Source: Escherichia phage AV109
Sequence record: OR352939.1
Reading direction: 5' to 3' (one strand)
Length of the DNA: 64,000 nt
Shown: one piece after another, positions 1 through 64,000 of the stretch
Position numbering within the stretch: position 1 is the first letter of the stretch
How the letters are laid out: every line of letters begins with the position of its first letter
The notes under the pieces: model-generated
What the model was told of the DNA's origin: nothing
The model's input: only the letters and a program-made list of their open reading frames with translations
Databases searched by the model: none
Program-made: the position numbers and the translations under genes

Positions 1-488
1 CATATGTTACCTTAAATATTAATAGTGGGGTTCATGTATTAGGTCGGGGAGGAAATGGCGGAAGTAACTCTGCTGGCGGAGCAGGAGGAACTGCAATAAA
101 TAACGGAATTGGAACTCGTTTAAGAATAAACAATAATGGTATTATTGGTGGCGGCGGAGGTGGCGGCGCTGGTGCTAGATACCATCCTTTCCCTCAAATG
201 GATATGATATTTGGTGGCGGCGGAGGTCGTCCATTTGGCGCAGCTGGCGCAGCAGGAGGTGGCGCAGCGGCAGCATCCGCTGGTACAATTTCTGCTCCTG
301 GTAAAGGTACTGTTTCTGGGGTTCACTATGGAGGAAATGGTGGAGATTTGGGAGCTGCTGGCAAATCTTCATATATTCAAGGTGGTACTGGAGGAACTGT
401 TCACTCGGGTGGTGCAGCAGGTAAAGCTGTTACTGGTAATGCTCCAACTTGGACTAAAGTTGGTACAATATACGGTTCAAGAGTATAA
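1..488 (+). CDS. 38: Tail-fibre adhesin gp38-like protein, C-terminal fragment (5' end lies outside window)
   Basis: Open in frame from window start to TAA 486-488; poly-Gly blocks (GGGGGGAGA, FGGGGGRPFGAAGAAGGG, GGTGGTVHSGGAAG) resemble glycine-rich motifs of T2/T6-type gp38 adhesins; immediately followed by holin t as in T-even phages. Confidence 0.55.
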   Translation, partial: YVTLNINSGVHVLGRGGNGGSNSAGGAGGTAINNGIGTRLRINNNGIIGGGGGGGAGARYHPFPQMDMIFGGGGGRPFGAAGAAGGGAAAASAGTISAPGKGTVSGVHYGGNGGDLGAAGKSSYIQGGTGGTVHSGGAAGKAVTGNAPTWTKVGTIYGSRV

Positions 489-519
489 TTTTGAATAAAT
501 ATCCTTAAAAGGAGGTATT

Positions 520-1179
520 ATGGCAACACCAAAAGTGGCATTTTCACCTAGTGATATTCTATTTGGGTTGCTAGATCGTATTTTCAAAGATAACGCTACT
601 GGAAAGGTTTTAATGTCCCGAGTAGCGGTAATTATTCTTTTGTTCCTAATGGCACTAATATGGTACAAAGGAAGTATTTTGCTGGATTATTATGTAAGAG
701 CTAAGTATGATACTTATACTGAAATAATCCAAAAAGAACGAGCTTTACGTTTTGAATCTGCGGCTCTAGAACAACTGCAAATAGTTCATATCTCATCTGG
801 TGCAGATTTTAGTGCTGTGTATTCTTTCAGACCTAAAAACTTAAATTATTTTGTCGACCTTATAGCTTATGAAGGCAAACTACCTAGCACAATTTCTGAA
901 AAGTCCCTTGGCGGATTCCCGGTGGATAAAACGGCCAATGAATATATAATTCATTTAAGTGGCCGTCATTTCTCATCTAAATCAGAATTTGCATTTTTGC
1001 CTACAAAATCTAAGACTGCCGAACTTTCTTATATGTATAGTTGTCCATACTTTAATTTGGATAACATCTATGCTGGAACTGTGACGATGTATTGGTATAA
1101 GGGGAGTAATATACTTGAGGAAGATCGCTTAGCGGCTATATGCAACCAAGCGATCCGAATACTAGGAAGGGCTAAATAA
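520..1179 (+). CDS. t: Holin T (lysis timing protein)
   Basis: 219 aa; near-identical in recalled blocks to T4 holin T (FSPSDILFG..DRLFKDNATGKVL.SRVAV, YMYSCPYFNLDNIYAG); AGGAGG RBS 8 nt upstream. Confidence 0.92.
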   Translation: MATPKVAFSPSDILFGLLDRIFKDNATGKVLMSRVAVIILLFLMALIWYKGSILLDYYVRAKYDTYTEIIQKERALRFESAALEQLQIVHISSGADFSAVYSFRPKNLNYFVDLIAYEGKLPSTISEKSLGGFPVDKTANEYIIHLSGRHFSSKSEFAFLPTKSKTAELSYMYSCPYFNLDNIYAGTVTMYWYKGSNILEEDRLAAICNQAIRILGRAK

Positions 1180-1452
1180 TTAGTTGTTAGAATACATCGC
1201 TAAATGACGATAAATATTTTCAAAACCTTCATTGAATTCACTAATCAGTGTTTTCTTTTCTTCGGCAGTTAAATTTGTAATTAGTTTTCTGAACGAATTC
1301 TGATTTAACTGCCGACCATCTTTTTTAATTCCAATCTCATTCAAGAATCCGATGAAACTTGCTCGGTCTTCAACAATATCTTCCCTAGAGAATTTAATCA
1401 AAATAGAAGCAATAGTAATAATTTCACGTACGATTTCAATGTCTTTATTCAT
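1180..1452 (-). CDS. asiA: Anti-sigma70 factor AsiA
   Basis: 90 aa; matches T4 AsiA along its length (REIIT.ASILIKFSREDIVE, FLNEIG, LNQNSFRK, EFNEGFE). Confidence 0.9.
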   Translation of the reverse strand: MNKDIEIVREIITIASILIKFSREDIVEDRASFIGFLNEIGIKKDGRQLNQNSFRKLITNLTAEEKKTLISEFNEGFENIYRHLAMYSNN

Positions 1453-1498
1453 AACGTTTTATTCATTCCACTTAGTTGATATGGATATAGTACCATTA

Positions 1499-1660
1499 TC
1501 AGTGTTGATTGTAAACGGCTTTTTCTACGCTTTTAACGTAATTGGTGTAGTCTTCCTGTTCGTACGAGTGTAAGGCCAAGAACGGAACTAATAGTTCATT
1601 ATAGACTAAAGCCTCACGCTCACGTTCGGCCTCTACTACGTTCTGAAGATTATGACTCAT
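1499..1660 (-). CDS. Hypothetical small protein (asiA.1 position)
   Basis: ATG at 1660 with AAGGAA RBS directly after stop of upstream ORF; the longer track ORF 1499..1714 would overlap the upstream gene. Confidence 0.3.
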   Translation of the reverse strand: MSHNLQNVVEAEREREALVYNELLVPFLALHSYEQEDYTNYVKSVEKAVYNQH

Positions 1661-1949
1661 ATTGTTCCTTATAACTATCAATATAGTCCTGTATGTCGAA
1701 GAACGATATTTCATATTCTAGGGCATTAAGAGCCTGTTCTTCGGTGTAGTCAGAACCAAATACAATAGTGATTTCACCTGGTTTAGAATGACTGAAATCA
1801 ACACTAAACTCAATTCTAGAGCAGACTTCATCTTCCATATCTATGATAACACTACGATACACTTCTCGGTTAACCTGATAAAGCTCTGCAAGTTCTTCAC
1901 AACGAATAACAAGTTCAGTGGCAGGATTTTCTTTGATTTTAGTAAGCAT
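1650..1949 (-). CDS. arn: Acidic small protein, possible Arn-like anti-restriction protein (by synteny only)
   Basis: Start placed at internal Met (MLTKIKENP) of track ORF 1650..2036; highly acidic C-terminus (EDEVCSRIEF..EYEISFFDIQDYIDSYKEQYES); position between asiA and motA as T4 arn. Confidence 0.3.
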   Translation of the reverse strand: MLTKIKENPATELVIRCEELAELYQVNREVYRSVIIDMEDEVCSRIEFSVDFSHSKPGEITIVFGSDYTEEQALNALEYEISFFDIQDYIDSYKEQYES

Positions 1950-2032
1950 AGTCTTTACCCTTATGTTTTTGTTTACGTTTAGATTGAAGTTCTGATTTCT
2001 TTTTGTCCTTATGGACGGAAGCCTTATTGAAA

Positions 2033-2251
2033 TCATGTTTTGCTACAAGATTGTTCATAATGCTTTATAACCTCGTTTAAACATTTATCGGTAAAAGAAA
2101 ACTTTTTAGCCACAGAACATTCGATAATGTGCTCTTTCAAATCTTTAGAGTCGGTATATCCCATCTCAGTAATAAAGTGGCGAATTAAAGCTTTATTCTT
2201 ATCATTAACAGAATTAAAATAATCTGCTTTAGAATCAATTATTCTCATCAT
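2033..2251 (-). CDS. Hypothetical protein (arn.x region)
   Basis: 72-aa ORF in contiguous minus-strand array between asiA and motA. Confidence 0.4.
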   Translation of the reverse strand: MMRIIDSKADYFNSVNDKNKALIRHFITEMGYTDSKDLKEHIIECSVAKKFSFTDKCLNEVIKHYEQSCSKT

Positions 2252-2516
2252 CTAATTTCCTTAATTGATATTGCAACGAGCTAATAATTTCTTCGTTCAT
2301 TTTAATATACATGTCACGCAAGAAAGGTTTTAACCCATCACGAATAATTGCTAACGTATCACCTTTACATAAATTAACCAAATAAGGATGGTCTAAAGCG
2401 TCCCAACCAGGCTGATTAGCATACATACCATAGTTTTCTTCCATCATATGATTAAGACGTTTGATATCTTGGATACGTGATTCAATAGCATCTTTCTGGA
2501 GTTGTTTAATATTCAT
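2235..2516 (-). CDS. Hypothetical protein
   Basis: 93-aa ORF; stop/start coupled with neighbours. Confidence 0.4.
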   Translation of the reverse strand: MNIKQLQKDAIESRIQDIKRLNHMMEENYGMYANQPGWDALDHPYLVNLCKGDTLAIIRDGLKPFLRDMYIKMNEEIISSLQYQLRKLDDENN

Positions 2517-2977
2517 TAATAAAGGTCCTCTGAATAAAGTTCTTTCTCACTTCCACCACGTTCAATACGTACCTGTCCAGCATACGTTGCAATAATCATT
2601 GCTTCTTCACGCGTCCAGTAATTAGAGTATTGGTCAATAAAGCCTTGGTCGTCACCACAAACTTGTTGCGAGACTAATTGAGGACCAACTATATCAAGTA
2701 CTTCAGCCATATCTTTAGAGTAATGACGAACTCCAGGAATAACTAGAGTTCCACCACTCTTCAATTTAAACCTATTAGCCGCACATACTATAACACGTTG
2801 AACTTTTTGGTCATTATTCCAATAGCACGTTTGCCAACAGATTTCAGGAACTTCATTCATTATATCATCAGCAGAATAATTATAACCGTAGGACTGGAAT
2901 TTTTCTGCTAGACTTTCAGGAGTCTCACGAGACAAGGCCAAATCTAATAGCTCTAAACGTTCTTTAAATGATTTCAT
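2516..2977 (-). CDS. Hypothetical protein
   Basis: 153-aa ORF; start overlaps stop of upstream ORF (coupled); no motif recognised. Confidence 0.45.
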
Positions 2978-3303
2978 TTAAACCATTCCTTAATACGTTG
3001 CCAAATAGATTTTTGTGCTTGTTTATTTACACCAATCGAACGAATAATCGGTTGTGACTGCTGATATTCTTTATAATCTTCTTTATAGATTTCGTAAGCG
3101 GCATCAACAAATGAACTGATCGCTGCCATGTAGTTTTTACGAAGGCCAAATGGAGCGTCATTATTTTCACGAATAACCGTATATTGGCCTGCTTTAATCT
3201 TTACAATTGTCCCTAAATAAGCCCCGTGGTACCAAATATCCCATCCTTCCTGAGTAGGTTCTGCACATTTACGAAGTTCGTTAATAATATTCAGCTTATT
3301 CAT
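2974..3303 (-). CDS. Hypothetical protein
   Basis: 109-aa ORF immediately downstream of motA. Confidence 0.45.
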
Positions 3304-3313
3304 TATGTATTCC

Positions 3314-3946
3314 TCACAGTACGTTAGTTACAAGGGTAATGATTTCTTTGGACACATTAGGGAAGTCAATGTAAGTATATTTACCACCGATCTTAATCTT
3401 AACATCATTTTCAAGAGAAGTAAACAGCTTTGATTCAGTTTCTGACATGTTGTATGCAAAGATTCTAAGAGAACCATCTCGACGAATTTCGATCTGACGA
3501 ATACCTAGAACTCGTTTTGCAAATCGAACTTCCAAGTTACTACGGTTTTCACCGATTTCTTTAACTTCAACTTTATCTTTAATATTTTCAAAAACAAAGT
3601 TTGCTAGTTCATGCATTTCAGGAGTAACTCCACGTGCTTTTCTGGTGTTACGTTTCTGAAGAAGTTCTGGAGCATTTTCTTGAGCAAATAGGTCTGCAGC
3701 TTTTTGGATAATATCCATTGCTTCGCCTGTTGCTATAAGTCCATCACCAGATTTTTCGACTAAACCTTTCTTAATCAATACACCAATGTTAGAGTTAACA
3801 ACCGATGCATTGTATTCTGCCTCCAGAGCTTCACGGACATTGGCAGCAGTGGTGAAGTTGTTCTTAATGATATAAACCATTATTGCAGCAGTTTTTTCAT
3901 TCAGAGCGTTTTCAGAAGCTTTGATGATGTAAGTAACTTTAGACAT
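3314..3946 (-). CDS. motA: Middle transcription activator MotA
   Basis: 210 aa; N-terminus matches T4 MotA (MSKVTYIIKAS..LNEKTA, VVNSNIGVLIKKGLVEKSGDGLI, AQENAPELL.KR.TRKAR). Confidence 0.9.
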   Translation of the reverse strand: MSKVTYIIKASENALNEKTAAIMVYIIKNNFTTAANVREALEAEYNASVVNSNIGVLIKKGLVEKSGDGLIATGEAMDIIQKAADLFAQENAPELLQKRNTRKARGVTPEMHELANFVFENIKDKVEVKEIGENRSNLEVRFAKRVLGIRQIEIRRDGSLRIFAYNMSETESKLFTSLENDVKIKIGGKYTYIDFPNVSKEIITLVTNVL

Positions 3947-3985
3947 TTTATTTCTCCAATTTGGTTGTTTTGTTTTGATAGGTCT

Positions 3986-4014
3986 ATAATATCATGTTTG
4001 AAGCATATGTAAAC
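3986..4014 (-). promoter_or_regulatory. T4 early-type promoter (minus strand: GTTTAC -35, 17-bp spacer, TATTAT -10) upstream of motA
   Basis: Plus-strand gtaaac at 4009-4014 and ataata at 3986-3991; same module recurs before many genes in the window. Confidence 0.5.
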
Positions 4015-4024
4015 TGTTTTGTGA

Positions 4025-4055
4025 GAAAAATGCACAAAAGGGAGCCGAAGCTCCC
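4025..4055 (-). terminator. Intrinsic terminator-like hairpin after gene 52 (GGGAGC-UUCG-GCUCCC then U-rich tract on minus RNA)
   Basis: Inverted repeat gggagc/gctccc 4040-4055 with cgaa loop (UUCG on minus strand), followed on minus strand by UUUUGUGCAUUUUUC. Confidence 0.45.
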
Positions 4056-4131
4056 TAATCATGTTTGTCCAACCAATACAGCCAAATCACTAGTGCAGCT
4101 ATTGCGCCGAGAAATCCTAAGGCTATGGCAC

Positions 4132-5457
4132 TCAAAGTGCCTCCAAGTCTTTAGTGTACTCTGTCACAACATCAGTAGACTTCCAATACTCATTTTCTTC
4201 TTTCTTAGCTTTAGCTTCTTCTGCTAGTTTACGTGCTTCATCGGAAGTGATATGGAAGATGTTAAGACCTACCAGTTTATCGACATGTTCTTTATACATT
4301 TCGATTTGTGCGAGCTCTTCAGTCAAAGCTTTACGAGTCTTGCCCTGAATCACAATTTCGCCGTTGATAACTTTTTTGATGAAGTGTGCCTTAGCAAAAG
4401 CCAGTTTAAATGCTTTTTCAGATTCAAGGATTTTGTTGTCAATACGTTTCTGAACGTAAGTCTTACGGACTTCAACAAAATCTTTGATTAAGTCCACTAC
4501 GTTATCGTAGACAGCTAATTTACCCTTTTCATTAATCACTGTGATGTTTTGTGAACGACGTTCGATGAGACTAAAATCTTTCATGATTTTTTCATGACGT
4601 AGCTCTTCATCATCAGGAAGCGAGTACTCTTTACGGAACTTCACCTTAAACCCAAAGCCGTGTTCACCGCAATCATCTTCCCATGAGATTAGACCTTTGT
4701 CTTCCAACGGGTCAAGAACCTTACTCACATACGTTTCACGGTCGAATTTATATGGGATTTCAGTTATCTGCATTTGAGTGCGAGATGTGAACTTATATGT
4801 TCCGTGAATCTCATAACGCCCATCAACTTCATGTACTTCACCACGGAATTCCGGGAATTCAACTTTTGGCTTAGTGACATTTTTACCTTGAAGAGCTTGT
4901 AATACAGCCTTTTTGACTGATTTAAAACTATGAGGCAGAATATTTGTTGCGTAACCGGTTGCAATACCAGAGACACCATTCAAAAGAACTGTCGGAATAA
5001 TAGGAAGATAGAATTTTGGTGGAATGTGTTCTTTATCTTCATGAGCTGGAGCATATTCAGTATCTTTATATACGTTATAGAAATTTTTACTTACACGAGC
5101 AAAAATATAACGAGATGCTGCAGCTTTTTGGACTGTTCGAGAACCAAAGTTGCCTTGACCATCTAACAGTGGATAGTTGTTGTTCCATGTGTTAGCCATC
5201 AATGCACCTGCATCTTGTGCAGAAGATTCACCATGGTGATAACCTAAATCGGCAACACCACCCGCAATTGACGCAAGTTTATGAAATTTTTCTTTATTAC
5301 CACGAGCCAAATCTAACGCACGATGGACCACAAAACGTTGAACCGGCTTAAATCCATCAATCATGTTTGGGATTGCACGGTTTTCAACGGTGTACATCGC
5401 ATATGCTAAGGCTTCGTTATCAATAATACTTTTTAGATTACGAGAATTCAATTGCAT
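4132..5457 (-). CDS. 52: DNA topoisomerase II medium subunit gp52 (GyrA-like)
   Basis: 441 aa; near-identical to recalled T4 gp52 (MQLN.R.LKSIIDNEALAYAMYTVENRAIPNMIDGFKPVQRF, DGQGNFGSRTVQKAAASRYIFARV). Confidence 0.93.
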   Translation of the reverse strand: MQLNSRNLKSIIDNEALAYAMYTVENRAIPNMIDGFKPVQRFVVHRALDLARGNKEKFHKLASIAGGVADLGYHHGESSAQDAGALMANTWNNNYPLLDGQGNFGSRTVQKAAASRYIFARVSKNFYNVYKDTEYAPAHEDKEHIPPKFYLPIIPTVLLNGVSGIATGYATNILPHSFKSVKKAVLQALQGKNVTKPKVEFPEFRGEVHEVDGRYEIHGTYKFTSRTQMQITEIPYKFDRETYVSKVLDPLEDKGLISWEDDCGEHGFGFKVKFRKEYSLPDDEELRHEKIMKDFSLIERRSQNITVINEKGKLAVYDNVVDLIKDFVEVRKTYVQKRIDNKILESEKAFKLAFAKAHFIKKVINGEIVIQGKTRKALTEELAQIEMYKEHVDKLVGLNIFHITSDEARKLAEEAKAKKEENEYWKSTDVVTEYTKDLEAL

Positions 5458-5469
5458 ATTTTCACCATA

Positions 5470-5602
5470 TTAATGAACGAATAACCATTATAACATCTGA
5501 AATGAAAAGCACTACTTGGATTAGTCCAAACGTCACACCGTAGTACAGAACCGTAAGCAACAACAAGAGCCCGAAGGCTCCTGCTAAGATTTTCTTAATC
5601 AT
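5470..5602 (-). CDS. Small hydrophobic protein (44 aa), ac/stp region
   Basis: ATG 5602; translation MIKKILAGAFGLLLLLTVLYYGVTFGLIQVVLFISDVIMVIRSL; below the 60-aa track cutoff; a UUCG hairpin lies inside it, so uncertain. Confidence 0.25.
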
Positions 5603-5748
5603 TACTCGCCTTTTAACACGTTAAGAAGAGCTAAGACCGCTAAGGTACCTTGTGATACGGCCTGTTGAAATACTGTTGTTTCGCCTGTAACTAAAGTGTT
5701 AACGAATAAAAACGACCAACACAACAATGCAATAATCCATGCTACCAT
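5603..5748 (-). CDS. Small membrane protein (48 aa), ac/stp region
   Basis: ATG 5748 preceded by GAGG RBS; translation MVAWIIALLCWSFLFVNTLVTGETTVFQQAVSQGTLAVLALLNVLKGE. Confidence 0.35.
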
Positions 5749-5800
5749 TTTAATTACCTCAAAAATAAATTAAAGGCCCAACTTAATAGGCCCGTATAAA

Positions 5801-6247
5801 TTAATAACTCTGCAGAATGAATTTAAAGTTATCAGCCAGAAGACGGTTCATTTCAGTGAGTGTTTGATATTCTGATGTATGGTTGCGAGTGAATGCCAGA
5901 GCCAATTGACCTTTACCGTAACCAGTGGTCAGTGGTTTCATGTTCTTAGCTGCAACAAAGATTACATCATATTCAATATTGTTAGTGCCCATGGTACGGG
6001 CTAGTTGCGAACGGCCTTGACGAATGTGAGAAAGAATTGCATCCAACCCTTGTTTAGAACGTTGACGTCCTACAAAGAATCGTGCTGCAACTTGACGCCA
6101 GTCGGATGAACCTTTAACAAAGAAGTAAAAACCTTCACGAGAACGAAACTCTTTAGAAACTTCAGAACCGTATTCACCATTACGAACTACTGCAACAACT
6201 TCACCGCCAACTGCCAGAAGGTCTTTACGAGTTAAATATTTGGACAT
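5801..6247 (-). CDS. ndd: Nucleoid disruption protein Ndd
   Basis: 148 aa; matches recalled T4 Ndd blocks ([61 protein letters not shown]). Confidence 0.8.
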
Positions 6248-6291
6248 GCTAATTTCCTCAATTGATTAATGTTTTTGTAATCCATGAGAGC

Positions 6292-6320
6292 ATTATACTC
6301 TGCTCTCAAGAGTTTGTACA
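6292..6320 (-). promoter_or_regulatory. Early promoter upstream of ndd (minus: TGTACA -35, N17, TATAAT -10); -10 embedded in dyad GAGAGCAGAGTATAATGCTCTC
   Basis: 35-bp element 6284..6318 is identical to 53192..53226; perfect TATAAT on minus strand. Confidence 0.5.
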
Positions 6321-6323
6321 ATT

Positions 6324-6524
6324 TTATTCGGCTATATCAGAACGTTCAAAAAGCTCTTCAACAGTTAAACATTCAGTGTCATCTTCAATAAAGAATCGAG
6401 TCCAACACGTTGGGGCGATACAGTTATGAGTTTGTCCGGCGATAGAAGCTACACGAATAAGCTGCTGACCATTATTCAGAACAAATTTTTCACCAATTTC
6501 AACATCTTTAAAAAGCTTAGCCAT
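6324..6524 (-). CDS. Hypothetical protein
   Basis: 66-aa ORF in minus-strand array. Confidence 0.4.
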   Translation of the reverse strand: MAKLFKDVEIGEKFVLNNGQQLIRVASIAGQTHNCIAPTCWTRFFIEDDTECLTVEELFERSDIAE

Positions 6525-6552
6525 TTTGTGTTCCTCATGTTTCAGTAGGACT

Positions 6553-6581
6553 ACTATACCATAATCCTACCTTGTTGTAAA
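6553..6581 (-). promoter_or_regulatory. Putative early promoter (GTTTAC -35; weak -10)
   Basis: gtaaac at 6576-6581 with conserved TAGGACTACTATA context; -10 hexamer less clear. Confidence 0.3.
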
Positions 6582-6774
6582 CAATTAAATTACATTAAAA
6601 TATGTTAAAGCCAACCATGTTCCAGTGAACGAACATGCAATGTAAAAACCAGTATCACAAATTGTTTTTAGTACAATAAGAAGTGCATTTTTCATAAGTA
6701 CCTCAATGCAATTGAAAATATTATACAAATCATAGGGATACTAAGCAACCATATTCCGATCCACATTTTAGAGC

Positions 6775-7038
6775 TCATATCTCAACTTCCACGAGTTCCA
6801 TATATCCTTTGTTGATAACCTCTTTAAGGTCTTTAGAAAGAATAACACCAAAATGGTCGTTCATATGTCCATTAACTAAACGAGTTATTTCGGCTTCAGA
6901 TGACATATAAGGCACGTCTGAGTCCCAATGAGATAGTCCCAAATGGGTATAAATCATCCCTTCGTCATCTGCAGTGTTGTACATTGAAACAAATTCGCCT
7001 GTTACTTTATGTTTTGCGTAGAAAAATTTAAATTTCAT
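6775..7038 (-). CDS. Hypothetical protein
   Basis: 87-aa ORF; RBS GAGGATAA before ATG 7038. Confidence 0.45.
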   Translation of the reverse strand: MKFKFFYAKHKVTGEFVSMYNTADDEGMIYTHLGLSHWDSDVPYMSSEAEITRLVNGHMNDHFGVILSKDLKEVINKGYMELVEVEI

Positions 7039-7064
7039 GATGTTATCCTCTTTTAGATAGGACT

Positions 7065-7094
7065 ACTATATCATAGTCCTACTTAGTTGTAAAC
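7065..7094 (-). promoter_or_regulatory. Putative early promoter (GTTTAC -35, TATAGT/ATATAG -10)
   Basis: gtaaac 7089-7094; conserved GATAGGACTACTATATCATAGTCC module. Confidence 0.4.
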
Positions 7095-7106
7095 ACTTTT
7101 ATGAAA

Positions 7107-7664
7107 TTAAAGATGAAGATACCACCCGTTGTAGTTGCTCTTGCGGACGATTTTCTTTAGGTCTTCATGGTCTCCCACGAACTTTATAGAATAAGAGAAG
7201 ACGTCAGGTGAGGTTTCTTTGACATCTAATATAATAATGCAATCTGCGACTCGATGGTTCAAGAAGGGCCCTATATTGATTCCATTACCACCAGGATAAT
7301 CACCACTGTATCCTGTGGTAACCGAAATCCATTTAGAATCTATCTGGTGCGTCTTGACTTCGACACGCAACCCGCAGTATTTAGGATGAGCTAACACGTC
7401 CCATGCATACGTGTACGGGTCTTCTACGTCTTCATTACCTTTATTAACATATCCATCTAGCCAATTTGCTACTACATACTCTGCAAAGACTGCAACCTTA
7501 CAACGTCGAACAACGTCTTCTTTTATTTGACCTGGATCTTGTTTCAACGAGTACCGAGCAGTGTCAGCAATCTTCACCTTCATTTCACTAGTCAAAAACT
7601 CATTCGACAGGATAAATGTCGGAAGATTCTTCAGCCTCAACAGCCCCAAGTTCGTCTTTACCAT
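7107..7664 (-). CDS. denB: Endonuclease IV DenB-like (position and size as T4 denB)
   Basis: Start placed at internal Met (MVKTNLGLL) with AGAGGT RBS, giving 185 aa as in T4; the track ORF 7107..7727 would overlap the upstream gene; assignment mainly by synteny between ndd and rIIB. Confidence 0.5.
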   Translation of the reverse strand: MVKTNLGLLRLKNLPTFILSNEFLTSEMKVKIADTARYSLKQDPGQIKEDVVRRCKVAVFAEYVVANWLDGYVNKGNEDVEDPYTYAWDVLAHPKYCGLRVEVKTHQIDSKWISVTTGYSGDYPGGNGINIGPFLNHRVADCIIILDVKETSPDVFSYSIKFVGDHEDLKKIVRKSNYNGWYLHL

Positions 7665-7886
7665 AGATACCTCTGATGTGTAGTTCGCCAAAATAAATGC
7701 GGTCACCTTCTTCAAGATATTCTGCATCTACAGGCGGAATTTCAATAACAACTTCGTCGCATTCTAACCAGCCGTAGTGTGCATCGCCCGGGTGTTTTAC
7801 CAATTTAGCACAATAAACTGATTTACACTTATGATGACCACGAAGATTAGCAATTTTGGATTCTGATACGTCAAATGGATGAATCA
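7600..7886 (-). CDS. Hypothetical protein
   Basis: Start at ATG 7886 (MIHPFDV) preceded by AGGGGTAATT RBS and located just after the rIIB terminator hairpin; the track start at 7923 would lie inside the terminator. Confidence 0.4.
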
Positions 7887-7900
7887 TAATTACCCCTAAA

Positions 7901-7921
7901 GAAAAAAGGGGACCGAAGTCC
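7901..7921 (-). terminator. Intrinsic terminator after rIIB (GGAC-UUCG-GUCC + U6)
   Basis: Hairpin 7910-7921 followed on minus strand by CCUUUUUUCUUU. Confidence 0.45.
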
Positions 7922-7928
7922 ACAATTA

Positions 7929-8855
7929 TTATTCTGCAAATAATTCAGTAACGTCTGAAATTACTTCGTAACGACAAGTACGCATCTTAGCATCGCCATA
8001 GTCAACTGGGATAGATACAACATCACGTGGATGAACTTTAACCTTAACAACTTTATCTGAGCTAGAACCGAAGTAACGAATATATGATTTAGCACAAACG
8101 TGGAGACCGCGAGAACAGGTTTGAGTATCATCGTCGTTAACTCGAGTACGAGGCATTGAAACAACTTTACCAGGCGAGTTATCAAATGTGCCGCTATAGC
8201 AATCTAAATAGTCTTTACGAACTACTTTCCATGCATAGAAATGCCCGTCTTCAGTGATTTCAATATCATTTGCAACCAAGAAGTCGAATAAACGTTGTAC
8301 AGCTTTTTCGCTTGGGTTTTCTAACAGGTTTTCAAGGAACGGCAGATAGAATTTAAAGTCTTCGCCTTTTTCCATGGAATCAATAATACGATTAACCAGT
8401 CCTGAACGAATCTCTATACCTTGATAAAATAAACTACCACCTTCAATAGTAACATTACCGTCAACAAACTTAGTAATAGCTTTCTTGATGTTAATAAGTT
8501 CGACAGCTTTACTAAGGTTTCCTGCGACCAAATTAGCTTTAATTTCTTCAAAATTTGCATGACTTGATGGGGTCGCATTGTATGCTACGCGTCCTTCAAT
8601 GATTGAAATAAATTTAGATGACGCATTCCATACGATTTCTGGACGATGACCTGTAATAATAGGTTCATCATTTTTCGGAACTTCTTCAACTTTAGAAGTC
8701 TCATCTTCGTCTTTAAAATTCTTAACAATCTTACGAAGAGTGTCAGTGGAAATATTGAAGTAATCAGCAATTTCCCGACGAGTCCATTGACCTGATTCAA
8801 CCAGTCTGTAAGCTTCTAACTGTTCTTCTTTAGACAAGCATTTAATATTGTACAT
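7929..8855 (-). CDS. rIIB: rIIB lysis-inhibition/membrane integrity protein
   Basis: 308 aa; size and position next to rIIA as T4 rIIB (312 aa); N-terminus MYNIKCLSKEEQLEAYRL consistent. Confidence 0.8.
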   Translation of the reverse strand: MYNIKCLSKEEQLEAYRLVESGQWTRREIADYFNISTDTLRKIVKNFKDEDETSKVEEVPKNDEPIITGHRPEIVWNASSKFISIIEGRVAYNATPSSHANFEEIKANLVAGNLSKAVELINIKKAITKFVDGNVTIEGGSLFYQGIEIRSGLVNRIIDSMEKGEDFKFYLPFLENLLENPSEKAVQRLFDFLVANDIEITEDGHFYAWKVVRKDYLDCYSGTFDNSPGKVVSMPRTRVNDDDTQTCSRGLHVCAKSYIRYFGSSSDKVVKVKVHPRDVVSIPVDYGDAKMRTCRYEVISDVTELFAE

Positions 8856-8864
8856 AATGTTTCC

Positions 8865-11078
8865 TTATTTGGCTGCTTCCACAGCCTTCATGAATTTAAC
8901 GATTTGAGCGACCTGTTCTTTTGAAAGAGTACCACGTCGTCCCATGTATTCTGACACAATATGATAATTGGTTTCGAATTCAATAACCATTTTATCATCA
9001 TTATCGTAAGCATTATCTTTAAGCTTATCGAAAATTTTAGCACACAATTCTAACTTCTTATTCAGGTCTGTATTAGTAGCACCTGCGAATCGATTCCATC
9101 CCCAACGATTATTTACTGTTGAGAGTTTTGCAAAATCTTTACTGATTTCTTTGTTTTTAGAGCTAAAATACTTACTAAGGAAGTTAAGCTCTTCATTACG
9201 AGTAATATGATTCAAATAAGGTTGAGCTCTACGACTTGGTGATACATACTCATCATAATCCGCTTTATCAATTAGCGTAATATAGTCATTAATTGATTTT
9301 TCGAACAAGCATTCTACTTCACCAAGTTTACGAACTTTCTTAGCAATCTGTGGACGAACTACAGTGAACTCTTTAATACCCGACAAATCAGCAATACGGG
9401 TCAAGAAATTGGAGTCATAGTTCAACCAACCTTTATCTGCGTCAAGACATTCAGCATTAGAACGATTACGAACTATAGCATAACCTTGGATTTCATCTGC
9501 TTCACTTGCCGGAATAAAGAGATCTTCTGATACCCAAACATCGTTTTCATTCTTAAAGAATCGATGAGCACTTGGCGATTTAGGACGAGGCTCATTAGTC
9601 CGTTTCTTGACTTCAATCCATGGCTTAACGATTTGTAAAAGCTCTGAAGTCTTGTACATGTTAATGTTGTCGCCATCAAAGATAACTTTAAGGCGTTCCA
9701 GAAGTTTCATTGCATCTTCGTCTGTAGGGTCAACGAATAGTATGCTTTTACCAAAACCGCGCGGAACTTTACCAGTTAATTTAACATCGTCTTTAGACAT
9801 TTCAATTGAATTAAGAGCTCGCATTAATGGAACGCGTCCCTTAACGTCGTCAATAACAATTTCAACATTTTTAATGTTAATGCCAATCAGACTGTTAATT
9901 GAAATAGTCGCCGATGAGCTACCACTTTCACGAATACGACGAAGACGAGGGGATTCAACTATATCGTATACTACGCCAAGATTACACCACTCAGGCCCCA
10001 TTTTAAAACGTTTGTACAACTCAGAATAAGTTAGTTGTTCTTTAGAGTATTTCAGTGATTCAATATTAGACCCGGCCTTTTCCATGTATTTACGAGCGGT
10101 ATAGCCAAGAGAATCAATTTCACGGAACACATGACGTGGGTATTTACAATCAATCCATTTCTTAGAATCTTCAGCGAACAATTTAGCATCGATTTCTGCA
10201 ACGCGTTTATGGATATTTGCTACTGTACGTTTATCAAATGACAATGCTTCACGAGACGGGGCTACATCTAGTTCACCCATAGGGAATTTAATATAAGCTG
10301 TAGTGCATCGCGTCATCATCCATGTTTGTTCTTTAATAACACTTCCGATTGGATATACAATACCACCATAAACAGCCATGATATTACCACGTTCACCCCA
10401 TGGAGCTTCCTTGGCCAAATATACATCGTCAAATTCTGGGAAGTATTTAATATCTTTAACACCACGAACTTCTGCAATATCACCTAGAGGACGCATAACA
10501 TAAGCAATTTCGGATGCGAACTTTTCAAAATCTTCTGGGTTAACAGGCACAACTACTTCAACGCCGGTCCGGTCATCAGGACCCATCTTATCTACGAAGG
10601 TTGGCTTAATCTGTGGACCCGTGTCATCTTGGTAGATTACGTAACCACGAACTTCACCGTTGTGATAAGACGTAAGGTTAAACGTATCGGTATATGCTAA
10701 TGGAGCTTTAGAGCCGAGTCCGAATCCACCAATGAAATCGTTACTCGATGTTTTAGTTGAAGCAAAATATGAGTTATAGATTCCTGGCTCTTTGTCATTA
10801 CCTCGAATGGTGAAATCACTCATACCCGGTCCAAAATCACGAACTACAAAACGTGGGTCTAAACGACCTGGAGCCTGAACAATAAACTTATCAGTGCAAC
10901 CATTAAGAATTTGCCCATCAATACAGTTTGTGATTAATTCACGTACACAAGCCAATTCTTTGTTTGTATAAAGGTCATTAGACAAAATCTTATAAACTTT
11001 GCTATTGCCTTGAATAGTAAATGCTGTGCTCTTACCGCCTGAACCAATAATCGTTTCTTTAGCCGTTTCGATAATCAT
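8865..11078 (-). CDS. rIIA: rIIA protein (GHKL-type ATPase domain at N-terminus)
   Basis: 737 aa; N-terminal ATPase-like motif (ELITNCIDGQ, DFGPGMS); adjacent to rIIB as in T4. Confidence 0.8.
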   Translation of the reverse strand: MIIETAKETIIGSGGKSTAFTIQGNSKVYKILSNDLYTNKELACVRELITNCIDGQILNGCTDKFIVQAPGRLDPRFVVRDFGPGMSDFTIRGNDKEPGIYNSYFASTKTSSNDFIGGFGLGSKAPLAYTDTFNLTSYHNGEVRGYVIYQDDTGPQIKPTFVDKMGPDDRTGVEVVVPVNPEDFEKFASEIAYVMRPLGDIAEVRGVKDIKYFPEFDDVYLAKEAPWGERGNIMAVYGGIVYPIGSVIKEQTWMMTRCTTAYIKFPMGELDVAPSREALSFDKRTVANIHKRVAEIDAKLFAEDSKKWIDCKYPRHVFREIDSLGYTARKYMEKAGSNIESLKYSKEQLTYSELYKRFKMGPEWCNLGVVYDIVESPRLRRIRESGSSSATISINSLIGINIKNVEIVIDDVKGRVPLMRALNSIEMSKDDVKLTGKVPRGFGKSILFVDPTDEDAMKLLERLKVIFDGDNINMYKTSELLQIVKPWIEVKKRTNEPRPKSPSAHRFFKNENDVWVSEDLFIPASEADEIQGYAIVRNRSNAECLDADKGWLNYDSNFLTRIADLSGIKEFTVVRPQIAKKVRKLGEVECLFEKSINDYITLIDKADYDEYVSPSRRAQPYLNHITRNEELNFLSKYFSSKNKEISKDFAKLSTVNNRWGWNRFAGATNTDLNKKLELCAKIFDKLKDNAYDNDDKMVIEFETNYHIVSEYMGRRGTLSKEQVAQIVKFMKAVEAAK

Positions 11079-11090
11079 GTTTTTCTCTCA

Positions 11091-11291
11091 TCACAAGTTA
11101 CGTTTAAAAATTTCTGCCACTTCGAGAAGTTCTTCTTTAGTAGCTGTGTCGGTTTGTATTTTATATCGAATTTCCTTAAAGCGTTCTTTAAAGGCTTCAG
11201 CTGATTCGATATCAAAAAATCTTTGGATAAGCCGGAATTCCCGGAGCACTGCTTTATCAAAAAGTTCCAAGTCCACGTTATATGTTCTCAT
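11091..11291 (-). CDS. Hypothetical protein (rIIA.1 position)
   Basis: Start placed at ATG 11291 (MRTYNV); the track start at 11321 is a GTG lying inside a 16-bp inverted repeat. Confidence 0.35.
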   Translation of the reverse strand: MRTYNVDLELFDKAVLREFRLIQRFFDIESAEAFKERFKEIRYKIQTDTATKEELLEVAEIFKRNL

Positions 11292-11311
11292 AATATTCTC
11301 TTCAGTAGATT

Positions 11312-11372
11312 CCTGAGGCACTATTACTAAAGACCATATAATCTATCATCTTATGTGTAATAGTGCCTCAGG
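11312..11372. repeat. 16-bp perfect inverted repeat (cctgaggcactattac / gtaatagtgcctcagg) with 29-nt loop
   Basis: Arms at 11312-11327 and 11357-11372 are exact reverse complements; intergenic between glycosyltransferase gene and rIIA.1. Confidence 0.7.
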
Positions 11373-11383
11373 CGATTCAGGAT

Positions 11384-12484
11384 TTACGCTGTGAAGATTT
11401 TATCCCACATCGCAACAACTGCATCTCGATTATACTTCTTCCATACTGCTTCAGCACGTTTAACTCGAGCTTCGTATGTGTCAGTGAATTCTAATACAGC
11501 TTTTGTGTAAAGCGCAACTACTTCTTTCTTAGGAGTAGAGGAATCAATTTCTACACGCACAGTATCTGGGTCGTATTCAAATGTCGCATGAGGATAATCC
11601 TTAAAAACTAACTGGATTACAGGGACACCTTTAGAGATGGCTTCAATAGAACTATTCTCTACCGTACCTGTGTCAGGACACGTATTAATAAGTGCTTTAG
11701 CTGTTTTAAGACGTTCCATGATTTCACTATGTGGAGCATCAATAATAACAGGATACTTAGCCGGTGGTGCCCATTTACTAGGACAGTATCCTGCACCATT
11801 TTCGCCTAGTGCTTTAATCGCTTCAAGAGCAACATCAGTGCGACGCATTTTAGTGTCATAACGTTGGGCACTAATAATCAAATCAGTTGCTGGGAGAACT
11901 TCTGGCTTTTCGGTCAAACAAATAACCGGGTAGTCATCATGTTCAAATAATGGATTTTCACGCCAGTAATCATAATCAATGCTATCAGTAAGAGCTGAAG
12001 TCATATGGCAATATTTACGTTCAAATTCACGGAATGCTTTAGTAGGAGCATAGCTCTTACCACCGTATTTGTGGGTAAGAATAGTTTGTTTCCAAATTTC
12101 TACAATACCGCGAGATACAGGCTCAAATGGAGTTGCCATAAAATTTCTATGAACACTGGATAAACCGGCATCTTTAATTGCGTTAACAGTTAGTTTAGTC
12201 GGTTCCATAGTAACAACAAAATCGTATTCATGGATGCCGGCTAGTTCAACAATCTTACGAGCCATAGTATAACTCATACCTAGACTGAATTTAGTCAGAT
12301 GACCAACAGGATGATGATTAACTTTCCAGTCACCAAACGTGTCATTATCAAAGCCGATATAATCAATATCAGCACCGATGGACACAAGATATTTCAACAC
12401 ATTTAAATGTACTGCTTCAAGGCCACCTTGTACACGGTCAGGATTAAATGGGACTGCACGAGATGGGATAAACATAACTTTCAT
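11384..12484 (-). CDS. GT-B fold glycosyltransferase (GT4-like); candidate DNA hydroxymethylcytosine glycosyltransferase
   Basis: 366 aa; C-terminal nucleotide-sugar binding signature resembling GT4 E-x7-E (TGTVENSSIEAISKGVPVIQ); not present at this position in T4. Confidence 0.5.
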   Translation of the reverse strand: MKVMFIPSRAVPFNPDRVQGGLEAVHLNVLKYLVSIGADIDYIGFDNDTFGDWKVNHHPVGHLTKFSLGMSYTMARKIVELAGIHEYDFVVTMEPTKLTVNAIKDAGLSSVHRNFMATPFEPVSRGIVEIWKQTILTHKYGGKSYAPTKAFREFERKYCHMTSALTDSIDYDYWRENPLFEHDDYPVICLTEKPEVLPATDLIISAQRYDTKMRRTDVALEAIKALGENGAGYCPSKWAPPAKYPVIIDAPHSEIMERLKTAKALINTCPDTGTVENSSIEAISKGVPVIQLVFKDYPHATFEYDPDTVRVEIDSSTPKKEVVALYTKAVLEFTDTYEARVKRAEAVWKKYNRDAVVAMWDKIFTA

Positions 12485-12510
12485 AATTAAGCCTTATTAA
12501 AATTAAAATG

Positions 12511-12528
12511 AAGCTCCCGAAGGAGCTT
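12511..12528 (-). other. UUCG-tetraloop hairpin (AAGCUCC-UUCG-GGAGCUU) between HNH endonuclease gene and glycosyltransferase gene
   Basis: Inverted repeat with cgaa loop on plus strand; overlaps stop codon of the HNH gene. Confidence 0.4.
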
Positions 12529-13339
12529 AGGACATCCAACACATTTTATAACCTTTGCAGGTTCTGTTAGGATTATTTAATGCTTTCAATATATTAGAAG
12601 ACCCTATATCTAAATACTCCCTTAATTCATAAAGATAGTTAAAATCAATAGTTTCACCTGTTTTTACACTTGTGATTCTTATAGGCCTTCTTTCATATTT
12701 AGATTTATACAACTCTCTAGTCTTAGCTTTAGTTTCTTCTGACCTAGGAGTGTATGGTTTAAATCCTTTTGTTTTAAATGTTTCCATTCTTGATTTAGTT
12801 ATTTTATCCTGGTGTTCTTTTGTTTTTACAGGTGCTTTTCGCCCATTCTCCCAAGATAACTTGTTGGCCTGTATTATTTTATCTATTGCTTCTTGCGTAT
12901 GAGTTTTACCATAAAATGGATTTAATTCGCCTATACGTTGTGAAGCAATATGTGACATTAATTCTCTTGTTGCTTTAGTATGTTTTTTACCTTTAAATGG
13001 ATTGCCATTTTTAGCAATCCATTCTTTCATAAATCTAGAGTGCTCTTTAGAGAATTCTTGTTTAAGCCAATCATAATCTCTAGAATTTCTAGCTCCCATG
13101 TAAAAAGCTCTAATAGCCATAAGCATAGAACGGTTCTTATGAATTTTATAAAGCAATAAATGGGCGATAAAATGCTCTCTAGGGGTCATTTTAACTAGAT
13201 TTGATTTAGCATTACTCCCACCCATAGATTTAGGCAAAATATGGTGAGTTTCAGTATAATTAGGAATAGTGCTGCGGTTTTTAGCCGCAGCGATAAGTTT
13301 ATCATAAATTTTACGATAATTCATTATCCTAGCATCCAA
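12527..13339 (-). CDS. HNH homing endonuclease with NUMOD3-like repeats (Mob-like)
   Basis: 270 aa; HHILPKSMGG...N core and repeated NPFYGK.HT / NPFKGKKHT modules; occupies the mobA slot beside gene 39. Confidence 0.65.
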   Translation of the reverse strand: MDARIMNYRKIYDKLIAAAKNRSTIPNYTETHHILPKSMGGSNAKSNLVKMTPREHFIAHLLLYKIHKNRSMLMAIRAFYMGARNSRDYDWLKQEFSKEHSRFMKEWIAKNGNPFKGKKHTKATRELMSHIASQRIGELNPFYGKTHTQEAIDKIIQANKLSWENGRKAPVKTKEHQDKITKSRMETFKTKGFKPYTPRSEETKAKTRELYKSKYERRPIRITSVKTGETIDFNYLYELREYLDIGSSNILKALNNPNRTCKGYKMCWMS

Positions 13340-15162
13340 TCTTTACGGAGTTCAGGGTCGTTACCCATGAGCATTTCAAATAGTTCTTTCCAATTTTCAG
13401 GAAGTTTAACTACGTCGTACACAGGGTTTTGAATCATTTCTTTATATTCATCCCGCTGAAGTGAGCCCAATCCCTTGATGTATCGAATACTATGCTTAGG
13501 CAGTGTATCTTTAACTTCTTCATACTCAGCTACAGTATAAAACCATTTTTGAGTTTTGCCAATTTGTGCAATAATTACAGGCGTTTTAACAAAGCGAATA
13601 CGTCCTTGTTCAAACAATTCAGGCCAATTACTAAAGAAAGCAAGCAAAGCCGGATAAATACTTCCAAGGCCGTCATGATCGGCATCGGTCATAATTGCAA
13701 TATTACGGTAGTTCGTATTCTCTGCCTTTTCACCAAGAATAAGACCCGTGATAGCACAGATATCAAAGAGCTCTTTGTTCTTCATCATATCGGCATATGA
13801 CATACCCCAGCTATTCATCACCTTACCACGTAATGGGAATCCGCCGTGTAGTTCACGGTCACGAACATCAATGAGATAACCAATTGCCGAATCACCTTCT
13901 GTTAAAAACAATGTCGTATCTGCATCTTTACCACATTGGTTAGCTTTAATATGCTTATGAACCTTAGCTTTAGTTGCCTTTTTAGCTGCTTTAGTTTCTG
14001 CAGCCTTTTCTGCTGCCAATTTACGAGCTAATGCGGCTTCAATTATAGGCATTAAAACTGCTTCAGAATTCAAAATATTTTTTGCCAATTTTTTTGTATC
14101 TAATTTAATATGCGTCCGAATTTCGCCATAAGGACTTGTTAAACGCTCTTTGGTTTGGGAATCAAAACGAAGGTTCTTCATTCCACGAACGAACATTAAG
14201 AGAGTGAGACATTCCTTGATTCGCGCTTTAGTCACGTCGATTTTATATTTGCGTTTAATAGCCGGAATTAATTCTTCGCTAATGTCGTCCATCACACATT
14301 CAATGTGATGACCACCGTTTTTGGTATGGATGTTATTCACATAAGTTAAATGACGGAAGCCATCTGGTGACCGTCCAATGGCAATAGAGCATCCGTCTTG
14401 TTCTTGAATGATGGTCTCTTCATCAAATTGTTTAGCAAACTTCTTAAAGTTACCTTGAATCTTTTTGCCATTAAATTTAAATTCAATACCAGGATAAACG
14501 ACCGCCAATGTTTGGAGCCGGTCTATAGTAATATCTTGGTATATTTTTTCAAATTGATTCATTTCAAAATGTGAGAAATCAGGAATAAACTCGACCTTAG
14601 TACCGTTGTTTTTAGACGGCTTAGATTTCCAAGAAATATTATCAGCGTTATTAGAACAATTAACGGTCAATTCATTTTTACCATCTGAAGTAGTGCCAAC
14701 AAAAGAGACAGAAAAAATATTTGTTAATGAAGAACCGACACCGTTTTGTCCACCCGTAACACGTTCTTTGTCGTCACCAAAGTTGCCACCGGCTTTTGTA
14801 CGTGTCCACGCCGCAACTGGTCCTGGAATTTCTTCTCCTTCAGGAGTAATAACTGTTTCTTGAGGAATACCTCGACCATTATCTTCAACAGTCACTTTAT
14901 TAGAATTTAAATCAATACTAACGGAAATTTTATTAGCATATTTGAAATTGGTTCGAATAGCTTCGTCTACTGAGTTGTCAATAATTTCATCAATTAATTT
15001 GAGAACACCTGCAACATATTTAACCTTTTTAAATTCACCGAATAGGAAACGTTCTTGTTCTTCATTGGCAACACTTCCAATATACATGCCAGGACGCTTC
15101 AAACAATGCTCTTTATCAGATAGCATTTCAATTTTATTATCAATCATTAGATTTTCTCTCAA
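13324..15162 (-). CDS. 39: DNA topoisomerase II large subunit gp39 (GyrB-like), unsplit 39+60
   Basis: 612 aa continuous ORF with GyrB-type ATPase N-terminus (HCLKRPGMYIGS, DNGRGIP) and TOPRIM region; no separate gene 60 or bypass gap. Confidence 0.9.
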   Translation of the reverse strand: MRENLMIDNKIEMLSDKEHCLKRPGMYIGSVANEEQERFLFGEFKKVKYVAGVLKLIDEIIDNSVDEAIRTNFKYANKISVSIDLNSNKVTVEDNGRGIPQETVITPEGEEIPGPVAAWTRTKAGGNFGDDKERVTGGQNGVGSSLTNIFSVSFVGTTSDGKNELTVNCSNNADNISWKSKPSKNNGTKVEFIPDFSHFEMNQFEKIYQDITIDRLQTLAVVYPGIEFKFNGKKIQGNFKKFAKQFDEETIIQEQDGCSIAIGRSPDGFRHLTYVNNIHTKNGGHHIECVMDDISEELIPAIKRKYKIDVTKARIKECLTLLMFVRGMKNLRFDSQTKERLTSPYGEIRTHIKLDTKKLAKNILNSEAVLMPIIEAALARKLAAEKAAETKAAKKATKAKVHKHIKANQCGKDADTTLFLTEGDSAIGYLIDVRDRELHGGFPLRGKVMNSWGMSYADMMKNKELFDICAITGLILGEKAENTNYRNIAIMTDADHDGLGSIYPALLAFFSNWPELFEQGRIRFVKTPVIIAQIGKTQKWFYTVAEYEEVKDTLPKHSIRYIKGLGSLQRDEYKEMIQNPVYDVVKLPENWKELFEMLMGNDPELRKDWMLG

Positions 15163-15823
15163 ATTGCATGACTATATTTTTGTATGAACCTTCCGGAAAT
15201 CCACGTTTAATGCTTTCTTTAGCAAATTTCCCAACCTTTGGTTTATCCAATTCTAACCATAATTTATATAAAGCAGATTCATATTCCCATACAGGACTTT
15301 TACGATTTTTAAGCCCACACTTTATAAGCGCTTCCTTTGTATGTTTCTTATTATAAAATGGATTGTTTTTGCCACTCATTGCTTTAGAATGTTCCGGGCG
15401 CTTAATTCCATACATCGGATTAAGATCGCCTTTCTTGATAACGGATTGTAGTTCAATAGTTTCTTCAGAGTGATTGTGTCCATAAAATGGATTTAACTCT
15501 TTTGAAACATCCATACCAAAGCACCCATCGACTGTGGCATAAGACATGTTGAAAAATTTTTCAGATTTAACCACATTATGCAATTTCTGGTAATACAACT
15601 CACAAAACGTCGCTTCTTCCCGTGTATCAAATTCGCCAATAATACATGAATCAAATAAATGAGGATTATCTTTTATCTCTTTATCATAAATTTGTTTATA
15701 TTTTTTCGACTTTACCGTACCATGATAGTGATTGTTTGTATGTTTATCAAGATAAGTAGACCCTATATAAAACGGTGGCAACTTATCGCCTGTGTATATT
15801 GTTAAGTATGTTATGTATTTCAT
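15140..15823 (-). CDS. GIY-YIG homing endonuclease (Seg-like) with NUMOD3 repeats
   Basis: 227 aa; N-terminal YITYLTIYTGDKLPPFYIGST (GIY-YIG variant); NPFYG..HSEET and NPFYNKKHT repeats; paralogue of 50245..51048. Confidence 0.65.
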   Translation of the reverse strand: MKYITYLTIYTGDKLPPFYIGSTYLDKHTNNHYHGTVKSKKYKQIYDKEIKDNPHLFDSCIIGEFDTREEATFCELYYQKLHNVVKSEKFFNMSYATVDGCFGMDVSKELNPFYGHNHSEETIELQSVIKKGDLNPMYGIKRPEHSKAMSGKNNPFYNKKHTKEALIKCGLKNRKSPVWEYESALYKLWLELDKPKVGKFAKESIKRGFPEGSYKNIVMQFERKSND

Positions 15824-15856
15824 AAAGGTATTCTATCATCCGAAATCTAAAGCAAA

Positions 15857-15872
15857 AAGGGCCGAAGCCCTT
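15857..15872 (-). other. UUCG-tetraloop hairpin (AAGGGC-UUCG-GCCCUU)
   Basis: Inverted repeat immediately after stop of 15871..16293. Confidence 0.4.
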
Positions 15873-16293
15873 ATTTAAATTTAATTTTCTGAAGTGCATC
15901 AATTGCAGCCAAACGCCCTTGTTCACTTTTAACTGTAACGACCACATCGCCTGATACGATCACCGAACCATCAACAAATTCTATAGAGCCTTTTTTGAAA
16001 TCGACAGCTGTATCTGGTTCCGGAACTTCTTCAAAGAATTTAAATTCTGCACCATAAAGCAGAATATCACCTTGCATACTAATGATTGTACGTCCAGGTC
16101 CATCGGTTTCAGCGGCAATAATCGAAACGCCGTAACCAATCATCTCTTCCACAATAAAATCTTTGGACAATAAAGTAGTATGCAGATTAGTATTAAGACG
16201 TTTACCAGTCGTATTAAGAATTCTCAAGAAATTATCTTCCTGTCCTTTGATAATACGATATTTCTTACCAACTTCAAAACCTTTAAAAGCCAT
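15871..16293 (-). CDS. Hypothetical protein (39.1 position)
   Basis: 140-aa ORF; AAGGG RBS. Confidence 0.45.
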   Translation of the reverse strand: MAFKGFEVGKKYRIIKGQEDNFLRILNTTGKRLNTNLHTTLLSKDFIVEEMIGYGVSIIAAETDGPGRTIISMQGDILLYGAEFKFFEEVPEPDTAVDFKKGSIEFVDGSVIVSGDVVVTVKSEQGRLAAIDALQKIKFK

Positions 16294-16295
16294 AA

Positions 16296-16475
16296 TTAAC
16301 CCTTCTTAAGTAAGTCGTAAAAACCACCGTTCACATGTTTAGGAGCAGAAACCCGACGAGTAGACAGACGATGACATTCAGGGCAAACATCGGTTTCTCG
16401 TTCAGAAATTCTTTTAATTTTTTCATATTCATGACCACAATCTTCAGATTGGCATTTATAGTCGTATAACGGCAT
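16296..16475 (-). CDS. Small zinc-ribbon protein (59 aa)
   Basis: Translation [59 protein letters not shown] has two CxxC pairs; start ATG overlaps upstream stop (TAATG); just under the track size cutoff. Confidence 0.45.
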   Translation of the reverse strand: MPLYDYKCQSEDCGHEYEKIKRISERETDVCPECHRLSTRRVSAPKHVNGGFYDLLKKG

Positions 16476-16906
16476 TATTGTTCCTTAAAGCGAGCTTTCA
16501 ACATTTGATACAAAGACCATGCCTGGTCGTTATTTTCGATAGTAATCGTCATCACCGGAAATTCAGACAATTCGTCAAGTTCACCAGAATCTTGCTCTTC
16601 GGACTCTTGATATGGATTTCCAACTTCGTCAAAGAACTCTGCTTCATTCGTGGAGAGCCAGATAAAGTTTTCATCAAGGATATCACCGCCTGTTGCGTAT
16701 CCAACCGTGCCAGTAGATGTCACAATTTTAGTAGGACGACCAAGATGGTCAACATCTAATACTTTAAATGGTTCCATGCCAAGACGTCGTGCATAAATCC
16801 CATTATCAGTGTGGTTTTTAATAAACTCTTCTTGGGCACGTTTATCTTTAAATTGGTACCATGAGTTAACGTGGAATTTATTAGCCATTAGTAAGTTTCC
16901 TTCCAA
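16475..16906 (-). CDS. Hypothetical protein
   Basis: 143-aa ORF; acidic C-terminal half. Confidence 0.45.
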
Positions 16907-17115
16907 TAAGTTGTACCGTTTTCAGTGATTTCACGGAAGATACCATAGATAGGCATTTCATCGCCGAGTTTTTCGTAAACGTAAACCACTTCGGTGTAGC
17001 ATAAAAATTCGGTCCAGTTTTTCTGTACAACAACTAAATCAGGATTAAACAGAACATCTTCAAACTCATCGATGTTTGAATCAGTAGTTACGTTTTTAAT
17101 GATTTGACGTTTCAT
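16888..17115 (-). CDS. Hypothetical protein
   Basis: Start placed at Met16 (MKRQIIKNV) with GAGGAGA RBS; the longer track ORF would run through the promoter module. Confidence 0.4.
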
Positions 17116-17142
17116 AATATTCTCCTCTTGTTTTGATAGGTC

Positions 17143-17173
17143 TATAGTATCATAGACCATAGTTGTTGTACAT
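17143..17173 (-). promoter_or_regulatory. Putative early promoter (TATAGT/TACTAT -10; TGTACA-type -35)
   Basis: Conserved GATAGGTCTATAGTATCATAGACC module followed by tgtaca. Confidence 0.35.
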
Positions 17174-17697
17174 CATTTTAGCAAAATAAAATCAACTTGT
17201 TCTGCCAATGAACGTCTAAACATTAATTGACAACTTCCGAGGATGAAATCAGGTGCTTCATAGACCGCGATGTAGTATCCTTTAGCTTTCAAGAGTTCAA
17301 CATCCACCTGGTCATCAAACCATGCATAAACCGCATCAACACTTTCAAATCCAAAATAGAACCCTTGAGCCCAATCTTCGTTCAATTCAAATGTGTGCTC
17401 AATTCTATAGTATCTTAAGATATTTTGTTCAAGGAGTTTGTCTTCATTTACTGTAGGACGATTAGGGACATTATAGTTGTCGCCGTGATGGTAGAAGTTA
17501 CCTGAGAGTATTCCATGCTTATCAAGGAACTCCCATGTTTCTTCAGAGTTGTCGGTGCCCGACCAACCGTATGGCGAGCGAGGTTCTTTATTCCAAGAGG
17601 TTTCCCAAATTCTGACGGCTTTACCATCTTCGATAGCAATTCCTGGTAATGATTCACGTTGAGTACAAAAACTACGTTCTACGCGATAAACTAACAT
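17173..17697 (-). CDS. Hypothetical protein
   Basis: 174-aa ORF; GAGGAGAA RBS. Confidence 0.45.
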   Translation of the reverse strand: MLVYRVERSFCTQRESLPGIAIEDGKAVRIWETSWNKEPRSPYGWSGTDNSEETWEFLDKHGILSGNFYHHGDNYNVPNRPTVNEDKLLEQNILRYYRIEHTFELNEDWAQGFYFGFESVDAVYAWFDDQVDVELLKAKGYYIAVYEAPDFILGSCQLMFRRSLAEQVDFILLK

Positions 17698-17722
17698 ATT
17701 ATTCTCCTCTGGTTGATATGGT

Positions 17723-17752
17723 TATAATATCAAAACCAAAGGAGAAGTAAAC
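17723..17752 (-). promoter_or_regulatory. T4 early-type promoter (GTTTAC-N17/18-TAtTAT)
   Basis: tataat 17723-17728 and gtaaac 17747-17752 on plus strand. Confidence 0.45.
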
Positions 17753-17756
17753 AATT

Positions 17757-18176
17757 TTATGCGAAAGCAGCTGGGCTATATTTTTTAATTTGGAATTCAG
17801 GAACTACCATGAACTGACCAGCGAAAACGATGTTATAAAGCTTAATACCGTCTTCTACCCAACGGTCGCTAATAAATCCGGCGATTTGCTTAGTTTTCCA
17901 CGGTGTTCCATCAGTTGCCGCAGCAATAGTGAATTCATGGTCTTTTTCAACAGAAACTGATCTGCATAGTCCCCATTTGAACGCTTTTTCTTCCGGTTCA
18001 ATGAATTGGCTTTTAACGTAACCAATGTTACCATCGGCGTCACGAACTTTAACTTCGTTACGTCCAAAAACCGGATCACTCACAGAAAGAACTTCAACCA
18101 ACTTCCCGGCAACTTTAGAGCGAGAAGCAACAGATACATATACGTAATCACCTGTAGAGAGATTTACAATATTCAT
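17757..18176 (-). CDS. Hypothetical protein, paralogue of 18186..18650
   Basis: 139 aa; shares VSVASRSKVAGKLVEV and FISDRWVEDG.KLYNIVF blocks with neighbour. Confidence 0.5.
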   Translation of the reverse strand: MNIVNLSTGDYVYVSVASRSKVAGKLVEVLSVSDPVFGRNEVKVRDADGNIGYVKSQFIEPEEKAFKWGLCRSVSVEKDHEFTIAAATDGTPWKTKQIAGFISDRWVEDGIKLYNIVFAGQFMVVPEFQIKKYSPAAFA

Positions 18177-18185
18177 AATAATTCC

Positions 18186-18650
18186 TTAAGCTTTACGAGG
18201 AGACACATAGCGAGTGATTTCAGATTCTTTAACAACTCGGAAGTCACCTAAGAATACGATATTGTATAACTTTTCACCATCTTCAACCCATTGGTCACTA
18301 ATGAAGCCACACATGGTATCAGTTGTGCTTGGATAACCGTATTCGTCGATGTAATCAAATTCTTTATCGGTTATAAATTCAACGCCTTTGCAAAGGGCCC
18401 ATTTGAACTGTGTAGTAGGCTCAACGATATCGCTTGAAGCAAAGTGGGCACTTACACGAGTTTCCAAGAATTTAGGACTTACATAGGCGAACTGAGTTTC
18501 AGTTTTTCCAGAACTAGGAATGATTCGAACTTTAACTTCATTAATACGGCCCATGCCATTAGTACGAAGTCCTACTACTTCAACCAGCTTTCCTGCAGCT
18601 TTAGAACGAGACGCTGTCGATACACGTTTAATTTCACCAATATTAATCAT
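18186..18650 (-). CDS. Hypothetical protein, paralogue of 17757..18176
   Basis: Start placed at Met24 (MINIGEIKRVSTASRSKAAGKLVEVV); the track N-terminal extension would overlap the promoter. Confidence 0.5.
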   Translation of the reverse strand: MINIGEIKRVSTASRSKAAGKLVEVVGLRTNGMGRINEVKVRIIPSSGKTETQFAYVSPKFLETRVSAHFASSDIVEPTTQFKWALCKGVEFITDKEFDYIDEYGYPSTTDTMCGFISDQWVEDGEKLYNIVFLGDFRVVKESEITRYVSPRKA

Positions 18651-18680
18651 ATTTTTTCTCTCTTTGTTTAAATTGAATTC

Positions 18681-18709
18681 ATTATACTCCATCCATCCTT
18701 GGATGTACA
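18681..18709 (-). promoter_or_regulatory. Early promoter (minus: TGTACA -35, N17, TATAAT -10)
   Basis: attatactcc...ccatccttgg(a/t)tgtaca module, also at 61291..61319; a second copy of the -35 segment follows at 18721-18737. Confidence 0.45.
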
Positions 18710-18742
18710 ACATCTCCAACCATCCTTGGTTGTAAACTGGTT

Positions 18743-19420
18743 TTATCGCTGTTTTACACTTAACGGGTCAGGATTCTCAGGTACATCTTCAAGGCCAAGC
18801 GCATAACGCTGAGCATATTTTAACATCAAAATATCTTTAGCACAATCATGAATACTATCATGGGTAACGAATCCTTTTAGCGTACCCATCGGTAATGGAC
18901 ACATACTTAATCCTCGTGTCAACGAGTAAGCTTCGATTGCTGTACGAATATCGCGTTGTGCCCAGAATTTAACCGGTTCTAATTTATCGGTATCAATCTC
19001 TGGTTCAAGAACACCTTCATCACGATAGAGGTCACGAATCAAATCGACCAATATCGGGAAGTCAAAGCTCATACCACGGCACCACATCTGTGATTTCCAT
19101 TGGTCAACTTTATTAGCTCGGCAATAGTCTAAAAAGATTTTAATGCCTTCAAGCGTAGTGACATCGTCTTCAGACGGAGCCAAGTTTTTACGCGCTTCAG
19201 CCGATTGTTCTTTCCACCATTTCATAGTTGATTTAGCGAAAACTCGCTTCCCTTTCTGAGAAGCTAAATTAAATTTAATTCGCTTACCTCGTTGAACAAG
19301 TTCTTCAAATGATTCAACAACTTCAGGGTCGGAATTATATGCAATAACCGCAAGGTCAATAACAGCCGCTTTTGATGTATTGCCGAATGTTTCAAAATCT
19401 ATAATAACATCAGTGCTCAT
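18743..19420 (-). CDS. dexA: Exonuclease A (DEDDh 3'-5' exonuclease)
   Basis: 225 aa; N-terminal IIDFETFG motif; size and position before dda as T4 dexA. Confidence 0.8.
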   Translation of the reverse strand: MSTDVIIDFETFGNTSKAAVIDLAVIAYNSDPEVVESFEELVQRGKRIKFNLASQKGKRVFAKSTMKWWKEQSAEARKNLAPSEDDVTTLEGIKIFLDYCRANKVDQWKSQMWCRGMSFDFPILVDLIRDLYRDEGVLEPEIDTDKLEPVKFWAQRDIRTAIEAYSLTRGLSMCPLPMGTLKGFVTHDSIHDCAKDILMLKYAQRYALGLEDVPENPDPLSVKQR

Positions 19421-19429
19421 AATTTTCTC

Positions 19430-20743
19430 TCAAATAAAATGGACGTCAAAACGACCACGAGTTGTGCCGACATACAATAACTGTTTAGCTAGTTCTGAAT
19501 CGGCATAATGGATACACGGTGTATAAACAAAGGCAGTGTCAACAGACATACCCTGGGCCTTATGGAAGGTTGATACTGGTAGTGCCTTCACCTTAGTGAA
19601 CATACGTTTAGCATCCCAGAATTCGCTCCATGGAGCTTTACCACCTTTATTCCAGAATTTGTATGTTTCTGCGGTCTTAGCCAAAAACAAATTGAATTTA
19701 TAAAGCTCTTCTTCAGAAGAAATAACCTTTATATCTTCGCGGATGTATTCTTCATCATCCCCATATGTTTCTACTGTAAGATTCCAGTATCGTATCATAT
19801 ATTCGCCTGAAACACCACGTGCTTTAACGAATGTAGACGTTTCTACAGCATCTCGAATACGAACGAATTGCCCATTATTGAAAAGCATTTCGGTCATATT
19901 TTTACCATCTAGCTTATATGTCTTAGTAAACGGCTCTTGTAGAACAATGACTTCGTCTTTAATAAATGGTTTTTCTGTTTCAAGAAGTTTTCGGCGAATA
20001 ATTGAATTTAACTTGTCCACCGACTTATTTGTGAATGCCATCATTCGATTTTCAAAAAGGTCTTCAGGAGTTTTAACGACATTAAAATAGTTCGTCATAT
20101 ACGATTTAAGGTCTGTATATCCATGAACACCATGTCCGTCAACTACTTTATCGTAAATCCATTTGCCATTACGAATATCAGTTGCAACATCAATAATTGG
20201 TGCATTGCTACGTTTAACTTCTGTAAGGTTGCATTGCACAAAGTCTTTGTGAGTGAAGAAAGGACTTAGATACGCGGTTGATTCGCCTAGGTCTACCGGA
20301 CGAATCTGGCATCGGTCGCCGATTCCAATTACTGTGCACCATTTAGGGATACTAGCTAACATTATTTTAAACAGAGAACGGTCGCACATTGACGCTTCAT
20401 CAAATAACAGTACACGACACAAGGCTAAGTCGGGAACCTTTTTCTGTTCAAACAATACGTTTTCTTCGTATGTAGTTGGGTTGATTTTAAGAATGCTATG
20501 AATAGTCGATGCTTCTTGACCGGCAAGTTTGCTTAGAACCTTTTTAGCGGCATGTGTTGGTGCTGCTAAAATAATACCTGATTCTCCAGAAGAAATAAGA
20601 GCTTCAACGATAAATCTAGTAAGGGTTGTTTTACCTGTACCGGCAGGCCCATTAATAGTTACGTGATGTTTCTTTTCTTTAATAGCTTTCATAACAACGT
20701 TGAAGGCGTTTTTCTGGCCTTCAGTCAAATCATCAAATGTCAT
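19430..20743 (-). CDS. dda: Dda DNA helicase (SF1B)
   Basis: 437 aa; Walker A INGPAGTGKTT; size as T4 Dda. Confidence 0.88.
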   Translation of the reverse strand: MTFDDLTEGQKNAFNVVMKAIKEKKHHVTINGPAGTGKTTLTRFIVEALISSGESGIILAAPTHAAKKVLSKLAGQEASTIHSILKINPTTYEENVLFEQKKVPDLALCRVLLFDEASMCDRSLFKIMLASIPKWCTVIGIGDRCQIRPVDLGESTAYLSPFFTHKDFVQCNLTEVKRSNAPIIDVATDIRNGKWIYDKVVDGHGVHGYTDLKSYMTNYFNVVKTPEDLFENRMMAFTNKSVDKLNSIIRRKLLETEKPFIKDEVIVLQEPFTKTYKLDGKNMTEMLFNNGQFVRIRDAVETSTFVKARGVSGEYMIRYWNLTVETYGDDEEYIREDIKVISSEEELYKFNLFLAKTAETYKFWNKGGKAPWSEFWDAKRMFTKVKALPVSTFHKAQGMSVDTAFVYTPCIHYADSELAKQLLYVGTTRGRFDVHFI

Positions 20744-21051
20744 CGTAAAGTCCCTGCAATTGGAATACTAACAATACGGCCTGTGTCCAGGATTCGTTGA
20801 TACAATCTTTGTGTCTCCGCATCTAGTTTAACGTGTTTCATTTCAAGCTTATTAAACCAGAACTTACGCGGAGTTTCGACCATTCTTAGAACTCCCATTT
20901 TTAAATCTGTTTTATACTGTGTTTTCAAAGTATCGAAAACTTTATCTGCAATATCCTTTCTAAAAAATACTGCAGGACGATGCTCATCAAGTGGAACCGG
21001 GACAGTAAATCCTTCCATATCTCGATAAACTATTGCATATACATAAACCAT
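20740..21051 (-). CDS. Hypothetical protein (dda.1 position)
   Basis: 103-aa ORF with start overlapping dda stop. Confidence 0.45.
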   Translation of the reverse strand: MVYVYAIVYRDMEGFTVPVPLDEHRPAVFFRKDIADKVFDTLKTQYKTDLKMGVLRMVETPRKFWFNKLEMKHVKLDAETQRLYQRILDTGRIVSIPIAGTLR

Positions 21052-21053
21052 AA

Positions 21054-21800
21054 TTAACCTTTAATCAGTTGGAATAATGATGCGCTAAGTGGTAAGCCAC
21101 GTTTCAATTTTAATTTACCAATGAAACCAATCTTTTCAAAACGTTGCAGACCTTGGATAACTTTATCATATGTATCGAAAAGCGATTCAGCGTCAGTTAA
21201 TTTAGTTTTAGTTTTCCAGTCAGAGCCTTTAAGAAGAACGTTGAGTTTAGTAAGTTCATGGCCTTCTGCTTGATGTGAGCCATTAATGCGTGCTTTCAAA
21301 GCAACAATTCTAAGTTTAGACTCATTAGATAAAGGTTGATTTTTCATCATGTTCGCCATATGCTTAACACGGTTTTCACGTTTTGCTCGGATTTTTAAAA
21401 TAGTACCATAAACCTTTTTAATTTGGGCCCATTTCTTCTCGTCGAGATTAAGTTTCTCTACTTTACGAGCAGAAGGATTAGCGATACGTCTTGCAATAGC
21501 ATCACGTTTCTCAATAAGTTCTTCTAATGTTAAATCAGAACGAGCCGTGTTATATTTTTTCTTAACTGGGATAACATTACCTTTAATGTAGCCTATATCA
21601 TTATTAAAACGTTCTAAGGATAATTTCTCACCTTCAACAGAGTTATTAAAAGATTCACCTGAGTAAGCGCAGACCTTTTGATCAAGAATGTTTTTAAGGT
21701 AATTAAAGTCTAAGTTAAAATCCTTAGAGCGTCTCTTCGCAGAAGCTCTGGTGTGGTCAAGACGACGATTGATTTTGTTAATTTTATTATTTGATAACAT
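21054..21800 (-). CDS. srd: Hypothetical basic protein; Srd-like by synteny
   Basis: 248 aa; position after dda.1 and size correspond to T4 srd; no motif confirmed. Confidence 0.3.
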   Translation of the reverse strand: MLSNNKINKINRRLDHTRASAKRRSKDFNLDFNYLKNILDQKVCAYSGESFNNSVEGEKLSLERFNNDIGYIKGNVIPVKKKYNTARSDLTLEELIEKRDAIARRIANPSARKVEKLNLDEKKWAQIKKVYGTILKIRAKRENRVKHMANMMKNQPLSNESKLRIVALKARINGSHQAEGHELTKLNVLLKGSDWKTKTKLTDAESLFDTYDKVIQGLQRFEKIGFIGKLKLKRGLPLSASLFQLIKG

Positions 21801-21849
21801 AATATTTTCCTCTGTCTTACGGACGTTAAGGTCATTTAGCTGATAAGCT

Positions 21850-21879
21850 TATAATATCATGCCCTCAGGTAGTGTACAC
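21850..21879 (-). promoter_or_regulatory. Putative early promoter
   Basis: tataat 21850-21855 then 18 nt then gtacac. Confidence 0.4.
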
Positions 21880-21953
21880 TCTTTTTTCATAAAATGCTTT
21901 AATTTTTTATGTGTTATAATGGTTCTGAGTTCCATCCGGTTATTCCAATTCAG

Positions 21954-22562
21954 TCAGTAACTGACAATAGACAGATTCCAGATTGTATAACGTCCATCTT
22001 GAATAATAGAATCTACACGCAGTGTAGTCCCTATAGGGAGCATAAATTCACATTCGTCAGATATAAGTCTAGCATTAGACCGTCTTGTCGCTTCAGGGAA
22101 AGCTCCATTGAACTCACAAGATGGCGCAGCCAGAATCATGTTAAGCATATGTTCACGGAAGTTGAAAGCAAATGGTGCATCTTTGATGCAGAACATATTA
22201 AATGTTCCGTAAAAATTATACGAAGCAAAGTTACGTGCTACACCGAACACTGGACTGAAGCTCATTACTCTGTCAAATTTAATAATACTACCAATGCCTT
22301 TATCATCAAGTGTGGCCATAGTTTTCTTAGAGATTCCACGATACATTGTCTCAGGAACAGAAGACGTCCAATTTCTACGAACGATTGAACTTAACTCCTG
22401 TTGAATACAGTCTGGCTTGTTTTCCATACACTGCCAAAGGATGCTTTGTTCATTATCGTTGAATTGACTATCAATTTCGTACTGCAATACATCTTGATAT
22501 TCGGGGTTTTGAGCACGACGAACCATTTCTTCAATTTCACACTCGTTATACGGCATAAACAT
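21954..22562 (-). CDS. modA: ADP-ribosyltransferase ModA-like
   Basis: 202 aa; paralogous to the adjacent ORF; R...S-x-S...E arrangement (YRGIS, SFSP) typical of R-S-E ADP-ribosyltransferases; position after srd as in T4. Confidence 0.6.
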   Translation of the reverse strand: MFMPYNECEIEEMVRRAQNPEYQDVLQYEIDSQFNDNEQSILWQCMENKPDCIQQELSSIVRRNWTSSVPETMYRGISKKTMATLDDKGIGSIIKFDRVMSFSPVFGVARNFASYNFYGTFNMFCIKDAPFAFNFREHMLNMILAAPSCEFNGAFPEATRRSNARLISDECEFMLPIGTTLRVDSIIQDGRYTIWNLSIVSY

Positions 22563-22589
22563 TTAGGTTTCTCCTGTGGTTGATAAAGG

Positions 22590-22620
22590 TATAGTATCAT
22601 CATCGGAAGAGTTTGTACAC
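22590..22620 (-). promoter_or_regulatory. Putative early promoter
   Basis: GGTATAGTATCAT module followed by tgtaca. Confidence 0.35.
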
Positions 22621-23201
22621 TAAAAATTCAACATTTTCAAATGAATGATTTTGTATAATCGAGATAAAGGGTCATACTCTAACTCTTCAATTTTCACAAT
22701 CTCAAATCTAGAGATACCTGAAACCATGTACTCTTGTTCAGATTCAATCATATCTAGGACATCAACACGCGTTTCTTCCATAACATGCTTAGGGTTCTTT
22801 CCGGCGAGTACAATGTTAACCATGTTTTGGTAGTAATCAAAAATGAATGGAGCATTCCTGAGACTAAGAATAGTGTACGTCTGATACTCCCAACTCCCAG
22901 AGAATTGACGAGCTGTACTGAAATCAGTTGTGAACGATGTTACTCGTCCAGGAGACCAATGGCATCCAACAGAAAGAAGTGAAAGACGTTCTACTTCTTC
23001 TGGAGTTACACCACGGTAGAGTTCTACCGGTACTGTAGAAGTCATATGCTTACGAACAAGATGGTCTAATTCATAGTGGAAATCCGGGTCTTCCTTAGAA
23101 TCAGTGCAAGCCCAGAGAATGTTTTGTTCTTGGCGGGTGAATTTGCTATCAATCAGATTTGTTAGGTATTCGCGTTCTTGAAGTTCAGATTGACATGTCA
23201 T
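22620..23201 (-). CDS. modB: ADP-ribosyltransferase ModB-like
   Basis: 193 aa; paralogue of 21954..22562 (ILW.C...K.D....EL...VR...TS.VP...YRG). Confidence 0.6.
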   Translation of the reverse strand: MTCQSELQEREYLTNLIDSKFTRQEQNILWACTDSKEDPDFHYELDHLVRKHMTSTVPVELYRGVTPEEVERLSLLSVGCHWSPGRVTSFTTDFSTARQFSGSWEYQTYTILSLRNAPFIFDYYQNMVNIVLAGKNPKHVMEETRVDVLDMIESEQEYMVSGISRFEIVKIEELEYDPLSRLYKIIHLKMLNF

Positions 23202-23228
23202 GATAGACCTCCGTTTAAAGATAAGCCT

Positions 23229-23257
23229 ATCATAACACGAGAGGAGGGAATGTAAAC
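23229..23257 (-). promoter_or_regulatory. Putative early promoter (GTTTAC -35, TATGAT -10)
   Basis: gtaaac 23252-23257; GGAGG RBS and ATG of modB-like gene downstream. Confidence 0.4.
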
Positions 23258-23417
23258 TACTTTTTAAGCTTTCCTACTAAAGGACCATCAGGACCAGGTT
23301 GTTCTAACATGAATAAGGATGCTTTAAAAAGCAATGTCAACCCTTTCACCATTCGATACCATGTCTCAAAGTCTTTTTCCTTGATTTCTAGTAAGAATTT
23401 CTCTTTCAATTTATCTT

Positions 23418-23606
23418 TCATTTCCAAGGACTCCATGGTGGAGGGTCGTCATAATAAGAGGCAAGGTCTTTCAGGGCTTCAACAGGTAAACTAAAGCCAT
23501 GTCGTTGTATAATACTATCTAGTTCATCAACAAGTTCACTACGATGCACTTTAGGAGCCTCAACTTCAGGCTCGTCAAACATACTCATAAGGTCCATATT
23601 ATTCAC
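23418..23606 (-). CDS. Hypothetical protein
   Basis: 62-aa acidic ORF. Confidence 0.35.
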   Translation of the reverse strand: MNNMDLMSMFDEPEVEAPKVHRSELVDELDSIIQRHGFSLPVEALKDLASYYDDPPPWSPWK

Positions 23607-24063
23607 CTAAATAAAAACTAGGCTGCTCGGAGAATGTTTCTAGCGCTACACCTTTTGTCTTAAAAAATTTCCAAATAGCTCGTTGCAAATGGATTAAATC
23701 TGCTAATGATGTAATAAAGTATTTTTTGGCAAAATACTTATGGTCTCGCTTTTCAAACAAGTCTAAACGCTTTTCAGGATTCACATAAACTGCATTTTCC
23801 GTAGATTCATAACCTAAGTCCTTTATGCCTTCTTCAAGACTAAACGGAGAATTTTTAGAACGAGTAATAGCTCCAACTCGCTCTACACGAATTTTGTAAC
23901 CTTTAGGAATCTGCAATTTGCAGAATTCTTCTACGATATATTGCGGATTATTTAGACTTTTGTTAATGAGAATAGCTATTTCTAGTGGAGTCTTATCTTC
24001 TACTGGTATATGTTTAAACGACTTGGCTTCAAGCAAATACATTTTAAATAACATAGCATCCAT
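23599..24063 (-). CDS. Hypothetical protein
   Basis: 154-aa ORF. Confidence 0.45.
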   Translation of the reverse strand: MDAMLFKMYLLEAKSFKHIPVEDKTPLEIAILINKSLNNPQYIVEEFCKLQIPKGYKIRVERVGAITRSKNSPFSLEEGIKDLGYESTENAVYVNPEKRLDLFEKRDHKYFAKKYFITSLADLIHLQRAIWKFFKTKGVALETFSEQPSFYLGE

Positions 24064-24269
24064 TATAATTTCCTCGGTGGTTCACCCATATAAAGTTTTA
24101 CGATACGTTCGCCTTCATCTTCGACGAGCTTCTCTTCGTGTTTCTGGAATTCTTTAGCCATATTCTCTTCAAGAACATCCAGCCAATCTTCCGGACCGAC
24201 ACCATCGTCCCAGCTTTTAAACCATCTTACCACTCTGTTCATTCGCAGCTCCCTGAGCTTGAACCACAA
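24063..24269 (-). CDS. Hypothetical protein
   Basis: 68-aa ORF; start overlaps upstream stop. Confidence 0.4.
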   Translation of the reverse strand: MWFKLRELRMNRVVRWFKSWDDGVGPEDWLDVLEENMAKEFQKHEEKLVEDEGERIVKLYMGEPPRKL

Positions 24270-24439
24270 TCAGAATAACTTGACCCAGAATCACCAGACC
24301 AAGACGGTACGTATGAATGATTATAACTTGAAGAGCTTGAAGCATTAACCTGTTTTGTTTTTGGACGAACAACTTCTTCCATCATCCCGTCACAGATATA
24401 TTCCCAACTTTTTTCGTGTGTATCAGGAATAGGCATCAT
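24239..24439 (-). CDS. Hypothetical protein with Ser/Gly/Cys-rich C-terminus
   Basis: Start placed at MMPIPDTH to avoid a 110-nt overlap with the upstream ORF; tail ASSSSSYNHSYVPSWSGDSGSSYSDCGSSSGSCE. Confidence 0.35.
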   Translation of the reverse strand: MMPIPDTHEKSWEYICDGMMEEVVRPKTKQVNASSSSSYNHSYVPSWSGDSGSSYSDCGSSSGSCE

Positions 24440-24452
24440 ACCTTCGCCTGGT

Positions 24453-24680
24453 TTAACAGCAAATAACTTCTTCAGCGTCGTAAGCATTAATTGTTCCTCG
24501 AACAAAACGAACACCACCATCGCCCAAACGGATTTCGGCATTAAATTTGACGTCTTCACCATCCATCATGAATGAGTGTACGACTACATCATCGTAATAT
24601 CCAAGACCGTATTTCAACGAAACTTCTTGAGCAATCAAAGCACCTAATGTGTTATTAGGTTTAATCCAACGATTTAACAT
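24453..24680 (-). CDS. Hypothetical protein
   Basis: Start at internal Met (MLNRWIKPNN) preceded by AGAGGAGAA RBS and an early promoter; the track N-terminal extension runs through the promoter. Confidence 0.4.
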   Translation of the reverse strand: MLNRWIKPNNTLGALIAQEVSLKYGLGYYDDVVVHSFMMDGEDVKFNAEIRLGDGGVRFVRGTINAYDAEEVICC

Positions 24681-24708
24681 ATTGTTCTCCTCTTGAGTAA
24701 GTAAGAAT

Positions 24709-24738
24709 ATCTTAACACAGTTTTTAGTGGTTGTAAAC
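24709..24738 (-). promoter_or_regulatory. Putative early promoter (GTTTAC -35)
   Basis: gtaaac 24733-24738; -10 TAAGAT-like. Confidence 0.35.
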
Positions 24739-24752
24739 TGTAGAAACAAAAA

Positions 24753-24774
24753 AAGGAATCCCGAAGGATTCCTT
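24753..24774 (-). terminator. Hairpin after soc (9-bp stem, UUCG loop)
   Basis: aaggaatcc cgaa ggattcctt directly after soc stop. Confidence 0.45.
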
Positions 24775-24781
24775 AAATTAT

Positions 24782-25018
24782 TTAACCACTTACTGATGTA
24801 GGGGTAAACATTGCAGCGTTCTTAGTTTTCCAAGTTGCTGCATCAGAAACGACATCAGAATAAGCTGCCTTTTCTGACGGAAAGATTTGGTAATGAGAAT
24901 CTGCAATCCGATGTTCGTTTGAATAAATCTCAAACGGTACAGAAACTTCCATACCTTTGACTTCTTTGCCTTCACCAGCCGGACGTGTAAAGGTTTTGAT
25001 ATTAACGTAACCACCCAT
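24782..25018 (-). CDS. soc: Small outer capsid protein Soc
   Basis: 78 aa; matches recalled T4 Soc (GYVNIKTF, HYQ.FPSEKAAYS); AAGGAG RBS. Confidence 0.85.
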   Translation of the reverse strand: MGGYVNIKTFTRPAGEGKEVKGMEVSVPFEIYSNEHRIADSHYQIFPSEKAAYSDVVSDAATWKTKNAAMFTPTSVSG

Positions 25019-25049
25019 AATTAACTCCTTTGTTGTTTAATTACAGGTG

Positions 25050-25057
25050 TATTTATA
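25050..25057 (-). promoter_or_regulatory. T4 late promoter (TATAAATA) for soc
   Basis: Plus-strand tatttata is TATAAATA on minus strand, about 32 nt upstream of the soc ATG; soc is a late gene. Confidence 0.6.
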
Positions 25058-25063
25058 ACTTAA

Positions 25064-25585
25064 TCAGTAACCATTATCCTGACGTTCAAAGTTGTGTTGG
25101 TTTTTCAAGTAGTAAAGTTTAAAGATTTCTTCAGCGGAAAGACCCAAACCTTGGAACATATTCAGAACAAAGTGGAGAATATCAATCATCTCGAATTTAA
25201 TTTCAAGCTGGTCTTCAGGAGACAGTTCATCGATACGACGATTACGATATTCAGCATGTTGTGCTTTCCATGGCTTCCACACAGAGCTGGCAGCTTTTTC
25301 ACCGTTGGACATACCACCGAGTGAAGTCAGCAGTTCACGGAATTCATCATCAATATAATCTTTCTGATTACGCAGCCAATCAACAACATCACCGGCAGTA
25401 GCCAATTCATCAGGATGTTTGTTATGTTCAGGCTTGTCATTTGCCAGACGAACCTGTAAAGATTTCTGCATATCAAGCATTACCTGCAGTGGGTCTTTAT
25501 CTTCGTGAATCAGAGCATTAAAATAAGCTTCTTCTGCTTTATCAACACCAGAAATAAGTTGTGAACATTCGTTAAAGTGTGCCAT
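25064..25585 (-). CDS. 56: dCTPase/dCTP pyrophosphatase gp56
   Basis: Start at ATG 25585 (MAHFNEC) with AAGGAA RBS; 173 aa, close to T4 gp56 size; position between soc and 61. Confidence 0.8.
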   Translation of the reverse strand: MAHFNECSQLISGVDKAEEAYFNALIHEDKDPLQVMLDMQKSLQVRLANDKPEHNKHPDELATAGDVVDWLRNQKDYIDDEFRELLTSLGGMSNGEKAASSVWKPWKAQHAEYRNRRIDELSPEDQLEIKFEMIDILHFVLNMFQGLGLSAEEIFKLYYLKNQHNFERQDNGY

Positions 25586-25674
25586 TATTTTTCCTTTCAA
25601 TTCAGTATAAGAGAGTTAATTCTAACATTAATTTTATAAAGCGTAATAAATAATAAGGTAACTAAGGAGATATT

Positions 25675-25872
25675 ATGTTTAAACTTCCATCGTTAATCAA
25701 CGCTATTAAAGGCAATAAAAAGAAAACTGCTATCGCTGCAATAGTTGTAGGTGGCATTATTTCATGGAACTTCGGGATTGCACCATTGTTAGTTGCCAAT
25801 GGTATTATAGTTCCTTCTGTTCCATTGGATACTGTAGTTGATTTGGCCTTTGCTATTATAGGGCTTGTTTAA
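25675..25872 (+). CDS. Small hydrophobic protein (65 aa) on the plus strand
   Basis: ATG 25675 preceded by AAGGAG RBS (ctaaggagatattATG); two predicted hydrophobic segments; lies between gene 56 and gene 61, ending where gene 61 ends. Confidence 0.45.
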   Translation: MFKLPSLINAIKGNKKKTAIAAIVVGGIISWNFGIAPLLVANGIIVPSVPLDTVVDLAFAIIGLV

Positions 25873-26891
25873 ATCTTCGAATAACGAGATAATCTCATTT
25901 TAGCATGCAACCCACTTGAAATATTCTGTTTCATATATTCTAAAATTTCTTGTGGTGTTGCATTTTCTTTCATTACCATATCATTCACATCCTTTGAACT
26001 CCATGGAGCTCGGTCCCAGAACATGACACGTTCGCCTGCATCAACTAATCGCTTCATACGAGCTATAGTATCCGGATGCCTAGGTTCATTATCCATTACC
26101 CATACCCGGCGTTCTTTAAATGGTACCACATCTAAATCTATTGAGCCGCCTGTAATAGCGATTGCATTGGGTATGAATAAACTATCAATAGGACCTTCCA
26201 TTACCCAGACGTCCCCTTCCTTAACACGTTCAACACCATAAATTTTTGTTGCAGACTCAAACGCTTTAATAGTGATATATTTCTGAGGAGCATCTTTACG
26301 AAGTGCACGTCCTTGGAATGACTCGGCCTTCCCATCTTTATTAAAAATAGGAATCACTAAACGCGGTTCAGGAATCTCTTTCTTATACGTACCTGGTTGA
26401 ATCTTGTTGACCAATTTAGGCCATTCTAATGTGAACCATAATCTGTTCCATGATTCTTTAGGAATGCATCGAGACTTAACATATTTCACAATAGGATGCT
26501 CTTCAGGCAACTTGTCCAGACGAGAACAAGACGGCAAAGAATTTATAGTCTTTTTCTCTGGCTCCGGCTTAGCTTCAGGAACCTTTTCAATCTTTGGTTC
26601 CATTCTAGCTTTTTCTTTACGAACTTCCATTAGATATTCGCGATAAAGCTCTTCATCATACTCTTTTAAGTATCCGGAAATTGTATTGTGGTATTGACAG
26701 TTATAGCAATGTACATTACCAGGAGTACCGCCATAATACCAACCGCGAGCTTTCATTGCATCTGTCTGAGAGTCGCCACAAACTGGACATCGAAATGTTA
26801 ATTTAAATGTGCTTGAATTATTGATTTGTCTAAAACGAGGTAGGTGAGAAAACGCACGATAAGCAAATTCATTATCTATCCATTCAGCCAT
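25869..26891 (-). CDS. 61: DNA primase gp61
   Basis: 340 aa; N-terminal zinc ribbon (CPVCGDS...CYNCQYH) and TOPRIM region; size as T4 gp61. Confidence 0.88.
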   Translation of the reverse strand: MAEWIDNEFAYRAFSHLPRFRQINNSSTFKLTFRCPVCGDSQTDAMKARGWYYGGTPGNVHCYNCQYHNTISGYLKEYDEELYREYLMEVRKEKARMEPKIEKVPEAKPEPEKKTINSLPSCSRLDKLPEEHPIVKYVKSRCIPKESWNRLWFTLEWPKLVNKIQPGTYKKEIPEPRLVIPIFNKDGKAESFQGRALRKDAPQKYITIKAFESATKIYGVERVKEGDVWVMEGPIDSLFIPNAIAITGGSIDLDVVPFKERRVWVMDNEPRHPDTIARMKRLVDAGERVMFWDRAPWSSKDVNDMVMKENATPQEILEYMKQNISSGLHAKMRLSRYSKI

Positions 26892-26930
26892 AGTATTCTC
26901 CAGAGGCCTTAAATTAATAAGGCCATCTTA

Positions 26931-27425
26931 TCACAACTTATTAATATTTACTTTAATTCGCTTTCTTTTCTTGGAAGGAATTTGTTCGGGACCTTTATTT
27001 ACGACTGCACCTGTAGTTGTTCCTGATGCAATAGCTTGATGGCTGCCACCTGAATCACCAGCAACCATATCCTCAAATAAAGGGAGTTCTTTAAATATTT
27101 CTTTCTGTTGTTCTTCAGTAATGTTATAGCGTGAAGCTACAGCACTCCAAGCAGACATCATTGAGGCCATTCCATTAAGACCCGGAACAGTGCTCATCAT
27201 TCGCTTCATTGAACGAACTGAAGCATGAAAAGGTGTATAAGCCGCTTTCTCTTCAGGAGTAGAAGGACGTTTAAGAACACTTCCACGTTCATCGATGATT
27301 TTGGCTTCGTATGCTTTCCATTCGGTAAAAGGTTTTTGCATTAGTCGAATAAACTTATATGCATAAACAGAATCTATTGCAGTGTTAATAATACCCATAG
27401 GTACCTCCTGAGTATATTTAATCAA
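26931..27425 (-). CDS. Hypothetical protein (61.1 region)
   Basis: 164-aa ORF. Confidence 0.45.
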   Translation of the reverse strand: MIKYTQEVPMGIINTAIDSVYAYKFIRLMQKPFTEWKAYEAKIIDERGSVLKRPSTPEEKAAYTPFHASVRSMKRMMSTVPGLNGMASMMSAWSAVASRYNITEEQQKEIFKELPLFEDMVAGDSGGSHQAIASGTTTGAVVNKGPEQIPSKKRKRIKVNINKL

Positions 27426-27615
27426 TTACAAAGATTGCTTTGTCACCATTTATATCTGTGACTTCATATGTAGTGCCTTCATACTGTGGAATATTCCAAA
27501 TTACACCGTCATTAGCTTTTACGCTAATATGGCATTGGTGTTTTGAAACAACTTCATAATCTTCAAAACTTGTAAAAACACTAATTTTAGAACCAGTGCA
27601 AATTGCAGTAGTCAT
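27418..27615 (-). CDS. Hypothetical protein
   Basis: 65-aa ORF with coupled start/stop. Confidence 0.4.
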   Translation of the reverse strand: MTTAICTGSKISVFTSFEDYEVVSKHQCHISVKANDGVIWNIPQYEGTTYEVTDINGDKAIFVID

Positions 27616-27616
27616 T

Positions 27617-28276
27617 TTAACCTCGATTCATAAATGCATTAAATATTTGGTCATCAACAGAAATTTCTAATTCGACTTCAATTGCTTCAGCCTTTTCTTC
27701 AGGTGGTAATTCGTATCCACACACTACAATTTTTTCATCGATATCAAAATATACAGAAGCAATACGATTAATGTTATTTTCAGTTAAGTCTAAATCAACA
27801 TCAACATCTTTTTGATCTACACTTAAAGGATAACTAATACGGGTTATTTTATTATCTTTAACAAAGAGTCCACCAACATACTCTGTACTACGTTTGAAGT
27901 TTACACGTTTCCGAATTGAAAGATATGATACATCTTTACCGTGAGCTCGGCTCATAGGACATAATGAATAGCTAGAATAAGAGATGTCAAATCCTACACC
28001 TTCAATATGAGCCAACGTGTCATGATTAAACCAATTATAATCATATGCCAAATCCATTATATTGTAATATGTGAAAGGCACTGGATTAACATCATATGTT
28101 GTACCTTTAAAATCTGCCCAGGCAACGATTTCGTTATCTTTAACAATTACAAAAATTACACCAATATGGTATCCGTTATTATTTTCATTCGGCGTTATAT
28201 TATAACATTGTGCATTAGGAAATTTACCATATTTAAATGGCGCATTTTTGTGCATATAATAAATCATATTATTCAC
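27617..28276 (-). CDS. Hypothetical protein
   Basis: 219-aa ORF. Confidence 0.45.
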   Translation of the reverse strand: MNNMIYYMHKNAPFKYGKFPNAQCYNITPNENNNGYHIGVIFVIVKDNEIVAWADFKGTTYDVNPVPFTYYNIMDLAYDYNWFNHDTLAHIEGVGFDISYSSYSLCPMSRAHGKDVSYLSIRKRVNFKRSTEYVGGLFVKDNKITRISYPLSVDQKDVDVDLDLTENNINRIASVYFDIDEKIVVCGYELPPEEKAEAIEVELEISVDDQIFNAFMNRG

Positions 28277-28562
28277 CTGTGATTTCGGTTACGATATCTT
28301 TGTTATCGAAATTAGGGTCACAATACAAAACATAGTTGTACTGCATGATACCGCCAGACTTAAGTTGTTCAACAACTTTATTAACCATATTAGGACGGTC
28401 TCGTTTAGTGATGTTCATGATATCAGAGAAGATTTGTTGTTCAACATCTTCTTGATTTGCAGTCATTGACCACTCACAGAGGTCTTTATCATAACCTGCC
28501 GTAACTGGAGCCGGTGCACATGATACTGCAAGTAAGATTGCTGCCAATGATAACTTTTTCAT
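28269..28562 (-). CDS. sp: Secreted periplasmic protein, Spackle-like
   Basis: 97 aa with N-terminal signal peptide (MKKLSLAAILLAVSCAPA); size and 61-to-41 region position as T4 sp. Confidence 0.45.
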   Translation of the reverse strand: MKKLSLAAILLAVSCAPAPVTAGYDKDLCEWSMTANQEDVEQQIFSDIMNITKRDRPNMVNKVVEQLKSGGIMQYNYVLYCDPNFDNKDIVTEITGE

Positions 28563-28591
28563 TTTAACTCCTTAGTTGATTTGATAGGACT

Positions 28592-28621
28592 ACTATACTA
28601 TAGTCCATCTATAATGTAAAC
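28592..28621 (-). promoter_or_regulatory. Putative early promoter (GTTTAC -35)
   Basis: gtaaac 28616-28621; GATAGGACTACTATACTATAGTCC module. Confidence 0.4.
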
Positions 28622-28625
28622 AAGT

Positions 28626-28874
28626 TTATTCTTTTTCGCGAATAATAATTACTTGTTGAGGCTGCTGAGCAGATTTCTTTTCGGCAACGATAGACCAAAT
28701 TAAAGTTCCAATCCAACCAATCATCGTCCAGTTAAAGAGTAAAGATACAAAGAAGATTGCTGTTGTGCTTTTTGTGCCACGAATAAGTGCGATTACCCAA
28801 GGCAACATGTAAATGATGATTGAACCAATACCTGCGATTAAAACTGCTACTGAACTAGCTACGAATAATTCCAT
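28626..28874 (-). CDS. Small membrane protein
   Basis: 82 aa with two hydrophobic helices (LIAGIGSIIIYMLPWVIALI, FVSLLFNWTMIGWIGTLIW). Confidence 0.45.
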   Translation of the reverse strand: MELFVASSVAVLIAGIGSIIIYMLPWVIALIRGTKSTTAIFFVSLLFNWTMIGWIGTLIWSIVAEKKSAQQPQQVIIIREKE

Positions 28875-28935
28875 GTTAATTTCCTCTTGATTTGTTATGT
28901 TTATAGTATCTTATTTTAACTTTGGCGTAAACCAA

Positions 28936-29304
28936 TTAATTAAATTTGTTTAAACGTTCAATACACTGGACGTAGTTATTCGCGATTTGTTTCTGGGTAG
29001 GCTCTTTACCAGTTGTTTCAACATAGCGAATGAATGCGATTTCAGTAGCCTGTAAGCAATGTTCTTTAACGCGCTGTTCTTTTGACATAGCTACAGTATC
29101 AGAATCACGATAACGTTGAGCATGGGCATCAGCTTGAATCATTCGATTACCTACAGTAACCGGGTCTTCCACTTCAACTTTAGGTTGGTCGTACTGTTTA
29201 ACATTCGGATTGTAAATCAATTGGCCGACGTTATTAGGGATAAAGCCATGGGCACCACATCCGGTTAATCCAAATACCATTGCTAAAGCGATTAATTTTT
29301 TCAT
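28936..29304 (-). CDS. Putative lipoprotein
   Basis: 122 aa; signal peptide with lipobox (MKKLIALAMVFGLTGC). Confidence 0.5.
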   Translation of the reverse strand: MKKLIALAMVFGLTGCGAHGFIPNNVGQLIYNPNVKQYDQPKVEVEDPVTVGNRMIQADAHAQRYRDSDTVAMSKEQRVKEHCLQATEIAFIRYVETTGKEPTQKQIANNYVQCIERLNKFN

Positions 29305-29332
29305 TTCAATTTCCTCTGTAGTTGATAGAAAG

Positions 29333-29362
29333 ATAGTAACACAGTATGTGGTGCTTGTAAAC
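29333..29362 (-). promoter_or_regulatory. Putative early promoter
   Basis: gtaaac 29357-29362; TACTAT -10 with 18-nt spacer. Confidence 0.4.
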
Positions 29363-29375
29363 AGTTATTTTAAAA

Positions 29376-29564
29376 TTATCGAAAATCTGCTTCGAAAACT
29401 TTCTCGTCATTAACAAATGCTTTAACTAATGCTTTGTTCACTTCAGCAAGTTGTACCGTAACCCACTCGATTTCTTCGCGATCACCTGATAACATGATAT
29501 CTTTAGTGAACATCTCACCGCTTTTAAACCAACCGATAAAAGTAACTTTAGTTAATTTGCTCAT
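29376..29564 (-). CDS. dmd: Dmd antitoxin (discriminator of mRNA degradation)
   Basis: Start at internal Met (MSKLTKVTFIGWFK); matches recalled T4 Dmd (V.F.GWFK...MFTK.I, AEVNKALVKAF); about 62 aa. Confidence 0.65.
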   Translation of the reverse strand: MSKLTKVTFIGWFKSGEMFTKDIMLSGDREEIEWVTVQLAEVNKALVKAFVNDEKVFEADFR

Positions 29565-29878
29565 ATTTCCTCGCAAAATGCCCATTCAGCGTGATAAACT
29601 GTAGCGCCTTTAGTATCATTCATTTGAACTACATCTACCGGAGAAATTACTCGATAGAGACGTGGTTCACCTCCATAAGAGCGTGCTGCTCGTCCTGCAT
29701 AAATCTTTGCTAAACCGATATCTTCAGTAAAGAATACACGATCCAAGTTTTTCTTACGTCCAGTTTCAGACAGAACTCCTGTTTCTTCAGGAGGACAAAG
29801 CATGTTTTCGATGTTAGCTGAACTACTTGAACCGTGATAAAAAATCTTAAATTCTGCTTTACAATCGATGGTTTTCAT
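29561..29878 (-). CDS. Hypothetical protein with YHGS motif (possible ADP-ribosyltransferase/Tpt1-like fold)
   Basis: 105 aa; KIFYHGSSS followed by RVFFTEDIGLAKIYAGR; start preceded by GGAG RBS and an early promoter. Confidence 0.3.
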   Translation of the reverse strand: MKTIDCKAEFKIFYHGSSSSANIENMLCPPEETGVLSETGRKKNLDRVFFTEDIGLAKIYAGRAARSYGGEPRLYRVISPVDVVQMNDTKGATVYHAEWAFCEEI

Positions 29879-29903
29879 TTTGTTCTCCAGTAGTTGATAG
29901 GTC

Positions 29904-29933
29904 TATAATAACACAACTACTGGAGAAGTAAAC
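29904..29933 (-). promoter_or_regulatory. T4 early-type promoter (GTTTAC-N17-TATTAT)
   Basis: tataat 29904-29909, gtaaac 29928-29933. Confidence 0.5.
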
Positions 29934-30308
29934 TTAAAAACGTAATTTAGATATATCTGCGTTGATTTCGTTTTGGTTTGCGTCGTATGCAATTAAACGA
30001 ACCGCTTTAGATGGGTCATTCAATGCATAGAAATGATGGAACATTGCTCGAACGATATCACCATTTACGAGTTCTACCTGGATAGGAGAACCTTTTTCGA
30101 GTTGGAAATGTTCATAAGCTTTGATGGTTCGTAGATAATCAAGTTTTTGATTTCCGGCTCCAACTATTTGTACGATACGTTTGCCCATGTTTTCCATACG
30201 AGATACAATAGTTTTAGGAGCAAGAATAACGTAGGTTGCCAGCGGAGAAACTACTTCAACAGTTGTGTTTTCGGTGATTGCAGTAAAAATTGCTTGAGAC
30301 ATATTCAT
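29934..30308 (-). CDS. Hypothetical protein
   Basis: 124-aa ORF between gene 41 and dmd. Confidence 0.45.
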   Translation of the reverse strand: MNMSQAIFTAITENTTVEVVSPLATYVILAPKTIVSRMENMGKRIVQIVGAGNQKLDYLRTIKAYEHFQLEKGSPIQVELVNGDIVRAMFHHFYALNDPSKAVRLIAYDANQNEINADISKLRF

Positions 30309-30374
30309 AATGTTTTCCTCTTGGTTGGTGTAAGTACATCATATCATGCCTAGAGGAAGATGTAAACCCCGAAA

Positions 30375-30390
30375 GGAGACCGAAGTCTCC
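30375..30390 (-). terminator. Hairpin after gene 41 (GGAGAC-UUCG-GUCUCC); U-tract on plus strand side too
   Basis: Inverted repeat with cgaa loop; plus-strand TTTTTATT follows, minus-strand UUUCGGGGUUU follows. Confidence 0.4.
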
Positions 30391-30396
30391 TTTTTA

Positions 30397-31839
30397 TTAA
30401 AATTTTAACTCGTTGGCTAAGCTATCTAGGTCAGCACGTGTTGCTTTGGCTTTACCTACGCGTTCCGTACGATTCACCTCTGCCTGACGCATCTGAGCAC
30501 CTGCGTTTTCATTTACTGTGTTAGGTGTGTTCATGCCTTCTTGCTCAATCTCAACCCATTTCTGATTGCCTTTACGTACACCCATCAGGAATTTATTCCA
30601 CTTATTCTTATCACCATATCGTGATTTGATTTGTTTGATAAGTTGTTGTTCAGCTTGTGCAAGTTCTTCGGTTTCAATTACGGCCAACATGAAATCTGCC
30701 GTTGCTGGTAAACCTGCTGATTCTGCAATATCACTCATGTTCATGTCTGAAGCATCCCATGCTGCACGTCCTACTTGAGCTGCAGTCCATAGAACTGTTT
30801 CAGATTCTACTGCTAATGCACGAAGTTCTTCTGCGATAGCTTTAACTAATGTGTAGCTATTTTCAGTGTAAACTCTGATACGACAAGACCCACAAATACC
30901 TAAGTAATCAACCATGATTACAGATGGCACAAAGTTCTTCTTGAGTTTCAATTCATTAAGCAATGCACGGAATGTATTAGCATTAGCTCCGCCAGTAGGA
31001 TACTGTTTAACTACTAAACGTCCTAATGTGGATTTTGAACGCCATTTTTCCATCTTGGCTTTATATTCAGCATAAGATACGTTACCATCATCAATATCAT
31101 CGAGCGATACGTCAAGCATGTTTGCATCTATACGCTTAGCACAAACTTCTTCAGCCATTTCCATAGAAATATAAAGAACATTATGACCTGTTTGAAGATA
31201 ATCTGCAGCAAGTGAACAAAGGCCTAAAGATTTACCAACGTTAACACCGGCCATTAAAACATTCAGTGTACCGGTTTCAGCACCACCTTTAGTGATTTTA
31301 TTCAAAATGTTTAATTTGAACGGGACCTTACGTGCTTTGTTCAGATAAGAAAGCCAGCGTGCTTCATAGTCTTCCATCCAGTCATGTCCAACATAACTAT
31401 CGAACGAAATTGAAAGTGCTTGACGCATAATATCAGGAATAGCTCCTACGTCAGGCATTTTCTTGTTACGTTGTTCTGGAGGTAGTTCAGCATTAGACTG
31501 AATCTCAATGATTTTGGATGTAGCATTATACATCGCTTTTTGCTGGACATATTTCTCAGTTTCTTTAACCAACCATTCATGGTCTTCAGGAGTATCAGCC
31601 AATTTTTCAATTAGGTCCGAAGTTCCTTTATATTCGGCTTCAGTTAAAGAACTGTTATCTAAAGCCACCTTTAATGCATTGATAGATGGCATTGCATTAT
31701 ATTCGTTAACGTGGCTCTTTATAATTTTAAAGACATTTTTTGCCGGTCCACGCTCAAAATACTCAGAATCCATATAAGGCCAGACCTTAGAAAAATAAGC
31801 CTGGTCATATACTAGATGAGACAAAATAATTTCTACCAC
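30397..31839 (-). CDS. 41: Replicative DNA helicase gp41 (DnaB-like)
   Basis: 480 aa; Walker A MAGVNVGKS; size as T4 gp41 (475 aa). Confidence 0.9.
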   Translation of the reverse strand: MVEIILSHLVYDQAYFSKVWPYMDSEYFERGPAKNVFKIIKSHVNEYNAMPSINALKVALDNSSLTEAEYKGTSDLIEKLADTPEDHEWLVKETEKYVQQKAMYNATSKIIEIQSNAELPPEQRNKKMPDVGAIPDIMRQALSISFDSYVGHDWMEDYEARWLSYLNKARKVPFKLNILNKITKGGAETGTLNVLMAGVNVGKSLGLCSLAADYLQTGHNVLYISMEMAEEVCAKRIDANMLDVSLDDIDDGNVSYAEYKAKMEKWRSKSTLGRLVVKQYPTGGANANTFRALLNELKLKKNFVPSVIMVDYLGICGSCRIRVYTENSYTLVKAIAEELRALAVESETVLWTAAQVGRAAWDASDMNMSDIAESAGLPATADFMLAVIETEELAQAEQQLIKQIKSRYGDKNKWNKFLMGVRKGNQKWVEIEQEGMNTPNTVNENAGAQMRQAEVNRTERVGKAKATRADLDSLANELKF

Positions 31840-31848
31840 GATAACTCC

Positions 31849-32211
31849 TTAAAAGAATTTAAATTTTTTCTTGGTTCGTTCATTAAAAGCTTGTTGTACT
31901 TGCATTGTAACACATTTTTCAACGTGTGGTGCAAGTTCTGCTTTTCTGTCCTGGTCAAGAACTGCAAAGTCCATTACGATTTTACCATCAACCCAGTCTA
32001 GTTTTGTAATATAGACTATATGATGGGAACCGTCTTCAAGTGTAATCAGAATCTCTTGAATGACATTTTCCATTGCTGAACGGATAATTTTAAGAGATTC
32101 ATTAAACACTCGTTCTTTGCGAATGTCCTCCCCTTCCGAAGAAGGGGATTCATCAACGATTTCTAGATTTAAATCATCGAGATTATTCATCGAAATCTTC
32201 CATTTCGTCAA
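31849..32211 (-). CDS. 40: gp40-like head assembly/vertex chaperone (by synteny)
   Basis: 120 aa between uvsX and 41 as T4 gene 40. Confidence 0.45.
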   Translation of the reverse strand: MTKWKISMNNLDDLNLEIVDESPSSEGEDIRKERVFNESLKIIRSAMENVIQEILITLEDGSHHIVYITKLDWVDGKIVMDFAVLDQDRKAELAPHVEKCVTMQVQQAFNERTKKKFKFF

Positions 32212-33355
32212 GGTCGTTTTCTATATCTGCTGCAGACGGAGCATCAGAAGTTTTAACCGGAACTTTAGTTGTTGCTTTGCAATTAATAAGGTCGTTAACA
32301 GCGTCATCAACTTCTTTAATAGAAGAGATAGCACCTAGTTTATATTTAGTTTCAATTGCATCTCGGAAAGGTTTGTGTTTAAACAAAGGTCCCCAGAATT
32401 CTACACAATCAGTAGCTTTAGCACGCCATGATTTTTCTTCACGAATCATTTCACCTGTTTCTTCGTCAAGGAATTCGCGAGCATACCAACCGGCTTTAGG
32501 CTTAACTACAAAACCAATTTCAGTTGCCATTTCTAACAAGCCACTGAATGGGTCAATACCGCCATCAAAATTAACCGTGATTGGGAAAGTAGATTTTTCT
32601 TTAACGGTGCGAGATTTTTCTGCTTTCAACGTGAAGTCATAACCGGTCAATTCTGTACCTTCTTTAACCTGACGTTTAGAGATAAAGAATACAGTGTTAG
32701 CAGAATAAAGAATACCTGTACCACCACCCATAATCTCTTTAGGATACAATCCGCCGATTTCCATTGCTGTATGGTTGATTGCAACACACGGAATATCTTT
32801 AATAGTCAGATAAGGAGTCACAATACGGAAAAGAGATTTAAGTGCCTTAGCACGAGACATATCACCTACAACTTTCTCGTTCAATGCATCTTCAGTTTCT
32901 TTCTTAGATGCAGTATTACCGATTGAATCGATAAAGATAATAACTTTATCACCCCGTTCAATCGCGTCAAGCTGATTAGTCATATCAACTTTAAGTTGTT
33001 CGACGGATTGAATCGGAGTATGAACTACACGGTCTAAATCAACACCCATTGAACGAAAATAAGATTCTGAAGCACCAAATTCTGAATCATAGAACAAACA
33101 AATTGCATCTTTATATTTCTTCATATATGCTGCAACCATGGTCAGTCCAAACAACGTTTTAAAGTGTTTAGAAGGAGCAGCAAAAATAGTCAAGCCTGAT
33201 TGCAATCCTGCATTCAGAGCACCACCTAGTGCAATATTCAACATTGGAATACGAGTAGGGACTTCATCACGATTATTAAACAGCTTAGACTTAGTCAAGT
33301 CTGCAGTCATTTTAGAAGTAGAAGCTTTAATCAGACGAGATTTTAAATCAGACAT
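32183..33355 (-). CDS. uvsX: UvsX recombinase (RecA-like)
   Basis: 390 aa; RecA-fold P-loop region (IFAAPSKHFKT) and T4 UvsX N-terminus MSDLKSRLIKASTSKMTA. Confidence 0.9.
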   Translation of the reverse strand: MSDLKSRLIKASTSKMTADLTKSKLFNNRDEVPTRIPMLNIALGGALNAGLQSGLTIFAAPSKHFKTLFGLTMVAAYMKKYKDAICLFYDSEFGASESYFRSMGVDLDRVVHTPIQSVEQLKVDMTNQLDAIERGDKVIIFIDSIGNTASKKETEDALNEKVVGDMSRAKALKSLFRIVTPYLTIKDIPCVAINHTAMEIGGLYPKEIMGGGTGILYSANTVFFISKRQVKEGTELTGYDFTLKAEKSRTVKEKSTFPITVNFDGGIDPFSGLLEMATEIGFVVKPKAGWYAREFLDEETGEMIREEKSWRAKATDCVEFWGPLFKHKPFRDAIETKYKLGAISSIKEVDDAVNDLINCKATTKVPVKTSDAPSAADIENDLDEMEDFDE

Positions 33356-33453
33356 TGTATTTTTCCATAGGCATCATTATATTTTACTCATGTTTAAAAG
33401 ATAAGATGATTATATACTAAGGGTTATACAGCATTTAAAACTTTAAATGGCTC

Positions 33454-34002
33454 TTAACGAGCCCATTTGATAATTTCTGTAATCAAATAATTACGTTCGC
33501 TTGCATTAAATCCTATAACTTTGTTAGCACCATCATGATTAAGTAATTGATACGTTTGGATTTTGTTATGAATTGCAAACTCTTCAAAATGTGAAATGAC
33601 TGTATTAAAACCGAATGAAGACAAAGTAATAAGGTCGTCTTCAAAACTTTCAGTCATTTCGTTACGTGTTAAAATAATTGTGAACACATCATGGTTTTGG
33701 CAAAGACGAACATAATCCTGTTCATAAACGTCAAGAACCGAGTCCGCATCTTGTCGAATACGTCCATAAACCCAGTTACTAATATATCCACGGTCTAACA
33801 GATAAATCTTAGTAGGGTCTAAATAATTCAACATCGTTTCGAAACAGCCAACTTCATTTCGAGACTTAACATCGAAACGTCCATCAACTGTTCGTTTAGG
33901 GAAATCAATTTTTACATATCTTTCACTAATTTCCATTATGTCATTAATGAAAGTTGTTTTACCAGCATTATCCGGTCCATCTACTAAAATAATTTTAGCC
34001 AT
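33454..34002 (-). CDS. P-loop kinase, thymidylate/dNMP-kinase-like
   Basis: 182 aa; Walker A GPDNAGKTT and DRG motif (LLDRGYISNWVYG) as in TMPK-family kinases; sits where T4 has segA/bgt. Confidence 0.5.
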   Translation of the reverse strand: MAKIILVDGPDNAGKTTFINDIMEISERYVKIDFPKRTVDGRFDVKSRNEVGCFETMLNYLDPTKIYLLDRGYISNWVYGRIRQDADSVLDVYEQDYVRLCQNHDVFTIILTRNEMTESFEDDLITLSSFGFNTVISHFEEFAIHNKIQTYQLLNHDGANKVIGFNASERNYLITEIIKWAR

Positions 34003-34003
34003 T

Positions 34004-34903
34004 TTATTCCTCGATTACGACATCTTCATATTTAGGTATATTATATGGTGAAGAAATTAAAGCATTAAAGTAGATGAACTCACCAAGACCTGGATGAAAT
34101 ACTTCTTCAGGATTTTCGAAATATTGAATCTTCGGACGTCCTTTAAGAATTTGATAGTACTCAGTTTTAGTTGGTTTAAAAATTCGAATCAACGCTTCTT
34201 CAGGATACTTATTTCTGTCAAAGCTATTATTTGGATCGGTTATATAAAGCGGTTGACCTAATTGAATTGCGCATTCAACAACTTGTTCAAAACGATAGCA
34301 TGGGTCACTAATTCGAAATGGATGAAAAATACCATCTAGATGAATAGGAGCCAAATCACCTACAAGACGCTGCATGATGGAAGGACGTATAACTTTCTGC
34401 GTTACGATAATCTTATTACCATCTGCACCTGCGTTAACCAGCACTTCTTTTTGACGTTCATTCAACACAGTTGTTTGGATTGAACGATTAACCGACAATA
34501 TGTCGGTTTTTAAGAATTCGTCAATATAAAAACGTGGTTTATTAGGGTCTGCGGTGATATTGAAATTGAATTCTACATCAAAAGCGCCGTCATATCCAGT
34601 GATATCTGTGATTAGAAAATCACAATCATAATAAGCAATTAATGAATCAACCACAAATTCATTTTCAGACCAGAAATATTTACGAGTGTTATACGCGTTA
34701 TCTTTATACCATAATGGAACAAACTTAAATTCTGGAAAAAGACGTTCGCATTCTTTAATATCAGATGCATTACGTGGATATGTAATCACATCACCCGGAT
34801 TAGCACGGTGCAAATGAAGTTGGAAGTTGCCATCCTTAAGGATAGCATACTGTCCAGTTTCATAAGACCGCATACTCAAGATAGGTACGCGGAAAATAGC
34901 CAT
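34004..34903 (-). CDS. Hypothetical protein in the bgt slot (candidate transferase)
   Basis: 299-aa ORF tightly packed between the P-loop kinase and the gene 42 homologue; no motif recognised. Confidence 0.45.
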   Translation of the reverse strand: MAIFRVPILSMRSYETGQYAILKDGNFQLHLHRANPGDVITYPRNASDIKECERLFPEFKFVPLWYKDNAYNTRKYFWSENEFVVDSLIAYYDCDFLITDITGYDGAFDVEFNFNITADPNKPRFYIDEFLKTDILSVNRSIQTTVLNERQKEVLVNAGADGNKIIVTQKVIRPSIMQRLVGDLAPIHLDGIFHPFRISDPCYRFEQVVECAIQLGQPLYITDPNNSFDRNKYPEEALIRIFKPTKTEYYQILKGRPKIQYFENPEEVFHPGLGEFIYFNALISSPYNIPKYEDVVIEE

Positions 34904-35619
34904 TAGTCAAGGAATCCTTTAACATAATCAAAATCACGTTCAAACACATGGGCACTTACCATGGTATGAGTATAATCACCAACTTCTACACCACATTCGT
35001 TAGCGATATAATGAAGTAATTTTCCTTGGAGATAAAAATCCAACTGCATAACAACAGCACAGTTCTGGGAACGCATATGACAGTGGGTATAAAGCTTACC
35101 GTCACGAATATAATAGGTCACTGAGTCAGTACATGGATATTCAAGCGTTTCGTCTGAATCAAGCAAAGCCTGATCAGAACTTTCTAGAATTTGGAACACA
35201 ACTCTTCGGGAGTTAGGCTTCTCTTTAAGTTCTTTTAGAAGAGCTGGTAATTGAGCCGCAATGCGAGGACCATAGAAAGTGTTGAAGTTCGCCGGCAAAA
35301 CATCTGATTTTGGTTTAGAAATAAATTTAGCGACATTAGGATATGCCTTAAACGCTTCTTCTGCGTTGGTACCACCAGAAATCATAAACTTCCAGAAGTC
35401 TTCGGCATATTCATAAGAGATGCGGTTAATACGTGGGTCGGTCATTTTGAATGATGATGGAGTGTCAACAACTACTGTCATAGACCCAATTTCATTACAA
35501 CGTCCAATACGAGAATCAGTTACGAATTCCGGGTTTTCTAAAATTTCACGATTGACTGCTTTAAATGCGGCTTGAAAATCTGCGGCTTTGATATATTTCA
35601 TTGTGTTATGTTTTCCCAT
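34903..35619 (-). CDS. 42: dCMP hydroxymethylase-like (thymidylate synthase family)
   Basis: 238 aa; TS-family active-site region (YPCTDSVTYYIRDGKLY, HMRSQN); position before gene 43 as T4 gene 42. Confidence 0.65.
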   Translation of the reverse strand: MGKHNTMKYIKAADFQAAFKAVNREILENPEFVTDSRIGRCNEIGSMTVVVDTPSSFKMTDPRINRISYEYAEDFWKFMISGGTNAEEAFKAYPNVAKFISKPKSDVLPANFNTFYGPRIAAQLPALLKELKEKPNSRRVVFQILESSDQALLDSDETLEYPCTDSVTYYIRDGKLYTHCHMRSQNCAVVMQLDFYLQGKLLHYIANECGVEVGDYTHTMVSAHVFERDFDYVKGFLD

Positions 35620-35661
35620 GTTTACCTCAATACAATTTATTATATACTCAATTTGTAAAGC

Positions 35662-35901
35662 TTATTTGAATTTCTTGGCAATGTTGATATAACGTAAAGC
35701 TTCAGTATCAATACTTCCAAGAACACTATGAAGAAATGCATCAGCGTAGTATTCCAATTGAACAGGTTCTTTAATCACTTTAGCCGCTTTGGTTTCAAAC
35801 AGGCCCATCAGGGCCTTTTTAAGAATTTGTTCGTTAGTGTTCAGTTTAATAGTCAAAATCTCTTCGTTAAGTTTATAATTAAAAGTTTTTCTAGAAATCA
35901 T
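35662..35901 (-). CDS. Hypothetical protein
   Basis: 79-aa ORF. Confidence 0.4.
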   Translation of the reverse strand: MISRKTFNYKLNEEILTIKLNTNEQILKKALMGLFETKAAKVIKEPVQLEYYADAFLHSVLGSIDTEALRYINIAKKFK

Positions 35902-37067
35902 TCCGGGTACCTCAAAGCGTCATCAGAGTTAGTTATATCAATAATAGATATAGAGTTTTCTGCTAACCCGTTTTTAGATAATTGACGTTTATAATATCTT
36001 TCACAATATGTACACGTCGTCCCGCAGATTTCATTAGCACAATCGAAATCTGGATGTCTGAACCACCTTTTTTCTAAAAAGCCATCTAACAAAGAGGTTT
36101 CAATATTTACTGTATGTGAAAACTCAGTTTCGTTTTCAAGAGTGAAAATGGTCTCTAAAGGCTTCCACAGTTCTAACAAATTACCTTCAAACTTTTCAGA
36201 AGCGTATGCTTCAAGAACTTTCAAAATGTAGTCTGTGCTACCTGTACGTCCTGAAACTTTGAATTGAGTGATACCAATATCATTATAAAGTTTCAAATCT
36301 TGAGGACGAACAAAACGAGTTCTCAACCAGTTAAATGGGTCTGTATCACGAGCTTTAATACAGTGCTGCATAGGATATCCGTTTAAGGATTTAGCATCAT
36401 CAGCTGTAACATCAGTACTATGGAAAATATAGCAAGAGTCACGATAGCTACAATGTGTTGTATACCCTTTACCAGCATTAGAACAGAACTCATTTACAAG
36501 AACTTCAAATATTATATTGTTCTTATTGCAAAACTCTGCTGCACGCTTCAGGAAAGAAACTGAACGGTTCTTATGAATTCCGCAGCAGACCTTTTTGATA
36601 TTATACTGGTCATGCAAGTATTTGATTTGAGTTACAGCATCGACATGTAGAATTGTTGAAACTTCAATCTCAATGTCTTTATTGACTTCACGAACAATTT
36701 CCATAACAACAGGGTTAGCGATAGTAATACGCCATACGCCTATTGACCAAAGATACTGAACATAATCCTGAATAGCTTTCTTCTTCCACTCAACTAGTTC
36801 TCTTTTTGAACCAGGATTTATCGTGTTGAGTGTATAGTTAAAGCAAATACCTAATTCGTTACAACGTTTAACGTAGTCTTCTAACATCTTTTTGTCAACG
36901 TCAGGAAGCCTAAAATCAGGTCTGGCTGCTACAAAAGCCATTTCTCTTGTAGAGCCATATACTTCGTTTATCAAGCTATTAGGATAGGTTTTATTGAGCT
37001 CTACGATTTTATCAAGAAGAGCTAAATCAAAATTCGTTCCGATTTTAAAAGTATTCATTTTTTGCAT
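35898..37067 (-). CDS. U32-peptidase-family-like protein with Cys clusters (putative Fe-S enzyme)
   Basis: 389 aa; blocks resembling the U32 family (ICFNYTLNTINP, EVLVNEFCSNAGKGYTTHCSY, FKVSGRTGS) plus C-terminal CANEICGTTCTYC; assignment from motif recall only. Confidence 0.35.
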   Translation of the reverse strand: MQKMNTFKIGTNFDLALLDKIVELNKTYPNSLINEVYGSTREMAFVAARPDFRLPDVDKKMLEDYVKRCNELGICFNYTLNTINPGSKRELVEWKKKAIQDYVQYLWSIGVWRITIANPVVMEIVREVNKDIEIEVSTILHVDAVTQIKYLHDQYNIKKVCCGIHKNRSVSFLKRAAEFCNKNNIIFEVLVNEFCSNAGKGYTTHCSYRDSCYIFHSTDVTADDAKSLNGYPMQHCIKARDTDPFNWLRTRFVRPQDLKLYNDIGITQFKVSGRTGSTDYILKVLEAYASEKFEGNLLELWKPLETIFTLENETEFSHTVNIETSLLDGFLEKRWFRHPDFDCANEICGTTCTYCERYYKRQLSKNGLAENSISIIDITNSDDALRYPE

Positions 37068-37113
37068 CTCGCGTTAATTGATGCGATGGTTTTTGCAGGT
37101 CTTACTTAAATTA

Positions 37114-37515
37114 TTATAGATTCGGTTTATACGATTTAAATGTTTCGAATTCGCCTTTATTCATAAGAGCTTTGAATTCGTCAGGACGCATAGCTTTGTC
37201 GTCGATAATCCAATCATATACTGGTTTATGTGTTAGCAAATTATGGTACTTCAAGCCAATGTTTGCCAAGTTCTGAATCAGACTTGGGAGAATGTCAATT
37301 GCTATACGACCAGGACCTACTGACTTCATACCGCGAGCAGTGTAAAGCGTTATGGTATGCCCTGCATCATACAGGGCATTAATGGCAGACACCATTTCGA
37401 CGTCTGGTTTGAAGTTCACGTAATCACGATTGTTATTCCACTCTGTTATACAATCATCGACATCAAAACAAAGATTAAGCATGTTTTCTACACGGTGCAT
37501 TAGATTCGTTCCCAT
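37114..37515 (-). CDS. HAD-superfamily phosphatase (KdsC-like small sugar-phosphate phosphatase)
   Basis: 133 aa; DxD motif I (CFDVDDCIT) near N-terminus. Confidence 0.5.
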   Translation of the reverse strand: MGTNLMHRVENMLNLCFDVDDCITEWNNNRDYVNFKPDVEMVSAINALYDAGHTITLYTARGMKSVGPGRIAIDILPSLIQNLANIGLKYHNLLTHKPVYDWIIDDKAMRPDEFKALMNKGEFETFKSYKPNL

Positions 37516-39185
37516 TGATGAGTGATATCGCCACCGATTGGACGATAGGAAACACCAGTTTCTTTATCAGTTAGTACCCATTTACCAGGATTTTTTGTAA
37601 TCAGAGTAGCCGTTACAGGTTCTGCTACGTCATAACTAATAGAGCCGTCCTGAAGTACACGGCCCATGTTACGTAATTGCTTAGTCAGAAGTTCCATACC
37701 TTTATAATATGCGGCTACCGCTTTAAGTGGATTATTCTTGAAATAACCACCTAATGCAATCCAGATAATTGCCACAGCCAAATGATGATATTCATTAAAC
37801 GAACTCAGCTTTCCATATTTGTAAACTAATGGATTGATGTTAATAGTCACATTACAAGTTGTTTCATCAATAGTAAACTGTCCCCAGGTCGGATTAGCAT
37901 TGAATTCATCATAACCTGAAACAGCATAAAGCACTTTAGCTTCATCATACAATTTTGGCCCGTAAATCTTGGTTTCACCAAAATATCCACGAGGGTCGAT
38001 AAATTTGACTTCGCCGTTATCAGTAATCATAGTATTACTGAAGTTCGGGTCACCATGAATAACAGAGTACTGTCCCTGAGAACGGTTATGATAACGAATA
38101 AGGTGTTCTAAAGCTTGTTTCAGCATTGGCTTCAGACGTCCAATCTTAGTGTAGTTCACATGTGTGATTTTACCAAATGAATCAATCAACGGTTGAATGC
38201 TTTCACAACGATCAATAACTTTCGTATAGAATTCTTTAGTGAAATCACGACGAACAGTTTCAGGACTTACAAAATAAGTGTCTGTGCTGAATTTCAGTGC
38301 ATCTAAAATTGCATCAACAATTTGTGGACGAGCAAGACTTGATTTGGATTTAATATATTCAAATGCCGGCTTACCTTTAATGCGTTCCATTTCAAAGTTA
38401 TTTTCATTAACAGAAACTAACTGAGGAACTGAATCTGATTTCACTTTAAGATACCATGAAATCTCATCTTTCTGAAGAGCTCGACCTTGTTCAGTTAATG
38501 CGAATTTAGTTACAGTTTCTTCACCAATTTCAACTGCATTAAAACTACGATTAAGTTCACGAACTTCATGAGCCTTTTCAAGTTTAGGCATATCACCAAG
38601 GTCGATGATATTCATAAGCTCTGATTTATTGAATGCGCCGCTGTAAAGGAATTCTACGAAATCACGTCCTTTGCAGTATTCATGAATTTCCTCATCGGTA
38701 GAACCCATGTAGAATTCCCAGTCTTTGAACTGGTAAATTCCCACAACATTACCACCTGTTGAACCTACGTTAGTGATATTTTCACCATCGAAATTATATC
38801 GACATTCGTCACCCTTAACATAGATTGCGTTAACATTCCAAGACCATGAACCAAAATCAGGAATAATATCACACCAGTTAACAATTACGTTATGGCCGTC
38901 TAAATCTTTGTGTAATTTAGCAAGAGCATAAGCAGAACCATACGCTTCATCGACTGTACGAATAGTCACATTGAACCCTTCTTGCTCACAATAAGCTCGA
39001 ACAGTTTCAGCAAATTTTGAATGAACTACTACAATAATTTCATCTGCGCCAAGGTCAGAATAAATTGTATACAAATTGCTCAGAATAGTGTCTTGTTTAT
39101 AGTTAACAAGCACCTTAGGAATATGGTGAGTAATTGGATATAAACGAGTTGCCAATCCAGCACCAAGAATAACAGCTTTTTTCAT
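37500..39185 (-). CDS. Bifunctional sugar-1-phosphate nucleotidyltransferase / sugar kinase (APH/choline-kinase-like C-terminal domain)
   Basis: 561 aa; N-terminal NTP-transferase signature (KAVILGAGLATRLYPITHHIPKVLV); C-terminal phosphotransferase motifs (HGDPNFSNTMI, KFIDPRGYFG). Confidence 0.6.
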   Translation of the reverse strand: MKKAVILGAGLATRLYPITHHIPKVLVNYKQDTILSNLYTIYSDLGADEIIVVVHSKFAETVRAYCEQEGFNVTIRTVDEAYGSAYALAKLHKDLDGHNVIVNWCDIIPDFGSWSWNVNAIYVKGDECRYNFDGENITNVGSTGGNVVGIYQFKDWEFYMGSTDEEIHEYCKGRDFVEFLYSGAFNKSELMNIIDLGDMPKLEKAHEVRELNRSFNAVEIGEETVTKFALTEQGRALQKDEISWYLKVKSDSVPQLVSVNENNFEMERIKGKPAFEYIKSKSSLARPQIVDAILDALKFSTDTYFVSPETVRRDFTKEFYTKVIDRCESIQPLIDSFGKITHVNYTKIGRLKPMLKQALEHLIRYHNRSQGQYSVIHGDPNFSNTMITDNGEVKFIDPRGYFGETKIYGPKLYDEAKVLYAVSGYDEFNANPTWGQFTIDETTCNVTININPLVYKYGKLSSFNEYHHLAVAIIWIALGGYFKNNPLKAVAAYYKGMELLTKQLRNMGRVLQDGSISYDVAEPVTATLITKNPGKWVLTDKETGVSYRPIGGDITHQWERI

Positions 39186-39212
39186 GTTGTGGTCCTCATT
39201 GGTAAGTAGGAG

Positions 39213-39240
39213 TATTGTACACTATTCTAGTTAAAGCATT
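39213..39240 (-). promoter_or_regulatory. Candidate MotA-dependent middle promoter (MotA box AATGCTTTA + TACAAT -10) upstream of the nucleotidyltransferase-kinase gene
   Basis: Minus strand reads AATGCTTTAA-N12/13-TACAAT, then GAGG RBS and ATG at 39185. Confidence 0.4.
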
Positions 39241-39370
39241 CATACTTTGCTTGTAGTCCAATCATAATCCATCCAATTACAAGTGTTGGAATCATTACCG
39301 GAGCCGTTAAGCTCCAGTAGATAGTCATGACAAGCATCAATAGTAAAAGTCCTATTGTTATTGCTTTCAT
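39227..39370 (-). CDS. Small membrane protein (about 47 aa)
   Basis: ATG 39370 overlapping stop of SIS gene (ATGA), GAGG RBS; translation MKAITIGLLLLMLVMTIYWSLTAPVMIPTLVIGWIMIGLQAKYECFN; T4 has membrane protein Imm in this interval. Confidence 0.3.
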   Translation of the reverse strand: MKAITIGLLLLMLVMTIYWSLTAPVMIPTLVIGWIMIGLQAKYECFN

Positions 39371-40002
39371 TGTTCGCCTCGTAACATGGCACCTAGTGCA
39401 CCGCCTGGATGGAACTTAAGGAAATCATTAGAGGTAAATCCACGTTCAGACGAAAGGTTGATAGCAAACGTATCGATAAGCGCTAACAACAATGTAGTGG
39501 ACATTGTCGGAGCTAAAGAGTTCTCGTCAACTTCTACCGCGATACCAGTACAGAACGTATAATCAAAAAGAGCTTCGTATTCTTGTGGAATGTCAGGGTT
39601 ACAATGTAACAGAATCTGTTTAACCTGAGGACGAATCATACGAAGATGTTTAGCAACACCTATCATTTCTTCAGTCTTACCAGAACGACTAATATGAATC
39701 AACACGTCATTAGGTGCAATAAATCCTGCGTCACCATGAGAATAATGCCCAGTGTTCAAATACATGCTAGGAATACCTAGTGAAGCAAATGTCTCGGAAG
39801 CTTTAGTTGCGATATTAGCATTCTTACCAACACCTGTAATAATTACCCGGCTTTCATAATTACTAAGTCCAGGGCGTCGAAGAGTTTCTAGAATAGCATT
39901 ATAACGAGCAGGGTTTTGACTAATTACTTTGGCCATAGCGGCCAAAGAAGAAGCTTGTTTTATGATTGCGTCAATAGCGATAGTAATAGGAGTAGTTTTC
40001 AT
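39367..40002 (-). CDS. SIS-domain sugar-phosphate isomerase, KpsF/GutQ-type (arabinose-5-phosphate isomerase-like), no CBS domains
   Basis: 211 aa; ITGVGKNANIATKASETFASLGIPSMYL, HGDAGFIAPNDVLIHISRSGKTEEM, LAPTMSTTLLLALID, FHPGGALG match the KpsF/GutQ SIS-domain pattern. Confidence 0.6.
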   Translation of the reverse strand: MKTTPITIAIDAIIKQASSLAAMAKVISQNPARYNAILETLRRPGLSNYESRVIITGVGKNANIATKASETFASLGIPSMYLNTGHYSHGDAGFIAPNDVLIHISRSGKTEEMIGVAKHLRMIRPQVKQILLHCNPDIPQEYEALFDYTFCTGIAVEVDENSLAPTMSTTLLLALIDTFAINLSSERGFTSNDFLKFHPGGALGAMLRGEQ

Positions 40003-40042
40003 ATTTCTCTCATTTAATTAGTTTACCGTCCATGGCATTATA

Positions 40043-42754
40043 TCAAAAATCGAACATATCGAACAGAGATGCTTTCTTCTCGTAATCGAGTTTCGCTGCT
40101 GATGTGAATCCTTCAAGTGGTTTAATAAATGTCTTCTCAAGGAGAACAGTGTAGTCCATCCAATGAAGTACGTCGTCTTTAATTAAATCTGTGATTTCAG
40201 TACCAGAAGGCCATGCGATACATTTATCACCGAATGGGTTTCCTTCACGTAAAGGCAGAACATATACTTTTTCACCTTCTACAACTTGTGGTGCATCAAT
40301 ATTACCTTTGATAGCTCGGTTATATGTCAGAATTCCACGAATATGAAACGGGCATTTAGGACCAGGGAATCCACCGACATCATATTTAGCAATGTTATTC
40401 GCAGAAGATACCGACGCGATGCTAATATAATTCAATTGACGGAATTCTTTTTCAAACTCTTTAAAATATTCTTGTAATGATTCTTCACCTTCTTGAAGCA
40501 TACGACGAATACATTCTTTAAGAGCTTTCTGTACTGCTTTAGGAGTCGAAGATTTCTGAGTCTCTAGACCCATGATTTTGAGTTTAGGCTCAGCATAACG
40601 AGTGCCTTCCATATCCCACACGTTTAATGCATAACGTTTCTTACCAGTCCAGAATCCACCAATACCTTTAGAACCGAGCGGAGGGCCAGCAATAGCTTCT
40701 CGGTCCATGAACATTAAGTGTTGTTTATTGTTCATGTATTCACACATTTCACGGAAACCTCTATCAATAGCTGGTTCCATACGTTCACGTGCAAACTTAT
40801 CTAAGAAGTCTACCCAATGGTTTGTATCACGGAATTTAGATTCACCAACCTTATCGATAATTTTATCAGCAGATACGTAAATAGAGTCTGTATCACCATA
40901 AAGAACGAAAGCTTCACCTTCTGTACCACAAACTTCATTCAGATATTCATTAACTTTACGTTCAATCCACTGTAAAGCCATTTGACCAAATGTTGTGATT
41001 GCAGTTGCATTACGCAAATCATAATAACGGAACCAAACGTTTCCAAGTGCACCATAAAGTGAGTTGATAAGCAATTTACGGTTAATTTGGGCAGTCATAC
41101 CCGCAACTTCAGTACGTTGAGCTCTAAACAACATTTCATTAAGAGATTTAGCAGACAACTTTTTAATCTTTTCTTTAATCTCATCGCTGAAGTCGAAACG
41201 ATAATCAACATCTAATGGTTCGTCAACAGAAAGATTAGGATTATGCAATGCCTCTTTAATTATTTCACCATTACGTTGAGCTGCAAGCATGTAACCTTTA
41301 TGTTCTTTACGTTGATTAAAGACCTTAGTGATTTCAGTTGGAACTACACCATCACGGTCTTTATAATACATCATGCCGTTAGGAGAACAACTGTACACAT
41401 CTGAAGGACGTTCAGCGATTGCGTTAATATAATCATGTAATGGAGCTACTTTAAACGTTCCTGCTATTGTTTCTGGGCTAATATTCACTTGGCGAATGAT
41501 GCTTGGATACAGAGATGTAAGGTCGAAACTCATTACATATTTGTATCGATTTGGAATAGGTTCCTTAACAAAAGCGCCAGGATAAGGTTGAACCGGGTGA
41601 GAACGACCTTGTGGAATCACCTTGTTCTGCTCTTTAAGGCTATTAAAAATAATAGCATCCCAAGTTTTAATTGGACTGAACACAGATTGAATCTGAATTT
41701 TAGCATAATAACCCATGTCCAAGCTCAAGTTGATGAACTGACGCTTAGAATCAATTTGCAATACACGATACACGTCGATAATGTTATAAGAAATATATCG
41801 TTGGTGATTGCTTTCACGAAGCTTAGAAATAGGGCCGTCATATTTCAGTTTACCAACGTTCAATTCAAATTCTGAAATGTAATCCAGAGAATACGACGGT
41901 TGATTGGTAAAAGAGAATTTTTTGTAAAGGTCAATGTAATCAAGAACAGAGATACCGAACAATGTAATGATTTCACGAGAACCATACATGTTTTCGATAA
42001 CTTTAACACGAGTTTTACGATGTGGCGATAAACGTTTCGCAGTAGATTCGCCAAAAATATTCTTGATTCGGTTATACACATATGGAATATCAAATGACTC
42101 AACGTTCCATCCAGTCAAAATGACAGGAGTTTTCTGTTGCCAGAAGTTGAGATATTCCATCAACAATTCTTTTTCGTTATCGAACGGCATATAAATGATT
42201 TTATCGATAATTTCAGATGGAACTTCATCACCGCCTTGTTCTTGAAGCTTAGCAGCGATTTCAATAGACCATTCTTCTACATTACCATACGGAGAATTCA
42301 ATAGATCAAATACGTAGAACCTGTCGTCAATTGAGTCATAATGGGTGATAGCATCAATAGGATGCTTTGCTTGTGCCGGCTCAGGGAACCCGTCCGGAGA
42401 TGTTACTTCGATGTCGAAGTTAGCCACACGAATTTTTGTATGGTCGTATTTGATTTCATAGTTATAAGTGTCAGACAAATACGCCAATTTGAAATCGTCC
42501 ATGCCAAGTGCTTCAAGTCCGATATCTTCCATGCGTTTAATCCATTGGGAGGCATCACGCATATTAGCGAACAACTTACGAGTACACGGCTTACCGTAGA
42601 TATCGAAATATTTCGTAGCCTGACTTTCCGGACAATGAGCAAACAGTGATGGTTTATATTCTACTTCACGAGTACGTTCACGGCCATTAGAATCGATGTA
42701 ACGTTCAAAAATTGAATCACCAATCTGTTCAACCGTTAAGTAAAATTCTTTCAT
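40043..42754 (-). CDS. 43: DNA polymerase gp43 (family B)
   Basis: 903 aa; exonuclease and polymerase motifs including YGDTDS; size as T4 gp43. Confidence 0.95.
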   Translation of the reverse strand: MKEFYLTVEQIGDSIFERYIDSNGRERTREVEYKPSLFAHCPESQATKYFDIYGKPCTRKLFANMRDASQWIKRMEDIGLEALGMDDFKLAYLSDTYNYEIKYDHTKIRVANFDIEVTSPDGFPEPAQAKHPIDAITHYDSIDDRFYVFDLLNSPYGNVEEWSIEIAAKLQEQGGDEVPSEIIDKIIYMPFDNEKELLMEYLNFWQQKTPVILTGWNVESFDIPYVYNRIKNIFGESTAKRLSPHRKTRVKVIENMYGSREIITLFGISVLDYIDLYKKFSFTNQPSYSLDYISEFELNVGKLKYDGPISKLRESNHQRYISYNIIDVYRVLQIDSKRQFINLSLDMGYYAKIQIQSVFSPIKTWDAIIFNSLKEQNKVIPQGRSHPVQPYPGAFVKEPIPNRYKYVMSFDLTSLYPSIIRQVNISPETIAGTFKVAPLHDYINAIAERPSDVYSCSPNGMMYYKDRDGVVPTEITKVFNQRKEHKGYMLAAQRNGEIIKEALHNPNLSVDEPLDVDYRFDFSDEIKEKIKKLSAKSLNEMLFRAQRTEVAGMTAQINRKLLINSLYGALGNVWFRYYDLRNATAITTFGQMALQWIERKVNEYLNEVCGTEGEAFVLYGDTDSIYVSADKIIDKVGESKFRDTNHWVDFLDKFARERMEPAIDRGFREMCEYMNNKQHLMFMDREAIAGPPLGSKGIGGFWTGKKRYALNVWDMEGTRYAEPKLKIMGLETQKSSTPKAVQKALKECIRRMLQEGEESLQEYFKEFEKEFRQLNYISIASVSSANNIAKYDVGGFPGPKCPFHIRGILTYNRAIKGNIDAPQVVEGEKVYVLPLREGNPFGDKCIAWPSGTEITDLIKDDVLHWMDYTVLLEKTFIKPLEGFTSAAKLDYEKKASLFDMFDF

Positions 42755-42814
42755 TTAATTTCCTTTAGACGAGTTATTGTCTTTTGTTTGTTGATGAACT
42801 TATTATACTCCAAA

Positions 42815-42830
42815 TGGGACCGAAGTCCCA
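42815..42830 (-). other. UUCG-tetraloop hairpin (UGGGAC-UUCG-GUCCCA) between regA and gene 43
   Basis: Inverted repeat directly after regA stop; followed by TATAAT-like -10 (GAGTATAATAAG on minus strand). Confidence 0.4.
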
Positions 42831-42835
42831 TTGCT

Positions 42836-43204
42836 TTAATTACCAATTGTATATTTTGCTTTCAAAGTCCAGTCATCTTTCTGTTTAAAAGAGATAACAC
42901 GGAAGTTATTAGTAAGGCCAAATAGATCTTCACGAGCAGAGTCTTCAATAACAATCAAGCCCCAGTCTTCAAGCAACTGAGCAATCGAATCACGTCGTTG
43001 GTAGTCTTCACCATCAATATCAACCTGACGTCCGTCCATACGCAGCATTTCTTTAAAGTGGACGATGTAGTATTTACCTTGCTTTTGGAGGATATGACAA
43101 GACTGATAAAGAACTTTATCCTTGTTATTAGCGATGCCCATACGGGTCAGAGTCTCTTTGACTTTCAGAAAATCTTCAGGGTTCTTCAATTTAATTTCAA
43201 TCAT
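42836..43204 (-). CDS. regA: Translational repressor RegA
   Basis: Start at Met4 gives 122 aa; near-identical to recalled T4 RegA (MIEI.LK.PEDFLKVKETLTRMGIANNKDKVLYQSCHILQK). Confidence 0.9.
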   Translation of the reverse strand: MIEIKLKNPEDFLKVKETLTRMGIANNKDKVLYQSCHILQKQGKYYIVHFKEMLRMDGRQVDIDGEDYQRRDSIAQLLEDWGLIVIEDSAREDLFGLTNNFRVISFKQKDDWTLKAKYTIGN

Positions 43205-43206
43205 TT

Positions 43207-43770
43207 TTACCATTCCAATGCTAATTTTTTAAATTGTTTTTGTTCTTTCACATTTTTTGTAACTTCTTTGAGAAACTCATCAGTGACCATGGCCTTCAGT
43301 TCTTTAAGGACTATTGGCAACTTGTTATTTTTTTCAAGGAGCCGCTTATACTCGGTAGCATCATTCATGTTGATTGTGTAATGTTTCATCAACAGTTTGA
43401 TAACTAGTAACTCTGAAGTGTCTTCAACTAGTTTAGCCCATTTAGAGAATCGACGACCACGCGGAATTGCAGCCATCATATAGTTGAAGTGCGCTTCATC
43501 ACTTAATTCAGAACCGACTAAGTTCATCATGTAAACAGCTGGCATACATTCCGGGAACTGGGATAATGAGTTCTCAACCATAAATTTTGAGTAGTCGACC
43601 TGAGCAATTGACGTAGATTTCTTTTCATTAATAGCATTAATGATTTTAAAGAATTCATTCTCAGGTTTTTCTTTAAACATGTCAGCACATTTTTGAATCG
43701 CATCAGCGTCGTTAGACTTCCATGCAATTTGGTGCTCGTTAAGTTGGACGTCATCATCAAATAAGTTCAT
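43207..43770 (-). CDS. 62: Clamp loader subunit gp62
   Basis: 187 aa; size and position between 44 and regA as T4 gp62. Confidence 0.8.
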
Positions 43771-43771
43771 A

Positions 43772-44734
43772 TTATTTCCAAGTCAGTTCGCAGGTCAGTT
43801 GAAGAAGCATATACATAACATGTAATTCAATATTACTTGCTAATCCATGAAACTTATTGTTTTCGCCTGCAATTTCATAAAGCGAAATAATACTTTTACC
43901 AGGTGCAACTTGGTCATAACATTCTGAAACTAATTTATCGATGAACCATGAATAATCTGCGGCATATTTTGGAGCTAATGCACGAAGTTGTTTGATATCT
44001 TTATTTTTCATTGCTTCTATGACATCATCTACCGTGCCACGGTCATTAGTTACGATAGACAAAATACCCGCATCAAGAACACCTTTAGACGAGTACTGGT
44101 CTAATTGACCAATTGTACGACGAAAGTCCGGGAAGTTCTTTTTAACCAGAGCTGCAACAACTTTCATATCAGCGATTTCGATATTTTCGTTCTTACAGAT
44201 TTCAACCATACGATGAATCATTTTCTTCATCATCGAGATTTTATCTTCTTCGGTTGGACGTCCGAATTCGATAACTCGACAACGACTACGTAACGGTTCG
44301 ATAATTCCATCGATGTTGTTAGCAGTAATAATAATAGAACAGTTACTAGAGAATTCTTCCATAAACGTACGAAGGTGACGTTGTGATTCGGCGAGGCCAC
44401 TACGGTCAAATTCATCGATAACGATAACTTTCGGCTTGCCTTCCATTGAGACTGAACGAGCGAATGCAGTTAATGGACCACGCACAAAATCAATCTTACA
44501 ATCAGAACCGTTGACGAACATCATTTCGGCATTAATATCATTACATAATGCTTTTGCTACGGTTGTTTTACCTGTACCAGGAGAAGGAGAGTGTAAAATA
44601 ATATGAGGAAGTTTTCCTTTAGATACTAAAGACTTGAATGTTTCATGGTCATACGCAGGCAGAATACATTCGTCAATGGAAGAAGGACGATATTTCTGTT
44701 CTAGAATGTGTTCTTTGGAATTGATAGTAATCAT
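43772..44734 (-). CDS. 44: Clamp loader ATPase gp44 (AAA+)
   Basis: 320 aa; Walker [11 protein letters not shown] and Walker B VIVIDEFD. Confidence 0.9.
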
Positions 44735-44809
44735 GTAATTTTCCTCATTATCATTAAACTGGAGGATTTCTCCTCCATAATCGTATCACAATAAACGTAA
44801 AGCTTTGAC

Positions 44810-45496
44810 TTAGAAGTCGTGAGTAGAATCGGCTTCCATCGCAATAACATAACTTACTTGAGAGCTTTCAAACTTGGCTGCAACTTTATCACCAGCTCCC
44901 CACAACATTACTTTATAGTTACCTGGCTGGATTTTCATATTAGCCATATTGATTACGAAGTTAAAGTTGTTAGAACCATCATAATCGGTAAGAGTCAAAG
45001 AATACTTAGGACGAGTTAGTCCTGAATCTTCAACTTTATTATAGCCATTGATAACAATTTTACCATCTTTATTTGTAATAGCAATTGTATCAATCTGAAG
45101 ACCACGTGAAACTCGAAGCAATTGTTGAAGGTCTTCAGCTTTAATTTCAGTAATCACAGAAGCTACTGGGAATTGAATTGGCTTATTAGGAAAAACAATT
45201 GTGCTCTTGTCAGCGGCAGGCCAATAAACTGTGGAACGTGTATCTGCAATTTTAATATTGCCATCAGTGTGCATTGAAATTTCAGCATCATCAGACACTA
45301 GACTCAAAATGCTTAAGAAGCTATTCAAATCATAAAGTGCTACGTCAAAATCAATTTCATCAGAGATATTTGCTTCCGCATAAGTGGTGCCATTAACTGC
45401 ACGAGTCATAATAAATTTACCTTGACTCAGCAGAATGCCAGAGTTAATAGAAGCGAAGTTTTTCAGAATATTTACGGTTTCACGGCTAAGTTTCAT
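44810..45496 (-). CDS. 45: Sliding clamp gp45
   Basis: 228 aa, identical length to T4 gp45; position after 44. Confidence 0.85.
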   Translation of the reverse strand: MKLSRETVNILKNFASINSGILLSQGKFIMTRAVNGTTYAEANISDEIDFDVALYDLNSFLSILSLVSDDAEISMHTDGNIKIADTRSTVYWPAADKSTIVFPNKPIQFPVASVITEIKAEDLQQLLRVSRGLQIDTIAITNKDGKIVINGYNKVEDSGLTRPKYSLTLTDYDGSNNFNFVINMANMKIQPGNYKVMLWGAGDKVAAKFESSQVSYVIAMEADSTHDF

Positions 45497-46392
45497 TTAG
45501 GTTTCCTATTAGCATAATAATTTGTCCAAGACCGGATAGCACCTTGGTATGATTCATCATTAAAACCATGCTGAATTGCATGTTTTCTAAATGTAATATA
45601 ACTTGGTTTTCCTAAAGCAATCCACAATTCCTTTAATTTTTGTTCATGAAATATCCATGTACCTCTAGCTTTAGATTTTCTGAATTTATCCTTAAATTCT
45701 TTGGTTGCATTTCTTTTCGAAGCTGCGATAGAGGCCTTTGCTCTATTTTCAGGTTTAGACCAATACAATGTTTTAGATATTTTTATTTTATCTTTAACAT
45801 TAGGAGAATTCATTATATCTTTAAATTTTAAAGCAAAATCTCTATCGCTAAACATTTTTTTAGAAAGAATAGAAACTTTCTCTCTTCGTTCTTTGGTCCA
45901 ATATGTTTTTTGAAATTCTCTAATTGCGTTTAAATGATTCTCCGACAATTTGCAATTTTTTCTAACACCGACGTAATCTTCGTTTATTTCGTTTTTAGAA
46001 AGTTTTACTATTTTGCCTGTTTTTAAATTTTTATACGGTGCATATCCTTTAGCTGATATTCTAGACTTCTCGTTAGCATAAGCCTTATTAAAATATTTTT
46101 CATTTGAAACGGCTTTAACATTGAGTTGGAATAGTCTTTCTATTCTTCTAGGGTCTAATGTGGTTTCGCCTAAAATTTTTACAGAATATTCGCCTTGGTC
46201 TATTAATCTGGTATATAAAGGAGAATACGAGGAATTAACACTACCGGTATATATTTTACCGGTAGAATCTTCAATAATATCCTTTCCATTAAAATGACAC
46301 GAAACTTTAGAACCTATATAATAACACGGGTATTCATTTTTAATCTCACGATTATAAAAGGTTATAAGATATATTAAATTCATAATTATCAA
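45493..46392 (-). CDS. GIY-YIG-like homing endonuclease (Seg-like), basic C-terminal DNA-binding region
   Basis: 299 aa; N-terminal LIYLITFYNREIKNEYPCYYIGSK (GIY-YIG variant); Lys-rich C-terminus; paralogue of 57374..58195; inserted between 45 and rpbA. Confidence 0.5.
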   Translation of the reverse strand: MIIMNLIYLITFYNREIKNEYPCYYIGSKVSCHFNGKDIIEDSTGKIYTGSVNSSYSPLYTRLIDQGEYSVKILGETTLDPRRIERLFQLNVKAVSNEKYFNKAYANEKSRISAKGYAPYKNLKTGKIVKLSKNEINEDYVGVRKNCKLSENHLNAIREFQKTYWTKERREKVSILSKKMFSDRDFALKFKDIMNSPNVKDKIKISKTLYWSKPENRAKASIAASKRNATKEFKDKFRKSKARGTWIFHEQKLKELWIALGKPSYITFRKHAIQHGFNDESYQGAIRSWTNYYANRKPK

Positions 46393-46805
46393 GCAGCAAC
46401 CATCTGCTTTTTAATAGTTTCAGGCAGTGATTCAATATATTCTGGAATTTTAGAAGCAACAATTTCGCCAGCTGCAATTAGTTGTTCGTCGGCATCAACA
46501 CAGTAGGAATCTTCCAGACGCTCAGAACCGTCTTTATCAAGAACGATTTTTGCGCCAGCTTCAATAGAATCGTTATAGTGCTTACGCATCAGATGAATCC
46601 ACATATCAGATACATCGTTATCAATAAAACCATAAATCATAAAACGAGTTTCTTGTGGCAAAGATTGGAGTTTTTTAGCACTTGCGTCATCACAATGCAG
46701 GACCCATGCTTTACGAACACGATTATGGTTATGTGGGTTAGCGTCAGTACGGATAGAAGTAACTTTCAGATCAGCAGCAGTGAAACCTTTAGCAGTAGTA
46801 AACAT
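46389..46805 (-). CDS. rpbA: RpbA-like RNA polymerase-binding protein (by synteny)
   Basis: 138-aa ORF between gene 45 region and gene 46. Confidence 0.4.
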   Translation of the reverse strand: MFTTAKGFTAADLKVTSIRTDANPHNHNRVRKAWVLHCDDASAKKLQSLPQETRFMIYGFIDNDVSDMWIHLMRKHYNDSIEAGAKIVLDKDGSERLEDSYCVDADEQLIAAGEIVASKIPEYIESLPETIKKQMVAA

Positions 46806-46817
46806 ATTATTTCTCTC

Positions 46818-47018
46818 TTATTCGTAGAAGTCGGTAACTGTCCATGCAGAATTGCGATTAGACATTATTTTATTATACTCGTCTTTAAAAGCAGATTTGA
46901 GCATTTGTTCAGTAACAATATGTTCTTCACCTGAAAACGTATTGGTCAGAACATATTTTTTAATTTCAGGGACAACAAGAAGATGTTGTCCGGTTGAATA
47001 CTCCATGTTGTTCTCCAT
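46818..47018 (-). CDS. Hypothetical protein (45.2 position)
   Basis: 66-aa ORF. Confidence 0.4.
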   Translation of the reverse strand: MENNMEYSTGQHLLVVPEIKKYVLTNTFSGEEHIVTEQMLKSAFKDEYNKIMSNRNSAWTVTDFYE

Positions 47019-47060
47019 TTAATTTGATGTGGTCATTATAACCACATCGTGTTAAAGCGT

Positions 47061-48749
47061 TTATGAAACAGTCATTACCGTAAATCGTCCAACTTTGCTC
47101 ATTTGAAGATGTTGTCCATAAGCTTGTGGGTCATGGTCTCTGTGACTAATTATAAACACGTTTGCATCGGTTAGAGAGTTAAGAATTGTTGAAATAGCTT
47201 TAATACCTTCAGAATCAGTCGCGGAATCCATGACTTCGTCCATAATTAATGTATTGATTCTAACACCAGAGACCTTTTCAGCAATATCTCGCCATGTAAA
47301 CAACAACGCGATATCGATACGTGCTTTTTCACCTTGACTAAATGAAGCATAACTGAACTCTTCACGACCACGTGATTTTATAGATTCATTGAATTCTTCG
47401 TCAATAGAAAACACGTAATCAGCTTCCATGATTTTAAGATAATGGTTAATCTGCTTGTTGAACAGAGGCACATATTTTTTAATGATAGCACCTTTAATAC
47501 CAGAATCTTTTAACATATCTGTGATAATACCACGATGGTATTTTTCAAGAACGATATCCGATTTTGTTTTAATGATTTTATCAAGTTCTTTTTGAAGCAA
47601 AGCTATCTCATCGGCATGGTCGATAAATTCCGCTGAGGCTTGTTCTATTGCAGCTTTAACTTTCTTAGCTTTATCAATAGTGGCAATCATTGCTTGTTTC
47701 TTGGTACGAATATCAGATGCAAGGTCCTGTTTAGTCTTAACATTAGCTCTATATTCGTCCACTAGGACACTCAGATTATCTCTGTGGCAGGTAAGTTGCT
47801 CGAATGAGTGATTACATTCATGAAGCTTATCGGTAATCTTAGAGACAATAGGATCACCCTGGTGCAACTGTGATGCGCAAGTAGGACATGTACCGCCATC
47901 ATGATACATCTTAATAACTTTGTTGTATGAGTCAATTTTAGATTTAATCAAGAATGCTTCTTGTCCTATCTTGTTGAATGCCTCAGTAGGGTCTTCATCA
48001 AGAACGATATTAAGTAGTCGCTCATTAGCTTCTTCGATTTCTGCTTTTAATGAACGAGCTTCTTTAGCTAGGTCGTCATACATATTCTGTAGACGCGCTA
48101 CATTATCACCAGATAATTTCTTTTGACGTTCGATATTCTCGTTATAAATCTTAATTTGTTGGATAACACCATCTTTCTTGGCATCGAGAACTTGTCCCTG
48201 GGAATTAAGTTCTCGAACTTGAGACTTATTGATTTTATCCATTTCAGCGAGTGTGCCGACTTCTAAAAGGTCTTCGACAAGTTTTCTACGAGCAGGGGTG
48301 CTAAGAGCCATGAAAGGGGTATACCCTGCCGTCCCAAGCACAACGATCTGTTTAAAAGACGCGTATGACATTCCGATGCTACGTTCAAATTCTTCTTGGA
48401 AGTCACGACTGCTGGCAGATTCATCAAGACGAACACCGTCAACGGAGATTTCGAAAATATTGGGCTTTTGGCCACGTTTAATGAAGTATTTTTTATCATC
48501 GAATTCCATCCAAAGCTCAACTAAGAGCTCTTTCTTGTTCGTGCTATTAATGATTTGTCCTTTCTTAACATCACGAAATGGTTTACCGAAAAGTCCGAAA
48601 GTAATGGCTTCTAACATCGTAGATTTACCACCGCCATTTTTACCAGTGATTAATGTCTTTTGAACTTTATCTAATTGGATATCAATAGGATTCCCACCTA
48701 CCGACATGATGTTTTGATAACGAACACGATTTAATTTAAATGATTTCAT
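47061..48749 (-). CDS. 46: Recombination nuclease subunit gp46 (Rad50/SbcC-like ATPase)
   Basis: 562 aa; Walker A GKNGGGKST, coiled-coil middle with CPTC zinc hook, C-terminal Walker B LIMDEV. Confidence 0.9.
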   Translation of the reverse strand: MKSFKLNRVRYQNIMSVGGNPIDIQLDKVQKTLITGKNGGGKSTMLEAITFGLFGKPFRDVKKGQIINSTNKKELLVELWMEFDDKKYFIKRGQKPNIFEISVDGVRLDESASSRDFQEEFERSIGMSYASFKQIVVLGTAGYTPFMALSTPARRKLVEDLLEVGTLAEMDKINKSQVRELNSQGQVLDAKKDGVIQQIKIYNENIERQKKLSGDNVARLQNMYDDLAKEARSLKAEIEEANERLLNIVLDEDPTEAFNKIGQEAFLIKSKIDSYNKVIKMYHDGGTCPTCASQLHQGDPIVSKITDKLHECNHSFEQLTCHRDNLSVLVDEYRANVKTKQDLASDIRTKKQAMIATIDKAKKVKAAIEQASAEFIDHADEIALLQKELDKIIKTKSDIVLEKYHRGIITDMLKDSGIKGAIIKKYVPLFNKQINHYLKIMEADYVFSIDEEFNESIKSRGREEFSYASFSQGEKARIDIALLFTWRDIAEKVSGVRINTLIMDEVMDSATDSEGIKAISTILNSLTDANVFIISHRDHDPQAYGQHLQMSKVGRFTVMTVS

Positions 48750-49000
48750 ATGTATTCTCTTCGAATGAAGTCCTCTACATATTTTAACATGTCATCCCTA
48801 TCAGCAAAATATTCATCTAGTTCTGCATACATAACAACACCTGGTGCATACTCACAGGTAACATACATTGTTCCAAAGAAACGAGGAGTTGATTCCTCGT
48901 AATTCTCAGTCCATTCAACGATACCAATATAACCGTCACCAATACTAAATTCATGACGATGGATTTCATAATCAGTCTTCGTCATTATACGCATCCTCAA
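48746..49000 (-). CDS. Hypothetical protein (46.1 position)
   Basis: 84-aa ORF. Confidence 0.4.
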   Translation of the reverse strand: MRMRIMTKTDYEIHRHEFSIGDGYIGIVEWTENYEESTPRFFGTMYVTCEYAPGVVMYAELDEYFADRDDMLKYVEDFIRREYI

Positions 49001-49229
49001 TACACGCTTCAGCCATTTTAAGAATAGAGCCAGGAGTATCGTTGTCCATTATATTAAAGCTAAATTCAATAGCCCAGTCGGTGCAGACATGAACTGCTTT
49101 AACTTCATTGCCTTCAACGCGTAATGGCTCAATCCAATACTTGATAGTGTTCTCGAATCCATCGTCATCTTTAACGTCCATTTCAACTTCAAGCCTGAGT
49201 CCAGCATTGTTAAATTCATCTAAAGTCAT
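48972..49229 (-). CDS. Hypothetical protein (46.2 position)
   Basis: 85-aa acidic ORF. Confidence 0.4.
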   Translation of the reverse strand: MTLDEFNNAGLRLEVEMDVKDDDGFENTIKYWIEPLRVEGNEVKAVHVCTDWAIEFSFNIMDNDTPGSILKMAEACIEDAYNDED

Positions 49230-50248
49230 TGTGTTGCCTCAATATAAAGTTCGTTGGAATATTTGACCAGCGCTTCTCTGTCTTCATCTGAGATATCTGG
49301 AATCGCGTCAATATATTCTTTAATGATATCTTGAAGTGATTTAATCTCGATTTCCTGGTCGTCATCAGATTCAACACTGTTATCAACTTTAGAAACCATA
49401 CGAAGAGAGTGAACTACTTTTTCAAGTTCAGATTCAAACTTAGTCAACTCTGAATCAATTTCTGATACTATAACACGTACGGCTAGATTAGTATAATCAG
49501 AATAATTGATTTTGCCTTTAAATGGATAAGTGATTCGTCGATGCCATGTTGTTTCATTAGGAATAAATTCCATACGTTCAACATCAGTGTCAAATACCCA
49601 GAATCCGCGAGGGTCGTTCTCATCACCTGCAGTAAGGGTCCATGGTGTCCCAATATATTTGACGTTAGCAGCTTCAGAGATTGTGTGGAAGTGGCCAGAC
49701 CAGACTTGTTTATAGGTCTTTAAGAAATCAGGTTCAAGCCCATGAGACTTCATTCCTTTATAGAAATAGAAGCCATTTAATTCCCAGTGCCCAACACAAT
49801 ACGCTGCAGAAGAAGTCTTGATGTGCTCTAAGATTTCACCTGTATTTTCTTCACACATCCATGGAATCAAATCAATCAAGCACCCATCAAAATCTACTGT
49901 AGTTGGCTTATCATAAATTATTACGTTTTTACGATGGCTCAATAATTCTTGAACAGTGTTAGGATATAAGGTTGTTTTATAAAAGAGATCATGATTCCCA
50001 AGTATTGTATGGACTGTTATACCAGCGGCTTCCACCAAATCAAACATTTCACGCGTGAATTCCATACAACGTTGTGTGGTGTGGGCTCTGACATCAAATG
50101 TATCACCATATTGAATCCATGTTGTTATTCCATTTGCGACGGAATAGTCGATCATTTGTCTGAAACCGTCACGTTGTATAGCTTGAATCCAATCGTCGTC
50201 TTTTTTGACGCCTAGATGCAAATCGCCTATATTAAGTATTTTCATCAC
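49226..50248 (-). CDS. 47: Recombination nuclease subunit gp47 (Mre11/SbcD-like)
   Basis: 340 aa; metallophosphatase motifs (LNIGDLHLG, GDTFD, GNHD). Confidence 0.9.
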   Translation of the reverse strand: MMKILNIGDLHLGVKKDDDWIQAIQRDGFRQMIDYSVANGITTWIQYGDTFDVRAHTTQRCMEFTREMFDLVEAAGITVHTILGNHDLFYKTTLYPNTVQELLSHRKNVIIYDKPTTVDFDGCLIDLIPWMCEENTGEILEHIKTSSAAYCVGHWELNGFYFYKGMKSHGLEPDFLKTYKQVWSGHFHTISEAANVKYIGTPWTLTAGDENDPRGFWVFDTDVERMEFIPNETTWHRRITYPFKGKINYSDYTNLAVRVIVSEIDSELTKFESELEKVVHSLRMVSKVDNSVESDDDQEIEIKSLQDIIKEYIDAIPDISDEDREALVKYSNELYIEATQ

Positions 50249-51048
50249 ATACCTTTAAATTTGGAGTAAATTATATTGTGGTACGATATATCAGGAAACC
50301 CTTTATCGACCGCAATTTTTCTAAACTTATTAGGACTTATTTTACCACACTCCATCCATAATGCAAACAACTCGTCAAAATGCTCATATGCTGGACCTCG
50401 ACGAGCTTTTGACACAGCAGCACTTATGCGAGCCTTTTTCTCAGAATCAAGGTTTTTAAGAGAATTACTTATTTTATTTTTTTGCTCTTCTGAATTGAAG
50501 GTGCCTTTTTCCCAGCCTAAAGGTTGGCTTCCTTCATGGAACATTTTTCTTGAAGTTCCATTGGTATACCATATTTTACCTTTATTGTGCCCTGATGCTT
50601 TATATTTTGGTGAGCGTCCTTTTATAAATCCTTCAGGTATAGTAGGAGCAAATGTTTGTTCAAGGGTTTCTGGGTTATACGAATGTATGTTATTTTTGGC
50701 GTTATGAGACCCATATAATGGGTGATTTTTACCAGAAACATCACGCCCAAAGAAACCAGTTGGTGATGCCAAAGACATATTCATATACAAAGGATTTTTA
50801 TGAGCTTGAACTCTAATTTGATAGTCCTTTTCCACCTTTAAAGCTTCTTCTCGTGTTGGATGTTCGCTCAAAATACAAGAATCAAACAACGTAGGATTTT
50901 CTAAAAGTTCTTTGTTATAAATTTTACGATAGGCTTTAGATAGAATAGTACCATGATACCCGTTTAAATGTTTTTCTAAGCTAGTCGAACCTATGTAAAA
51001 AGGTGGTAGCTTATCTCCAGAATAAATTGTCAAATAGACTATAAACAT
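50245..51048 (-). CDS. GIY-YIG homing endonuclease (Seg-like)
   Basis: Start at ATG 51048 (MFIVYLTIYSGDKLPPFYIGST) with AAGGAG RBS; paralogue of 15140..15823; occupies the slot where T4 has 47.1/alpha-gt. Confidence 0.6.
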   Translation of the reverse strand: MFIVYLTIYSGDKLPPFYIGSTSLEKHLNGYHGTILSKAYRKIYNKELLENPTLFDSCILSEHPTREEALKVEKDYQIRVQAHKNPLYMNMSLASPTGFFGRDVSGKNHPLYGSHNAKNNIHSYNPETLEQTFAPTIPEGFIKGRSPKYKASGHNKGKIWYTNGTSRKMFHEGSQPLGWEKGTFNSEEQKNKISNSLKNLDSEKKARISAAVSKARRGPAYEHFDELFALWMECGKISPNKFRKIAVDKGFPDISYHNIIYSKFKGM

Positions 51049-51071
51049 ATATTTCTCCTTTGATTTAAGGA

Positions 51072-51102
51072 GATTATAACACGCCTTTAATGAAGCGTAA
51101 AC
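51072..51102 (-). promoter_or_regulatory. Putative early promoter for the homing endonuclease gene
   Basis: Minus strand GTTTAC (plus gtaaac 51097-51102) with TATAAT about 19 nt downstream. Confidence 0.35.
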
Positions 51103-51106
51103 AAAA

Positions 51107-51129
51107 AAAGGAAGCACTAGGCTTCCTTT
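51107..51129. terminator. Intrinsic terminator, strong on minus strand (9-bp stem + U7), also terminator-like on plus strand
   Basis: aaaggaagc actag gcttccttt; minus strand has the hairpin followed by UUUUUUUGUUU. Confidence 0.55.
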
Positions 51130-51193
51130 TGATATCGCCTAAGGCTTATAGGTCCTTAGAAATCTGGATGTTCATCTTCAACAAAGCTAGTAT

Positions 51194-51409
51194 TCATCGC
51201 TGCCACCATTTTTTAAGTTGATGTGAATCTACCCATACCTTCGCTACAGGCTCAATATTAAAAATACCATCGGACGTACGTCCAATCATTTTGTATTCGG
51301 TTTCAGATTGCTTGATACAAATATCACCATAAGAGCGAAGTCTAAAAGCGGCTCCTACTAGAAGCCGTTTAAACTTTGTTTGAACTAGCGCCATTAATGA
51401 TGTCCTCAA
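51194..51409 (-). CDS. Hypothetical protein
   Basis: 71-aa ORF. Confidence 0.4.
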   Translation of the reverse strand: MRTSLMALVQTKFKRLLVGAAFRLRSYGDICIKQSETEYKMIGRTSDGIFNIEPVAKVWVDSHQLKKWWQR

Positions 51410-51692
51410 TAGCCTGACGAGTAGTAACCCACTGGATTTTAATTAACTTGTCATTATATGGTTGTCTTAGAATATCCCGAGATTTCTTAATAGCATATTC
51501 GTAAGCTTCGAAGTTGTTTTGAATTGCTGCTTCTTGAGCATGAGCATAAAGACGGTTTAGTTCAAAACGATTCTTTTTAAGAATCTTTTCGGATTTTTTA
51601 CGTGCTTCAGCTTCATTTTTCTTTTGGATTTCTTGTAGCATTTTAGCTACTGCATCTTCTGCTTCTTTATTTTCAATAATCTCGGTAGTCAT
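51369..51692 (-). CDS. Hypothetical protein
   Basis: 107-aa ORF, Lys/Glu-rich. Confidence 0.4.
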   Translation of the reverse strand: MTTEIIENKEAEDAVAKMLQEIQKKNEAEARKKSEKILKKNRFELNRLYAHAQEAAIQNNFEAYEYAIKKSRDILRQPYNDKLIKIQWVTTRQAIEDIINGASSNKV

Positions 51693-51693
51693 A

Positions 51694-51909
51694 TTATCTC
51701 ATTAAATTAAAATAAAAACGTCCGTCCTCTTCAATACAGAACTCATACTCAACCGGAGTCCCATTTATCGAAAATAACACGTCATGTGGGTTCAAAGGGT
51801 CGATGTCAAAATTAATTTTAAATTCACGACCCAACAGTTTTACCAAATAAGGGATTGCTTCGTCAAAAGGTTCTTCTAAGTAGTTAGAGATGTCAATTGT
51901 CATCCTCAT
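51694..51909 (-). CDS. Hypothetical protein
   Basis: Start uncertain (MRMTIDIS); the track ORF 51694..51987 overlaps the 3' end of gene 55. Confidence 0.3.
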
Positions 51910-52450
51910 ATAAAAAATCCAAACTAGGCGAATCGCTAACAACTTCCTTCTTTTCAGCCCCAGGAGCTTTATAAGCGGATTCTTCATAATGCGTCATTTT
52001 ATCGTAGATGTCTTGAATAAACGTTTCATCTACCAACGCTACCATATCATCGTCATGACTGTCGTAGACATTATGAACGAAGTAACTATATTTCTTTGCA
52101 ACTTCCTTACGTTCTTTTTTGATACGTTGGACAAAAGCATTAAAACAAGCTCGAGTTATGTATGCATGTGGGTTATTGTACTTAGTTTCGTCGAAATTAT
52201 GAAGTCCCTTAATAGAGGCTTCAATCCCATCTGCAATCATCTCCTGCTTCCAAGACTGGGTATATCCTGAAAAGTTGAAACGTTTGGACAGGCCTTCGGC
52301 GATAAGCATAATTGCTAAACCGATGGTATCATTCTGACGAATAATTTTGTTTGGGTCTTTATTATTTAAGAGCTCCTTTTTCCACTCGATTATAGCGGCG
52401 AGAAGCTCTTTATTATTCACATAGTTATTTTTAGGTTTTTGTTCAGTCAT
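51893..52450 (-). CDS. 55: Late sigma factor gp55
   Basis: Start at Met7 ([17 protein letters not shown]) with GAGGT RBS gives 185 aa as T4 gp55; near-identical in recalled blocks ([55 protein letters not shown]). Confidence 0.9.
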
Positions 52451-52605
52451 AAGTACCTCTTGGCTCAATTCATAGGTCTATTATATCATAATATTTAGAG
52501 ACCTATCTTAAAGCACGAGATACTATCAAAGATACGTAACTTTCATAAAGTTGTCGACTTAAAATTCACCAAACTTTTCTTCGGTTATAGCGATTCAAGA
52601 TAGTT

Positions 52606-52833
52606 TCATTCTATTTCCTTTGCTGCAAATAAGGCAGCATCCAACGAATCAAATTGGTCAACAAAATCAATATTTAACGCATCGTCAACCGTAGCATATA
52701 ACCACCATTGTTTGAATTCATATTCAAGAATAAATCCAGGCCCTTCAATCTGAGGAAGACCTAGGCTATTTGTACCAACTTCGTAACCAGCTAGACGGAG
52801 GTCATTAATCAAAGTTTCTGTTAATACGCTCAT
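52606..52833 (-). CDS. Hypothetical protein
   Basis: 75-aa ORF. Confidence 0.4.
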   Translation of the reverse strand: MSVLTETLINDLRLAGYEVGTNSLGLPQIEGPGFILEYEFKQWWLYATVDDALNIDFVDQFDSLDAALFAAKEIE

Positions 52834-53162
52834 TTTACCGCCTTAACAATTTTCAAGTCAACGAATTTTTTCTTACGTTGATTTTTCATACGACGGATAG
52901 TCTTTTCAGAGATTTCATGTTTCTGATAAGCTTTAGATTCAACACCAAATGCAGCAACGTCAAATTCAGAAAGAATATATTGTACTAGAATTTCACGAAT
53001 AGAATTACGTCCAATTTTCTGGTCGTGTTTTTGCATGATTTCATAAAGACGGAATTCCCACGCGTCAAGAACTTGAGGAGTAACAATATTGCCGGATTCC
53101 AGAAGAGCAACAACTTTATCGAAAGCGAAAGAATTAACTACGTTTTTGATTTTAGTAGACAT
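52830..53162 (-). CDS. Hypothetical protein
   Basis: Start at Met14 (MSTKIKNV) with GAGGAAA RBS; the track start at 53201 lies inside the promoter -10 element. Confidence 0.4.
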   Translation of the reverse strand: MSTKIKNVVNSFAFDKVVALLESGNIVTPQVLDAWEFRLYEIMQKHDQKIGRNSIREILVQYILSEFDVAAFGVESKAYQKHEISEKTIRRMKNQRKKKFVDLKIVKAVK

Positions 53163-53199
53163 ATTATTTTCCTCGGTTATTTTATTATCCAATGAGAGC

Positions 53200-53228
53200 A
53201 TTATACTCTGCTCTCAAGAGTTTGTAAA
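53200..53228 (-). promoter_or_regulatory. Early promoter (TTTACA -35, N17, TATAAT -10), second copy of the 35-bp element found before ndd
   Basis: 53192..53226 identical to 6284..6318; -10 inside dyad GAGAGCAGAGTATAATGCTCTC. Confidence 0.5.
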
Positions 53229-53231
53229 TCG

Positions 53232-53432
53232 TTATCCGAACTTTTTAGCGCCTTTCCAGCCTTCGTACATAACTGCACAAGTCAGTAGTACAGCGTGCTG
53301 GCATTCTTTGTATTTGTAAATCCAGAACCAGCGTAAGAAGTCTTCATCCTCAACGCCGTTGAGTTTCATATTGGCAAAGAATTCGGCACGTTCTTCACGA
53401 AGCTTTTGCGATAACATAGATTCAGGATTCAT
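53232..53432 (-). CDS. Hypothetical protein
   Basis: 66-aa ORF. Confidence 0.4.
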   Translation of the reverse strand: MNPESMLSQKLREERAEFFANMKLNGVEDEDFLRWFWIYKYKECQHAVLLTCAVMYEGWKGAKKFG

Positions 53433-53570
53433 TTTGCGTTCCAGGCCCCATTTTCATCGATGAACTTAATCCAGTCATTTACAGACCATTTAGTTGTATC
53501 ACCCTTTGGATTAACATTTAAAGTATATAATCCCTGCTTAAAAAGCATTCGTTTGATATTCATAATTTCC

Positions 53571-53891
53571 TCAACTATAACGATAACATTCGTTAGCTTT
53601 ACGTTTGGCTTCAGTATGAGAAGTATTATAATCATACTCTTCTTTACTGTAAACATCTTTTTTCAACTTACGAACTTCTTTGCGGAGTTGTCGATTCATT
53701 TCGTTCTTGACTTCAGAATCAACGCCTTTCATACGTTTCCATTTATCTGAGCGGAAGATGTTTTCAACCATGTCTTTGTGGCTAACACCGTCAGGAGCTT
53801 TACGCTTACCAAAATAGTCGTAATCGCGAACTTTCAAATCTTTACGACGATATGTTTTACCCATAAGTACCTCAGAGGTTGATTGATACAA
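53571..53891 (-). CDS. Hypothetical basic protein
   Basis: 106-aa Lys/Arg-rich ORF. Confidence 0.4.
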   Translation of the reverse strand: MYQSTSEVLMGKTYRRKDLKVRDYDYFGKRKAPDGVSHKDMVENIFRSDKWKRMKGVDSEVKNEMNRQLRKEVRKLKKDVYSKEEYDYNTSHTEAKRKANECYRYS

Positions 53892-54120
53892 TGCGTTTGA
53901 TAAAATTCACTTCACTTACTGAAAGGTCTTTAAGACCGATTGATTCTAAACGCTGAATAAAAGTCAACATTGGGATATAGTCCCAATGTGTTTTAGACGT
54001 TTGATAAGTACGGACGCCATTAGCAATTTCAACGTTCAAATCGGAAATGGTAATGAATATCAGACGTTCGTTATTTACATTAAGAGATAGAACAACTTTC
54101 TTTGAATCTAAACTAATCAC
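53872..54120 (-). CDS. Hypothetical protein
   Basis: 82-aa ORF. Confidence 0.4.
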   Translation of the reverse strand: MISLDSKKVVLSLNVNNERLIFITISDLNVEIANGVRTYQTSKTHWDYIPMLTFIQRLESIGLKDLSVSEVNFIKRIVSINL

Positions 54121-54299
54121 GGCTTAATTTCCTTCGCAATTGAACAGAAGATACCACGGTCACAAAGCATTTCACCAATTTCTGGATATTTGATTGAACG
54201 GTACCAAACATCCAGGCTTGAAACTCTGGTTATCTGTACTGCATTACCGTTGACAGAATAGTACTGGTCAACCTTAATTTCTTTATCTTCAATTGTCAT
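54117..54299 (-). CDS. Hypothetical protein
   Basis: Start at internal Met (MTIEDKEIKV) with GAGGAAA RBS; the upstream part of the track ORF contains gtaaac promoter-like sequence. Confidence 0.35.
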   Translation of the reverse strand: MTIEDKEIKVDQYYSVNGNAVQITRVSSLDVWYRSIKYPEIGEMLCDRGIFCSIAKEIKP

Positions 54300-54464
54300 T
54301 TTATTTTCCTCTATAGTAGATGGTTTAATCTTAACACATCTATCGAGGATGTAAACTGTTTTATGAAAATATTTTTGATTTGAGAGGGGCACAAGGAGAT
54401 AGTGAAGTGAAGATTCCAATGGATTATATTAGAAATGAGATAAAGAAGACCAGGCGGCACCTGG

Positions 54465-54773
54465 TCAATCTTCTATGATATCAGAGTCGTATCCTAATGA
54501 AATCAAGGACTTTTTAAACTCTGCAATATTCTTTTGTTTCTTATCATTTAAAAATATGACAGGATAACGAATATTAAGTGAAGTGAATCCTGCACGTTTA
54601 GCAAGAGATACGATTAAAGGACGGTCATATTCAATCTTACCATTATTAGTGAGGACTTTATAAAATGTATAAGGAGCATTGAGCTCCTTTAAAAGTTTTG
54701 TAACAGTATAACATCCTGGACAACGTCCAACTTCTTCAGGGATGCCATAAATTTCAATCTTGTTGTGTTCCAC
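54465..54773 (-). CDS. nrdH: Glutaredoxin-like protein NrdH
   Basis: 102 aa; CPGC redox motif near N-terminus; precedes nrdG/nrdD. Confidence 0.6.
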   Translation of the reverse strand: MEHNKIEIYGIPEEVGRCPGCYTVTKLLKELNAPYTFYKVLTNNGKIEYDRPLIVSLAKRAGFTSLNIRYPVIFLNDKKQKNIAEFKKSLISLGYDSDIIED

Positions 54774-54775
54774 AA

Positions 54776-54988
54776 TTATTCCTTGCCAAGAACAGAATTC
54801 AGTTTATTAGTAATTTTGTCCAAACGTTCATTGAATTCGCTGGAGGATAAACCCTTTTCCGGAGAAATTAAACTAATCACGAAAAATACACCAGTAAAAG
54901 GAATAAGAAAAATAGCTCCAACTGCCATAAACAAAAAGAACGTTACAGTTGTAAGAAAATCAGCTAAACCTTTACGAAATTTGTACAT
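54776..54988 (-). CDS. Small membrane protein
   Basis: 70 aa with two hydrophobic segments. Confidence 0.4.
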   Translation of the reverse strand: MYKFRKGLADFLTTVTFFLFMAVGAIFLIPFTGVFFVISLISPEKGLSSSEFNERLDKITNKLNSVLGKE

Positions 54989-55098
54989 ATTTACCCTTAA
55001 TTAACTAAGAATTGATAATCATTAAACTATATTGCGAATAAAATTCTGGACCAAAACGAAAAATCATATCATTTATAGTATCCATAATGTAATTCAAT

Positions 55099-55569
55099 TT
55101 AATCATGTTTCCACACCCCATCGGTATTTGACCAAAGTCGCTGATTATCTGATCCTCGCCACAGTTTTTTGGTCGGAAGATTTTTCTCATACTTCCCATC
55201 AATAATAACATCAACATATTTAAGCATTTCTAGTTGTTTAATATCTTCAAACTTATATCCTGTCCACAACCAAATGCTTTTATTGGGATAAAGATTTTTT
55301 ACTGTTTGAACAATGCAATGAATAACATCTCGGTTATCAGGATAGAGAGGGTCACCTCCGGTTATAGTTAATCCTTCTATATAATCATTATTCAAACATT
55401 CAATTAATTGTTCTAGTGTTTCACCAGTGAATGGAATACCATTTCTAGCATTCCATGTTGATTTATTATAACACCCTTCGCATTTATGCAAACAACCTGT
55501 AACGAAAAGAACGACCCTGCATCCAGGGCCATTCACAAAATCGCAAGGATAAAATCTATCATAATTCAT
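55099..55569 (-). CDS. nrdG: Anaerobic ribonucleotide reductase activating protein NrdG (radical SAM)
   Basis: 156 aa, same length as T4 NrdG; Cys-rich N-terminus (CLHKCEGC). Confidence 0.85.
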   Translation of the reverse strand: MNYDRFYPCDFVNGPGCRVVLFVTGCLHKCEGCYNKSTWNARNGIPFTGETLEQLIECLNNDYIEGLTITGGDPLYPDNRDVIHCIVQTVKNLYPNKSIWLWTGYKFEDIKQLEMLKYVDVIIDGKYEKNLPTKKLWRGSDNQRLWSNTDGVWKHD

Positions 55570-57383
55570 TGGTGTTTAACCCTATGCATTATTTCTTTAT
55601 TTTTACCGAGATTAAATCCGCGTTCGTTCGGATTTCCCAAATAACCGCATGTTCTTCTTATGGTGTTCATCTTTTTAGGATCAGTTTCTCCACAGATAGA
55701 ACAAACAAATCCGTTTTCAGTAGGAGTCATTTCATGGGTACTTCCACATGTAAAACATTTATCTACTGGCATATTAACACCAAAATAATCTAAATGCTGT
55801 GCAGCATAATCCCACACGGCCTCAAGACCTTTTAAGTTATTTTTCATATCAGGAAGTTCAACATAAGAAATGTGACCACCTGTCGCAATGAAATGATACG
55901 GCGCTTCACGAGAAATCTTTTCAAACGGAGTAATATTTTCTTCTACTGAAACGTGGAAACTGTTAGTGTACCAGCCTTTATCGGTAACATCTTTTACACT
56001 TCCATATTTTTCTGTATCAAGTTTACAGAAGCGATAACAAAGGTTTTCAGCAGGAGTAGAATACAAACTAAAAGCAAAACCAGTTCTTTCAGTCCACTGT
56101 TTAAGATGAGCATTCATTTTAGTTAAAATTTCTTGTCCAATATCACGACCGACAAGAATATTCAATTCATGAATACCGATGTATCCTAAAGACACTGAAC
56201 TTCTACCGTTTTTAAATAGCTCAATTATATCGTCATCAGGTTTAAGACGAACCCCGAATGCACCTTCTTGGTAAAGAATAGGAGCAACAGTCGCTTTAAC
56301 TCCTTTTAAGGAACTAATTCTACACATCAAAGCTTCAAAACACAGGTCCATTCGTTCATTGAATAATTCAACAAATTTCTGTTCATTGAACTGTGTTCCA
56401 ATATAAGAATCTAATGCGATACGAGGAAGATTCAGTGTTACAACGCCGAGATTATTACGACCGTCAAGAATTTCATTTCCAGTTGAATCTTTCCATACGC
56501 TCAAGAAACTACGGCAACCCATCGGAGAAACTGGAACTGAAGAACCGGTAATAGCTTTATTATTCTTAACTGAAATAATGTCAGGATACATTCTTTTGCT
56601 TGCACATTCTAACGCAAGTTGTTTAATATCATAGTTTGGATCATCTTTATAAAGATTAACACCTTCTTCAAAAAACATAACAAGCTTAGGGAAAATAGGA
56701 GTTATTCCATCACGTCCAAGGCCTTTAATGCGGTTTTTAAGAATTGCCTTCTGAATCATTCGTTCAGTCCAGTCAGTTCCCGTACCAAATGTAATTGTCA
56801 CAAAAGGCGTTTGTCCGTTTGAACTAAAGAGAGTGTTTACTTCATATTCATAAGCTTGGAATGCATCGTATACGTCTTTTTCTGTTTTAGATTGAGCATA
56901 ATTCAGAATGTCTGGTATTTGCCATTTTTCTGCATCTTCAACATGTTTAGCGTATGTGCGTTTAACATAAGGAGAAAGAACTTTATCGACATTCGCAAAT
57001 GTAGTTCCGCCATACTGGTGTGAAGCAACTTGTGCAGTAATTTGTGCCATAATTGCAGTAGCAACGCCAATAGATTTAGGCGTTTCAATTTGAGCATTGC
57101 CTAATTTAAATCCATTCTCAAGCATTCCTTTTAAATCTACTAAACAGCAATTAGTAAAAGGCAATGATATACTATAATCTAAATCGTGAAAATGAATTAA
57201 TCCGACATTATGAGCATTTACAATATGGCTCGGAAGAATACTACAAGCGATATGTTTAGAAACAATACCGGCCATTAAATCTCTTTTTGTTGGAAAGACA
57301 CGAGAATCTTTGTTGGCATTTTCGGTATTTAATTCTTTATCTTTATTTGAAATAAAATTTAAAACATCTTTCTCTAAAGACAT
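55566..57383 (-). CDS. nrdD: Anaerobic ribonucleoside-triphosphate reductase NrdD, uninterrupted
   Basis: 605 aa continuous ORF; C-terminal glycyl-radical motif RRTCGYLG and zinc ribbon CFTCGSTHE...CSICG. Confidence 0.9.
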   Translation of the reverse strand: MSLEKDVLNFISNKDKELNTENANKDSRVFPTKRDLMAGIVSKHIACSILPSHIVNAHNVGLIHFHDLDYSISLPFTNCCLVDLKGMLENGFKLGNAQIETPKSIGVATAIMAQITAQVASHQYGGTTFANVDKVLSPYVKRTYAKHVEDAEKWQIPDILNYAQSKTEKDVYDAFQAYEYEVNTLFSSNGQTPFVTITFGTGTDWTERMIQKAILKNRIKGLGRDGITPIFPKLVMFFEEGVNLYKDDPNYDIKQLALECASKRMYPDIISVKNNKAITGSSVPVSPMGCRSFLSVWKDSTGNEILDGRNNLGVVTLNLPRIALDSYIGTQFNEQKFVELFNERMDLCFEALMCRISSLKGVKATVAPILYQEGAFGVRLKPDDDIIELFKNGRSSVSLGYIGIHELNILVGRDIGQEILTKMNAHLKQWTERTGFAFSLYSTPAENLCYRFCKLDTEKYGSVKDVTDKGWYTNSFHVSVEENITPFEKISREAPYHFIATGGHISYVELPDMKNNLKGLEAVWDYAAQHLDYFGVNMPVDKCFTCGSTHEMTPTENGFVCSICGETDPKKMNTIRRTCGYLGNPNERGFNLGKNKEIMHRVKHQ

Positions 57384-58195
57384 AATTCTAATTTATCCTT
57401 TTGAAATTCTTCGTCTAAATATGGGTTCCAACCCATTTTAAACCTTTTGATGAAATTATCAATTCTAAATTTCGGTAAATTTAACTCCGCAAAAATAGAT
57501 GATTTACTTTTAAAATCTGGACCTAAATAATCATATAAAATTTCTGCGTATTTTAACCATAATATATAAGTACCAGATTTAATTGCGTTCGGAGTTTTCC
57601 AAGGTTTTACACCATACATCGGATTTCCACTTCCTTTATGCCTGATAGAAGATGAAATTCCAATTTTAATTTTAGCTTCCTTTGTATGCGAAAATCCACG
57701 ATGCGGATTTTCTTTCCAGTATTTTTTAGCAGCTTCTGATATTTTCTTTCTGGCTAAATTAGTATGATGCTTTCCATAAAATCCATGATTTTTGCCTTTA
57801 TTACGATTTCTTTTAATCATGGTTATTGATTGCTTTTCTCTAGTTTCTTTAGAAGGAGAAATACCATATGTCGTAAATTTGCCATCAGCATATGCTAAAT
57901 TAAAATACTCTTTATTCCATACATCTTTTTCTATATTCTTTTGAAATTCAGCTTCAATGCTAGTTATTTGTTCATCTCCGACTAATTGAAAATATAATAT
58001 TTCAACTTTCGGCGTTTCTTTCAATAAGGCTTTTTGAAATTCGGAAGATGACGAAGACGAATAATAAAATTTACCATTTTTATCAATAATATTCGTTCCA
58101 TCAAAAGTGCAATTGGTTTTACTTCCAATGTAATAATATGGTGGGGTTTTAGCATTAATTCTATTAATAAATGATAGTTTATATACTACATTCAT
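57374..58195 (-). CDS. GIY-YIG-like homing endonuclease (Seg-like)
   Basis: 273 aa; N-terminal VVYKLSFINRINAKTPPYYYIGSK; paralogue of 45493..46392; inserted between nrdD and gene 49. Confidence 0.5.
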   Translation of the reverse strand: MNVVYKLSFINRINAKTPPYYYIGSKTNCTFDGTNIIDKNGKFYYSSSSSSEFQKALLKETPKVEILYFQLVGDEQITSIEAEFQKNIEKDVWNKEYFNLAYADGKFTTYGISPSKETREKQSITMIKRNRNKGKNHGFYGKHHTNLARKKISEAAKKYWKENPHRGFSHTKEAKIKIGISSSIRHKGSGNPMYGVKPWKTPNAIKSGTYILWLKYAEILYDYLGPDFKSKSSIFAELNLPKFRIDNFIKRFKMGWNPYLDEEFQKDKLELCL

Positions 58196-58665
58196 TTTAA
58201 ACTCTTTCTAAGCTGCTTTTTGAATGAAGCTATTAATTGTGTTTTAGTATCAGATTCAGTATATTCAAATCCTCTTTGAAGCATCTCAGCCATCATTTCC
58301 TCTTTACCTAGTCTTGAGAACTCTTTAGTTTTGTCTGGAACAAAATTAGGATGGATATTATTATCAGAATAATCTTGTTTCAAATAAGCAAGAAGAGCTT
58401 CAAGCCATTCTAAGTAGTCAACGTTTTGACCTTTCAAACCGGAACGGTTGAACTTATGCTTCATTTGACCTTCTGCTGCGTTGCACAGATTACAGAGTAA
58501 TCCACGAACTCTACCGGCTTTTGGCCCGTTTAATTCATGGTCGTGGTCAAGATGGTTACCTTGAACATCAGGGTCTAATTCACGGTGGCAAATAGGACAC
58601 TTACCATTCTGTGCATCATAAAATTTTTGTTTTTCTTCTTTATATTTTGCGCCTGATAATAACAT
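58192..58665 (-). CDS. 49: Endonuclease VII (Holliday junction resolvase) gp49
   Basis: 157 aa; near-identical to recalled T4 endo VII (KYKEEKQKFYDAQNGKC.IC.REL.PDVQ.NHLDHDHELNGPKAG.VRGLLCNLCNAAEG). Confidence 0.92.
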   Translation of the reverse strand: MLLSGAKYKEEKQKFYDAQNGKCPICHRELDPDVQGNHLDHDHELNGPKAGRVRGLLCNLCNAAEGQMKHKFNRSGLKGQNVDYLEWLEALLAYLKQDYSDNNIHPNFVPDKTKEFSRLGKEEMMAEMLQRGFEYTESDTKTQLIASFKKQLRKSLK

Positions 58666-58696
58666 GATAAACCCTTACCTTTTAAATAGATAAGGG

Positions 58697-58704
58697 TATT
58701 TATA
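58697..58704 (-). promoter_or_regulatory. T4 late promoter (TATAAATA) upstream of gene 49
   Basis: Plus tatttata is TATAAATA on minus strand, about 32 nt upstream of gene 49 ATG. Confidence 0.55.
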
Positions 58705-58706
58705 AT

Positions 58707-58904
58707 TTAGTAAACGTTATAAAAGTTACGATGAGAACGTTTAGCTTTGCGAAGCTGACGTTTAGTAGGACGAACTGTAAATGGTTGTCCAGAGAAAAAA
58801 TTCGGATCGGTTTTAATAAGCAAATACCAATCATGCTTGCCATTTTTTAATAAACGGTACAATAATTTAACTTGCATAATAATCTCTTCCCATTTCCATA
58901 TCAA
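58707..58904 (-). CDS. Hypothetical protein
   Basis: 65-aa basic ORF. Confidence 0.35.
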   Translation of the reverse strand: MIWKWEEIIMQVKLLYRLLKNGKHDWYLLIKTDPNFFSGQPFTVRPTKRQLRKAKRSHRNFYNVY

Positions 58905-59005
58905 TTAATTCATTTATTGAAGGTTCATCATAACATGTTTCTTCGTCGTTGTAAACTGTTTCGACGTCTGGCTCGACCGTCTCCCATCGAGCCGAATACC
59001 ACGGT

Positions 59006-59341
59006 TTAACCGCGGAGTTTATTGAGCTCTTCATAATCAACCCAGGATTCTAGCCCAGATGGCAAATCAGATTCAATTTCCCAAAGAAGCTCTTCAATGG
59101 CTTGCAGGCGATTATATTCTTCAACGGTAATGGTAACCATTGTTTCAGGCTTTTTAACCATCATGTCATTCATCAGAATATACAGGTCTTCACAAACAGC
59201 CGGGTCATCCCATGTCCATATTTCAGCATCTCGAACCAATGAAGTCGGAATCGAATTTAAAACTTCAAGCTTAGTAGGAGCGTCAGGGCCGAGAAGAGTT
59301 GCTACAAATTTATATGCTTTGGCGAAATCAATATCGTTCAT
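59006..59341 (-). CDS. Hypothetical protein
   Basis: 111-aa acidic ORF. Confidence 0.4.
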   Translation of the reverse strand: MNDIDFAKAYKFVATLLGPDAPTKLEVLNSIPTSLVRDAEIWTWDDPAVCEDLYILMNDMMVKKPETMVTITVEEYNRLQAIEELLWEIESDLPSGLESWVDYEELNKLRG

Positions 59342-59601
59342 TTAAAATATTCTCGCAGTTGGTCAAATCCACCAATGTGACTTCCATCAGGAGCAAACAC
59401 TTGAGGCATAGTCAATCCGACTTGTGATTCACGTCCAAGCTTAACCAGAAGCTCAGCAATTTTCTCATCATCGAACACACCTTTTTCTGGCATAACATTA
59501 ATGAATTCGAACGGCTGTTTCTTAACAGTCAGCAATCGTTTCGCATTATCACAATAAATGCATTTATGAATAGTAGAGTCATACCCGTACACTTTAAACA
59601 T
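59338..59601 (-). CDS. nrdC: Thioredoxin/glutaredoxin NrdC
   Basis: Start at Met6 (MFKVYGYD) gives 87 aa; near-identical to recalled T4 NrdC (IHKC.YCDNAKRLLTVKKQPFEFIN.MPEKGVFDDEKIAELL.KLGR..Q.GLTMPQVFAPDGSHIGGFDQLREYFK). Confidence 0.88.
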   Translation of the reverse strand: MFKVYGYDSTIHKCIYCDNAKRLLTVKKQPFEFINVMPEKGVFDDEKIAELLVKLGRESQVGLTMPQVFAPDGSHIGGFDQLREYFK

Positions 59602-59788
59602 TATTTTTCCTTTCATCGATTAAATATGCAACGCCAAATACAATACATGTAATAAAACCTGTGATACAGATAGAAACCAACAACACCGTACCAAAGAACC
59701 AAATCAAGTTATCTTTAGTAGTTTGTTTGATATCCATCTCACGAATTTCTATAGCTATCGTATCACCTTTATTCAGAAGCGTATAAAA

Positions 59789-60007
59789 CTAAGGTGATAC
59801 ATGCCTGTCAAAAACTCGTCCTTGCTCATCTTTATAGACTGCAATAAATTCTAATTTAGAATATTTTCCTGTAGATTGACCTGAAATTAATTCCACTACC
59901 TCCACAGGAATTACTTTAGTTTCCATGTAAGTATTCTGGCTGTTCCAAATGAATGGAATGATGGCAAAAACTAAAGCTGCGATAAAACAACGAAGGCTAT
60001 ATCTCAT
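59789..60007 (-). CDS. Hypothetical exported/membrane protein
   Basis: 72 aa with hydrophobic N-terminus (CFIAALVFAIIPFIW). Confidence 0.4.
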   Translation of the reverse strand: MRYSLRCFIAALVFAIIPFIWNSQNTYMETKVIPVEVVELISGQSTGKYSKLEFIAVYKDEQGRVFDRHVSP

Positions 60008-60312
60008 TATAATGTTCTCTCAAATTTGTGGAAGCATTTACGGCATTTCAATTTCAAGTTATCGGTGGTCCAGTTAACCAGTTGGACTTGGATAGTTCCA
60101 CATTCCGGGCATGGATGTTTTGCTGCCGATTTGGCAGCATTTTCACGTCGTTCAACCATTTTCATTATTTCGTTCCATGCCGGAGGAACGAACTCTTCTT
60201 CACCGTGGATTTTATTTCTCTGAACAAATTCAATCTTTGAACTATCGTCAATAAACTTAACCAAGCGGTGATTAGTGTTCATATCAATATCCTCTAAAAG
60301 ACGTAGTTTCAT
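60007..60312 (-). CDS. Hypothetical zinc-ribbon protein
   Basis: 101 aa; C-terminal CPECG...CRKC. Confidence 0.4.
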   Translation of the reverse strand: MKLRLLEDIDMNTNHRLVKFIDDSSKIEFVQRNKIHGEEEFVPPAWNEIMKMVERRENAAKSAAKHPCPECGTIQVQLVNWTTDNLKLKCRKCFHKFERTL

Positions 60313-61262
60313 TATAAAACCTCAATGGCATTTCGTAAACCATCCGCTTTCGCATTCAGAGCTTTTAACGATTTAGTTTGTTCTGCAATCTGGGCTTCGA
60401 CTTCTTTAAGACGAGATTTGAGATATTCGCGTTCTTCTCTTAAGTTATCAACTTTTTCTGCTTTAGGTTCTTTAATAGTCTTAAGTTTATACCCGTTAGG
60501 GGACTTCAGCTTAATTCGGGTACGAGAACTGTATAACATTGAACCGTTATCTTCGGATTCGTCGAACGTTTCAACAACATCCATAGTCTCTAACAATGTA
60601 ATAAGTTTATAAGACAACGAACGAACGGTTTTGTTATGCTTATTAATTTCTTCGGCTTTCATGGTACCGAGATTACGTGAGTAGTAATAAGGAACCTGGA
60701 TATCAATTGACAATGATGCGTTACCATTACCAGTTGGTTTGAATACTGCAGTAACCCAATCTTTAACATGAACTTTATTTGTACGACCATCACCGCCTGT
60801 GAATAATTTACGAGAATGTTTAAAAAGCATATTCACTTGGTTATTGAATTCACAAGCAAATTTATCAACAAATTTAGTTTCAGGAATGGTAGATAACCAA
60901 TCAGCTAAATGAGTCTTTTTAACATCGTTAATAATAGTAAATTCAACCAAATCGGTTTTAGATGTCACAGATTTAATAAAGCTCGGCTTCATAAAGTTTT
61001 TAATGTTATCGCGAGCTACAGTAGAAGATAATAAACGAGAACGTTTGAACCATTGAAGCAGTGTCCCTAATGAATGAGAATACGCATTCTGAGTATCTTT
61101 ACAGATATGATTTTCTTGGCCTGTATATGTACCAAAATCTCGAAGAATACCACTTACTACATCTCGGTGTGGAACATCAAATCCTAGTGCACCAGAAGCG
61201 CGCTGAGCATGAACGTTAGCGATAAGACCGGCAAAGTATTCAATGTAATGTGAACGTGTCAT
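60312..61262 (-). CDS. Hypothetical protein with C-terminal coiled coil
   Basis: 316-aa ORF; GAGAGG RBS. Confidence 0.45.
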   Translation of the reverse strand: MTRSHYIEYFAGLIANVHAQRASGALGFDVPHRDVVSGILRDFGTYTGQENHICKDTQNAYSHSLGTLLQWFKRSRLLSSTVARDNIKNFMKPSFIKSVTSKTDLVEFTIINDVKKTHLADWLSTIPETKFVDKFACEFNNQVNMLFKHSRKLFTGGDGRTNKVHVKDWVTAVFKPTGNGNASLSIDIQVPYYYSRNLGTMKAEEINKHNKTVRSLSYKLITLLETMDVVETFDESEDNGSMLYSSRTRIKLKSPNGYKLKTIKEPKAEKVDNLREEREYLKSRLKEVEAQIAEQTKSLKALNAKADGLRNAIEVL

Positions 61263-61290
61263 AATATTTTCCTCTCGTTAAGATAGAAAG

Positions 61291-61319
61291 ATTATACTCC
61301 AACCATCCTTGGTTGTACA
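61291..61319 (-). promoter_or_regulatory. Early promoter (TGTACA -35, N17, TATAAT -10)
   Basis: attatactccaaccatccttggttgtaca, same module as 18681..18709. Confidence 0.45.
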
Positions 61320-62315
61320 TCATTCCTTAAGAAGTTTTACTACCTGAATAAGATTAGCTCGTTCTGTTTTATTTTTACCGTTTAAGCCTGCTAATCGTGA
61401 GATTTCATCGTCGGTCTGTTGAATAGTTACATTAAGTTCGTTAATCAAAGCTTCAAAGTATTTGATTTGCTCAGCATGTTTTGATTCAAATTTCTGAACC
61501 GGAATAACGTCTTGGTTTAGTTCATCAATAAGGTCTTTAAGAGCATCTTCTTGGTTGATATCATATTCAACTTCTTTTATTTCTTCAACAAGCTCGTCTT
61601 TATATCTAACGTCTTTTAGTCCTGGGATCGGGCCTAAAATCTCTTCTTTAAGAGTACAAACATATCCAATACGGTATCCAATGCCGTCTCGCTTGATATC
61701 AACTTCGTCGATAAATCCACAATGTTTAAAACCAGAGCCGATTAGGTCAAAATATCCTTGACGTCGTCCTTCAAACGTTACACGAACTACTAAGATGGTT
61801 TTGCCACCAACCTTTTGAAGCTCACATTTATAAAAGTCTGTTGAACCTGAATAACGTGGATGAGTTTTAAAGTTCATCTGACGATCTAGGCCCATTTGTA
61901 AACGTGCTGTTACGGCCAGAAAACGTGTTTGGTTCTCGTTAAGATGAGCAACAATCCATTTCAAAGGCATTTTACCATGTTCACGACCGAACAAATCAGT
62001 ACGTCCTAAATTACGCAGGATATTGTTAGAGTTAATCATCGACAGAACGTTAAGTTTATTCAGCGCGCTGAAGATTCCATCGGCCATTGATTTTCCGTAA
62101 CCTTTACATGCTTTAATAAGCGCTCGCGGTAGATTAGTATAGATTTCAGACGGCATATGAAAATCAAATTTACTAGTCAGTAATTGATGAACTTGGATAG
62201 CAATTTGTTCATAATTAAGTGCTCTGCGATCGTTATGGTCTTTAAACCACACTTTAATCTGTGAAGCACATAAACCGTTAATTTCATGTTTTACCGCATC
62301 AGATGTAATGCTCAT
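61320..62315 (-). CDS. Hypothetical protein with C-terminal coiled coil
   Basis: 331-aa ORF. Confidence 0.45.
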   Translation of the reverse strand: MSITSDAVKHEINGLCASQIKVWFKDHNDRRALNYEQIAIQVHQLLTSKFDFHMPSEIYTNLPRALIKACKGYGKSMADGIFSALNKLNVLSMINSNNILRNLGRTDLFGREHGKMPLKWIVAHLNENQTRFLAVTARLQMGLDRQMNFKTHPRYSGSTDFYKCELQKVGGKTILVVRVTFEGRRQGYFDLIGSGFKHCGFIDEVDIKRDGIGYRIGYVCTLKEEILGPIPGLKDVRYKDELVEEIKEVEYDINQEDALKDLIDELNQDVIPVQKFESKHAEQIKYFEALINELNVTIQQTDDEISRLAGLNGKNKTERANLIQVVKLLKE

Positions 62316-62377
62316 AACTATTTCCTCAGATTGAATTGGAATTCAAAACCATTATAACCCGTCCTTGGGTAAAGCGT

Positions 62378-62905
62378 TTATGCGTGAACCGTCTTTAAAC
62401 GTTCTTCAAATTTCCGAAGAGTACTAATACGTTCTGCTTTCTGTTTTGTATAGTTTGCAATACGTTCTGAAGTGAGAGCGTATCGTTCGTTTACTGATTC
62501 TTTCATGAAGTCAGGGATTTCACGAGAAGCTTTAATTTCATCAAACTTATCGAGTACTGCCTGGTCTTCAGCGATTAAATTTTCGTACATCTCGATATCT
62601 TTCTTGATAAACTCGATATCTTCCTGGGTTACTTTGGATAAACGAGATGCTTTATCCTTTTTGTACTGCTCGTTAGTTTCACGAGACCAGAATAATGTAC
62701 GTTTTTTGTTAGTGTTTTTGTAGACTTCCACAATTCCAACTGAATCGATGATAACAATCCAATTCCAGCGAGATTTGAAAATCTGACCTCCGTCCACGGT
62801 AATCTCGTTACCATAAGCAATGTCATTAAAGAACTTACTTTGTGCTTCAGATTTAAATTTACCGTCGTTATAATTTACCAGGTTGAAAATATCTTTAGCG
62901 TTCAT
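62378..62905 (-). CDS. Hypothetical protein
   Basis: 175-aa ORF; GGAGGT RBS. Confidence 0.45.
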   Translation of the reverse strand: MNAKDIFNLVNYNDGKFKSEAQSKFFNDIAYGNEITVDGGQIFKSRWNWIVIIDSVGIVEVYKNTNKKRTLFWSRETNEQYKKDKASRLSKVTQEDIEFIKKDIEMYENLIAEDQAVLDKFDEIKASREIPDFMKESVNERYALTSERIANYTKQKAERISTLRKFEERLKTVHA

Positions 62906-62931
62906 GTTTTACCTCCAGTAGTTGATAGGTC

Positions 62932-62961
62932 TATAATAACATAACCATAGACCTTGTAAAC
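62932..62961 (-). promoter_or_regulatory. T4 early-type promoter (GTTTAC-N17-TATTAT)
   Basis: tataat 62932-62937 and gtaaac 62956-62961; GATAGGTCTATAATAAC...ATAGACC module. Confidence 0.5.
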
Positions 62962-62963
62962 AA

Positions 62964-63251
62964 CTAAAAGAAACTTTTTTCGGTATTTTTTCCACTGAAC
63001 CAAACAGACTTCGGGATTTTTTGTAATTTTTCAGATTTAAGTTTCTCTTCCTGTTCTTTCTTATATACACCCTTGTCGTACTGGAGCATCTCTATGGCAT
63101 TCTTTTGCAAACGATCTAAGGTAATTAAGGCTTTAGTTTTTCCTTTCAAGGAAGAGTCTTGGCGAACCTCCTCGCTATATTGCATCGTAGAACTAACCAT
63201 ACGATGAGCATACAGTTCTACTGCGGCTTTAATTTTTTGCATAAAATCCAT
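62964..63251 (-). CDS. Hypothetical protein
   Basis: 95-aa ORF. Confidence 0.4.
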   Translation of the reverse strand: MDFMQKIKAAVELYAHRMVSSTMQYSEEVRQDSSLKGKTKALITLDRLQKNAIEMLQYDKGVYKKEQEEKLKSEKLQKIPKSVWFSGKNTEKSFF

Positions 63252-63427
63252 AACATATCCTCTTTGATTTGTACATCATTATTTTTAAATATTTCTATGC
63301 CCTCAGTAGGTTCCTGGTGTCCTTCTTTGAGGTAAGCCATATGATTATTCATCTTTATGGCTTTTGTTACCTCAGAACTTCCTATAAAGCTTATTTCAGT
63401 AAAGTAACTTCCGAGATTTCTTCCCAA
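63218..63427 (-). CDS. Hypothetical protein
   Basis: 69-aa ORF. Confidence 0.35.
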   Translation of the reverse strand: MGRNLGSYFTEISFIGSSEVTKAIKMNNHMAYLKEGHQEPTEGIEIFKNNDVQIKEDMLWILCKKLKPQ

Positions 63428-64000
63428 CCATCTTTATCAGTTGAAATAAAATCTGCTACATAAAGAGCCGTACGTAATGATACATTGCGAAGACGAGATA
63501 CGTTAGCCTTCATCCAGGACAATGCTTTGTACGTTTCTGCATCCGTCAGGCCACGTTTCTGCATCATGTCAGTAGATAATATTACATCTTCAACTCGAAC
63601 CATAATCTCTTCATTAGAGTGTACTCCAAGGTCGAGATACACTGAACGAGATACTAAAGCTTGAAGGTGTGGAGCAAGTTTCGAACCCCGTTCTAACTCT
63701 TTATCGATATCAACGTTTGTAATGAAAACGATAGTACCTTCAAACTCAAATTCTTTATCAATACCCTTATCCTCGAGATAAGATGACGCAGTGCTCCAAC
63801 AAACTTTGCGTTTATCTCCGGTATCTAATGCTGCTTTAAGAAGATTCAAGATGTCCATATCTGAGAATACGTCAACGTCGTCGATTAAGAGAACGCTGTC
63901 TGCATCACGGTTGAGCCAAAGTTGTTCGTAAAGGCCAATACCAGAGATTTTACCATTAATACTTTTGTATTTGATGAAACCATTATCATTAGCATTATTA
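63391..64000 (-). CDS. Hypothetical protein, possible P-loop NTPase (N-terminus outside window)
   Basis: Reading frame stays open upstream of the track Met to the window end; Walker-B-like LLIDDVDVF and IVFITNVD. Confidence 0.35.
   Translation of the reverse strand, partial: NNANDNGFIKYKSINGKISGIGLYEQLWLNRDADSVLLIDDVDVFSDMDILNLLKAALDTGDKRKVCWSTASSYLEDKGIDKEFEFEGTIVFITNVDIDKELERGSKLAPHLQALVSRSVYLDLGVHSNEEIMVRVEDVILSTDMMQKRGLTDAETYKALSWMKANVSRLRNVSLRTALYVADFISTDKDGWEEISEVTLLK

Follow-up and report, generated by a model that had tools for sequence, protein, structure and literature searches.

Genes at the left end of the window

The 64,000-nt stretch of DNA analyzed here (the window), taken as bases 64001-128000 of Escherichia phage AV114 (OR352944.1), opens inside gene 38, which is followed by the holin gene t and the anti-sigma factor gene asiA. 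Window positions 1-1200 are 100% identical to OR352944.1 64001-65200 (megablast; 1,200 nt tested), and the record describes AV114 as a Mosigvirus (Straboviridae, Tevenvirinae) from pig waste in Denmark. An open frame on the plus strand enters the window across its 5' edge and ends with a TAA stop codon at positions 486-488. The complete gene 38 spans OR352944.1 63697-64488, encodes 263 amino acids, and starts 303 nt upstream of the window. Its 3' end (codons 103-263 plus TAA; positions 1-488, plus strand) corresponds to the receptor-binding specificity domain of gp38, as indicated by matches to Pfam GP38, PDB 6F45_D, and PHROG 2056. Upstream sequence was taken from a 10.5-kb locus of the same record (L001; OR352944.1 56000-66500), for which the window coordinate equals the L001 coordinate minus 8001.

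The annotated gene order is g34-g35-g36-g37-g38-t-asiA, and gene 38 thus sits between gene 37 and the holin gene, the latter confirmed by Pfam (PF11031 Phage_holin_T; 1.6e-91). The holin gene t (219 aa; positions 520-1179, plus strand) and asiA (positions 1180-1452, minus strand; record annotation) belong to a Mosigvirus-type backbone and provide the context for the gene 38 cassette described below. ARAGORN detected no tRNA genes over the 64-kb window, and the two tRNAs listed for AV114 (PMC10844046) therefore both lie outside it. Rfam at the gathering threshold returned no family over the same 64 kb.

A Tequatrovirus-like tail fiber cassette in a Mosigvirus backbone

The phages aligned with AV114 were one Mosigvirus, AV110, and two members of Tequatrovirus, Bas43 and Phaginator. 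As far as approximately L001 6160, AV114 follows AV110 at 96-97% identity; within gp37 before this point (L001 5800-6073), 100-nt windows gave 96-97% identity to AV110 and 19-31% to Bas43. The sequence ceases to be AV110-like and becomes Bas43-like at approximately L001 6161-6192, within a block that all four phages have kept and that lies just after the gp37_trimer domain (Pfam; residues 691-765 of AV114 gp37), in the "GNAQLGTDGNITGGSGNFANLN" region of the protein. Downstream of the switch, identities to Bas43 and AV110 are 94.1% and 37.2%, respectively, in gp37 segment A (L001 6231-6690), 97.1% and 24.8% in the gp37 C-terminus (L001 7251-7667), and 29/30 and 0/30 nt in the g37-g38 spacer (L001 7668-7697). 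The gp38 gene itself (L001 7698-8489) is 97.5% identical to that of Bas43 and 96.0% to that of Phaginator, compared with 2.0% for AV110, which has no homolog and carries a T4-type gene instead. The relationship is then inverted: t with its 4-nt leader (window 516-1179) is 98.5% identical to AV110 and 73.0% to Bas43, and asiA is 98.9% and 75.8% identical, respectively. Distal gp37 and gp38 together make up a cassette of approximately 2.3 kb, at about OR352944.1 62160-64515.

The 3' recombination junction was placed, from the alignment and these identities, at a 21-nt block, ATAAATATCCTTAAAAGGAGG (positions 495-515, plus strand), that is common to Mosigvirus and Tequatrovirus. Sequence to its left tracks Tequatrovirus (positions 489-494 match Bas43 at 6/6 and AV110 at 0/6), and sequence to its right tracks AV110. 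The block contains the ribosome-binding site of t (AAGGAGG; positions 509-515) and most of AATAAATA (positions 494-501), which is T4-late-promoter-like in the sense of consensus resemblance only. At the site of AATAAATA in AV114 and the Tequatrovirus phages, AV110 carries a perfect T4 late-promoter consensus, TATAAATA. The incoming cassette likely brought with it a version, one base off, of what is probably the late promoter of t.

The first-pass annotation, made from the window alone, had proposed mosaic host-range determinants in an otherwise T4-like backbone. The mosaicism is borne out by the 94-97.5% identity to Bas43 of gp38 and most of distal gp37, as against 73-76% in t and asiA, and the backbone in question proves to be that of a Mosigvirus. 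The cassette is itself composite. Segment B of gp37 (L001 6691-7250; ~560 nt) matches none of the three comparison phages (38.3% to AV110 and 46.9% to Bas43, with Bas43 and Phaginator both at 46-47%), and in the database it is matched best by Shigella phage Sf22 (94%) and PaulHMueller (93%). The cassette therefore comes from more than one source, this segment being closest to a different phage. At an identity of at least 99%, AV114 is the sole record matching segment B; AV115 is not among such matches, though its gp38 is identical, and the two phages therefore differ there.

The fiber proteins on which the two arrangements are built also differ in their domains. AV114 gp37 (1,257 aa) has a Peptidase_S74 domain near its C-terminus (residues 1159-1216; 2.5e-15) and no Collar domain, and the converse holds for AV110 gp37 (1,038 aa), where a phage tail Collar domain is present and Peptidase_S74 absent (Pfam). 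A C-terminal Peptidase_S74 intramolecular chaperone is expected in fibers of the T2/S16 type, and in the T4-type system gp37 itself reads the receptor. The T4/AV110 arrangement, a gp37 tip plus a gp38 chaperone, occupies the same slot between g36 and t as the AV114 cassette and likewise gives the long tail fiber its means of primary receptor recognition, but its proteins are unrelated to those of AV114; AV110 gp38 is a 183-aa Caudo_TAP-like chaperone.

A perfect stem of 7 bp closed by a TTCG loop (AGAGGGC-TTCG-GCCCTCT) lies in the 30-nt g37-g38 spacer (OR352944.1 63667-63696, which is 305-334 nt upstream of the first window position). The stem-loop is kept in Bas43 and in Phaginator (30/30 nt for the latter) and is absent from AV110. 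It may act between the two late genes as an element of RNA stability or attenuation.

Distribution of the adhesin and direction of the exchange

Window positions 1-1200 are covered in full at an identity of at least 95% by AV114 and AV115 only, the next full-length match being at 85%. The 10.5-kb locus is matched by other Mosigvirus genomes over 70-78% of its length, in two to four pieces; in AV110, the one Mosigvirus aligned, what goes unmatched is the gp37-distal/gp38 region. The same specificity domain (window 26-476) was also observed at approximately 90-92% nucleotide identity in FL37, FL38, kaaroe (which we take to be a Krischvirus), and the similar 164-kb MIZ2/3/6 genomes, with 90.6% amino acid identity over residues 8-263. 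FL37 and FL38 belong to Krischvirus, and the gene reportedly does not adjoin the holin gene there; their receptors are not reported in the study describing them (PMC12032242). This adhesin type thus circulates in at least three genera.

The discontinuity between 97.5% identity in gp38 and 73-76% in t and asiA implies that the exchange was recent, whichever way it ran, and the alternative to be weighed concerns direction only. The cassette could be ancestral or long resident in the Mosigvirus lineage of AV114, in which case Tequatrovirus phages would have acquired it from Mosigvirus, or both could have drawn on a common pool. Long residence or a common pool is favored by the presence of gp38 adhesins in 4 of the 10 Mosigviruses of the AV collection, AV109 and AV111 included (PMC10844046), and the Krischvirus genomes, with their ~90% identical specificity domain, show that this type of cassette moves across genera. 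Against this stands the distribution of the particular gp38 found in AV114. Approximately 20 distinct phages share it at a protein identity of at least 95% but match the whole t-asiA flank only at 82-85%, which suggests a Tequatrovirus-type backbone (the two phages checked are both classified as Tequatrovirus). AV114 and AV115 alone join it to a Mosigvirus backbone, and their closest Mosigvirus relatives in the flanks (e.g., AV110 and SHSML-52-1) lack it. We regard a Mosigvirus origin or a common pool as unlikely.

The most economical reading, with the direction taken from the distribution, is that a homologous exchange took place recently and that the donor was of Tequatrovirus type. In its full form, namely, a recent Tequatrovirus-to-Mosigvirus swap of approximately 2.3 kb through the GNAQLGTDGNITGGSGNFANLN region of gp37 and the 21-nt block, which would have replaced T4-type with T2-type recognition and left a chimeric adhesin, this account appears on balance the probable one. 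If it is true, the lineage was converted from recognition by the gp37 tip (with OmpC as the predicted receptor) to recognition by gp38 (with Tsx). The mapped junctions indicate where a host-range cassette can pass between Mosigvirus and Tequatrovirus backbones, which is of use for the engineering of phage cocktails.

Glycine-rich motifs and hypervariable segments of gp38

The 161 residues encoded in the window include 51 glycines (31.7%) and 21 alanines (13%). Their arrangement follows the architecture of five glycine-rich motifs (GRMs) together with four segments that are hypervariable (HVSs) defined by Trojet et al. in 2011 (PMC3157838); all positions below are on the plus strand. GRM1 (GRGGNGG; residues 116-122; positions 42-62) is kept in T2, T6, and Bas43. 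GRM2 (GGGGGGG; residues 151-157; positions 147-167), GRM4 (GGNGG; residues 212-216; positions 330-344), and GRM5 (GGAAGKAVTG; residues 238-247; positions 408-437) were placed by motif position and alignment, and GRM3 (GGGGGRPFG; residues 173-181; positions 213-239) is invariant in all four of the aligned adhesins. HVS1 (residues 123-150; positions 63-146), bounded approximately by the conserved glycine motifs on either side, shares 20/29 residues with T2 and 19/28 with T6. The three remaining segments are HVS2 (AGARYHPFPQMDMIF; residues 158-172; positions 168-212), with identities of 8/15 to T6, 1/15 to T2, and 15/15 to Bas43; the Ala/Gly-rich HVS3 (residues 182-211; positions 240-329), with 12/30, 5/31, and 30/30, respectively; and HVS4 (residues 217-237; positions 345-407), with 6/21, 4/21, and 20/21. 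The protein ends in a conserved C-terminal segment, NAPTWTKVGTIYGSRV (residues 248-263; positions 438-485), which was delimited by alignment with T2, T6, and Bas43 and in which W252, V255, G256, I258, Y259, G260, R262, and V263 are invariant (motif W..VG.IYG.RV).

Non-repetitive segments stand between the glycine blocks, and tandem repeats at the DNA level are minimal in gp38, amounting to two arrays of 2-2.4 copies with periods of 12 and 9 (TRF). The several poly-glycine blocks separated by short variable segments that the first-pass annotation had described are accordingly present, as the five mapped motifs. Its description of the glycine codons as strongly biased was overstated, the counts being 24 for GGT, 20 for GGA, 14 for GGC, and 3 for GGG. 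It was right to call the overlapping open reading frames spurious: four off-frame ORFs are present (32-133, minus; 120-326, minus; 175-372, minus; 211-498, plus), and none gave a match in a PHROG search. They arise because the Gly and Ala codons are GC rich and stop codons are sparse in this stretch, the GC content of which is 48%, compared with 36.7% for the whole window, and the minus-strand stop-codon density of which is approximately half of the window average. Real genes in overlapping frames were ruled out on these two grounds, i.e., the lack of a PHROG match and the low stop-codon density.

Assignment of gp38 to the adhesin family

The full 263-aa protein matches the Pfam GP38 family (PF05268) at 1.8e-69 and 234 bits (cutoff, 25 bits) over the entire profile (positions 1-218 of 218), and the 161 residues encoded in the window match it on their own at 8.1e-41. 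The window-encoded part also matches PHROG 2056 ("tail fiber protein; host specificity") at 1.6e-46. Residues 1-42, encoded upstream of the window, match Gp38_N (PF21721; 7.3e-18), the gp37-attachment domain. Of the solved structures, the receptor recognition protein of S16 (6F45_D) was matched at 3.7e-48 over residues 8-261 (HMMER), and 9V85, a GFP-gp38 fusion of PP01, was matched at 8.5e-32. Overall identities are 63% to T2 gp38 (MH751506), 56% to T6 gp38 (AP018814), and 98% to Bas43 gp38. In comparison with these three proteins, GRM1-5 and the C-terminal motif are conserved and the HVSs diverge; identity between the GRMs falls to 7-53%, except in HVS1, where it is approximately 68%. At the level of sequence, every defining feature tested is present, and the glycine-rich gene of AV114 is assigned to the gp38 adhesins of the T2/T6/S16 type. 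Homology to 6F45_D and 9V85 further predicts a polyglycine-II (PGII) sandwich fold with distal loops.

The frame occupies the gene 38 position, and the GenBank product name of its protein (WPK34987.1) is "tail assembly protein," both of which would fit a T4-type gp38, i.e., an assembly chaperone for gp37 that is absent from the virion. Some near-identical genes carry the related label "distal long tail fiber assembly catalyst." The protein nevertheless has no Caudo_TAP match in Pfam, where AV110 gp38 matches PF02413, and a BLASTP comparison with this T4-type gp38 of AV110 gave an E value of 14. The families that it does match are those of adhesins (GP38 at 1e-69 and Gp38_N at 7e-18), along with solved adhesin structures, and the authors who described AV114 class its gp38 as an adhesin (PMC10844046). 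The chaperone reading was ruled out by the BLASTP and Pfam results, and we give it practically no weight. Both product names are T4-chaperone names wrongly carried onto an adhesin, and the misleading name of WPK34987.1 could lead automated pipelines to misassign the receptor-binding protein.

Equally negligible is the idea that the frame encodes a collagen-like fiber or a low-complexity artefact resembling gp38 by composition only, a known risk with 31.7% Gly and 13% Ala in the window-encoded part, given that the 115 upstream residues, which are not glycine rich, also match gp38 (through Gp38_N and through an attachment domain nearly identical to that of T2), that the 6F45_D alignment extends over residues 8-261, that a Pfam search of the protein returned GP38 families only and no Collagen family, and that the translation has no periodic repeat (by eye, no evident G-X-Y periodicity). 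The first-pass annotation had favored a T2/T6-type adhesin over the T4-type chaperone, and that judgment stands: the domains, the S16 and PP01 homology, and the alignment with T2 and T6, in which every glycine-rich motif is conserved and the four hypervariable segments fall into place, all agree with it, and the upstream sequence of the public record, where another protein class such as a collagen-like fiber might have come to light, gives gp38.

Comparison with known gp38 adhesins

The likeness of the AV114 adhesin to its relatives changes along its length. T2, which has OmpF as a further receptor beside FadL, provides the closer match in the N-terminal part: 40/42 residues in the attachment domain (residues 1-42), compared with 28/42 for T6, and 47/73 in the beta-helix region (residues 43-115), compared with 26/73 for T6. 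All of the GRMs and the C-terminal motif of T2 gp38 are likewise conserved in AV114, but HVS2, HVS3, and HVS4 are unrelated in the two proteins, and FadL is the receptor of T2 (PMC8594841, PMC3157838), as against the Tsx reported for AV114. T6 gp38 belongs to the same family and has the same architecture and the same reported receptor, Tsx; it shares the core PFPQM with HVS2 of AV114 and TIS-PG-G-V-G with HVS3. It differs in that HVS identity is 29-53%, divergence is greater in the N-terminal and beta-helix regions, and T6 gp38 has an N-terminal extension of 4 residues. By these segment-wise identities, the AV114 adhesin is chimeric, with a T2-like attachment domain and with HVS2 and HVS3 leaning to T6, and the label "T2-like" is thereby reconciled with a T6-type receptor. 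Given HVS identities of only 29-53%, the residues that contact Tsx cannot be read across from T6, which is the classical Tsx binder. The AV114 adhesin may bind Tsx in a way of its own, different from that of the classical HVS set in T6.

The gp38 proteins of S16 (6F45 chain D) and PP01 (9V85) are whole-length homologs and solved PGII-sandwich adhesins, the structural model comprising an attachment domain, a beta-helix, the PGII sandwich, and distal loops (PMC12892980). They bind OmpC, and their hypervariable loops differ from those of AV114 in sequence and length. Much closer are the adhesins of the Tequatrovirus phages Bas43 (TadeuszReichstein), Phaginator, Kha5h, RB18, and Shfl2, which are, like that of AV114, 263 aa long and have 97-99% protein identity to it (96.0-97.5% at the nucleotide level). 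Their HVSs are essentially the same, Bas43 differing at 1 of 94 HVS residues, and the g37-g38 spacer is likewise the same in these phages, as is the gp37 C-terminus, which is of T2 type. They differ from AV114 in the genus backbone, with t and asiA only 73-76% identical. The receptor of Bas43 appears in a figure of the BASEL paper (PMC8594841) rather than in its text.

Receptor and proposed mode of adsorption

Vitt et al. (iScience 2024; PMC10844046) grouped the AV114 protein with the T2-like Gp38 adhesins and reported, from plaque assays on receptor-deletion mutants of ECOR4, that AV114 and AV115 recognize Tsx. This dependence is a whole-phage phenotype in one host, so it does not by itself prove contact by gp38 rather than by another fiber component; the adhesin itself presumably confers it. 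In gp38 adhesins, the GRMs are polyglycine-II helices packed as a "PGII sandwich," from which the hypervariable loops jut out to bind extracellular loops of outer membrane proteins (PMC12892980, PMC3157838).

By analogy, one AV114 gp38 would use its N-terminal attachment domain to cap the trimeric distal long tail fiber (gp37) at the tip. The five glycine-rich motifs would pack as polyglycine-II helices into the flat core of a PGII sandwich, and the four hypervariable segments would form distal loops touching an outer membrane beta-barrel protein, which in the case of AV114 would be the nucleoside channel Tsx. Binding of the long tail fibers would then lead to baseplate rearrangement and irreversible adsorption. 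The ~2.3-kb cassette would have been swapped by homologous recombination with Tequatrovirus-type phages at the two short conserved blocks, taking the place of the T4-type gp37 tip and gp38 chaperone of the closest Mosigvirus relatives of AV114. Taken as a whole, the explanation that positions 1-488 encode the Tsx-contacting specificity domain of gp38, carried in an exchanged gp37-distal/gp38 cassette, is very probably correct.

Adhesins of the gp38 type have been characterized since the 1980s and their structure has been solved, and the modular exchange of tail fiber genes has long been known in T-even phages. The adhesin form is not unusual, PMC3157838 describing it as predominant in T4-type phages. 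The adhesin class and the Tsx dependence of AV114 are already in print (PMC10844046). What is added here comprises the base-level junctions of the cassette, the submosaic gp37 segment, the chimeric T2-like/T6-like adhesin, and the misleading GenBank name; the protein itself is a textbook member of the gp38 adhesins, a correct but ordinary assignment of small discovery value. The literature differs with regard to the receptor of T2: the introduction of PMC10844046 states that T2 recognizes Tsx, and both the BASEL paper (PMC8594841) and Trojet et al. assign Tsx to T6 and FadL to T2. The former statement may explain why a Tsx-dependent adhesin was named simply "T2-like."

Follow-up and report, generated by a model that had tools for sequence, protein, structure and literature searches.

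The stretch of DNA analysed here, referred to as the window, comprises 64,000 nucleotides of Escherichia phage AV109 (OR352939.1) and belongs to a Mosigvirus, an RB69-like relative of T4, with 99.6% identity to phage AV114. A single promoter-like module is repeated in it as 19 strong copies and 4 weaker or atypical ones (53200, 6292, 18681 and 52480), every one of them on the minus strand and directly 5' of a co-oriented open reading frame (ORF). A first-pass annotation of the same DNA had described a family of about 18 early-promoter modules, a count that proves right, and one strong copy (1487-1516, 5' of asiA) falls outside the span it had given.

Each module is composed of an upstream tract rich in A and T (with A prevailing from -40 to -44 in the strong copies), a -35 element GTTTAC, a spacer of 17 nt (8 modules) or 18 nt (11 modules) ending in TGn, and a -10 element TAnnAT. 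The -10 is TAYWAT-like, occurring as TATTAT (5), TACTAT (4), TATAGT (3), TATAAT (2), TAAGAT (2) and TATGAT (2). It is followed by a discriminator A-G-W-C-C-T, an A seven nucleotides after the -10, and a G-poor leader (AUCAAC...) that ends in a GAGG/GGAG Shine-Dalgarno (SD) sequence; most copies have their ATG at +19 to +24. Among the strong modules T-12, A-11, T-7 and A+1 are found in 19/19, T-1 in 18/19, T-15 and G-14 in 17/19 each, C-3 and C+3 in 15/19 each, and T+2 in 14/19.

Distribution of the modules

Coordinates below are those of minus-strand features, and brackets give the extent, the -35 and -10 hexamers with their spacer, the predicted +1 and the orthologous early promoter (Pe) of RB69. 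The asiA gene (ATG 1452) would be driven by P1487 (1471-1516; GTTTAC at 1511-1516, spacer 18, TACTAT at 1487-1492; +1 A 1480; Pe:160217), which scores 38.0 bits by weight matrix, and motA (ATG 3946, SD GGAG) by P3986 (3970-4014; GTTTAC, N17, TATTAT; +1 3979; Pe:162713). An intrinsic-terminator-like hairpin, GGGAGCttcgGCTCCC followed by TTTTG, lies immediately 5' of P3986. The weaker module P6292 (6276-6321; TTGTAC..GAGAGCagagTATAATGCTCTC; +1 6285) is located 5' of ndd, carries a GAGAGC/GCTCTC inverted repeat either side of its -10, and belongs to the cassette subfamily of RB69 Pe:165022, 42515, 72069 and 136687. Homologs of ndd.1 and RB69ORF270c are the predicted targets of P6553 (6537-6582; GTTTAC, N18, TATAGT; +1 6546; Pe:165283) and P7065 (7049-7094; GTTTAC, N18, TATAGT; +1 7058; Pe:165795, 100% identity over 120 nt). 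Both have inverted repeats around the -10, namely GTAGGATTA/TAGTCCTAC in P6553 (6545-6553/6562-6570, 89%) and TAGGACTA/TAGTCCTA in P7065 (7058-7065/7074-7081, 8 nt, 100%).

The next group begins with P17144 (17128-17173; ATGTAC, N18, TACTAT; +1 17137; Pe:6863), predicted to drive cef (ATG 17115), in which GGTCTAT/ATAGACC surrounds the -10 (17139-17145/17152-17158, 7 nt, 100%). P17724 (17708-17752; GTTTAC, N17, TATTAT; +1 17717; Pe:7443, and the T4 promoter at 8182) would serve motB.2 (ATG 17697), and its spacer segment TTCTCCTTTGGTT complements the SD-covering AACCAGAGGAGAA (17702-17714/17734-17746, 13 nt, 92%). The atypical P18681 (18665-18740; +1 about 18674), 5' of a motB-like ORF (ATG 18650), is a fusion of part of one cassette, GTTTACaaccaaggatggttggag, with a complete second one, TTGTACatccaaggatggatggagTATAAT, and sits on the junction where RB69 8377-8909 is absent. 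The candidate promoter of srd is P21851 (21835-21879; GTGTAC, N17, TATTAT; +1 21844; Pe:12088), with a leader of ~71 nt; those of modA and modB are P22591 (22575-22620; GTGTAC, N18, TACTAT; +1 22584; Pe:12829) and P23229 (23213-23257; GTTTAC, N17, TATGAT; +1 23222; Pe:13466). P24709 (24693-24738; GTTTAC, N18, TAAGAT; +1 24702; Pe:14950) precedes an mrh.2-like ORF (ATG 24680) as its predicted promoter; a terminator-like hairpin, AAGGAATCCttcgGGATTCCTT followed by TTTTT, is found immediately 5' of it.

Further along, sp, imm and imm.1 are assigned to P28592 (28576-28621; GTTTAC, N18, TATAGT; +1 28585; Pe:19020, 100% identity), with GGACTA/TAGTCC arms either side of its -10, P28903 (28887-28932; GTTTAC, N18, TACTAT; +1 28896; Pe:19331) and P29333 (29317-29362; GTTTAC, N18, TACTAT; +1 29326; Pe:19761), respectively. 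P29905 (29889-29933; GTTTAC, N17, TATTAT; +1 29898; Pe:20537) would drive an RB69ORF040c homolog and then dmd, and its spacer segment CTCCAGTAGTTG complements the SD-containing CAACTACTGGAG (29878-29896/29914-29932, 19 nt, 89%). P30338 (30322-30367; GTTTAC, N18, TATGAT; +1 30331; Pe:20971) is the putative promoter of an RB69ORF041c homolog, and the terminator-like hairpin GGAGACttcgGTCTCC stands immediately 5' of it.

P51073 (51057-51102; GTTTAC, N18, TATAAT; +1 51066) has no RB69 counterpart; the 267-aa ORF that it would drive (50245-51048) is absent from RB69 and shows a weak GIY-YIG match below the Pfam cut-off. A terminator-like hairpin, GGAAGCctagtGCTTCC followed by T7, lies immediately 5' of this module too. 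Upstream of gene 55, P52480 (52464-52508) lacks GTTTAC, reads tgaTATAATagacctAtgaa and contains the inverted repeat AGATAGGTCT...AGACCTAT; it was rejected as an early promoter, since by sequence context it is orthologous to P55, a mapped middle promoter of T4 (T4 start 40180). The weaker P53200 (53184-53229; ATTTAC, N18, TATAAT; +1 53193), 5' of a gp55.2 homolog (ATG 53162), is chimeric: its upstream part resembles RB69 Pe:42816, and its spacer, -10 and start resemble Pe:42515. A gp55.6-like ORF (ATG 54299) follows P54328 (54312-54356; GTTTAC, N17, TAAGAT; +1 54321; Pe:43945), its presumptive promoter, in which TAGATGTGTTAA/TTAAACCATCTA overlap the -10. P61291 (61275-61320; ATGTAC, N18, TATAAT; +1 61284), the likely promoter of an nrdC.3 homolog, is again chimeric (upstream half Pe:52042, downstream half Pe:51019) and has the hairpin CCAAggatggTTGG inside its spacer. 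The last copy, P62933 (62917-62961; GTTTAC, N17, TATTAT; +1 62926; Pe:53683, 100% identity), would drive nrdC.8 (ATG 62905), and AGGTCTAT/ATAGACCT enclose its -10 (62927-62934/62947-62954, 8 nt, 100%).

Separation from background and orthology to RB69 early promoters

The exact pattern GTTTAC-N16-19-TATTAT occurs four times in the window, on the minus strand only, against 0.08 expected. A blind rule that takes no account of sequence 3' of the -10 (GTTTAC with one mismatch allowed, N13-15, TGnTAnnnT) returned 21 minus-strand matches and 1 plus-strand match, compared with ~1.9 per strand in Markov-random sequence. An iterated two-block weight matrix scan, as proposed in the first-pass annotation, gave 19 minus-strand and no plus-strand modules at or above 28.9 bits, whereas the best of 20 random sequences reached 17.7 bits. 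Early promoters of RB69 were predicted and published by Nolan et al. (2006), and 18 of the 19 strong modules are orthologous to these Pe sites, with 93-100% identity.

These results bear on whether the sites could be sigma70-like hexamer pairs that arise by chance where DNA is AT-rich, or promoters of another T4 class (MotA-dependent middle or gp55 late). A generic sigma70 hexamer scan found 55 matches against 48.9 expected, no more than shuffled sequence of this AT-rich window would yield, so that the modules are told apart from background only by the extended model; moreover, site 52480 is indeed the ortholog of a middle promoter. Against this stand the 19:0 strand bias, scores far above random, the fixed distance to SD and ATG, a -35 of GTTTAC rather than a MotA box (TGCTT at -30), and orthologous Pe sites in RB69. 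For the 19 strong modules the strand bias, the scores, the blind rule and the orthology refute both chance and a middle or late class, an explanation to which we give practically no credence. Very probably the modules serve this RB69-like, T4-type phage as its immediate-early promoters (Pe), built as compact promoter-plus-leader cassettes of the PeSL kind, and their assignment to sigma70-type early promoters agrees with their position, all before co-oriented ORFs with an SD.

Probable transcription start and the conserved start region

The most likely transcription start is the A seven nucleotides after the -10, because both position 0 of the alignment by Nolan et al. (2006), at all matched modules, and the 3' end of their promoter model fall on this A or no more than 1-2 nt away, and because the -10 occupies -12 to -7 in most of 30 experimentally identified T4 middle promoters. 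We infer both this start nucleotide and the early timing from homology and promoter rules. If transcription begins there, AGACCT is an untranscribed discriminator and the transcript begins AUCAA...; the "conserved initial transcribed sequence" of the first-pass annotation is thus retained for AUCAA and abandoned for AGACCT.

Conservation does extend beyond the sigma70 contacts into the first transcribed nucleotides. It is present in the blind set (n=21; C-3 14/21, T-1 17/21, A+1 17/21, C+3 11/21) and is therefore not circular. The 11-mer AGACCTATCAA is matched letter for letter by only 4 modules. Allowing up to 2 mismatches gives 28 occurrences against 20.9 expected, no enrichment as a free-standing word; it is a consensus and not a fixed box. 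Hinton (2010) describes T4 early promoters as having UP, -35, TGn and -10 elements plus "additional regions of consensus". The -6 to +8 block is found in early promoters of T4, JS98, RB69 and RB49, with summed information of 3.4 bits in T4, 4.5 in the blind set of the window, 5.2 in JS98, 6.9 in RB69 loci outside the window and 14.6 in RB49. It is absent from the 30 mapped T4 middle promoters (0.8 bits), which share the sigma70 -10, and is thus specific to early promoters. Between T4 early and middle promoters the differences are T+2 14/26 vs. 7/30, C+3 13/26 vs. 6/30 and T+7 17/26 vs. 8/30, at nominal, uncorrected p values of 0.007-0.03.

This early specificity, kept in four genera, together with a mechanism of early-promoter shut-off that reviews describe as unknown (Hinton, 2010; Uzan and Miller, 2010), could be taken to mean that the block A-G-W-C-C-T-A-T-C-A-A-C is a cis-element for a phage-specific process beyond polymerase optimisation, such as a shut-off operator, a feature recognised by Alt-modified polymerase, or a signal in the 5' leader that acts on the processing, stability or translation of the mRNA. 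We consider this improbable. Only part of the block is transcribed, and cassette paralogy accounts for part of its identity. Outside the modules TATCAAC occurs 8 vs. 8 times on the two strands, in coding sequence, so it has no independent existence; being never commoner apart from promoters than on the other strand, it lends no support to the site for a regulatory factor or RNA-processing signal suggested in the first-pass annotation. RegB, the known early-mRNA nuclease, requires GGA(G) with an A-rich sequence 3' of it, "but not 5'" context. Polymerase optimisation is suggested by other very strong phage promoters served by the E. coli polymerase, which also start with AUC (T7 A1, AUCGAG; lambda PL, AUCAGC).

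Recombination among cassettes

An alternative is that history explains most of the conservation outside the hexamers, a few ancestral cassettes having been spread and homogenised by recombination, with the extra bases functionless. Clear subfamilies have a whole spacer in common: aaactcttgagagcagagTATAATgctctc is shared by four RB69 sites and window sites 6292 and 53200, and aaccaaggatggttggagTATAATctttct by RB69 8947, 51019 and 52042 and window sites 61291 and 18681. Three of ~13 collinearity breaks with RB69 are indels with both ends in cassettes (~2% of the DNA), chimeric promoters are located at indel junctions, and one crossover falls within a 26-nt stretch of shared sequence, in line with the "mobile regulatory cassette" model of PeSL elements (Arbiol, 2010; Comeau, 2014). 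Part of the extra conservation can thus be ascribed to cassettes being recombining paralogs. As the whole explanation this is unlikely, since the start-region consensus also occurs in subfamilies with unrelated spacers and in four genera despite diverged flanks, and is kept at orthologous promoters while spacers change; selection is therefore a better fit than recent copying by itself.

Inverted repeats around the -10

The inverted repeats noticed on first reading were recovered by repeat search in several modules (7-19 nt, 89-100%), and those around the -10 correspond to the promoter/stem-loop (PeSL) cassettes that Arbiol (2010) and Comeau (2014) described. The arms vary yet stay complementary (AGGACTA/TAGTCCT, GGTCTAT/ATAGACC, AGGGCTA/TAGCCCT, GGATGAT/ATCATCC, GAGAGC/GCTCTC). 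Spacers complement their own downstream sequence better than that of other promoters in the window (p=5e-5), in RB69 (p≤5e-5, also for 31 loci outside the window), T4 (p≤5e-5), JS98 (p=2e-4) and RB49 (p=0.002, -10-flanking type), with upstream control segments non-significant; among orthologs of four phages the same comparison was not significant (p=0.21). G.U and A.C mismatches, which bear on RNA vs. DNA action, stand at 7:3 (p=0.17). Unlike canonical intrinsic terminators, the -10-flanking hairpins have no U tract.

It is possible, if somewhat doubtful, that the repeats are translational gates, in which an anti-SD in the spacer (e.g., CUCC...) pairs with the module's own SD in read-through transcripts, and translation proceeds only from transcripts of the gene's own early promoter, which start inside the hairpin. 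Such gates would be the early-promoter counterpart of a known precedent, T4 e, soc, 49 and I-TevI. For the primary transcript the predicted probability of an unpaired SD is 0.78 at P17724 and 0.63 at P29905; for read-through RNA it drops to 0.01 at both, with stems of 13-19 nt. The motB.2 promoter retains a spacer/SD duplex of -18 to -23 kcal/mol in the window, RB69, T4 and JS98 with differing inner sequences, and 9-14 bp spacer/SD repeats occur at the regB promoters of RB69 and T4 and at T4 denV. However, strong SD burial is confined to 2/18 modules, the set as a whole showing no more of it than shuffled upstream sequence does (p=0.28), the commoner repeats end at -1 without SD contact, and the test of spacer against +5 to +28 is weaker than the -10-flanking test (RB69 p=0.003; T4, JS98 and RB49 not significant).

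Gene starts behind the modules

For the five ORFs with stops at 16888, 18186, 24453, 52830 and 54117, the first-pass annotation preferred the shorter start, a choice that the sequence supports: the proximal ATG has GAGG/GGAG 6-9 nt 5' of it in 5/5, at +23/+24 from the predicted start in four measured ORFs and at +32 in the 52830 ORF. The longer in-frame starts lie within or 5' of the promoter and have no SD; that of cef, at 17160, falls in the P17144 spacer, just 3' of the -35 hexamer.

Proposed mechanism and meaning

In the reading that we prefer, immediate-early promoters in cassette form, unmodified host sigma70 RNA polymerase would bind the A/T-rich UP-like tract, GTTTAC, the extended -10 TGn and TAnnAT, and start at the A seven nucleotides downstream of the -10. 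The product would be a G-poor leader of 20-24 nt (AUCAAC...), closed by a GAGG/GGAG ribosome-binding site and by the ATG start codon of one of the early genes, among them asiA, motA, cef, motB.2, srd, modA, modB, sp and imm. The extra conservation probably has three joint causes: contacts and preferences that the E. coli polymerase has beyond the two hexamers (UP/alpha-CTD, TGn, discriminator, and the choice of a pyrimidine(-1)/purine(+1) start), an optimised start region common to T4-family early promoters, and the recombination of cassettes as paralogs. Inverted repeats overlapping the -10 would be PeSL stem-loops, forming hairpins in RNA that has been transcribed across them from a promoter further upstream. 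At P17724 and P29905 such a hairpin would bury the SD, so that translation of those genes would draw mainly on transcripts begun at their own promoter.

The family is real but ordinary, nearly all of its members having been predicted for RB69 in 2006. Its activity at the start of infection and the reasons for its extra conservation are both deduced; as immediate-early promoters, the modules would be the sites at which host RNA polymerase turns on phage genes seconds after infection.

A family of T4-type early promoters on the minus strand

The early-promoter family proposed in the first-pass annotation, at about 18 modules, is real, as the strand split of the matches, their scores and their orthology with RB69 promoters indicate. 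The weight-matrix scan suggested there, run as an iterated two-block model, returned 19 modules on the minus strand and 0 on the plus strand, each scoring at least 28.9 bits, against a best score of 17.7 bits over 20 random sequences. The exact pattern GTTTAC-N16-19-TATTAT was found four times, always on the minus strand (0.08 expected). A blind rule, confined to sequence up to and including the -10 (GTTTAC with one mismatch allowed, N13-15, TGnTAnnnT), gave 21 minus-strand matches and one plus-strand match, versus about 1.9 in random sequence. One strong copy precedes asiA (1487-1516, minus strand), beyond the span first annotated, and weaker or atypical minus-strand copies lie at 53200, 6292, 18681 and 52480. 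A generic sigma70 scan (TTGACA/TATAAT) yielded 55 sites versus 48.9 expected and is uninformative in AT-rich DNA; hexamers alone do not carry the family signal, which comes from the extended model. The 11-mer AGACCTATCAA was not enriched at up to two mismatches and is a consensus rather than a box, and no Rfam family was matched in the whole window at gathering thresholds.

The 19 modules share a detailed anatomy. The -35 GTTTAC, as first described, holds (per-position matches of 17, 19, 15, 19, 19 and 19 of 19, with positions 2, 4, 5 and 6 invariant). T-12, A-11 and T-7 occur in 19/19, and the -10 hexamers are TATTAT (5), TACTAT (4), TATAGT (3), TATAAT, TAAGAT and TATGAT (2 each), so that the TAtTAT of the first description is only the plurality form of TAYWAT. 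The spacer measures 17 nt in eight modules and 18 nt in 11, an extended -10 TGn is present (T-15 and G-14, each 17/19), and the positions 4-8 nt upstream of the -35 are A-rich (A in 14/19 and 13/19). Downstream of the -10 lies a discriminator with A(-6) in 14/19, C(-3) in 15/19, C(-2) in 10/19 and T(-1) in 18/19, followed by an A in all 19 as the seventh nucleotide after the -10, then T (14/19) and C (15/19). Past +3 comes an A/C-rich stretch almost devoid of G, then a purine-rich Shine-Dalgarno (SD) sequence at +11 to +15 and an ATG at +19 to +24 in 16 modules, the exceptions being asiA (+29), motA (+34) and srd (about +72). The srd leader (21773-21844), with some 71 nt, is unusually long and carries CGTCCGTAAGA, a conserved 5'-UTR element that T4, JS98 and RB69 likewise have in their srd leaders.

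The window corresponds to the classical early/middle region of T4-type genomes. Phage AV114, classified as Mosigvirus, the RB69 group, is 99.6% identical (megablast, window 16000-24000), and hundreds of T4-like phages also matched. Almost all genes lie on the minus strand, in the order holin t, asiA, motA, 52, ndd, rIIB, rIIA, 39, cef, motB, dexA, dda, srd, modA, modB, soc, 56, 61, sp, imm, dmd, 41, uvsX, 43, regA, 62, 44, 45, 46, 47, 55, nrdD and the nrdC cluster. All modules precede co-oriented minus-strand ORFs with an SD. Early-type modules are absent from 30400-51000, the 20-kb replication-gene block from 41 through 47, and from 7100-17100, across rIIB-rIIA-39; RB69 has the same module-free gaps, and the genes within them presumably depend on read-through and MotA-type middle promoters. 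At approximately 34000-40000, adjoining a dCMP hydroxymethylase-like gene, relatives annotate a phosphoheptose isomerase, a mannose-1-P guanylyltransferase-like protein and an arabinose-5-phosphate isomerase, a cluster which we take to be the sugar-modification genes (for arabinosyl-hmC) of phages of the RB69 type.

Both the kind of promoter and almost every individual member are already in the literature. Eighteen of the 19 modules share 93-100% identity over about 120 nt with predicted early promoters of RB69, 58 of which have been listed (Nolan et al., 2006, Virol J 3:30). They precede orthologous early genes and agree with the T4 consensus, a comparison also proposed at first pass, in the -35 GTTTAC, the TGn, the -10 TAnnAT and the A-rich tract at -40 to -44; the C-rich -3..-1 is shared with early promoters of RB69, RB49 and 44RR. 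T4 and JS98 counterparts were found for motB.2, nrdC.8, modB, mrh.2, srd, 55.6 and others. The module at 17724 (P17724; modules are named by position) is probably the mutationally dissected T4 early promoter "P8.1", an identification we assume from its map position (T4 8182) and the naming convention. P51073 has no RB69 counterpart, and in each of P61291, P53200 and P18681 two RB69 promoters are joined into a chimera.

T4 early promoters have been described as UP/-35/TGn/-10 with "additional regions of consensus" and likened in strength to the strong phage promoters of E. coli polymerase (Hinton, 2010). T7 A1, lambda PL and T5 N25 likewise combine near-consensus hexamers with extra elements and start at an A after a pyrimidine, but these are single cases and no multi-copy family, whereas a T4-type genome has 50-60 copies, with a common leader and a fixed spacing to the SD. 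The modules are predicted to be active right after infection with unmodified host polymerase and without phage protein synthesis. Assignment to the middle class is contradicted by the -35 region, since the 19 modules carry the GTTTAC element there, and not the MotA box (TGCTT at -30 replacing the -35); mapped T4 middle promoters have GCTT at about -30. Among module-like sites only the atypical 52480 matches a middle promoter, the experimentally mapped T4 P55 (T4 start 40180), so that one "early-looking" start region belongs to a middle promoter. This site (52464-52508) lacks GTTTAC but carries TATAATagacctAtg and the inverted repeat AGATAGGTCT/AGACCTAT.

Transcription starts and gene starts

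We infer that +1 is the invariant A, the seventh nucleotide after the -10, for two reasons. In the alignment of RB69 early promoters with the T4 consensus by Nolan et al. (2006), the start is "nucleotide 0", and at every matched module the 3' end of their model is that A or at most 1-2 nt away. In addition, in most of the 30 experimentally identified T4 middle-promoter starts (Hinton, 2010, Table 1), the -10 lies at -12..-7, with T-12 in 26/30, A-11 in 27/30 and T-7 in 25/30. The "initial transcribed sequence" of the first-pass annotation, AGACCTATCAA, would thus be transcribed in its ATCAA portion, while AGACCT would form an untranscribed discriminator. In the literature searched, neither a genome-wide map of start sites (T4 or RB69) nor a transcriptome (this phage or RB69) was found.

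The modules also bear on translation starts. For five ORFs (stops at 16888, 18186, 24453, 52830 and 54117) the shorter start had been favored, and indeed each has a proximal ATG with GAGG/GGAG 6-9 nt upstream. Their longer in-frame starts (ATG 17160, TTG 18719, TTG 24749, ATG 53201 and TTG 54419) all lack an SD and lie inside or upstream of the promoter. In cef (16888-17160), the deposited annotation of AV114, the closest relative, begins at an ATG within the promoter spacer, giving 90 aa; in RB69 and T4 the SD-preceded ATG is annotated, giving 75 and 71 aa.

A start-region block specific to the early class

Conservation extends into a start-region block, -6..+8, comprising the discriminator and the first nucleotides of the leader with the consensus A-G-W-C-C-T | A-U-C-A-A-C, and it persists in the 21 blind sites (C-3 14/21, T-1 17/21, A+1 17/21, C+3 11/21). 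Summed over -6..+8 for each promoter set, the information amounts to 4.5 bits in the blind set of the window, 6.9 bits in 31 RB69 promoters outside the window's region, 3.4 and 5.2 bits in the blind early sets of T4 and JS98, and 14.6 bits in RB49 early promoters, against 0.8 bits in the 30 mapped T4 middle promoters. In the RB69 set, about 2.5 bits come from +2..+8; this consensus (UCAAC..) lies outside Nolan's model because the model stops at the start site. T4 early and middle promoters differ at T+2 (14/26 vs 7/30), C+3 (13/26 vs 6/30), A+4 (17/26 vs 9/30) and T+7 (17/26 vs 8/30), with nominal, uncorrected p values of 0.007-0.03. The consensus (C)C-T/C-A-U-C-A/G-A-A-C is common to four genera (Tequatrovirus, Dhakavirus, Mosigvirus and Krischvirus). 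The block is a property of the early class; since the early sets share it and mapped middle promoters do not have it, sigma70 polymerase in infected cells does not generally require it.

What the block does can be approached from several sides. T7 A1 and lambda PL transcripts begin AUC, and by analogy the block would fit optimisation for the host enzyme. Outside the modules TATCAAC occurs eight times per strand, in coding sequence; it is not an independent element of the transcribed strand. Another reading would make the block part of the target of the RegB/S1 nuclease, which inactivates early mRNAs by cutting GGAG within the SD. GGAG is present in 10/19 leaders and GAGGA in most others, each followed by A-rich sequence, and the leaders do look like candidate RegB targets. 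However, the RegB/S1 site consists of single-stranded GGA(G) and then an A-rich tract, 11 nt in total, with dispensable 5' context; the block, at +1..+8, lies 5' of GGAG and is therefore not part of it. The mechanism of early-transcription shut-off has been called unknown in reviews (Hinton, 2010, among them). That the block is a cis-element for selective early shut-off minutes after infection, or that together with promoter-spanning hairpins it confines immediate-early expression to own-promoter transcripts, strikes us as improbable. Nothing here points to a dedicated phage factor acting on the block, and any extra role for it has a low probability.

Inverted repeats spanning the promoters

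The inverted repeats noticed around the -10 were recovered by a repeat search, at 62927-62934/62947-62954, 7058-7065/7074-7081, 17139-17145/17152-17158, 6545-6553/6562-6570, 54317-54328/54331-54342, 17702-17714/17734-17746 and 29878-29896/29914-29932. Repeats flank or overlap the -10 at 62933, 17144, 7065, 6553, 28592 and 54328, join spacer and SD at 29905 and 17724, and form a spacer-internal hairpin at 61291; a stem-loop is not present in every module.

We compared the duplex energy of each spacer (-34..-13) and its own downstream region with that of the same spacer and other promoters' downstream regions. Own pairs were more stable in the window (p=5e-5) and in RB69, where the -10-flanking type gave p<=5e-5, also in the 31 loci lying beyond the window, and spacer versus +5..+28 gave p=0.003. 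Own-pair complementarity was also seen in T4 (p<=5e-5), JS98 (p=2e-4) and, for the -10-flanking type, RB49 (p=0.002), and a control segment upstream of the -35 was non-significant in all sets. The arms vary among promoters yet stay complementary (AGGACTA/TAGTCCT, GGTCTAT/ATAGACC, AGGGCTA/TAGCCCT, GGATGAT/ATCATCC and GAGAGC/GCTCTC; in T4, among others, GACAAGACTA/TAGTCTTGTC and GATGAGGTA/TACCTCATC), which favors a structure at the nucleic-acid level over a sequence-specific protein site. Orthologous promoters retain the stem although its sequence differs: at motB.2 the duplex amounts to -18 to -23 kcal/mol in four phages, and cef and sp are similar.

Across orthologous promoters of the four phages, own-versus-cross complementarity did not reach significance (p=0.21), since all combinations pair through the CUCC/GGAG core. 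An RNA-versus-DNA count of G.U against A.C mismatches in the repeats gave 7:3, not a significant excess (p=0.17). A motB.2 protein search for related loci returned only three contigs, 99% identical and of no use for covariation, and a fixed-register covariation count was abandoned because the arms occupy different registers in different subfamilies.

PeSL cassettes, terminator hairpins and possible SD occlusion

The modules resemble the promoter-early stem-loop (PeSL) cassettes of T4-like phages (Arbiol et al., 2010; Comeau et al., 2014) in their succession of AT-rich tract, early promoter, stem-loop, SD and ATG, in a stem-loop often placed between -35 and -10 or overlapping the -10, and in indel breakpoints between close relatives that fall within cassettes. 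PeSLs have been described for the pairs RB49/phi1, T4/PST and KVP40/nt-1, Mosigvirus not being included; the extension to T4/PST gave the consensus TTTACW-N17-TAYWAT (Comeau et al., 2014). Unlike the GGGG/CCCC stems of PeSLs, those found here are 7-13 bp long and A/T-rich.

For PeSL stems, attenuation of upstream transcription was proposed by their authors and shown for one RB49 stem; the PeSL model further includes mini-circles produced by recombination. The -10-flanking stems of the window have no U tract after them, and a canonical terminator hairpin occurs in only four modules (3986, 24709, 30338 and 51073), upstream of the -35, where hairpin and promoter are composite terminator-promoter units. 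The GC-rich hairpins lie at 3990-4060, 24753-24774, 30370-30400 and 51103-51130, with T runs and then the -35 directly downstream; three of the four have UUCG loops.

A second possible function, occlusion of the SD in read-through RNA, was rejected for the whole set of repeats (p=0.28) and kept for two modules. In P29905 and P17724 the SD sits in the 3' arm of the repeat, and its predicted unpaired probability is 0.63 (P29905) or 0.78 (P17724) for the primary transcript but 0.01 for read-through RNA in both. Folding thus predicts strong occlusion at these two only, with P61291 perhaps a further case. The predicted geometry is that of T4 e, soc, 49 and I-TevI, in which the promoter lies within the hairpin, the SD lies in its 3' arm, and transcripts from the internal promoter lack the 5' arm. 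Those genes, however, delay translation with late (or middle) promoters, whereas the internal promoter here is early, and the geometry is predicted in just 2-3 window modules.

Recombination at the promoter cassettes

Collinearity with RB69 is broken at about 13 places. Three of these breaks have both ends inside early-promoter cassettes, which make up only about 2% of this DNA, and leave chimeric or tandem promoters. RB69 51003-51998 (nrdC.5) is missing from the window, and the junction is P61291 (61275-61320), whose upstream half is RB69 Pe:52042 and whose downstream half is Pe:51019, early promoters in the list of Nolan et al. (2006), with the crossover within the shared 26-nt tract ACAACCAAGGATGGTTGGAGTATAAT. 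RB69 42499-42794 is likewise missing, and P53200 (53184-53229) is a Pe:42816/Pe:42515 chimera. In the third case RB69 8377-8909 (ORF012 and motB.1) is missing, and at window 18665-18740 part of one cassette is fused to a complete cassette. Whole-cassette subfamilies are visible among the promoters. In this Mosigvirus pair the pattern follows the PeSL model, and cassette recombination offers a second reason for identity past the polymerase contacts.

Other differences from RB69 include insertions at 45470-46386 (a 296-aa ORF between 45 and rpbA, with no Pfam match), 57324-58191 (an 867-bp segment at the nrdD/49 junction) and 12538-13333 (a homing-endonuclease gene adjoining gene 39). At 50245-51102 a 267-aa ORF not found in RB69 takes the place of a-gt.2/a-gt.3 and comes with a terminator hairpin and an early promoter (P51073) of its own; a GIY-YIG match, weak and short of the Pfam cut-off, makes it a possible homing endonuclease of the Seg type.

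Significance

The gain for biology is small, as T4 early promoters and PeSL cassettes are already textbook knowledge or published. In this Mosigvirus genome, the modules mark transcription-unit boundaries and settle at which codon several small early genes start. The start consensus, early-specific by comparison with mapped middle promoters and shared by four genera, may interest specialists, and the three cassette-bounded differences in gene content from RB69 extend the PeSL recombination model to another genus.

Follow-up and report, generated by a model that had tools for sequence, protein, structure and literature searches.

The closest described counterparts of the element analysed here are the PeSLs (promoter-early stem-loop cassettes) of T4-type phages, copies of which share a sigma-70-like promoter and a stable stem-loop. 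PeSLs are further characterised by recombination between cassettes that yields mini-circles. In the available portions of the PeSL papers (Arbiol et al. 2010, PMC2839356; Comeau et al. 2014, PMC4122927), overlap with the -10 defines a PeSL subclass and ranks, in phi1/RB49, among the two most frequent positions of the stem-loop, the ndd region appears as one published example, and the early promoter consensus of PST/T4 is given as TTTACW-N17-TAYWAT. The PeSLs published there come from RB49/phi1, PST/T4 and nt-1/KVP40, whereas the present element is from a Mosigvirus. A TGn motif before the -10 is typical of most early promoters, although it is not obligatory.

The second point of reference is the cutting of RNA by RegB, for which the RegB/S1 consensus is GGA(G/U)RAYARAA (Durand 2006, PMC1702504; Uzan & Miller 2010, PMC3014915). 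In T4, motB is an early gene; primer extension revealed the 5' end at its promoter, and its GGAG, the model RegB/S1 substrate, which is cut by RegB both in vivo and in vitro, served to define the 11-nt consensus (Durand 2006, PMC1702504). The GGAU sites of T4 are usually resistant (2 of 30 cut), and the GGAU of 55.2 is reported as one of only two such sites found to be cut; RegB cleavage at GGAG/U with an A-rich tract has also been reported for RB69, a Mosigvirus. Our literature searches turned up no genome-wide mapping of transcript 5' or 3' ends for T4 or a Mosigvirus.

Two identical copies of a 35-bp element

We analysed a window of 64,000 nucleotides of Escherichia phage AV109 (sequence record OR352939.1), which is Mosigvirus DNA with 99.76% identity to phage AV114, the closest complete genome. 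A preliminary description of this DNA had reported an identical 35-bp element at two sites, before ndd and before the reading frame 52830..53162, with a promoter T(G/T)TACA-N17-TATAAT on the minus strand and its -10 inside a dyad, and had asked for a genome-wide search for the 35-mer. This search was run. The scan of the window returned the 35-mer ATGAGAGCATTATACTCTGCTCTCAAGAGTTTGTA in two exact copies, at 6284-6318 (copy 1) and 53192-53226 (copy 2), with 0 mismatches; no further site in the window matched at up to three or at up to nine mismatches, and the mean number of chance matches in 100 dinucleotide-preserving shuffles was 0. The identity is exactly 35 bp, with a differing flanking base on both sides, and the copies are alike again from GGAT after a gap of 1 nt. 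A third copy with 4 mismatches is present in AV114, beyond the window, and other Mosigviruses carry 3-4 copies of the element per genome. On the minus (gene) strand, on which all features given below lie, the 35-mer reads TACAAACTCT-TGAGAGCA-GAGTATAA-TGCTCTCA-T.

Copy 1 serves ndd, the gene of the nucleoid disruption protein (5801..6247; phrog_1102, E 1.8e-56), and copy 2 serves a homologue of T4 gp55.2 (52830..53162; 110 aa; 75% identity to T4 gp55.2; phrog_1475), which is followed by an ORF at 52606-52833, assigned to the 55.1 position by its location, and then by the late sigma factor gp55. Each copy is preceded by a 66-aa ORF (6324..6524 and 53232..53432, respectively) whose stop codon precedes the -35 by 3 nt; the stretches GAATAAAATTG (copy 1) and GGATAACGATT (copy 2) both overlap the end of this upstream ORF. 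In copy 1, the -35 hexamer TGTACA (6315..6320; consensus scan and sequence reading) and the -10 hexamer TATAAT (6292..6297; sequence, folding and consensus scan) form TGTACA-N17-TATAAT at 6320..6292, with 10 of 12 consensus matches in the scan. In copy 2, TTTACA (53223..53228; consensus scan) and TATAAT (53200..53205; sequence and consensus scan) form TTTACA-N17-TATAAT at 53228..53200, with 11 of 12. Both copies show the GTTTAC(A/T)-like -35, the TATAAT and the 17-bp spacer of a T4-type early promoter; an extended -10 TGn is absent, positions -15 to -13 being GAG and the scan reporting no TG before the second hexamer. The Shine-Dalgarno sequence and the ATG lie 26-38 nt past the predicted +1, namely GAGGAAA at 6253..6259 and ATG at 6245-6247 for ndd, and GAGGAAAA at 53167..53174 and ATG at 53160-53162 for the gp55.2 homologue. 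Consensus, position and homology to the T4 motB promoter support the view that both copies are predicted sigma-70-type early promoters.

The dyad is 7 bp (GAGAGCA/TGCTCTC), or 8 bp when the T-A pair with the predicted +1 is counted. In copy 1, the 5' arm TGAGAGCA (6301..6308, with the core GAGAGCA at 6301-6307), defined by folding and covariation, lies in the promoter spacer; the loop GAGTATAA (6293-6300) contains five of the six TATAAT bases, and the final T opens the 3' arm TGCTCTCA (6285..6292), which comprises the discriminator (-7 to -1) and the predicted +1 (A at 6285), a position that follows from the usual 7-nt distance to the -10. The same arms in copy 2, placed by sequence and folding, are at 53209..53216 and 53193..53200, around a loop at 53201-53208, and the predicted +1 is the A at 53193. 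A read-through transcript of the ORF 6324..6524 would include the copy 1 hairpin. The exact repeat, the two genes served, the promoter and the -10 within the dyad thus agree with what the preliminary description had stated.

Two further features were absent from it: a RegB-type motif right after the dyad, and the general occurrence of -10 dyads among early promoters. The motif reads GG↓ATTACAAAA at 6273..6283 (+3 to +13) in copy 1 and GG↓ATAATAAAA at 53180..53190 in copy 2. Scored against GGA(G/U)RAYARAA, GGATTACAAAA has 10 of 11 matches and GGATAATAAAA has 11 of 11, and the 11-mer of copy 2 also occurs in the T4 55.2 leader. Both sites are among the 18 best matches to the RegB consensus on that AV114 genome strand and sit in intergenic or leader regions of predicted early transcripts. 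The 11-mer is not significantly enriched in the genome (18 observed versus 17.4 expected from shuffles at ≥10/11), so that it is the position of the motif and its conservation among variants that carry the argument. GGA(G/T) with an A-rich tract was found 2-3 nt after the stem in all 45 distinct family variants, and 32 of the 45 scored at least 10/11 against the consensus; this region lay outside the variant search pattern. For the GGA triplet, the predicted probability of being unpaired ranged from 0.11 to 0.75, depending on the copy and the transcript. Judged from these sequence comparisons, both copies are likely to carry a RegB cutting site. AV114 encodes a RegB of 152 aa (134816-135274, beyond the window; phrog_1323, E 1.5e-75; PDB 2HX6, E 1.4e-76) and also PNK.

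Stem pairing and the cassette family

Folded as RNA, the element gave an 8-bp stem of -12.6 kcal/mol (z -4.9), with a pairing probability of 0.99 in the read-through context; folded as DNA, it gave a hairpin of -7.2 kcal/mol on either strand. Among 24 variants, 96.4% of cells pair, compared with 35-56% in slid controls, five of the eight pairs have changed on both sides, 26 cells carry a double change, and the covariation score was reached by 0 of 500 shuffles. After a metagenome scan with an 18-base pattern, 14 distinct stem sequences had been collected, all of them complementary; the variant search patterns fixed the spacer and the loop, so that the constancy of these two parts is uninformative. 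A looser-pattern scan of IMG/VR added few family members, the matches listed being mostly chance, and with E values up to 1 allowed, the Rfam 15 covariance models matched nothing in the two 1.5-kb regions. A single genome can hold as many as three different stems, as OBCQ01000004 does. A single trans-acting factor co-evolving with the stem, with one stem per genome, was also considered and was rejected, as genomes hold two or three stems. Taken across phages, the covariation shows that the base pairing of the hairpin is under selection.

The pairs themselves hint at the molecule on which selection acts. On the gene strand, the 7-bp core comprised 210 Watson-Crick, 19 G·U, 0 A·C and 2 other pairs, an asymmetry that amounts to about five independent events on a gene strand that is somewhat G+T-rich. 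The occurrence of G·U without any A·C points to an RNA helix and not to a protein-binding palindrome. Among the AV114 hairpins over the -10, the sense fold was more stable than the antisense fold in 13 of 13 cases, with 18 versus 1 G·U pairs. Compensatory stem evolution together with wobble on the gene strand only suggests that the stem acts in RNA, and the folded molecule is most likely RNA rather than DNA. A dyad over the -10 was present at 14 of 26 strong early promoters of this phage and at 1 of 14 control sites, and where a promoter lacked the core hairpin, a classical hairpin tended to stand immediately before the -35 (Spearman rho -0.49, p 0.014). In six other genera, the ndd leader has no promoter, yet a GC hairpin stands at the homologous position; across nine genera the ndd leader hairpin is kept with unrelated stem sequences.

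These observations bear on the possibility that the dyad acts as DNA, either as a cruciform or non-template-strand hairpin that modulates promoter melting or occupancy, possibly as a shut-off, or as the target of a structure-specific nuclease. Such a role would be consistent with the DNA fold on either strand and with the frequency of -10 dyads at strong early promoters over controls, and one PeSL crossover is mapped within the loop in the available part of Arbiol 2010 (PMC2839356). Against it stands the difference between the strands: G·U pairs occur on the gene strand and A·C pairs do not, the sense fold is always the stabler, and a cruciform would have to pair on both strands. Moreover, 8-bp arms with an 8-nt loop are poor formers of cruciforms, the 5' arm is located upstream of the bubble of the open complex, and hairpins persist at the homologous site where there is no promoter. 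We therefore consider a DNA structure unlikely, and the suggestion that the dyad modulates promoter melting, made when the element was first noticed, is disfavoured by the strand bias and by the promoter-less hairpins of the six other genera.

In T4-like phages, members of the family to which the element belongs stand before seven different genes, and the T4 motB promoter is one of these members. The motB of the window itself (18709) has a promoter of another family, and T4 55.2 has no promoter at the site homologous to copy 2. The cassettes are repeated within genomes and linked to ORF indels or replacements between relatives, as in PeSLs: AlbertHofmann has a 79-aa ORF between two promoter-dyad cassettes where the window has one cassette, WFbE185 has a fourth copy inside a block that is absent from AV114, and copy 2 of the window, itself located at a cassette indel, is a mosaic pieced together from paralogous copies. 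In UViG_2706795408, the ndd and motB copies share 42 nt, and identical copies recur at different locus pairs in different genera. The 35-bp identity, which had been ascribed to selection or recent copying, would have elements of both, since the arms covary among phages and copy 2 is a mosaic at a cassette indel; it is probably due to common descent within one cassette family combined with recombination or gene conversion between copies. As part of the same explanation, this recombination or gene conversion would also insert small ORFs between cassettes and remove them.

T4 offers well-documented cases of templated quasipalindrome mutation, and the whole pattern might be accounted for in this way, with template-switch quasipalindrome correction and gene conversion shaping a dyad that has no function and selection acting on the promoter alone. 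Quasipalindrome correction can yield compensatory changes in a palindrome in the absence of selection, and the identical copies at varying locus pairs, such as the 42 nt of UViG_2706795408, indicate active homogenisation. However, this mechanism does not predict that the intermediates should be exclusively G·U or that core and upstream hairpins should be inversely related, and it leaves unexplained both the ndd leader hairpin of nine genera with unrelated stems and the constant distance of 2-3 nt between stem and RegB motif. A dyad free of function is thus improbable in our judgement.

Proposed working of the cassette

The explanation that we regard as probable is that of a PeSL-type cassette, made up of promoter, RNA hairpin, RegB site and Shine-Dalgarno/ATG, in which four signals would be packed into ~70 bp from the stop codon of one early gene to the start of the next. 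The first would be a strong sigma-70 early promoter that host RNA polymerase uses right after infection; the second, an inverted repeat of the spacer (-23 to -16) and the discriminator (-7 to +1); the third, a RegB/S1-type site GG↓A(U/G)RAYARAA, 2-3 nt further; and the fourth, the Shine-Dalgarno sequence and the ATG. RNA reading through from the upstream gene would fold the 8-bp hairpin with the -10 in its loop, and transcripts of the embedded promoter would start at the last base of the hairpin and would therefore be without it. After the early firing, RegB would cut both the read-through and the promoter-proximal RNA at GG↓A. The cut would open the downstream cistron to decay that depends on PNK and RNase G/E, and the hairpin, now at the new 3' end, would shield the upstream cistron from 3' exonucleases; it may in addition attenuate read-through. 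A role of the hairpin as a barrier or attenuator is what we infer from this arrangement, and hairpin and RegB site may constitute one post-transcriptional unit into which the promoter is fitted. Sequestration of the Shine-Dalgarno sequence, by the hairpin or by long-range pairing, gave no stable case in either copy.

A role as classical PeSL, in which the stem-loop is an intrinsic terminator or attenuator of upstream transcription unconnected with RegB, has a precedent in an RB49 stem-loop that, according to the part of the PeSL literature available, cut downstream lacZ about as much as rrnB T1. The hairpin is stable, as such a role would ask for, and promoters without a core hairpin have hairpin-plus-T-run terminators just upstream. 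However, a U-tract follows the stem in 0 of the 45 variants, where (A/G)(U/C)(U)GGA is found instead, and in the promoter-less genera ndd must be read through across the equivalent hairpin. A consensus terminator scan did not call the dyad on either strand. The lack of a U-tract and of a terminator-like call makes the published PeSL terminator role doubtful for the present family, and we give this reading little likelihood. A plain intrinsic terminator was likewise dropped as a candidate, there being no T-run after the stem and no call on either strand.

Less likely still is a pair of broader proposals on -10 dyads. As a class found at about half of the early promoters, they could serve rapid early-promoter shut-off, in which, after the first minutes of infection, the -10 would be caught in a hairpin by a structure-specific factor or through supercoil-driven extrusion; drift in the stem sequence would then be tolerated wherever the arms still paired. 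In a milder version, hairpin and RegB site together would act as "directional decay punctuation", insulating the upstream cistron from the RegB-triggered decay of the next. As a set, these proposals seem very unlikely. Finally, the repressor/operator site overlapping the -10 that had been suggested earlier, here taken as the binding site of a dimeric sequence-specific phage or host repressor that switches the promoters off, is the least probable reading of all, for although the dyad is symmetrical about the -10, and the shut-off mechanism of T4 early promoters is reported as not understood, half-sites that are not conserved (14 stems, with three in the single genome OBCQ01000004), arms that change in a compensatory manner via G·U intermediates so that complementarity is what is kept, and promoter-less hairpins of unrelated sequence at the same position in other genera all argue against an operator.

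If the hairpin of the probable cassette does shield upstream cistrons from RegB-initiated decay, this would explain how densely packed early genes have individual expression windows. For annotation, this means that an exact short repeat found between early genes in a T4-like phage should be taken for a promoter cassette and not for an operator or a mobile-element end, and that an ORF called from a start inside a cassette, like the 123-aa version of the 55.2 homologue, is probably in error. Phage engineering could also make use of the cassettes as compact, portable regulatory parts.

Comparison with known systems

In the promoter-coupled terminators of bacteria (Fletcher et al., bioRxiv 2026, 10.64898/2026.08.19.745784), one stretch of DNA likewise provides an upstream 3' end and the next promoter, and tandem intergenic regions are shortened thereby. 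In those terminators, the stem-loop lies on the -35, a T-tract stands just upstream of the -10, and termination occurs ~10 bp before the start site, whereas in the window element the stem surrounds the -10 and ends at the predicted +1, and a T-tract is absent. Leaders of the T4 gene e type (Uzan & Miller 2010, PMC3014915) also have a promoter inside a hairpin-encoding region. In gene e and in the present element alike, read-through RNA would have both arms and RNA from the internal promoter would lack the 5' arm, so that the classes of transcript differ in structure. The gene e hairpin, however, sequesters the ribosome-binding site and its internal promoter is late, whereas here the Shine-Dalgarno sequence lies 20-30 nt beyond the hairpin and is unsequestered. 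A true analogue of the gene e type is present elsewhere in the window, at 29932-29877.

Two T4 loci are closer. The T4 55.2 leader, at the position homologous to copy 2, has a hairpin followed immediately by GGAUAAUAAAA, the 11-mer that it shares with the window; its hairpin differs in that it reads AAGGGC-UUCG-GCCUUU with a U-run, lies inside the 55.3 reading frame and has no promoter within it. The T4 motB promoter, TTTACAAACTCTTGGGACCAGAGTATAATGGTCCCGTGGAGTATAAAA, is a direct family member. It resembles the window copies in spacer, loop, complementary stem and GGA motif (GGAG, 2 nt after the stem), and it differs in its stem (GGGACCA/TGGTCCC), in having GGAG and not GGAU, and in its downstream gene.

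Like the published PeSLs, as they appear in the available portions of those papers, the present element is concentrated beside small ORFs and where close relatives differ by an indel. The stems of the RB49 PeSLs are made of a G-tract and a C-tract, unlike the present stem; the PST/T4 stem-loops are described just upstream of the promoter, whereas here the stem-loop surrounds the -10; and the role described is that of a terminator or attenuator, whereas the present family lacks the U-tract. Neither stem covariation nor an adjacent RegB motif is mentioned for PeSLs in the same portions (PMC2839356, PMC4122927). The present analysis adds to the PeSL picture a -10-bracketing stem with compensatory evolution across several genera, a RegB/S1-type site that always lies 2-3 nt after the stem, and families of cassettes that move between genes and homogenise within genomes. 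The element itself is a PeSL-type early-promoter cassette, of a kind already known.

The repeated promoter element and its setting

A sequence search of the window returned two exact occurrences of the 35-mer, at 6284-6318 (copy 1) and 53192-53226 (copy 2), both read on the minus strand, the one that encodes every neighbouring gene. No third site was found in the window even when 9 mismatches were allowed, and none was expected in shuffled sequence, so that the repeat is real and non-random. Alignment of both loci showed that the identity is sharply bounded, with an unlike neighbouring base on either side, and that beyond the 35-mer GGAT is common to both once a 1-nt gap is allowed. The minus strand reads TACAAACTCT-TGAGAGCA-GAGTATAA-TGCTCTCA-T. 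When the two preceding bases were added, a consensus scan gave TGTACA-N17-TATAAT for copy 1 (10/12 matches) and TTTACA-N17-TATAAT for copy 2 (11/12), with the dyad arms drawn from the discriminator and the promoter spacer; the loop holds five bases of the -10, whose last T is the first base of the 3' arm. With these matches and a -10 within the dyad, the preliminary description of the element as a promoter with a dyad proved correct. From the usual 7-nt spacing, the final A of the 3' arm should be +1.

Copy 1 occupies a 76-nt gap between a 66-aa ORF and ndd (phrog_1102), and copy 2 a 69-nt gap between a different 66-aa ORF and a homologue of T4 gp55.2 (75% identity), all on the minus strand; downstream of this homologue are an ORF in the 55.1 position (52606-52833) and then late sigma factor gp55. 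At both copies, 3 nt separate the stop codon of the upstream ORF from the -35. The 55.2 homologue appears, both in a mechanical call and in the annotation of the closest complete genome, AV114, as a 123-aa ORF (52830-53201, minus strand) whose start at 53201 falls within the -10/loop of copy 2. A 110-aa version that starts at 53162 is more likely the true one, being preceded by a Shine-Dalgarno (SD) sequence and matching T4 gp55.2 as well as the AlbertHofmann annotation. AV114 (OR352944.1; Mosigvirus, RB69-like) matches the window over 64 kb at its positions 64001-127974 with 99.76% identity (124 mismatches and 15 gap openings), and a net 27-bp length difference falls between window positions 16001 and 20001.

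The family across phages and the pairing of its arms

AV114 has one more copy, which differs by 4 mismatches and falls outside the window. A BLAST search with the 35-mer matched 719 phage records, at three or four places per Mosigvirus genome and at one place only in T4 (7182-7212), where the sequence, TTTACAAACTCTTGGGACCAGAGTATAATGGTCCCGTGGAG, serves as the promoter of motB, an early gene. IMG/VR and metagenome contigs were scanned with the stem positions masked, and 45 distinct T4-type variants were recovered, preceding seven genes: motB, ndd, 55.2 and four ORFs of unknown function. Their 14 stems are all complementary (for example, GAGAGCA/TGCTCTC, GGGACCA/TGGTCCC, GGGGTCA/TGACCCC, GAGGACA/TGTCCTC and GGGAGTA/TACTCCC), and pairing was absent from unrelated chance matches to the same search pattern. 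In a 24-sequence alignment, standard pairs occurred in 96.4% of cells, versus 35-56% when the partner was slid by 1-3 columns; both sides had changed at five of the eight pairs, with a double change in 26 cells, and none of 500 shuffles reached the observed covariation score. As judged from these comparisons, the dyad is selected for pairing.

The 7-bp core comprised 210 Watson-Crick pairs, 19 G·U, no A·C and 2 others, and at several positions G·U states link A-U and G-C forms. Since a protein-bound or cruciform palindrome should give A·C and G·T equally often on a given strand, the presence of G·U without A·C, a bias with about five independent events behind it, is a sign of a gene-strand helix, for which RNA is the simplest candidate. 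That the dyad is a repressor operator, as had also been suggested, is unlikely, because the half-site sequences vary across the family and two or three different stems occur inside single genomes; OBCQ01000004, for instance, has GAGAGCA, GAGAGA and GGGAGCA versions.

The RegB-type site and a proposed mode of action

As RNA, the hairpin has a predicted stability of -12.6 kcal/mol (z -4.9) and a predicted pairing probability of 0.99 in read-through RNA; no U-tract follows the stem in any of the 45 variants, and a consensus scan made no terminator-like call. GGA(G/T) begins 2 or 3 nt past the stem in 45/45 variants, in a region that lay outside the variant search pattern, and 32 of them score at least 10/11 against the consensus of the phage RNase RegB with S1, GGA(G/U)RAYARAA (Durand 2006, PMC1702504; Uzan & Miller 2010, PMC3014915). 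The candidate sites of the window, GGATTACAAAA at copy 1 (10/11) and GGATAATAAAA at copy 2 (11/11), are both within the 18 best same-strand matches to this consensus in the whole AV114 genome, most other top matches being SD-located GGAGAAYAAAATG. AV114 has genes for RegB (E 1.4e-76 to 2HX6) and PNK.

In vivo, RegB cuts the GGAG of T4 motB, 2 nt past the T4 stem, and this site served as the model substrate for defining the 11-nt consensus (Durand 2006, PMC1702504). Two of 30 intergenic GGAU sites of T4 are reported to be cut, one of these at 55.2. No promoter precedes 55.2 in T4; its leader (1290-1345, minus strand, of T4 NC_000866 39500-44500), inside the 3' end of 55.3, is AAGGGCTTCGGCCTTTTT-GGATAATAAAA, a hairpin followed by an 11-mer identical to that of window copy 2. 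The T4 hairpin is AAGGGC-UUCG-GCCUUU with a U-run, and GGAUAAUAAAA, the GGAU site reported as cut, comes directly after it. RegB cleavage with the same specificity has been reported for RB69.

The ndd upstream regions of eight other genera were picked by protein, not by promoter. Dhakavirus IME08 has a promoter with yet another stem around its -10; no ndd promoter was found in Karam-, Marfa-, Tequatro- (PST), Winkler-, Jiaoda- and Moonvirus, and a GC-rich hairpin is kept at the same place. In 8/8 genera, GGAG or GGAT with an A-rich run lies 1-6 nt past the ndd hairpin, a motif that fits the RegB/S1 target GG*AG/U-RAYARAA. The Winklervirus ndd leaders read CGGACATTATACAATGTCCG-T-GGAGTATAAAAC, and their post-hairpin GGAGTATAAAA is that of T4 motB, the hairpins being unrelated. 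UUCG tetraloop hairpins occur in several of the ndd leaders.

Judging from its sequence and T4 homologue, the promoter would drive immediate-early transcription. By the geometry, the hairpin would form in RNA coming from the upstream ORF and would be missing from RNA started at the embedded promoter. Both RNAs may be cut by RegB at GG*A, as the motif, its position and its homology to proven sites suggest, and the 5'-OH downstream fragment would enter PNK- and RNase G/E-dependent decay by the mechanism described in the literature. A review names 3' exonucleases as a consequence of RegB cuts; we infer that the hairpin, now the 3' end of the upstream fragment, could block them. Read-through attenuation, as proposed for the promoter-early stem-loop (PeSL) cassettes of T4-type phages, may contribute, with U-tract support absent.

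Other promoter dyads, cassette movement and the PeSL class

In AV114, a hairpin over the -10, counted when better than at least 95% of shuffles, was found at 14 of 26 strong promoter matches followed by an RBS and ATG, versus 1 of 14 matches without an RBS; the -10 dyad architecture is general in the phage. The sense fold was more stable than the antisense fold for 13/13 -10 hairpins (G·U pairs, 18 vs 1). Where a promoter has no core hairpin, a classical GC hairpin tends to stand immediately before the -35, often accompanied by a T-run, and this inverse relation (Spearman rho -0.49, p 0.014) suggests a single function in alternative positions.

A second, more numerous promoter-dyad family, TTTACA-N-TAGGACTATG-N-TATAGTAGTCCTA, occurs on the minus strand at 6553-6581, 7065-7093 and 28592-28620, and elsewhere in AV114 at 131016, 142096 and 146388; it has an extended -10 TG, and its 3' arm takes in part of the -10. 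Immediately upstream of ndd, the copies at 6581 and 7093 border small ORFs in a tandem array of cassettes. The minus-strand promoters at 18681-18709 (motB) and 61291-61319 share TGTACA-(T/A)CCAAGGATGG(A/T)TGGAGTATAAT and carry a small hairpin in the spacer, so that the cassette family at motB differs from that of T4. At 29877-29932 (minus strand), a 14-bp hairpin, TTCTCCAGTAGTTG/CAACTACTGGAGAA, encloses in its loop the -10 of the promoter TTTACT-N16-TATTAT; the 80-nt leader folds at -25 kcal/mol. The 3' arm of this hairpin holds an SD/RegB-type site, GGAGAACAAAA, just before the ATG. Here, the SD and RegB site would be sequestered in read-through RNA and free in embedded-promoter RNA, an arrangement resembling the gene e switch.

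Many Mosigviruses, AlbertHofmann among them, have a 79-aa ORF (phrog_11314; at about 870-1180, gene strand, of AlbertHofmann MZ501047.1 112251-114450) inserted exactly at copy 2, where the window shows only one cassette and no ORF. The inserted ORF has its own, different promoter upstream, TGTACA-N17-TATTAT, with the -10 inside a perfect 12-bp stem, ACGATAGGAAGA/TCTTCCTATCGT; on its downstream side the ORF is flanked by a GAGAGA/TCTCTC version of the family. Copy 2 is of mosaic make-up: in its -35 and trailing GGATAAT it resembles the copy before a 197-aa gene of other Mosigviruses, and in its stem and +1 the ndd version. AV114 lacks the 197-aa gene block save for an element of ~50 bp. In a Dhakavirus-like genome, 42 identical bases are common to ndd and motB. 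Given this indel, the mosaic copy 2 and the shared ndd/motB bases, the likeliest reason for two copies identical over exactly 35 bp is descent within the family together with recombination or conversion among copies. In WFbE185 (MK373778.1), other short intergenic stretches of 30-65 bp (1208-1278, 995-1066 and 22-57 of the region compared) each match several AV114 intergenic sites with 83-100% identity, which indicates more repeated cassette families across the genome.

In the passages of Arbiol et al. 2010 (PMC2839356) and Comeau et al. 2014 (PMC4122927) that treat them, PeSLs are defined in RB49/phi1, PST/T4 and nt-1/KVP40, their stem-loop lies most commonly between -35 and -10 or over the -10, and it is proposed that the stem-loop terminates upstream transcription and that cassette recombination shuffles small ORFs. 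The present element agrees with PeSLs in the features that can be tested; by its sequence, it is a Mosigvirus addition to this already known class, with a putative function. Those passages make no mention of strong cross-genera covariation of a -10-bracketing stem, of a gene-strand wobble bias or of a constantly adjacent RegB-type site, and these three features refine the known PeSL picture rather than overturn it.
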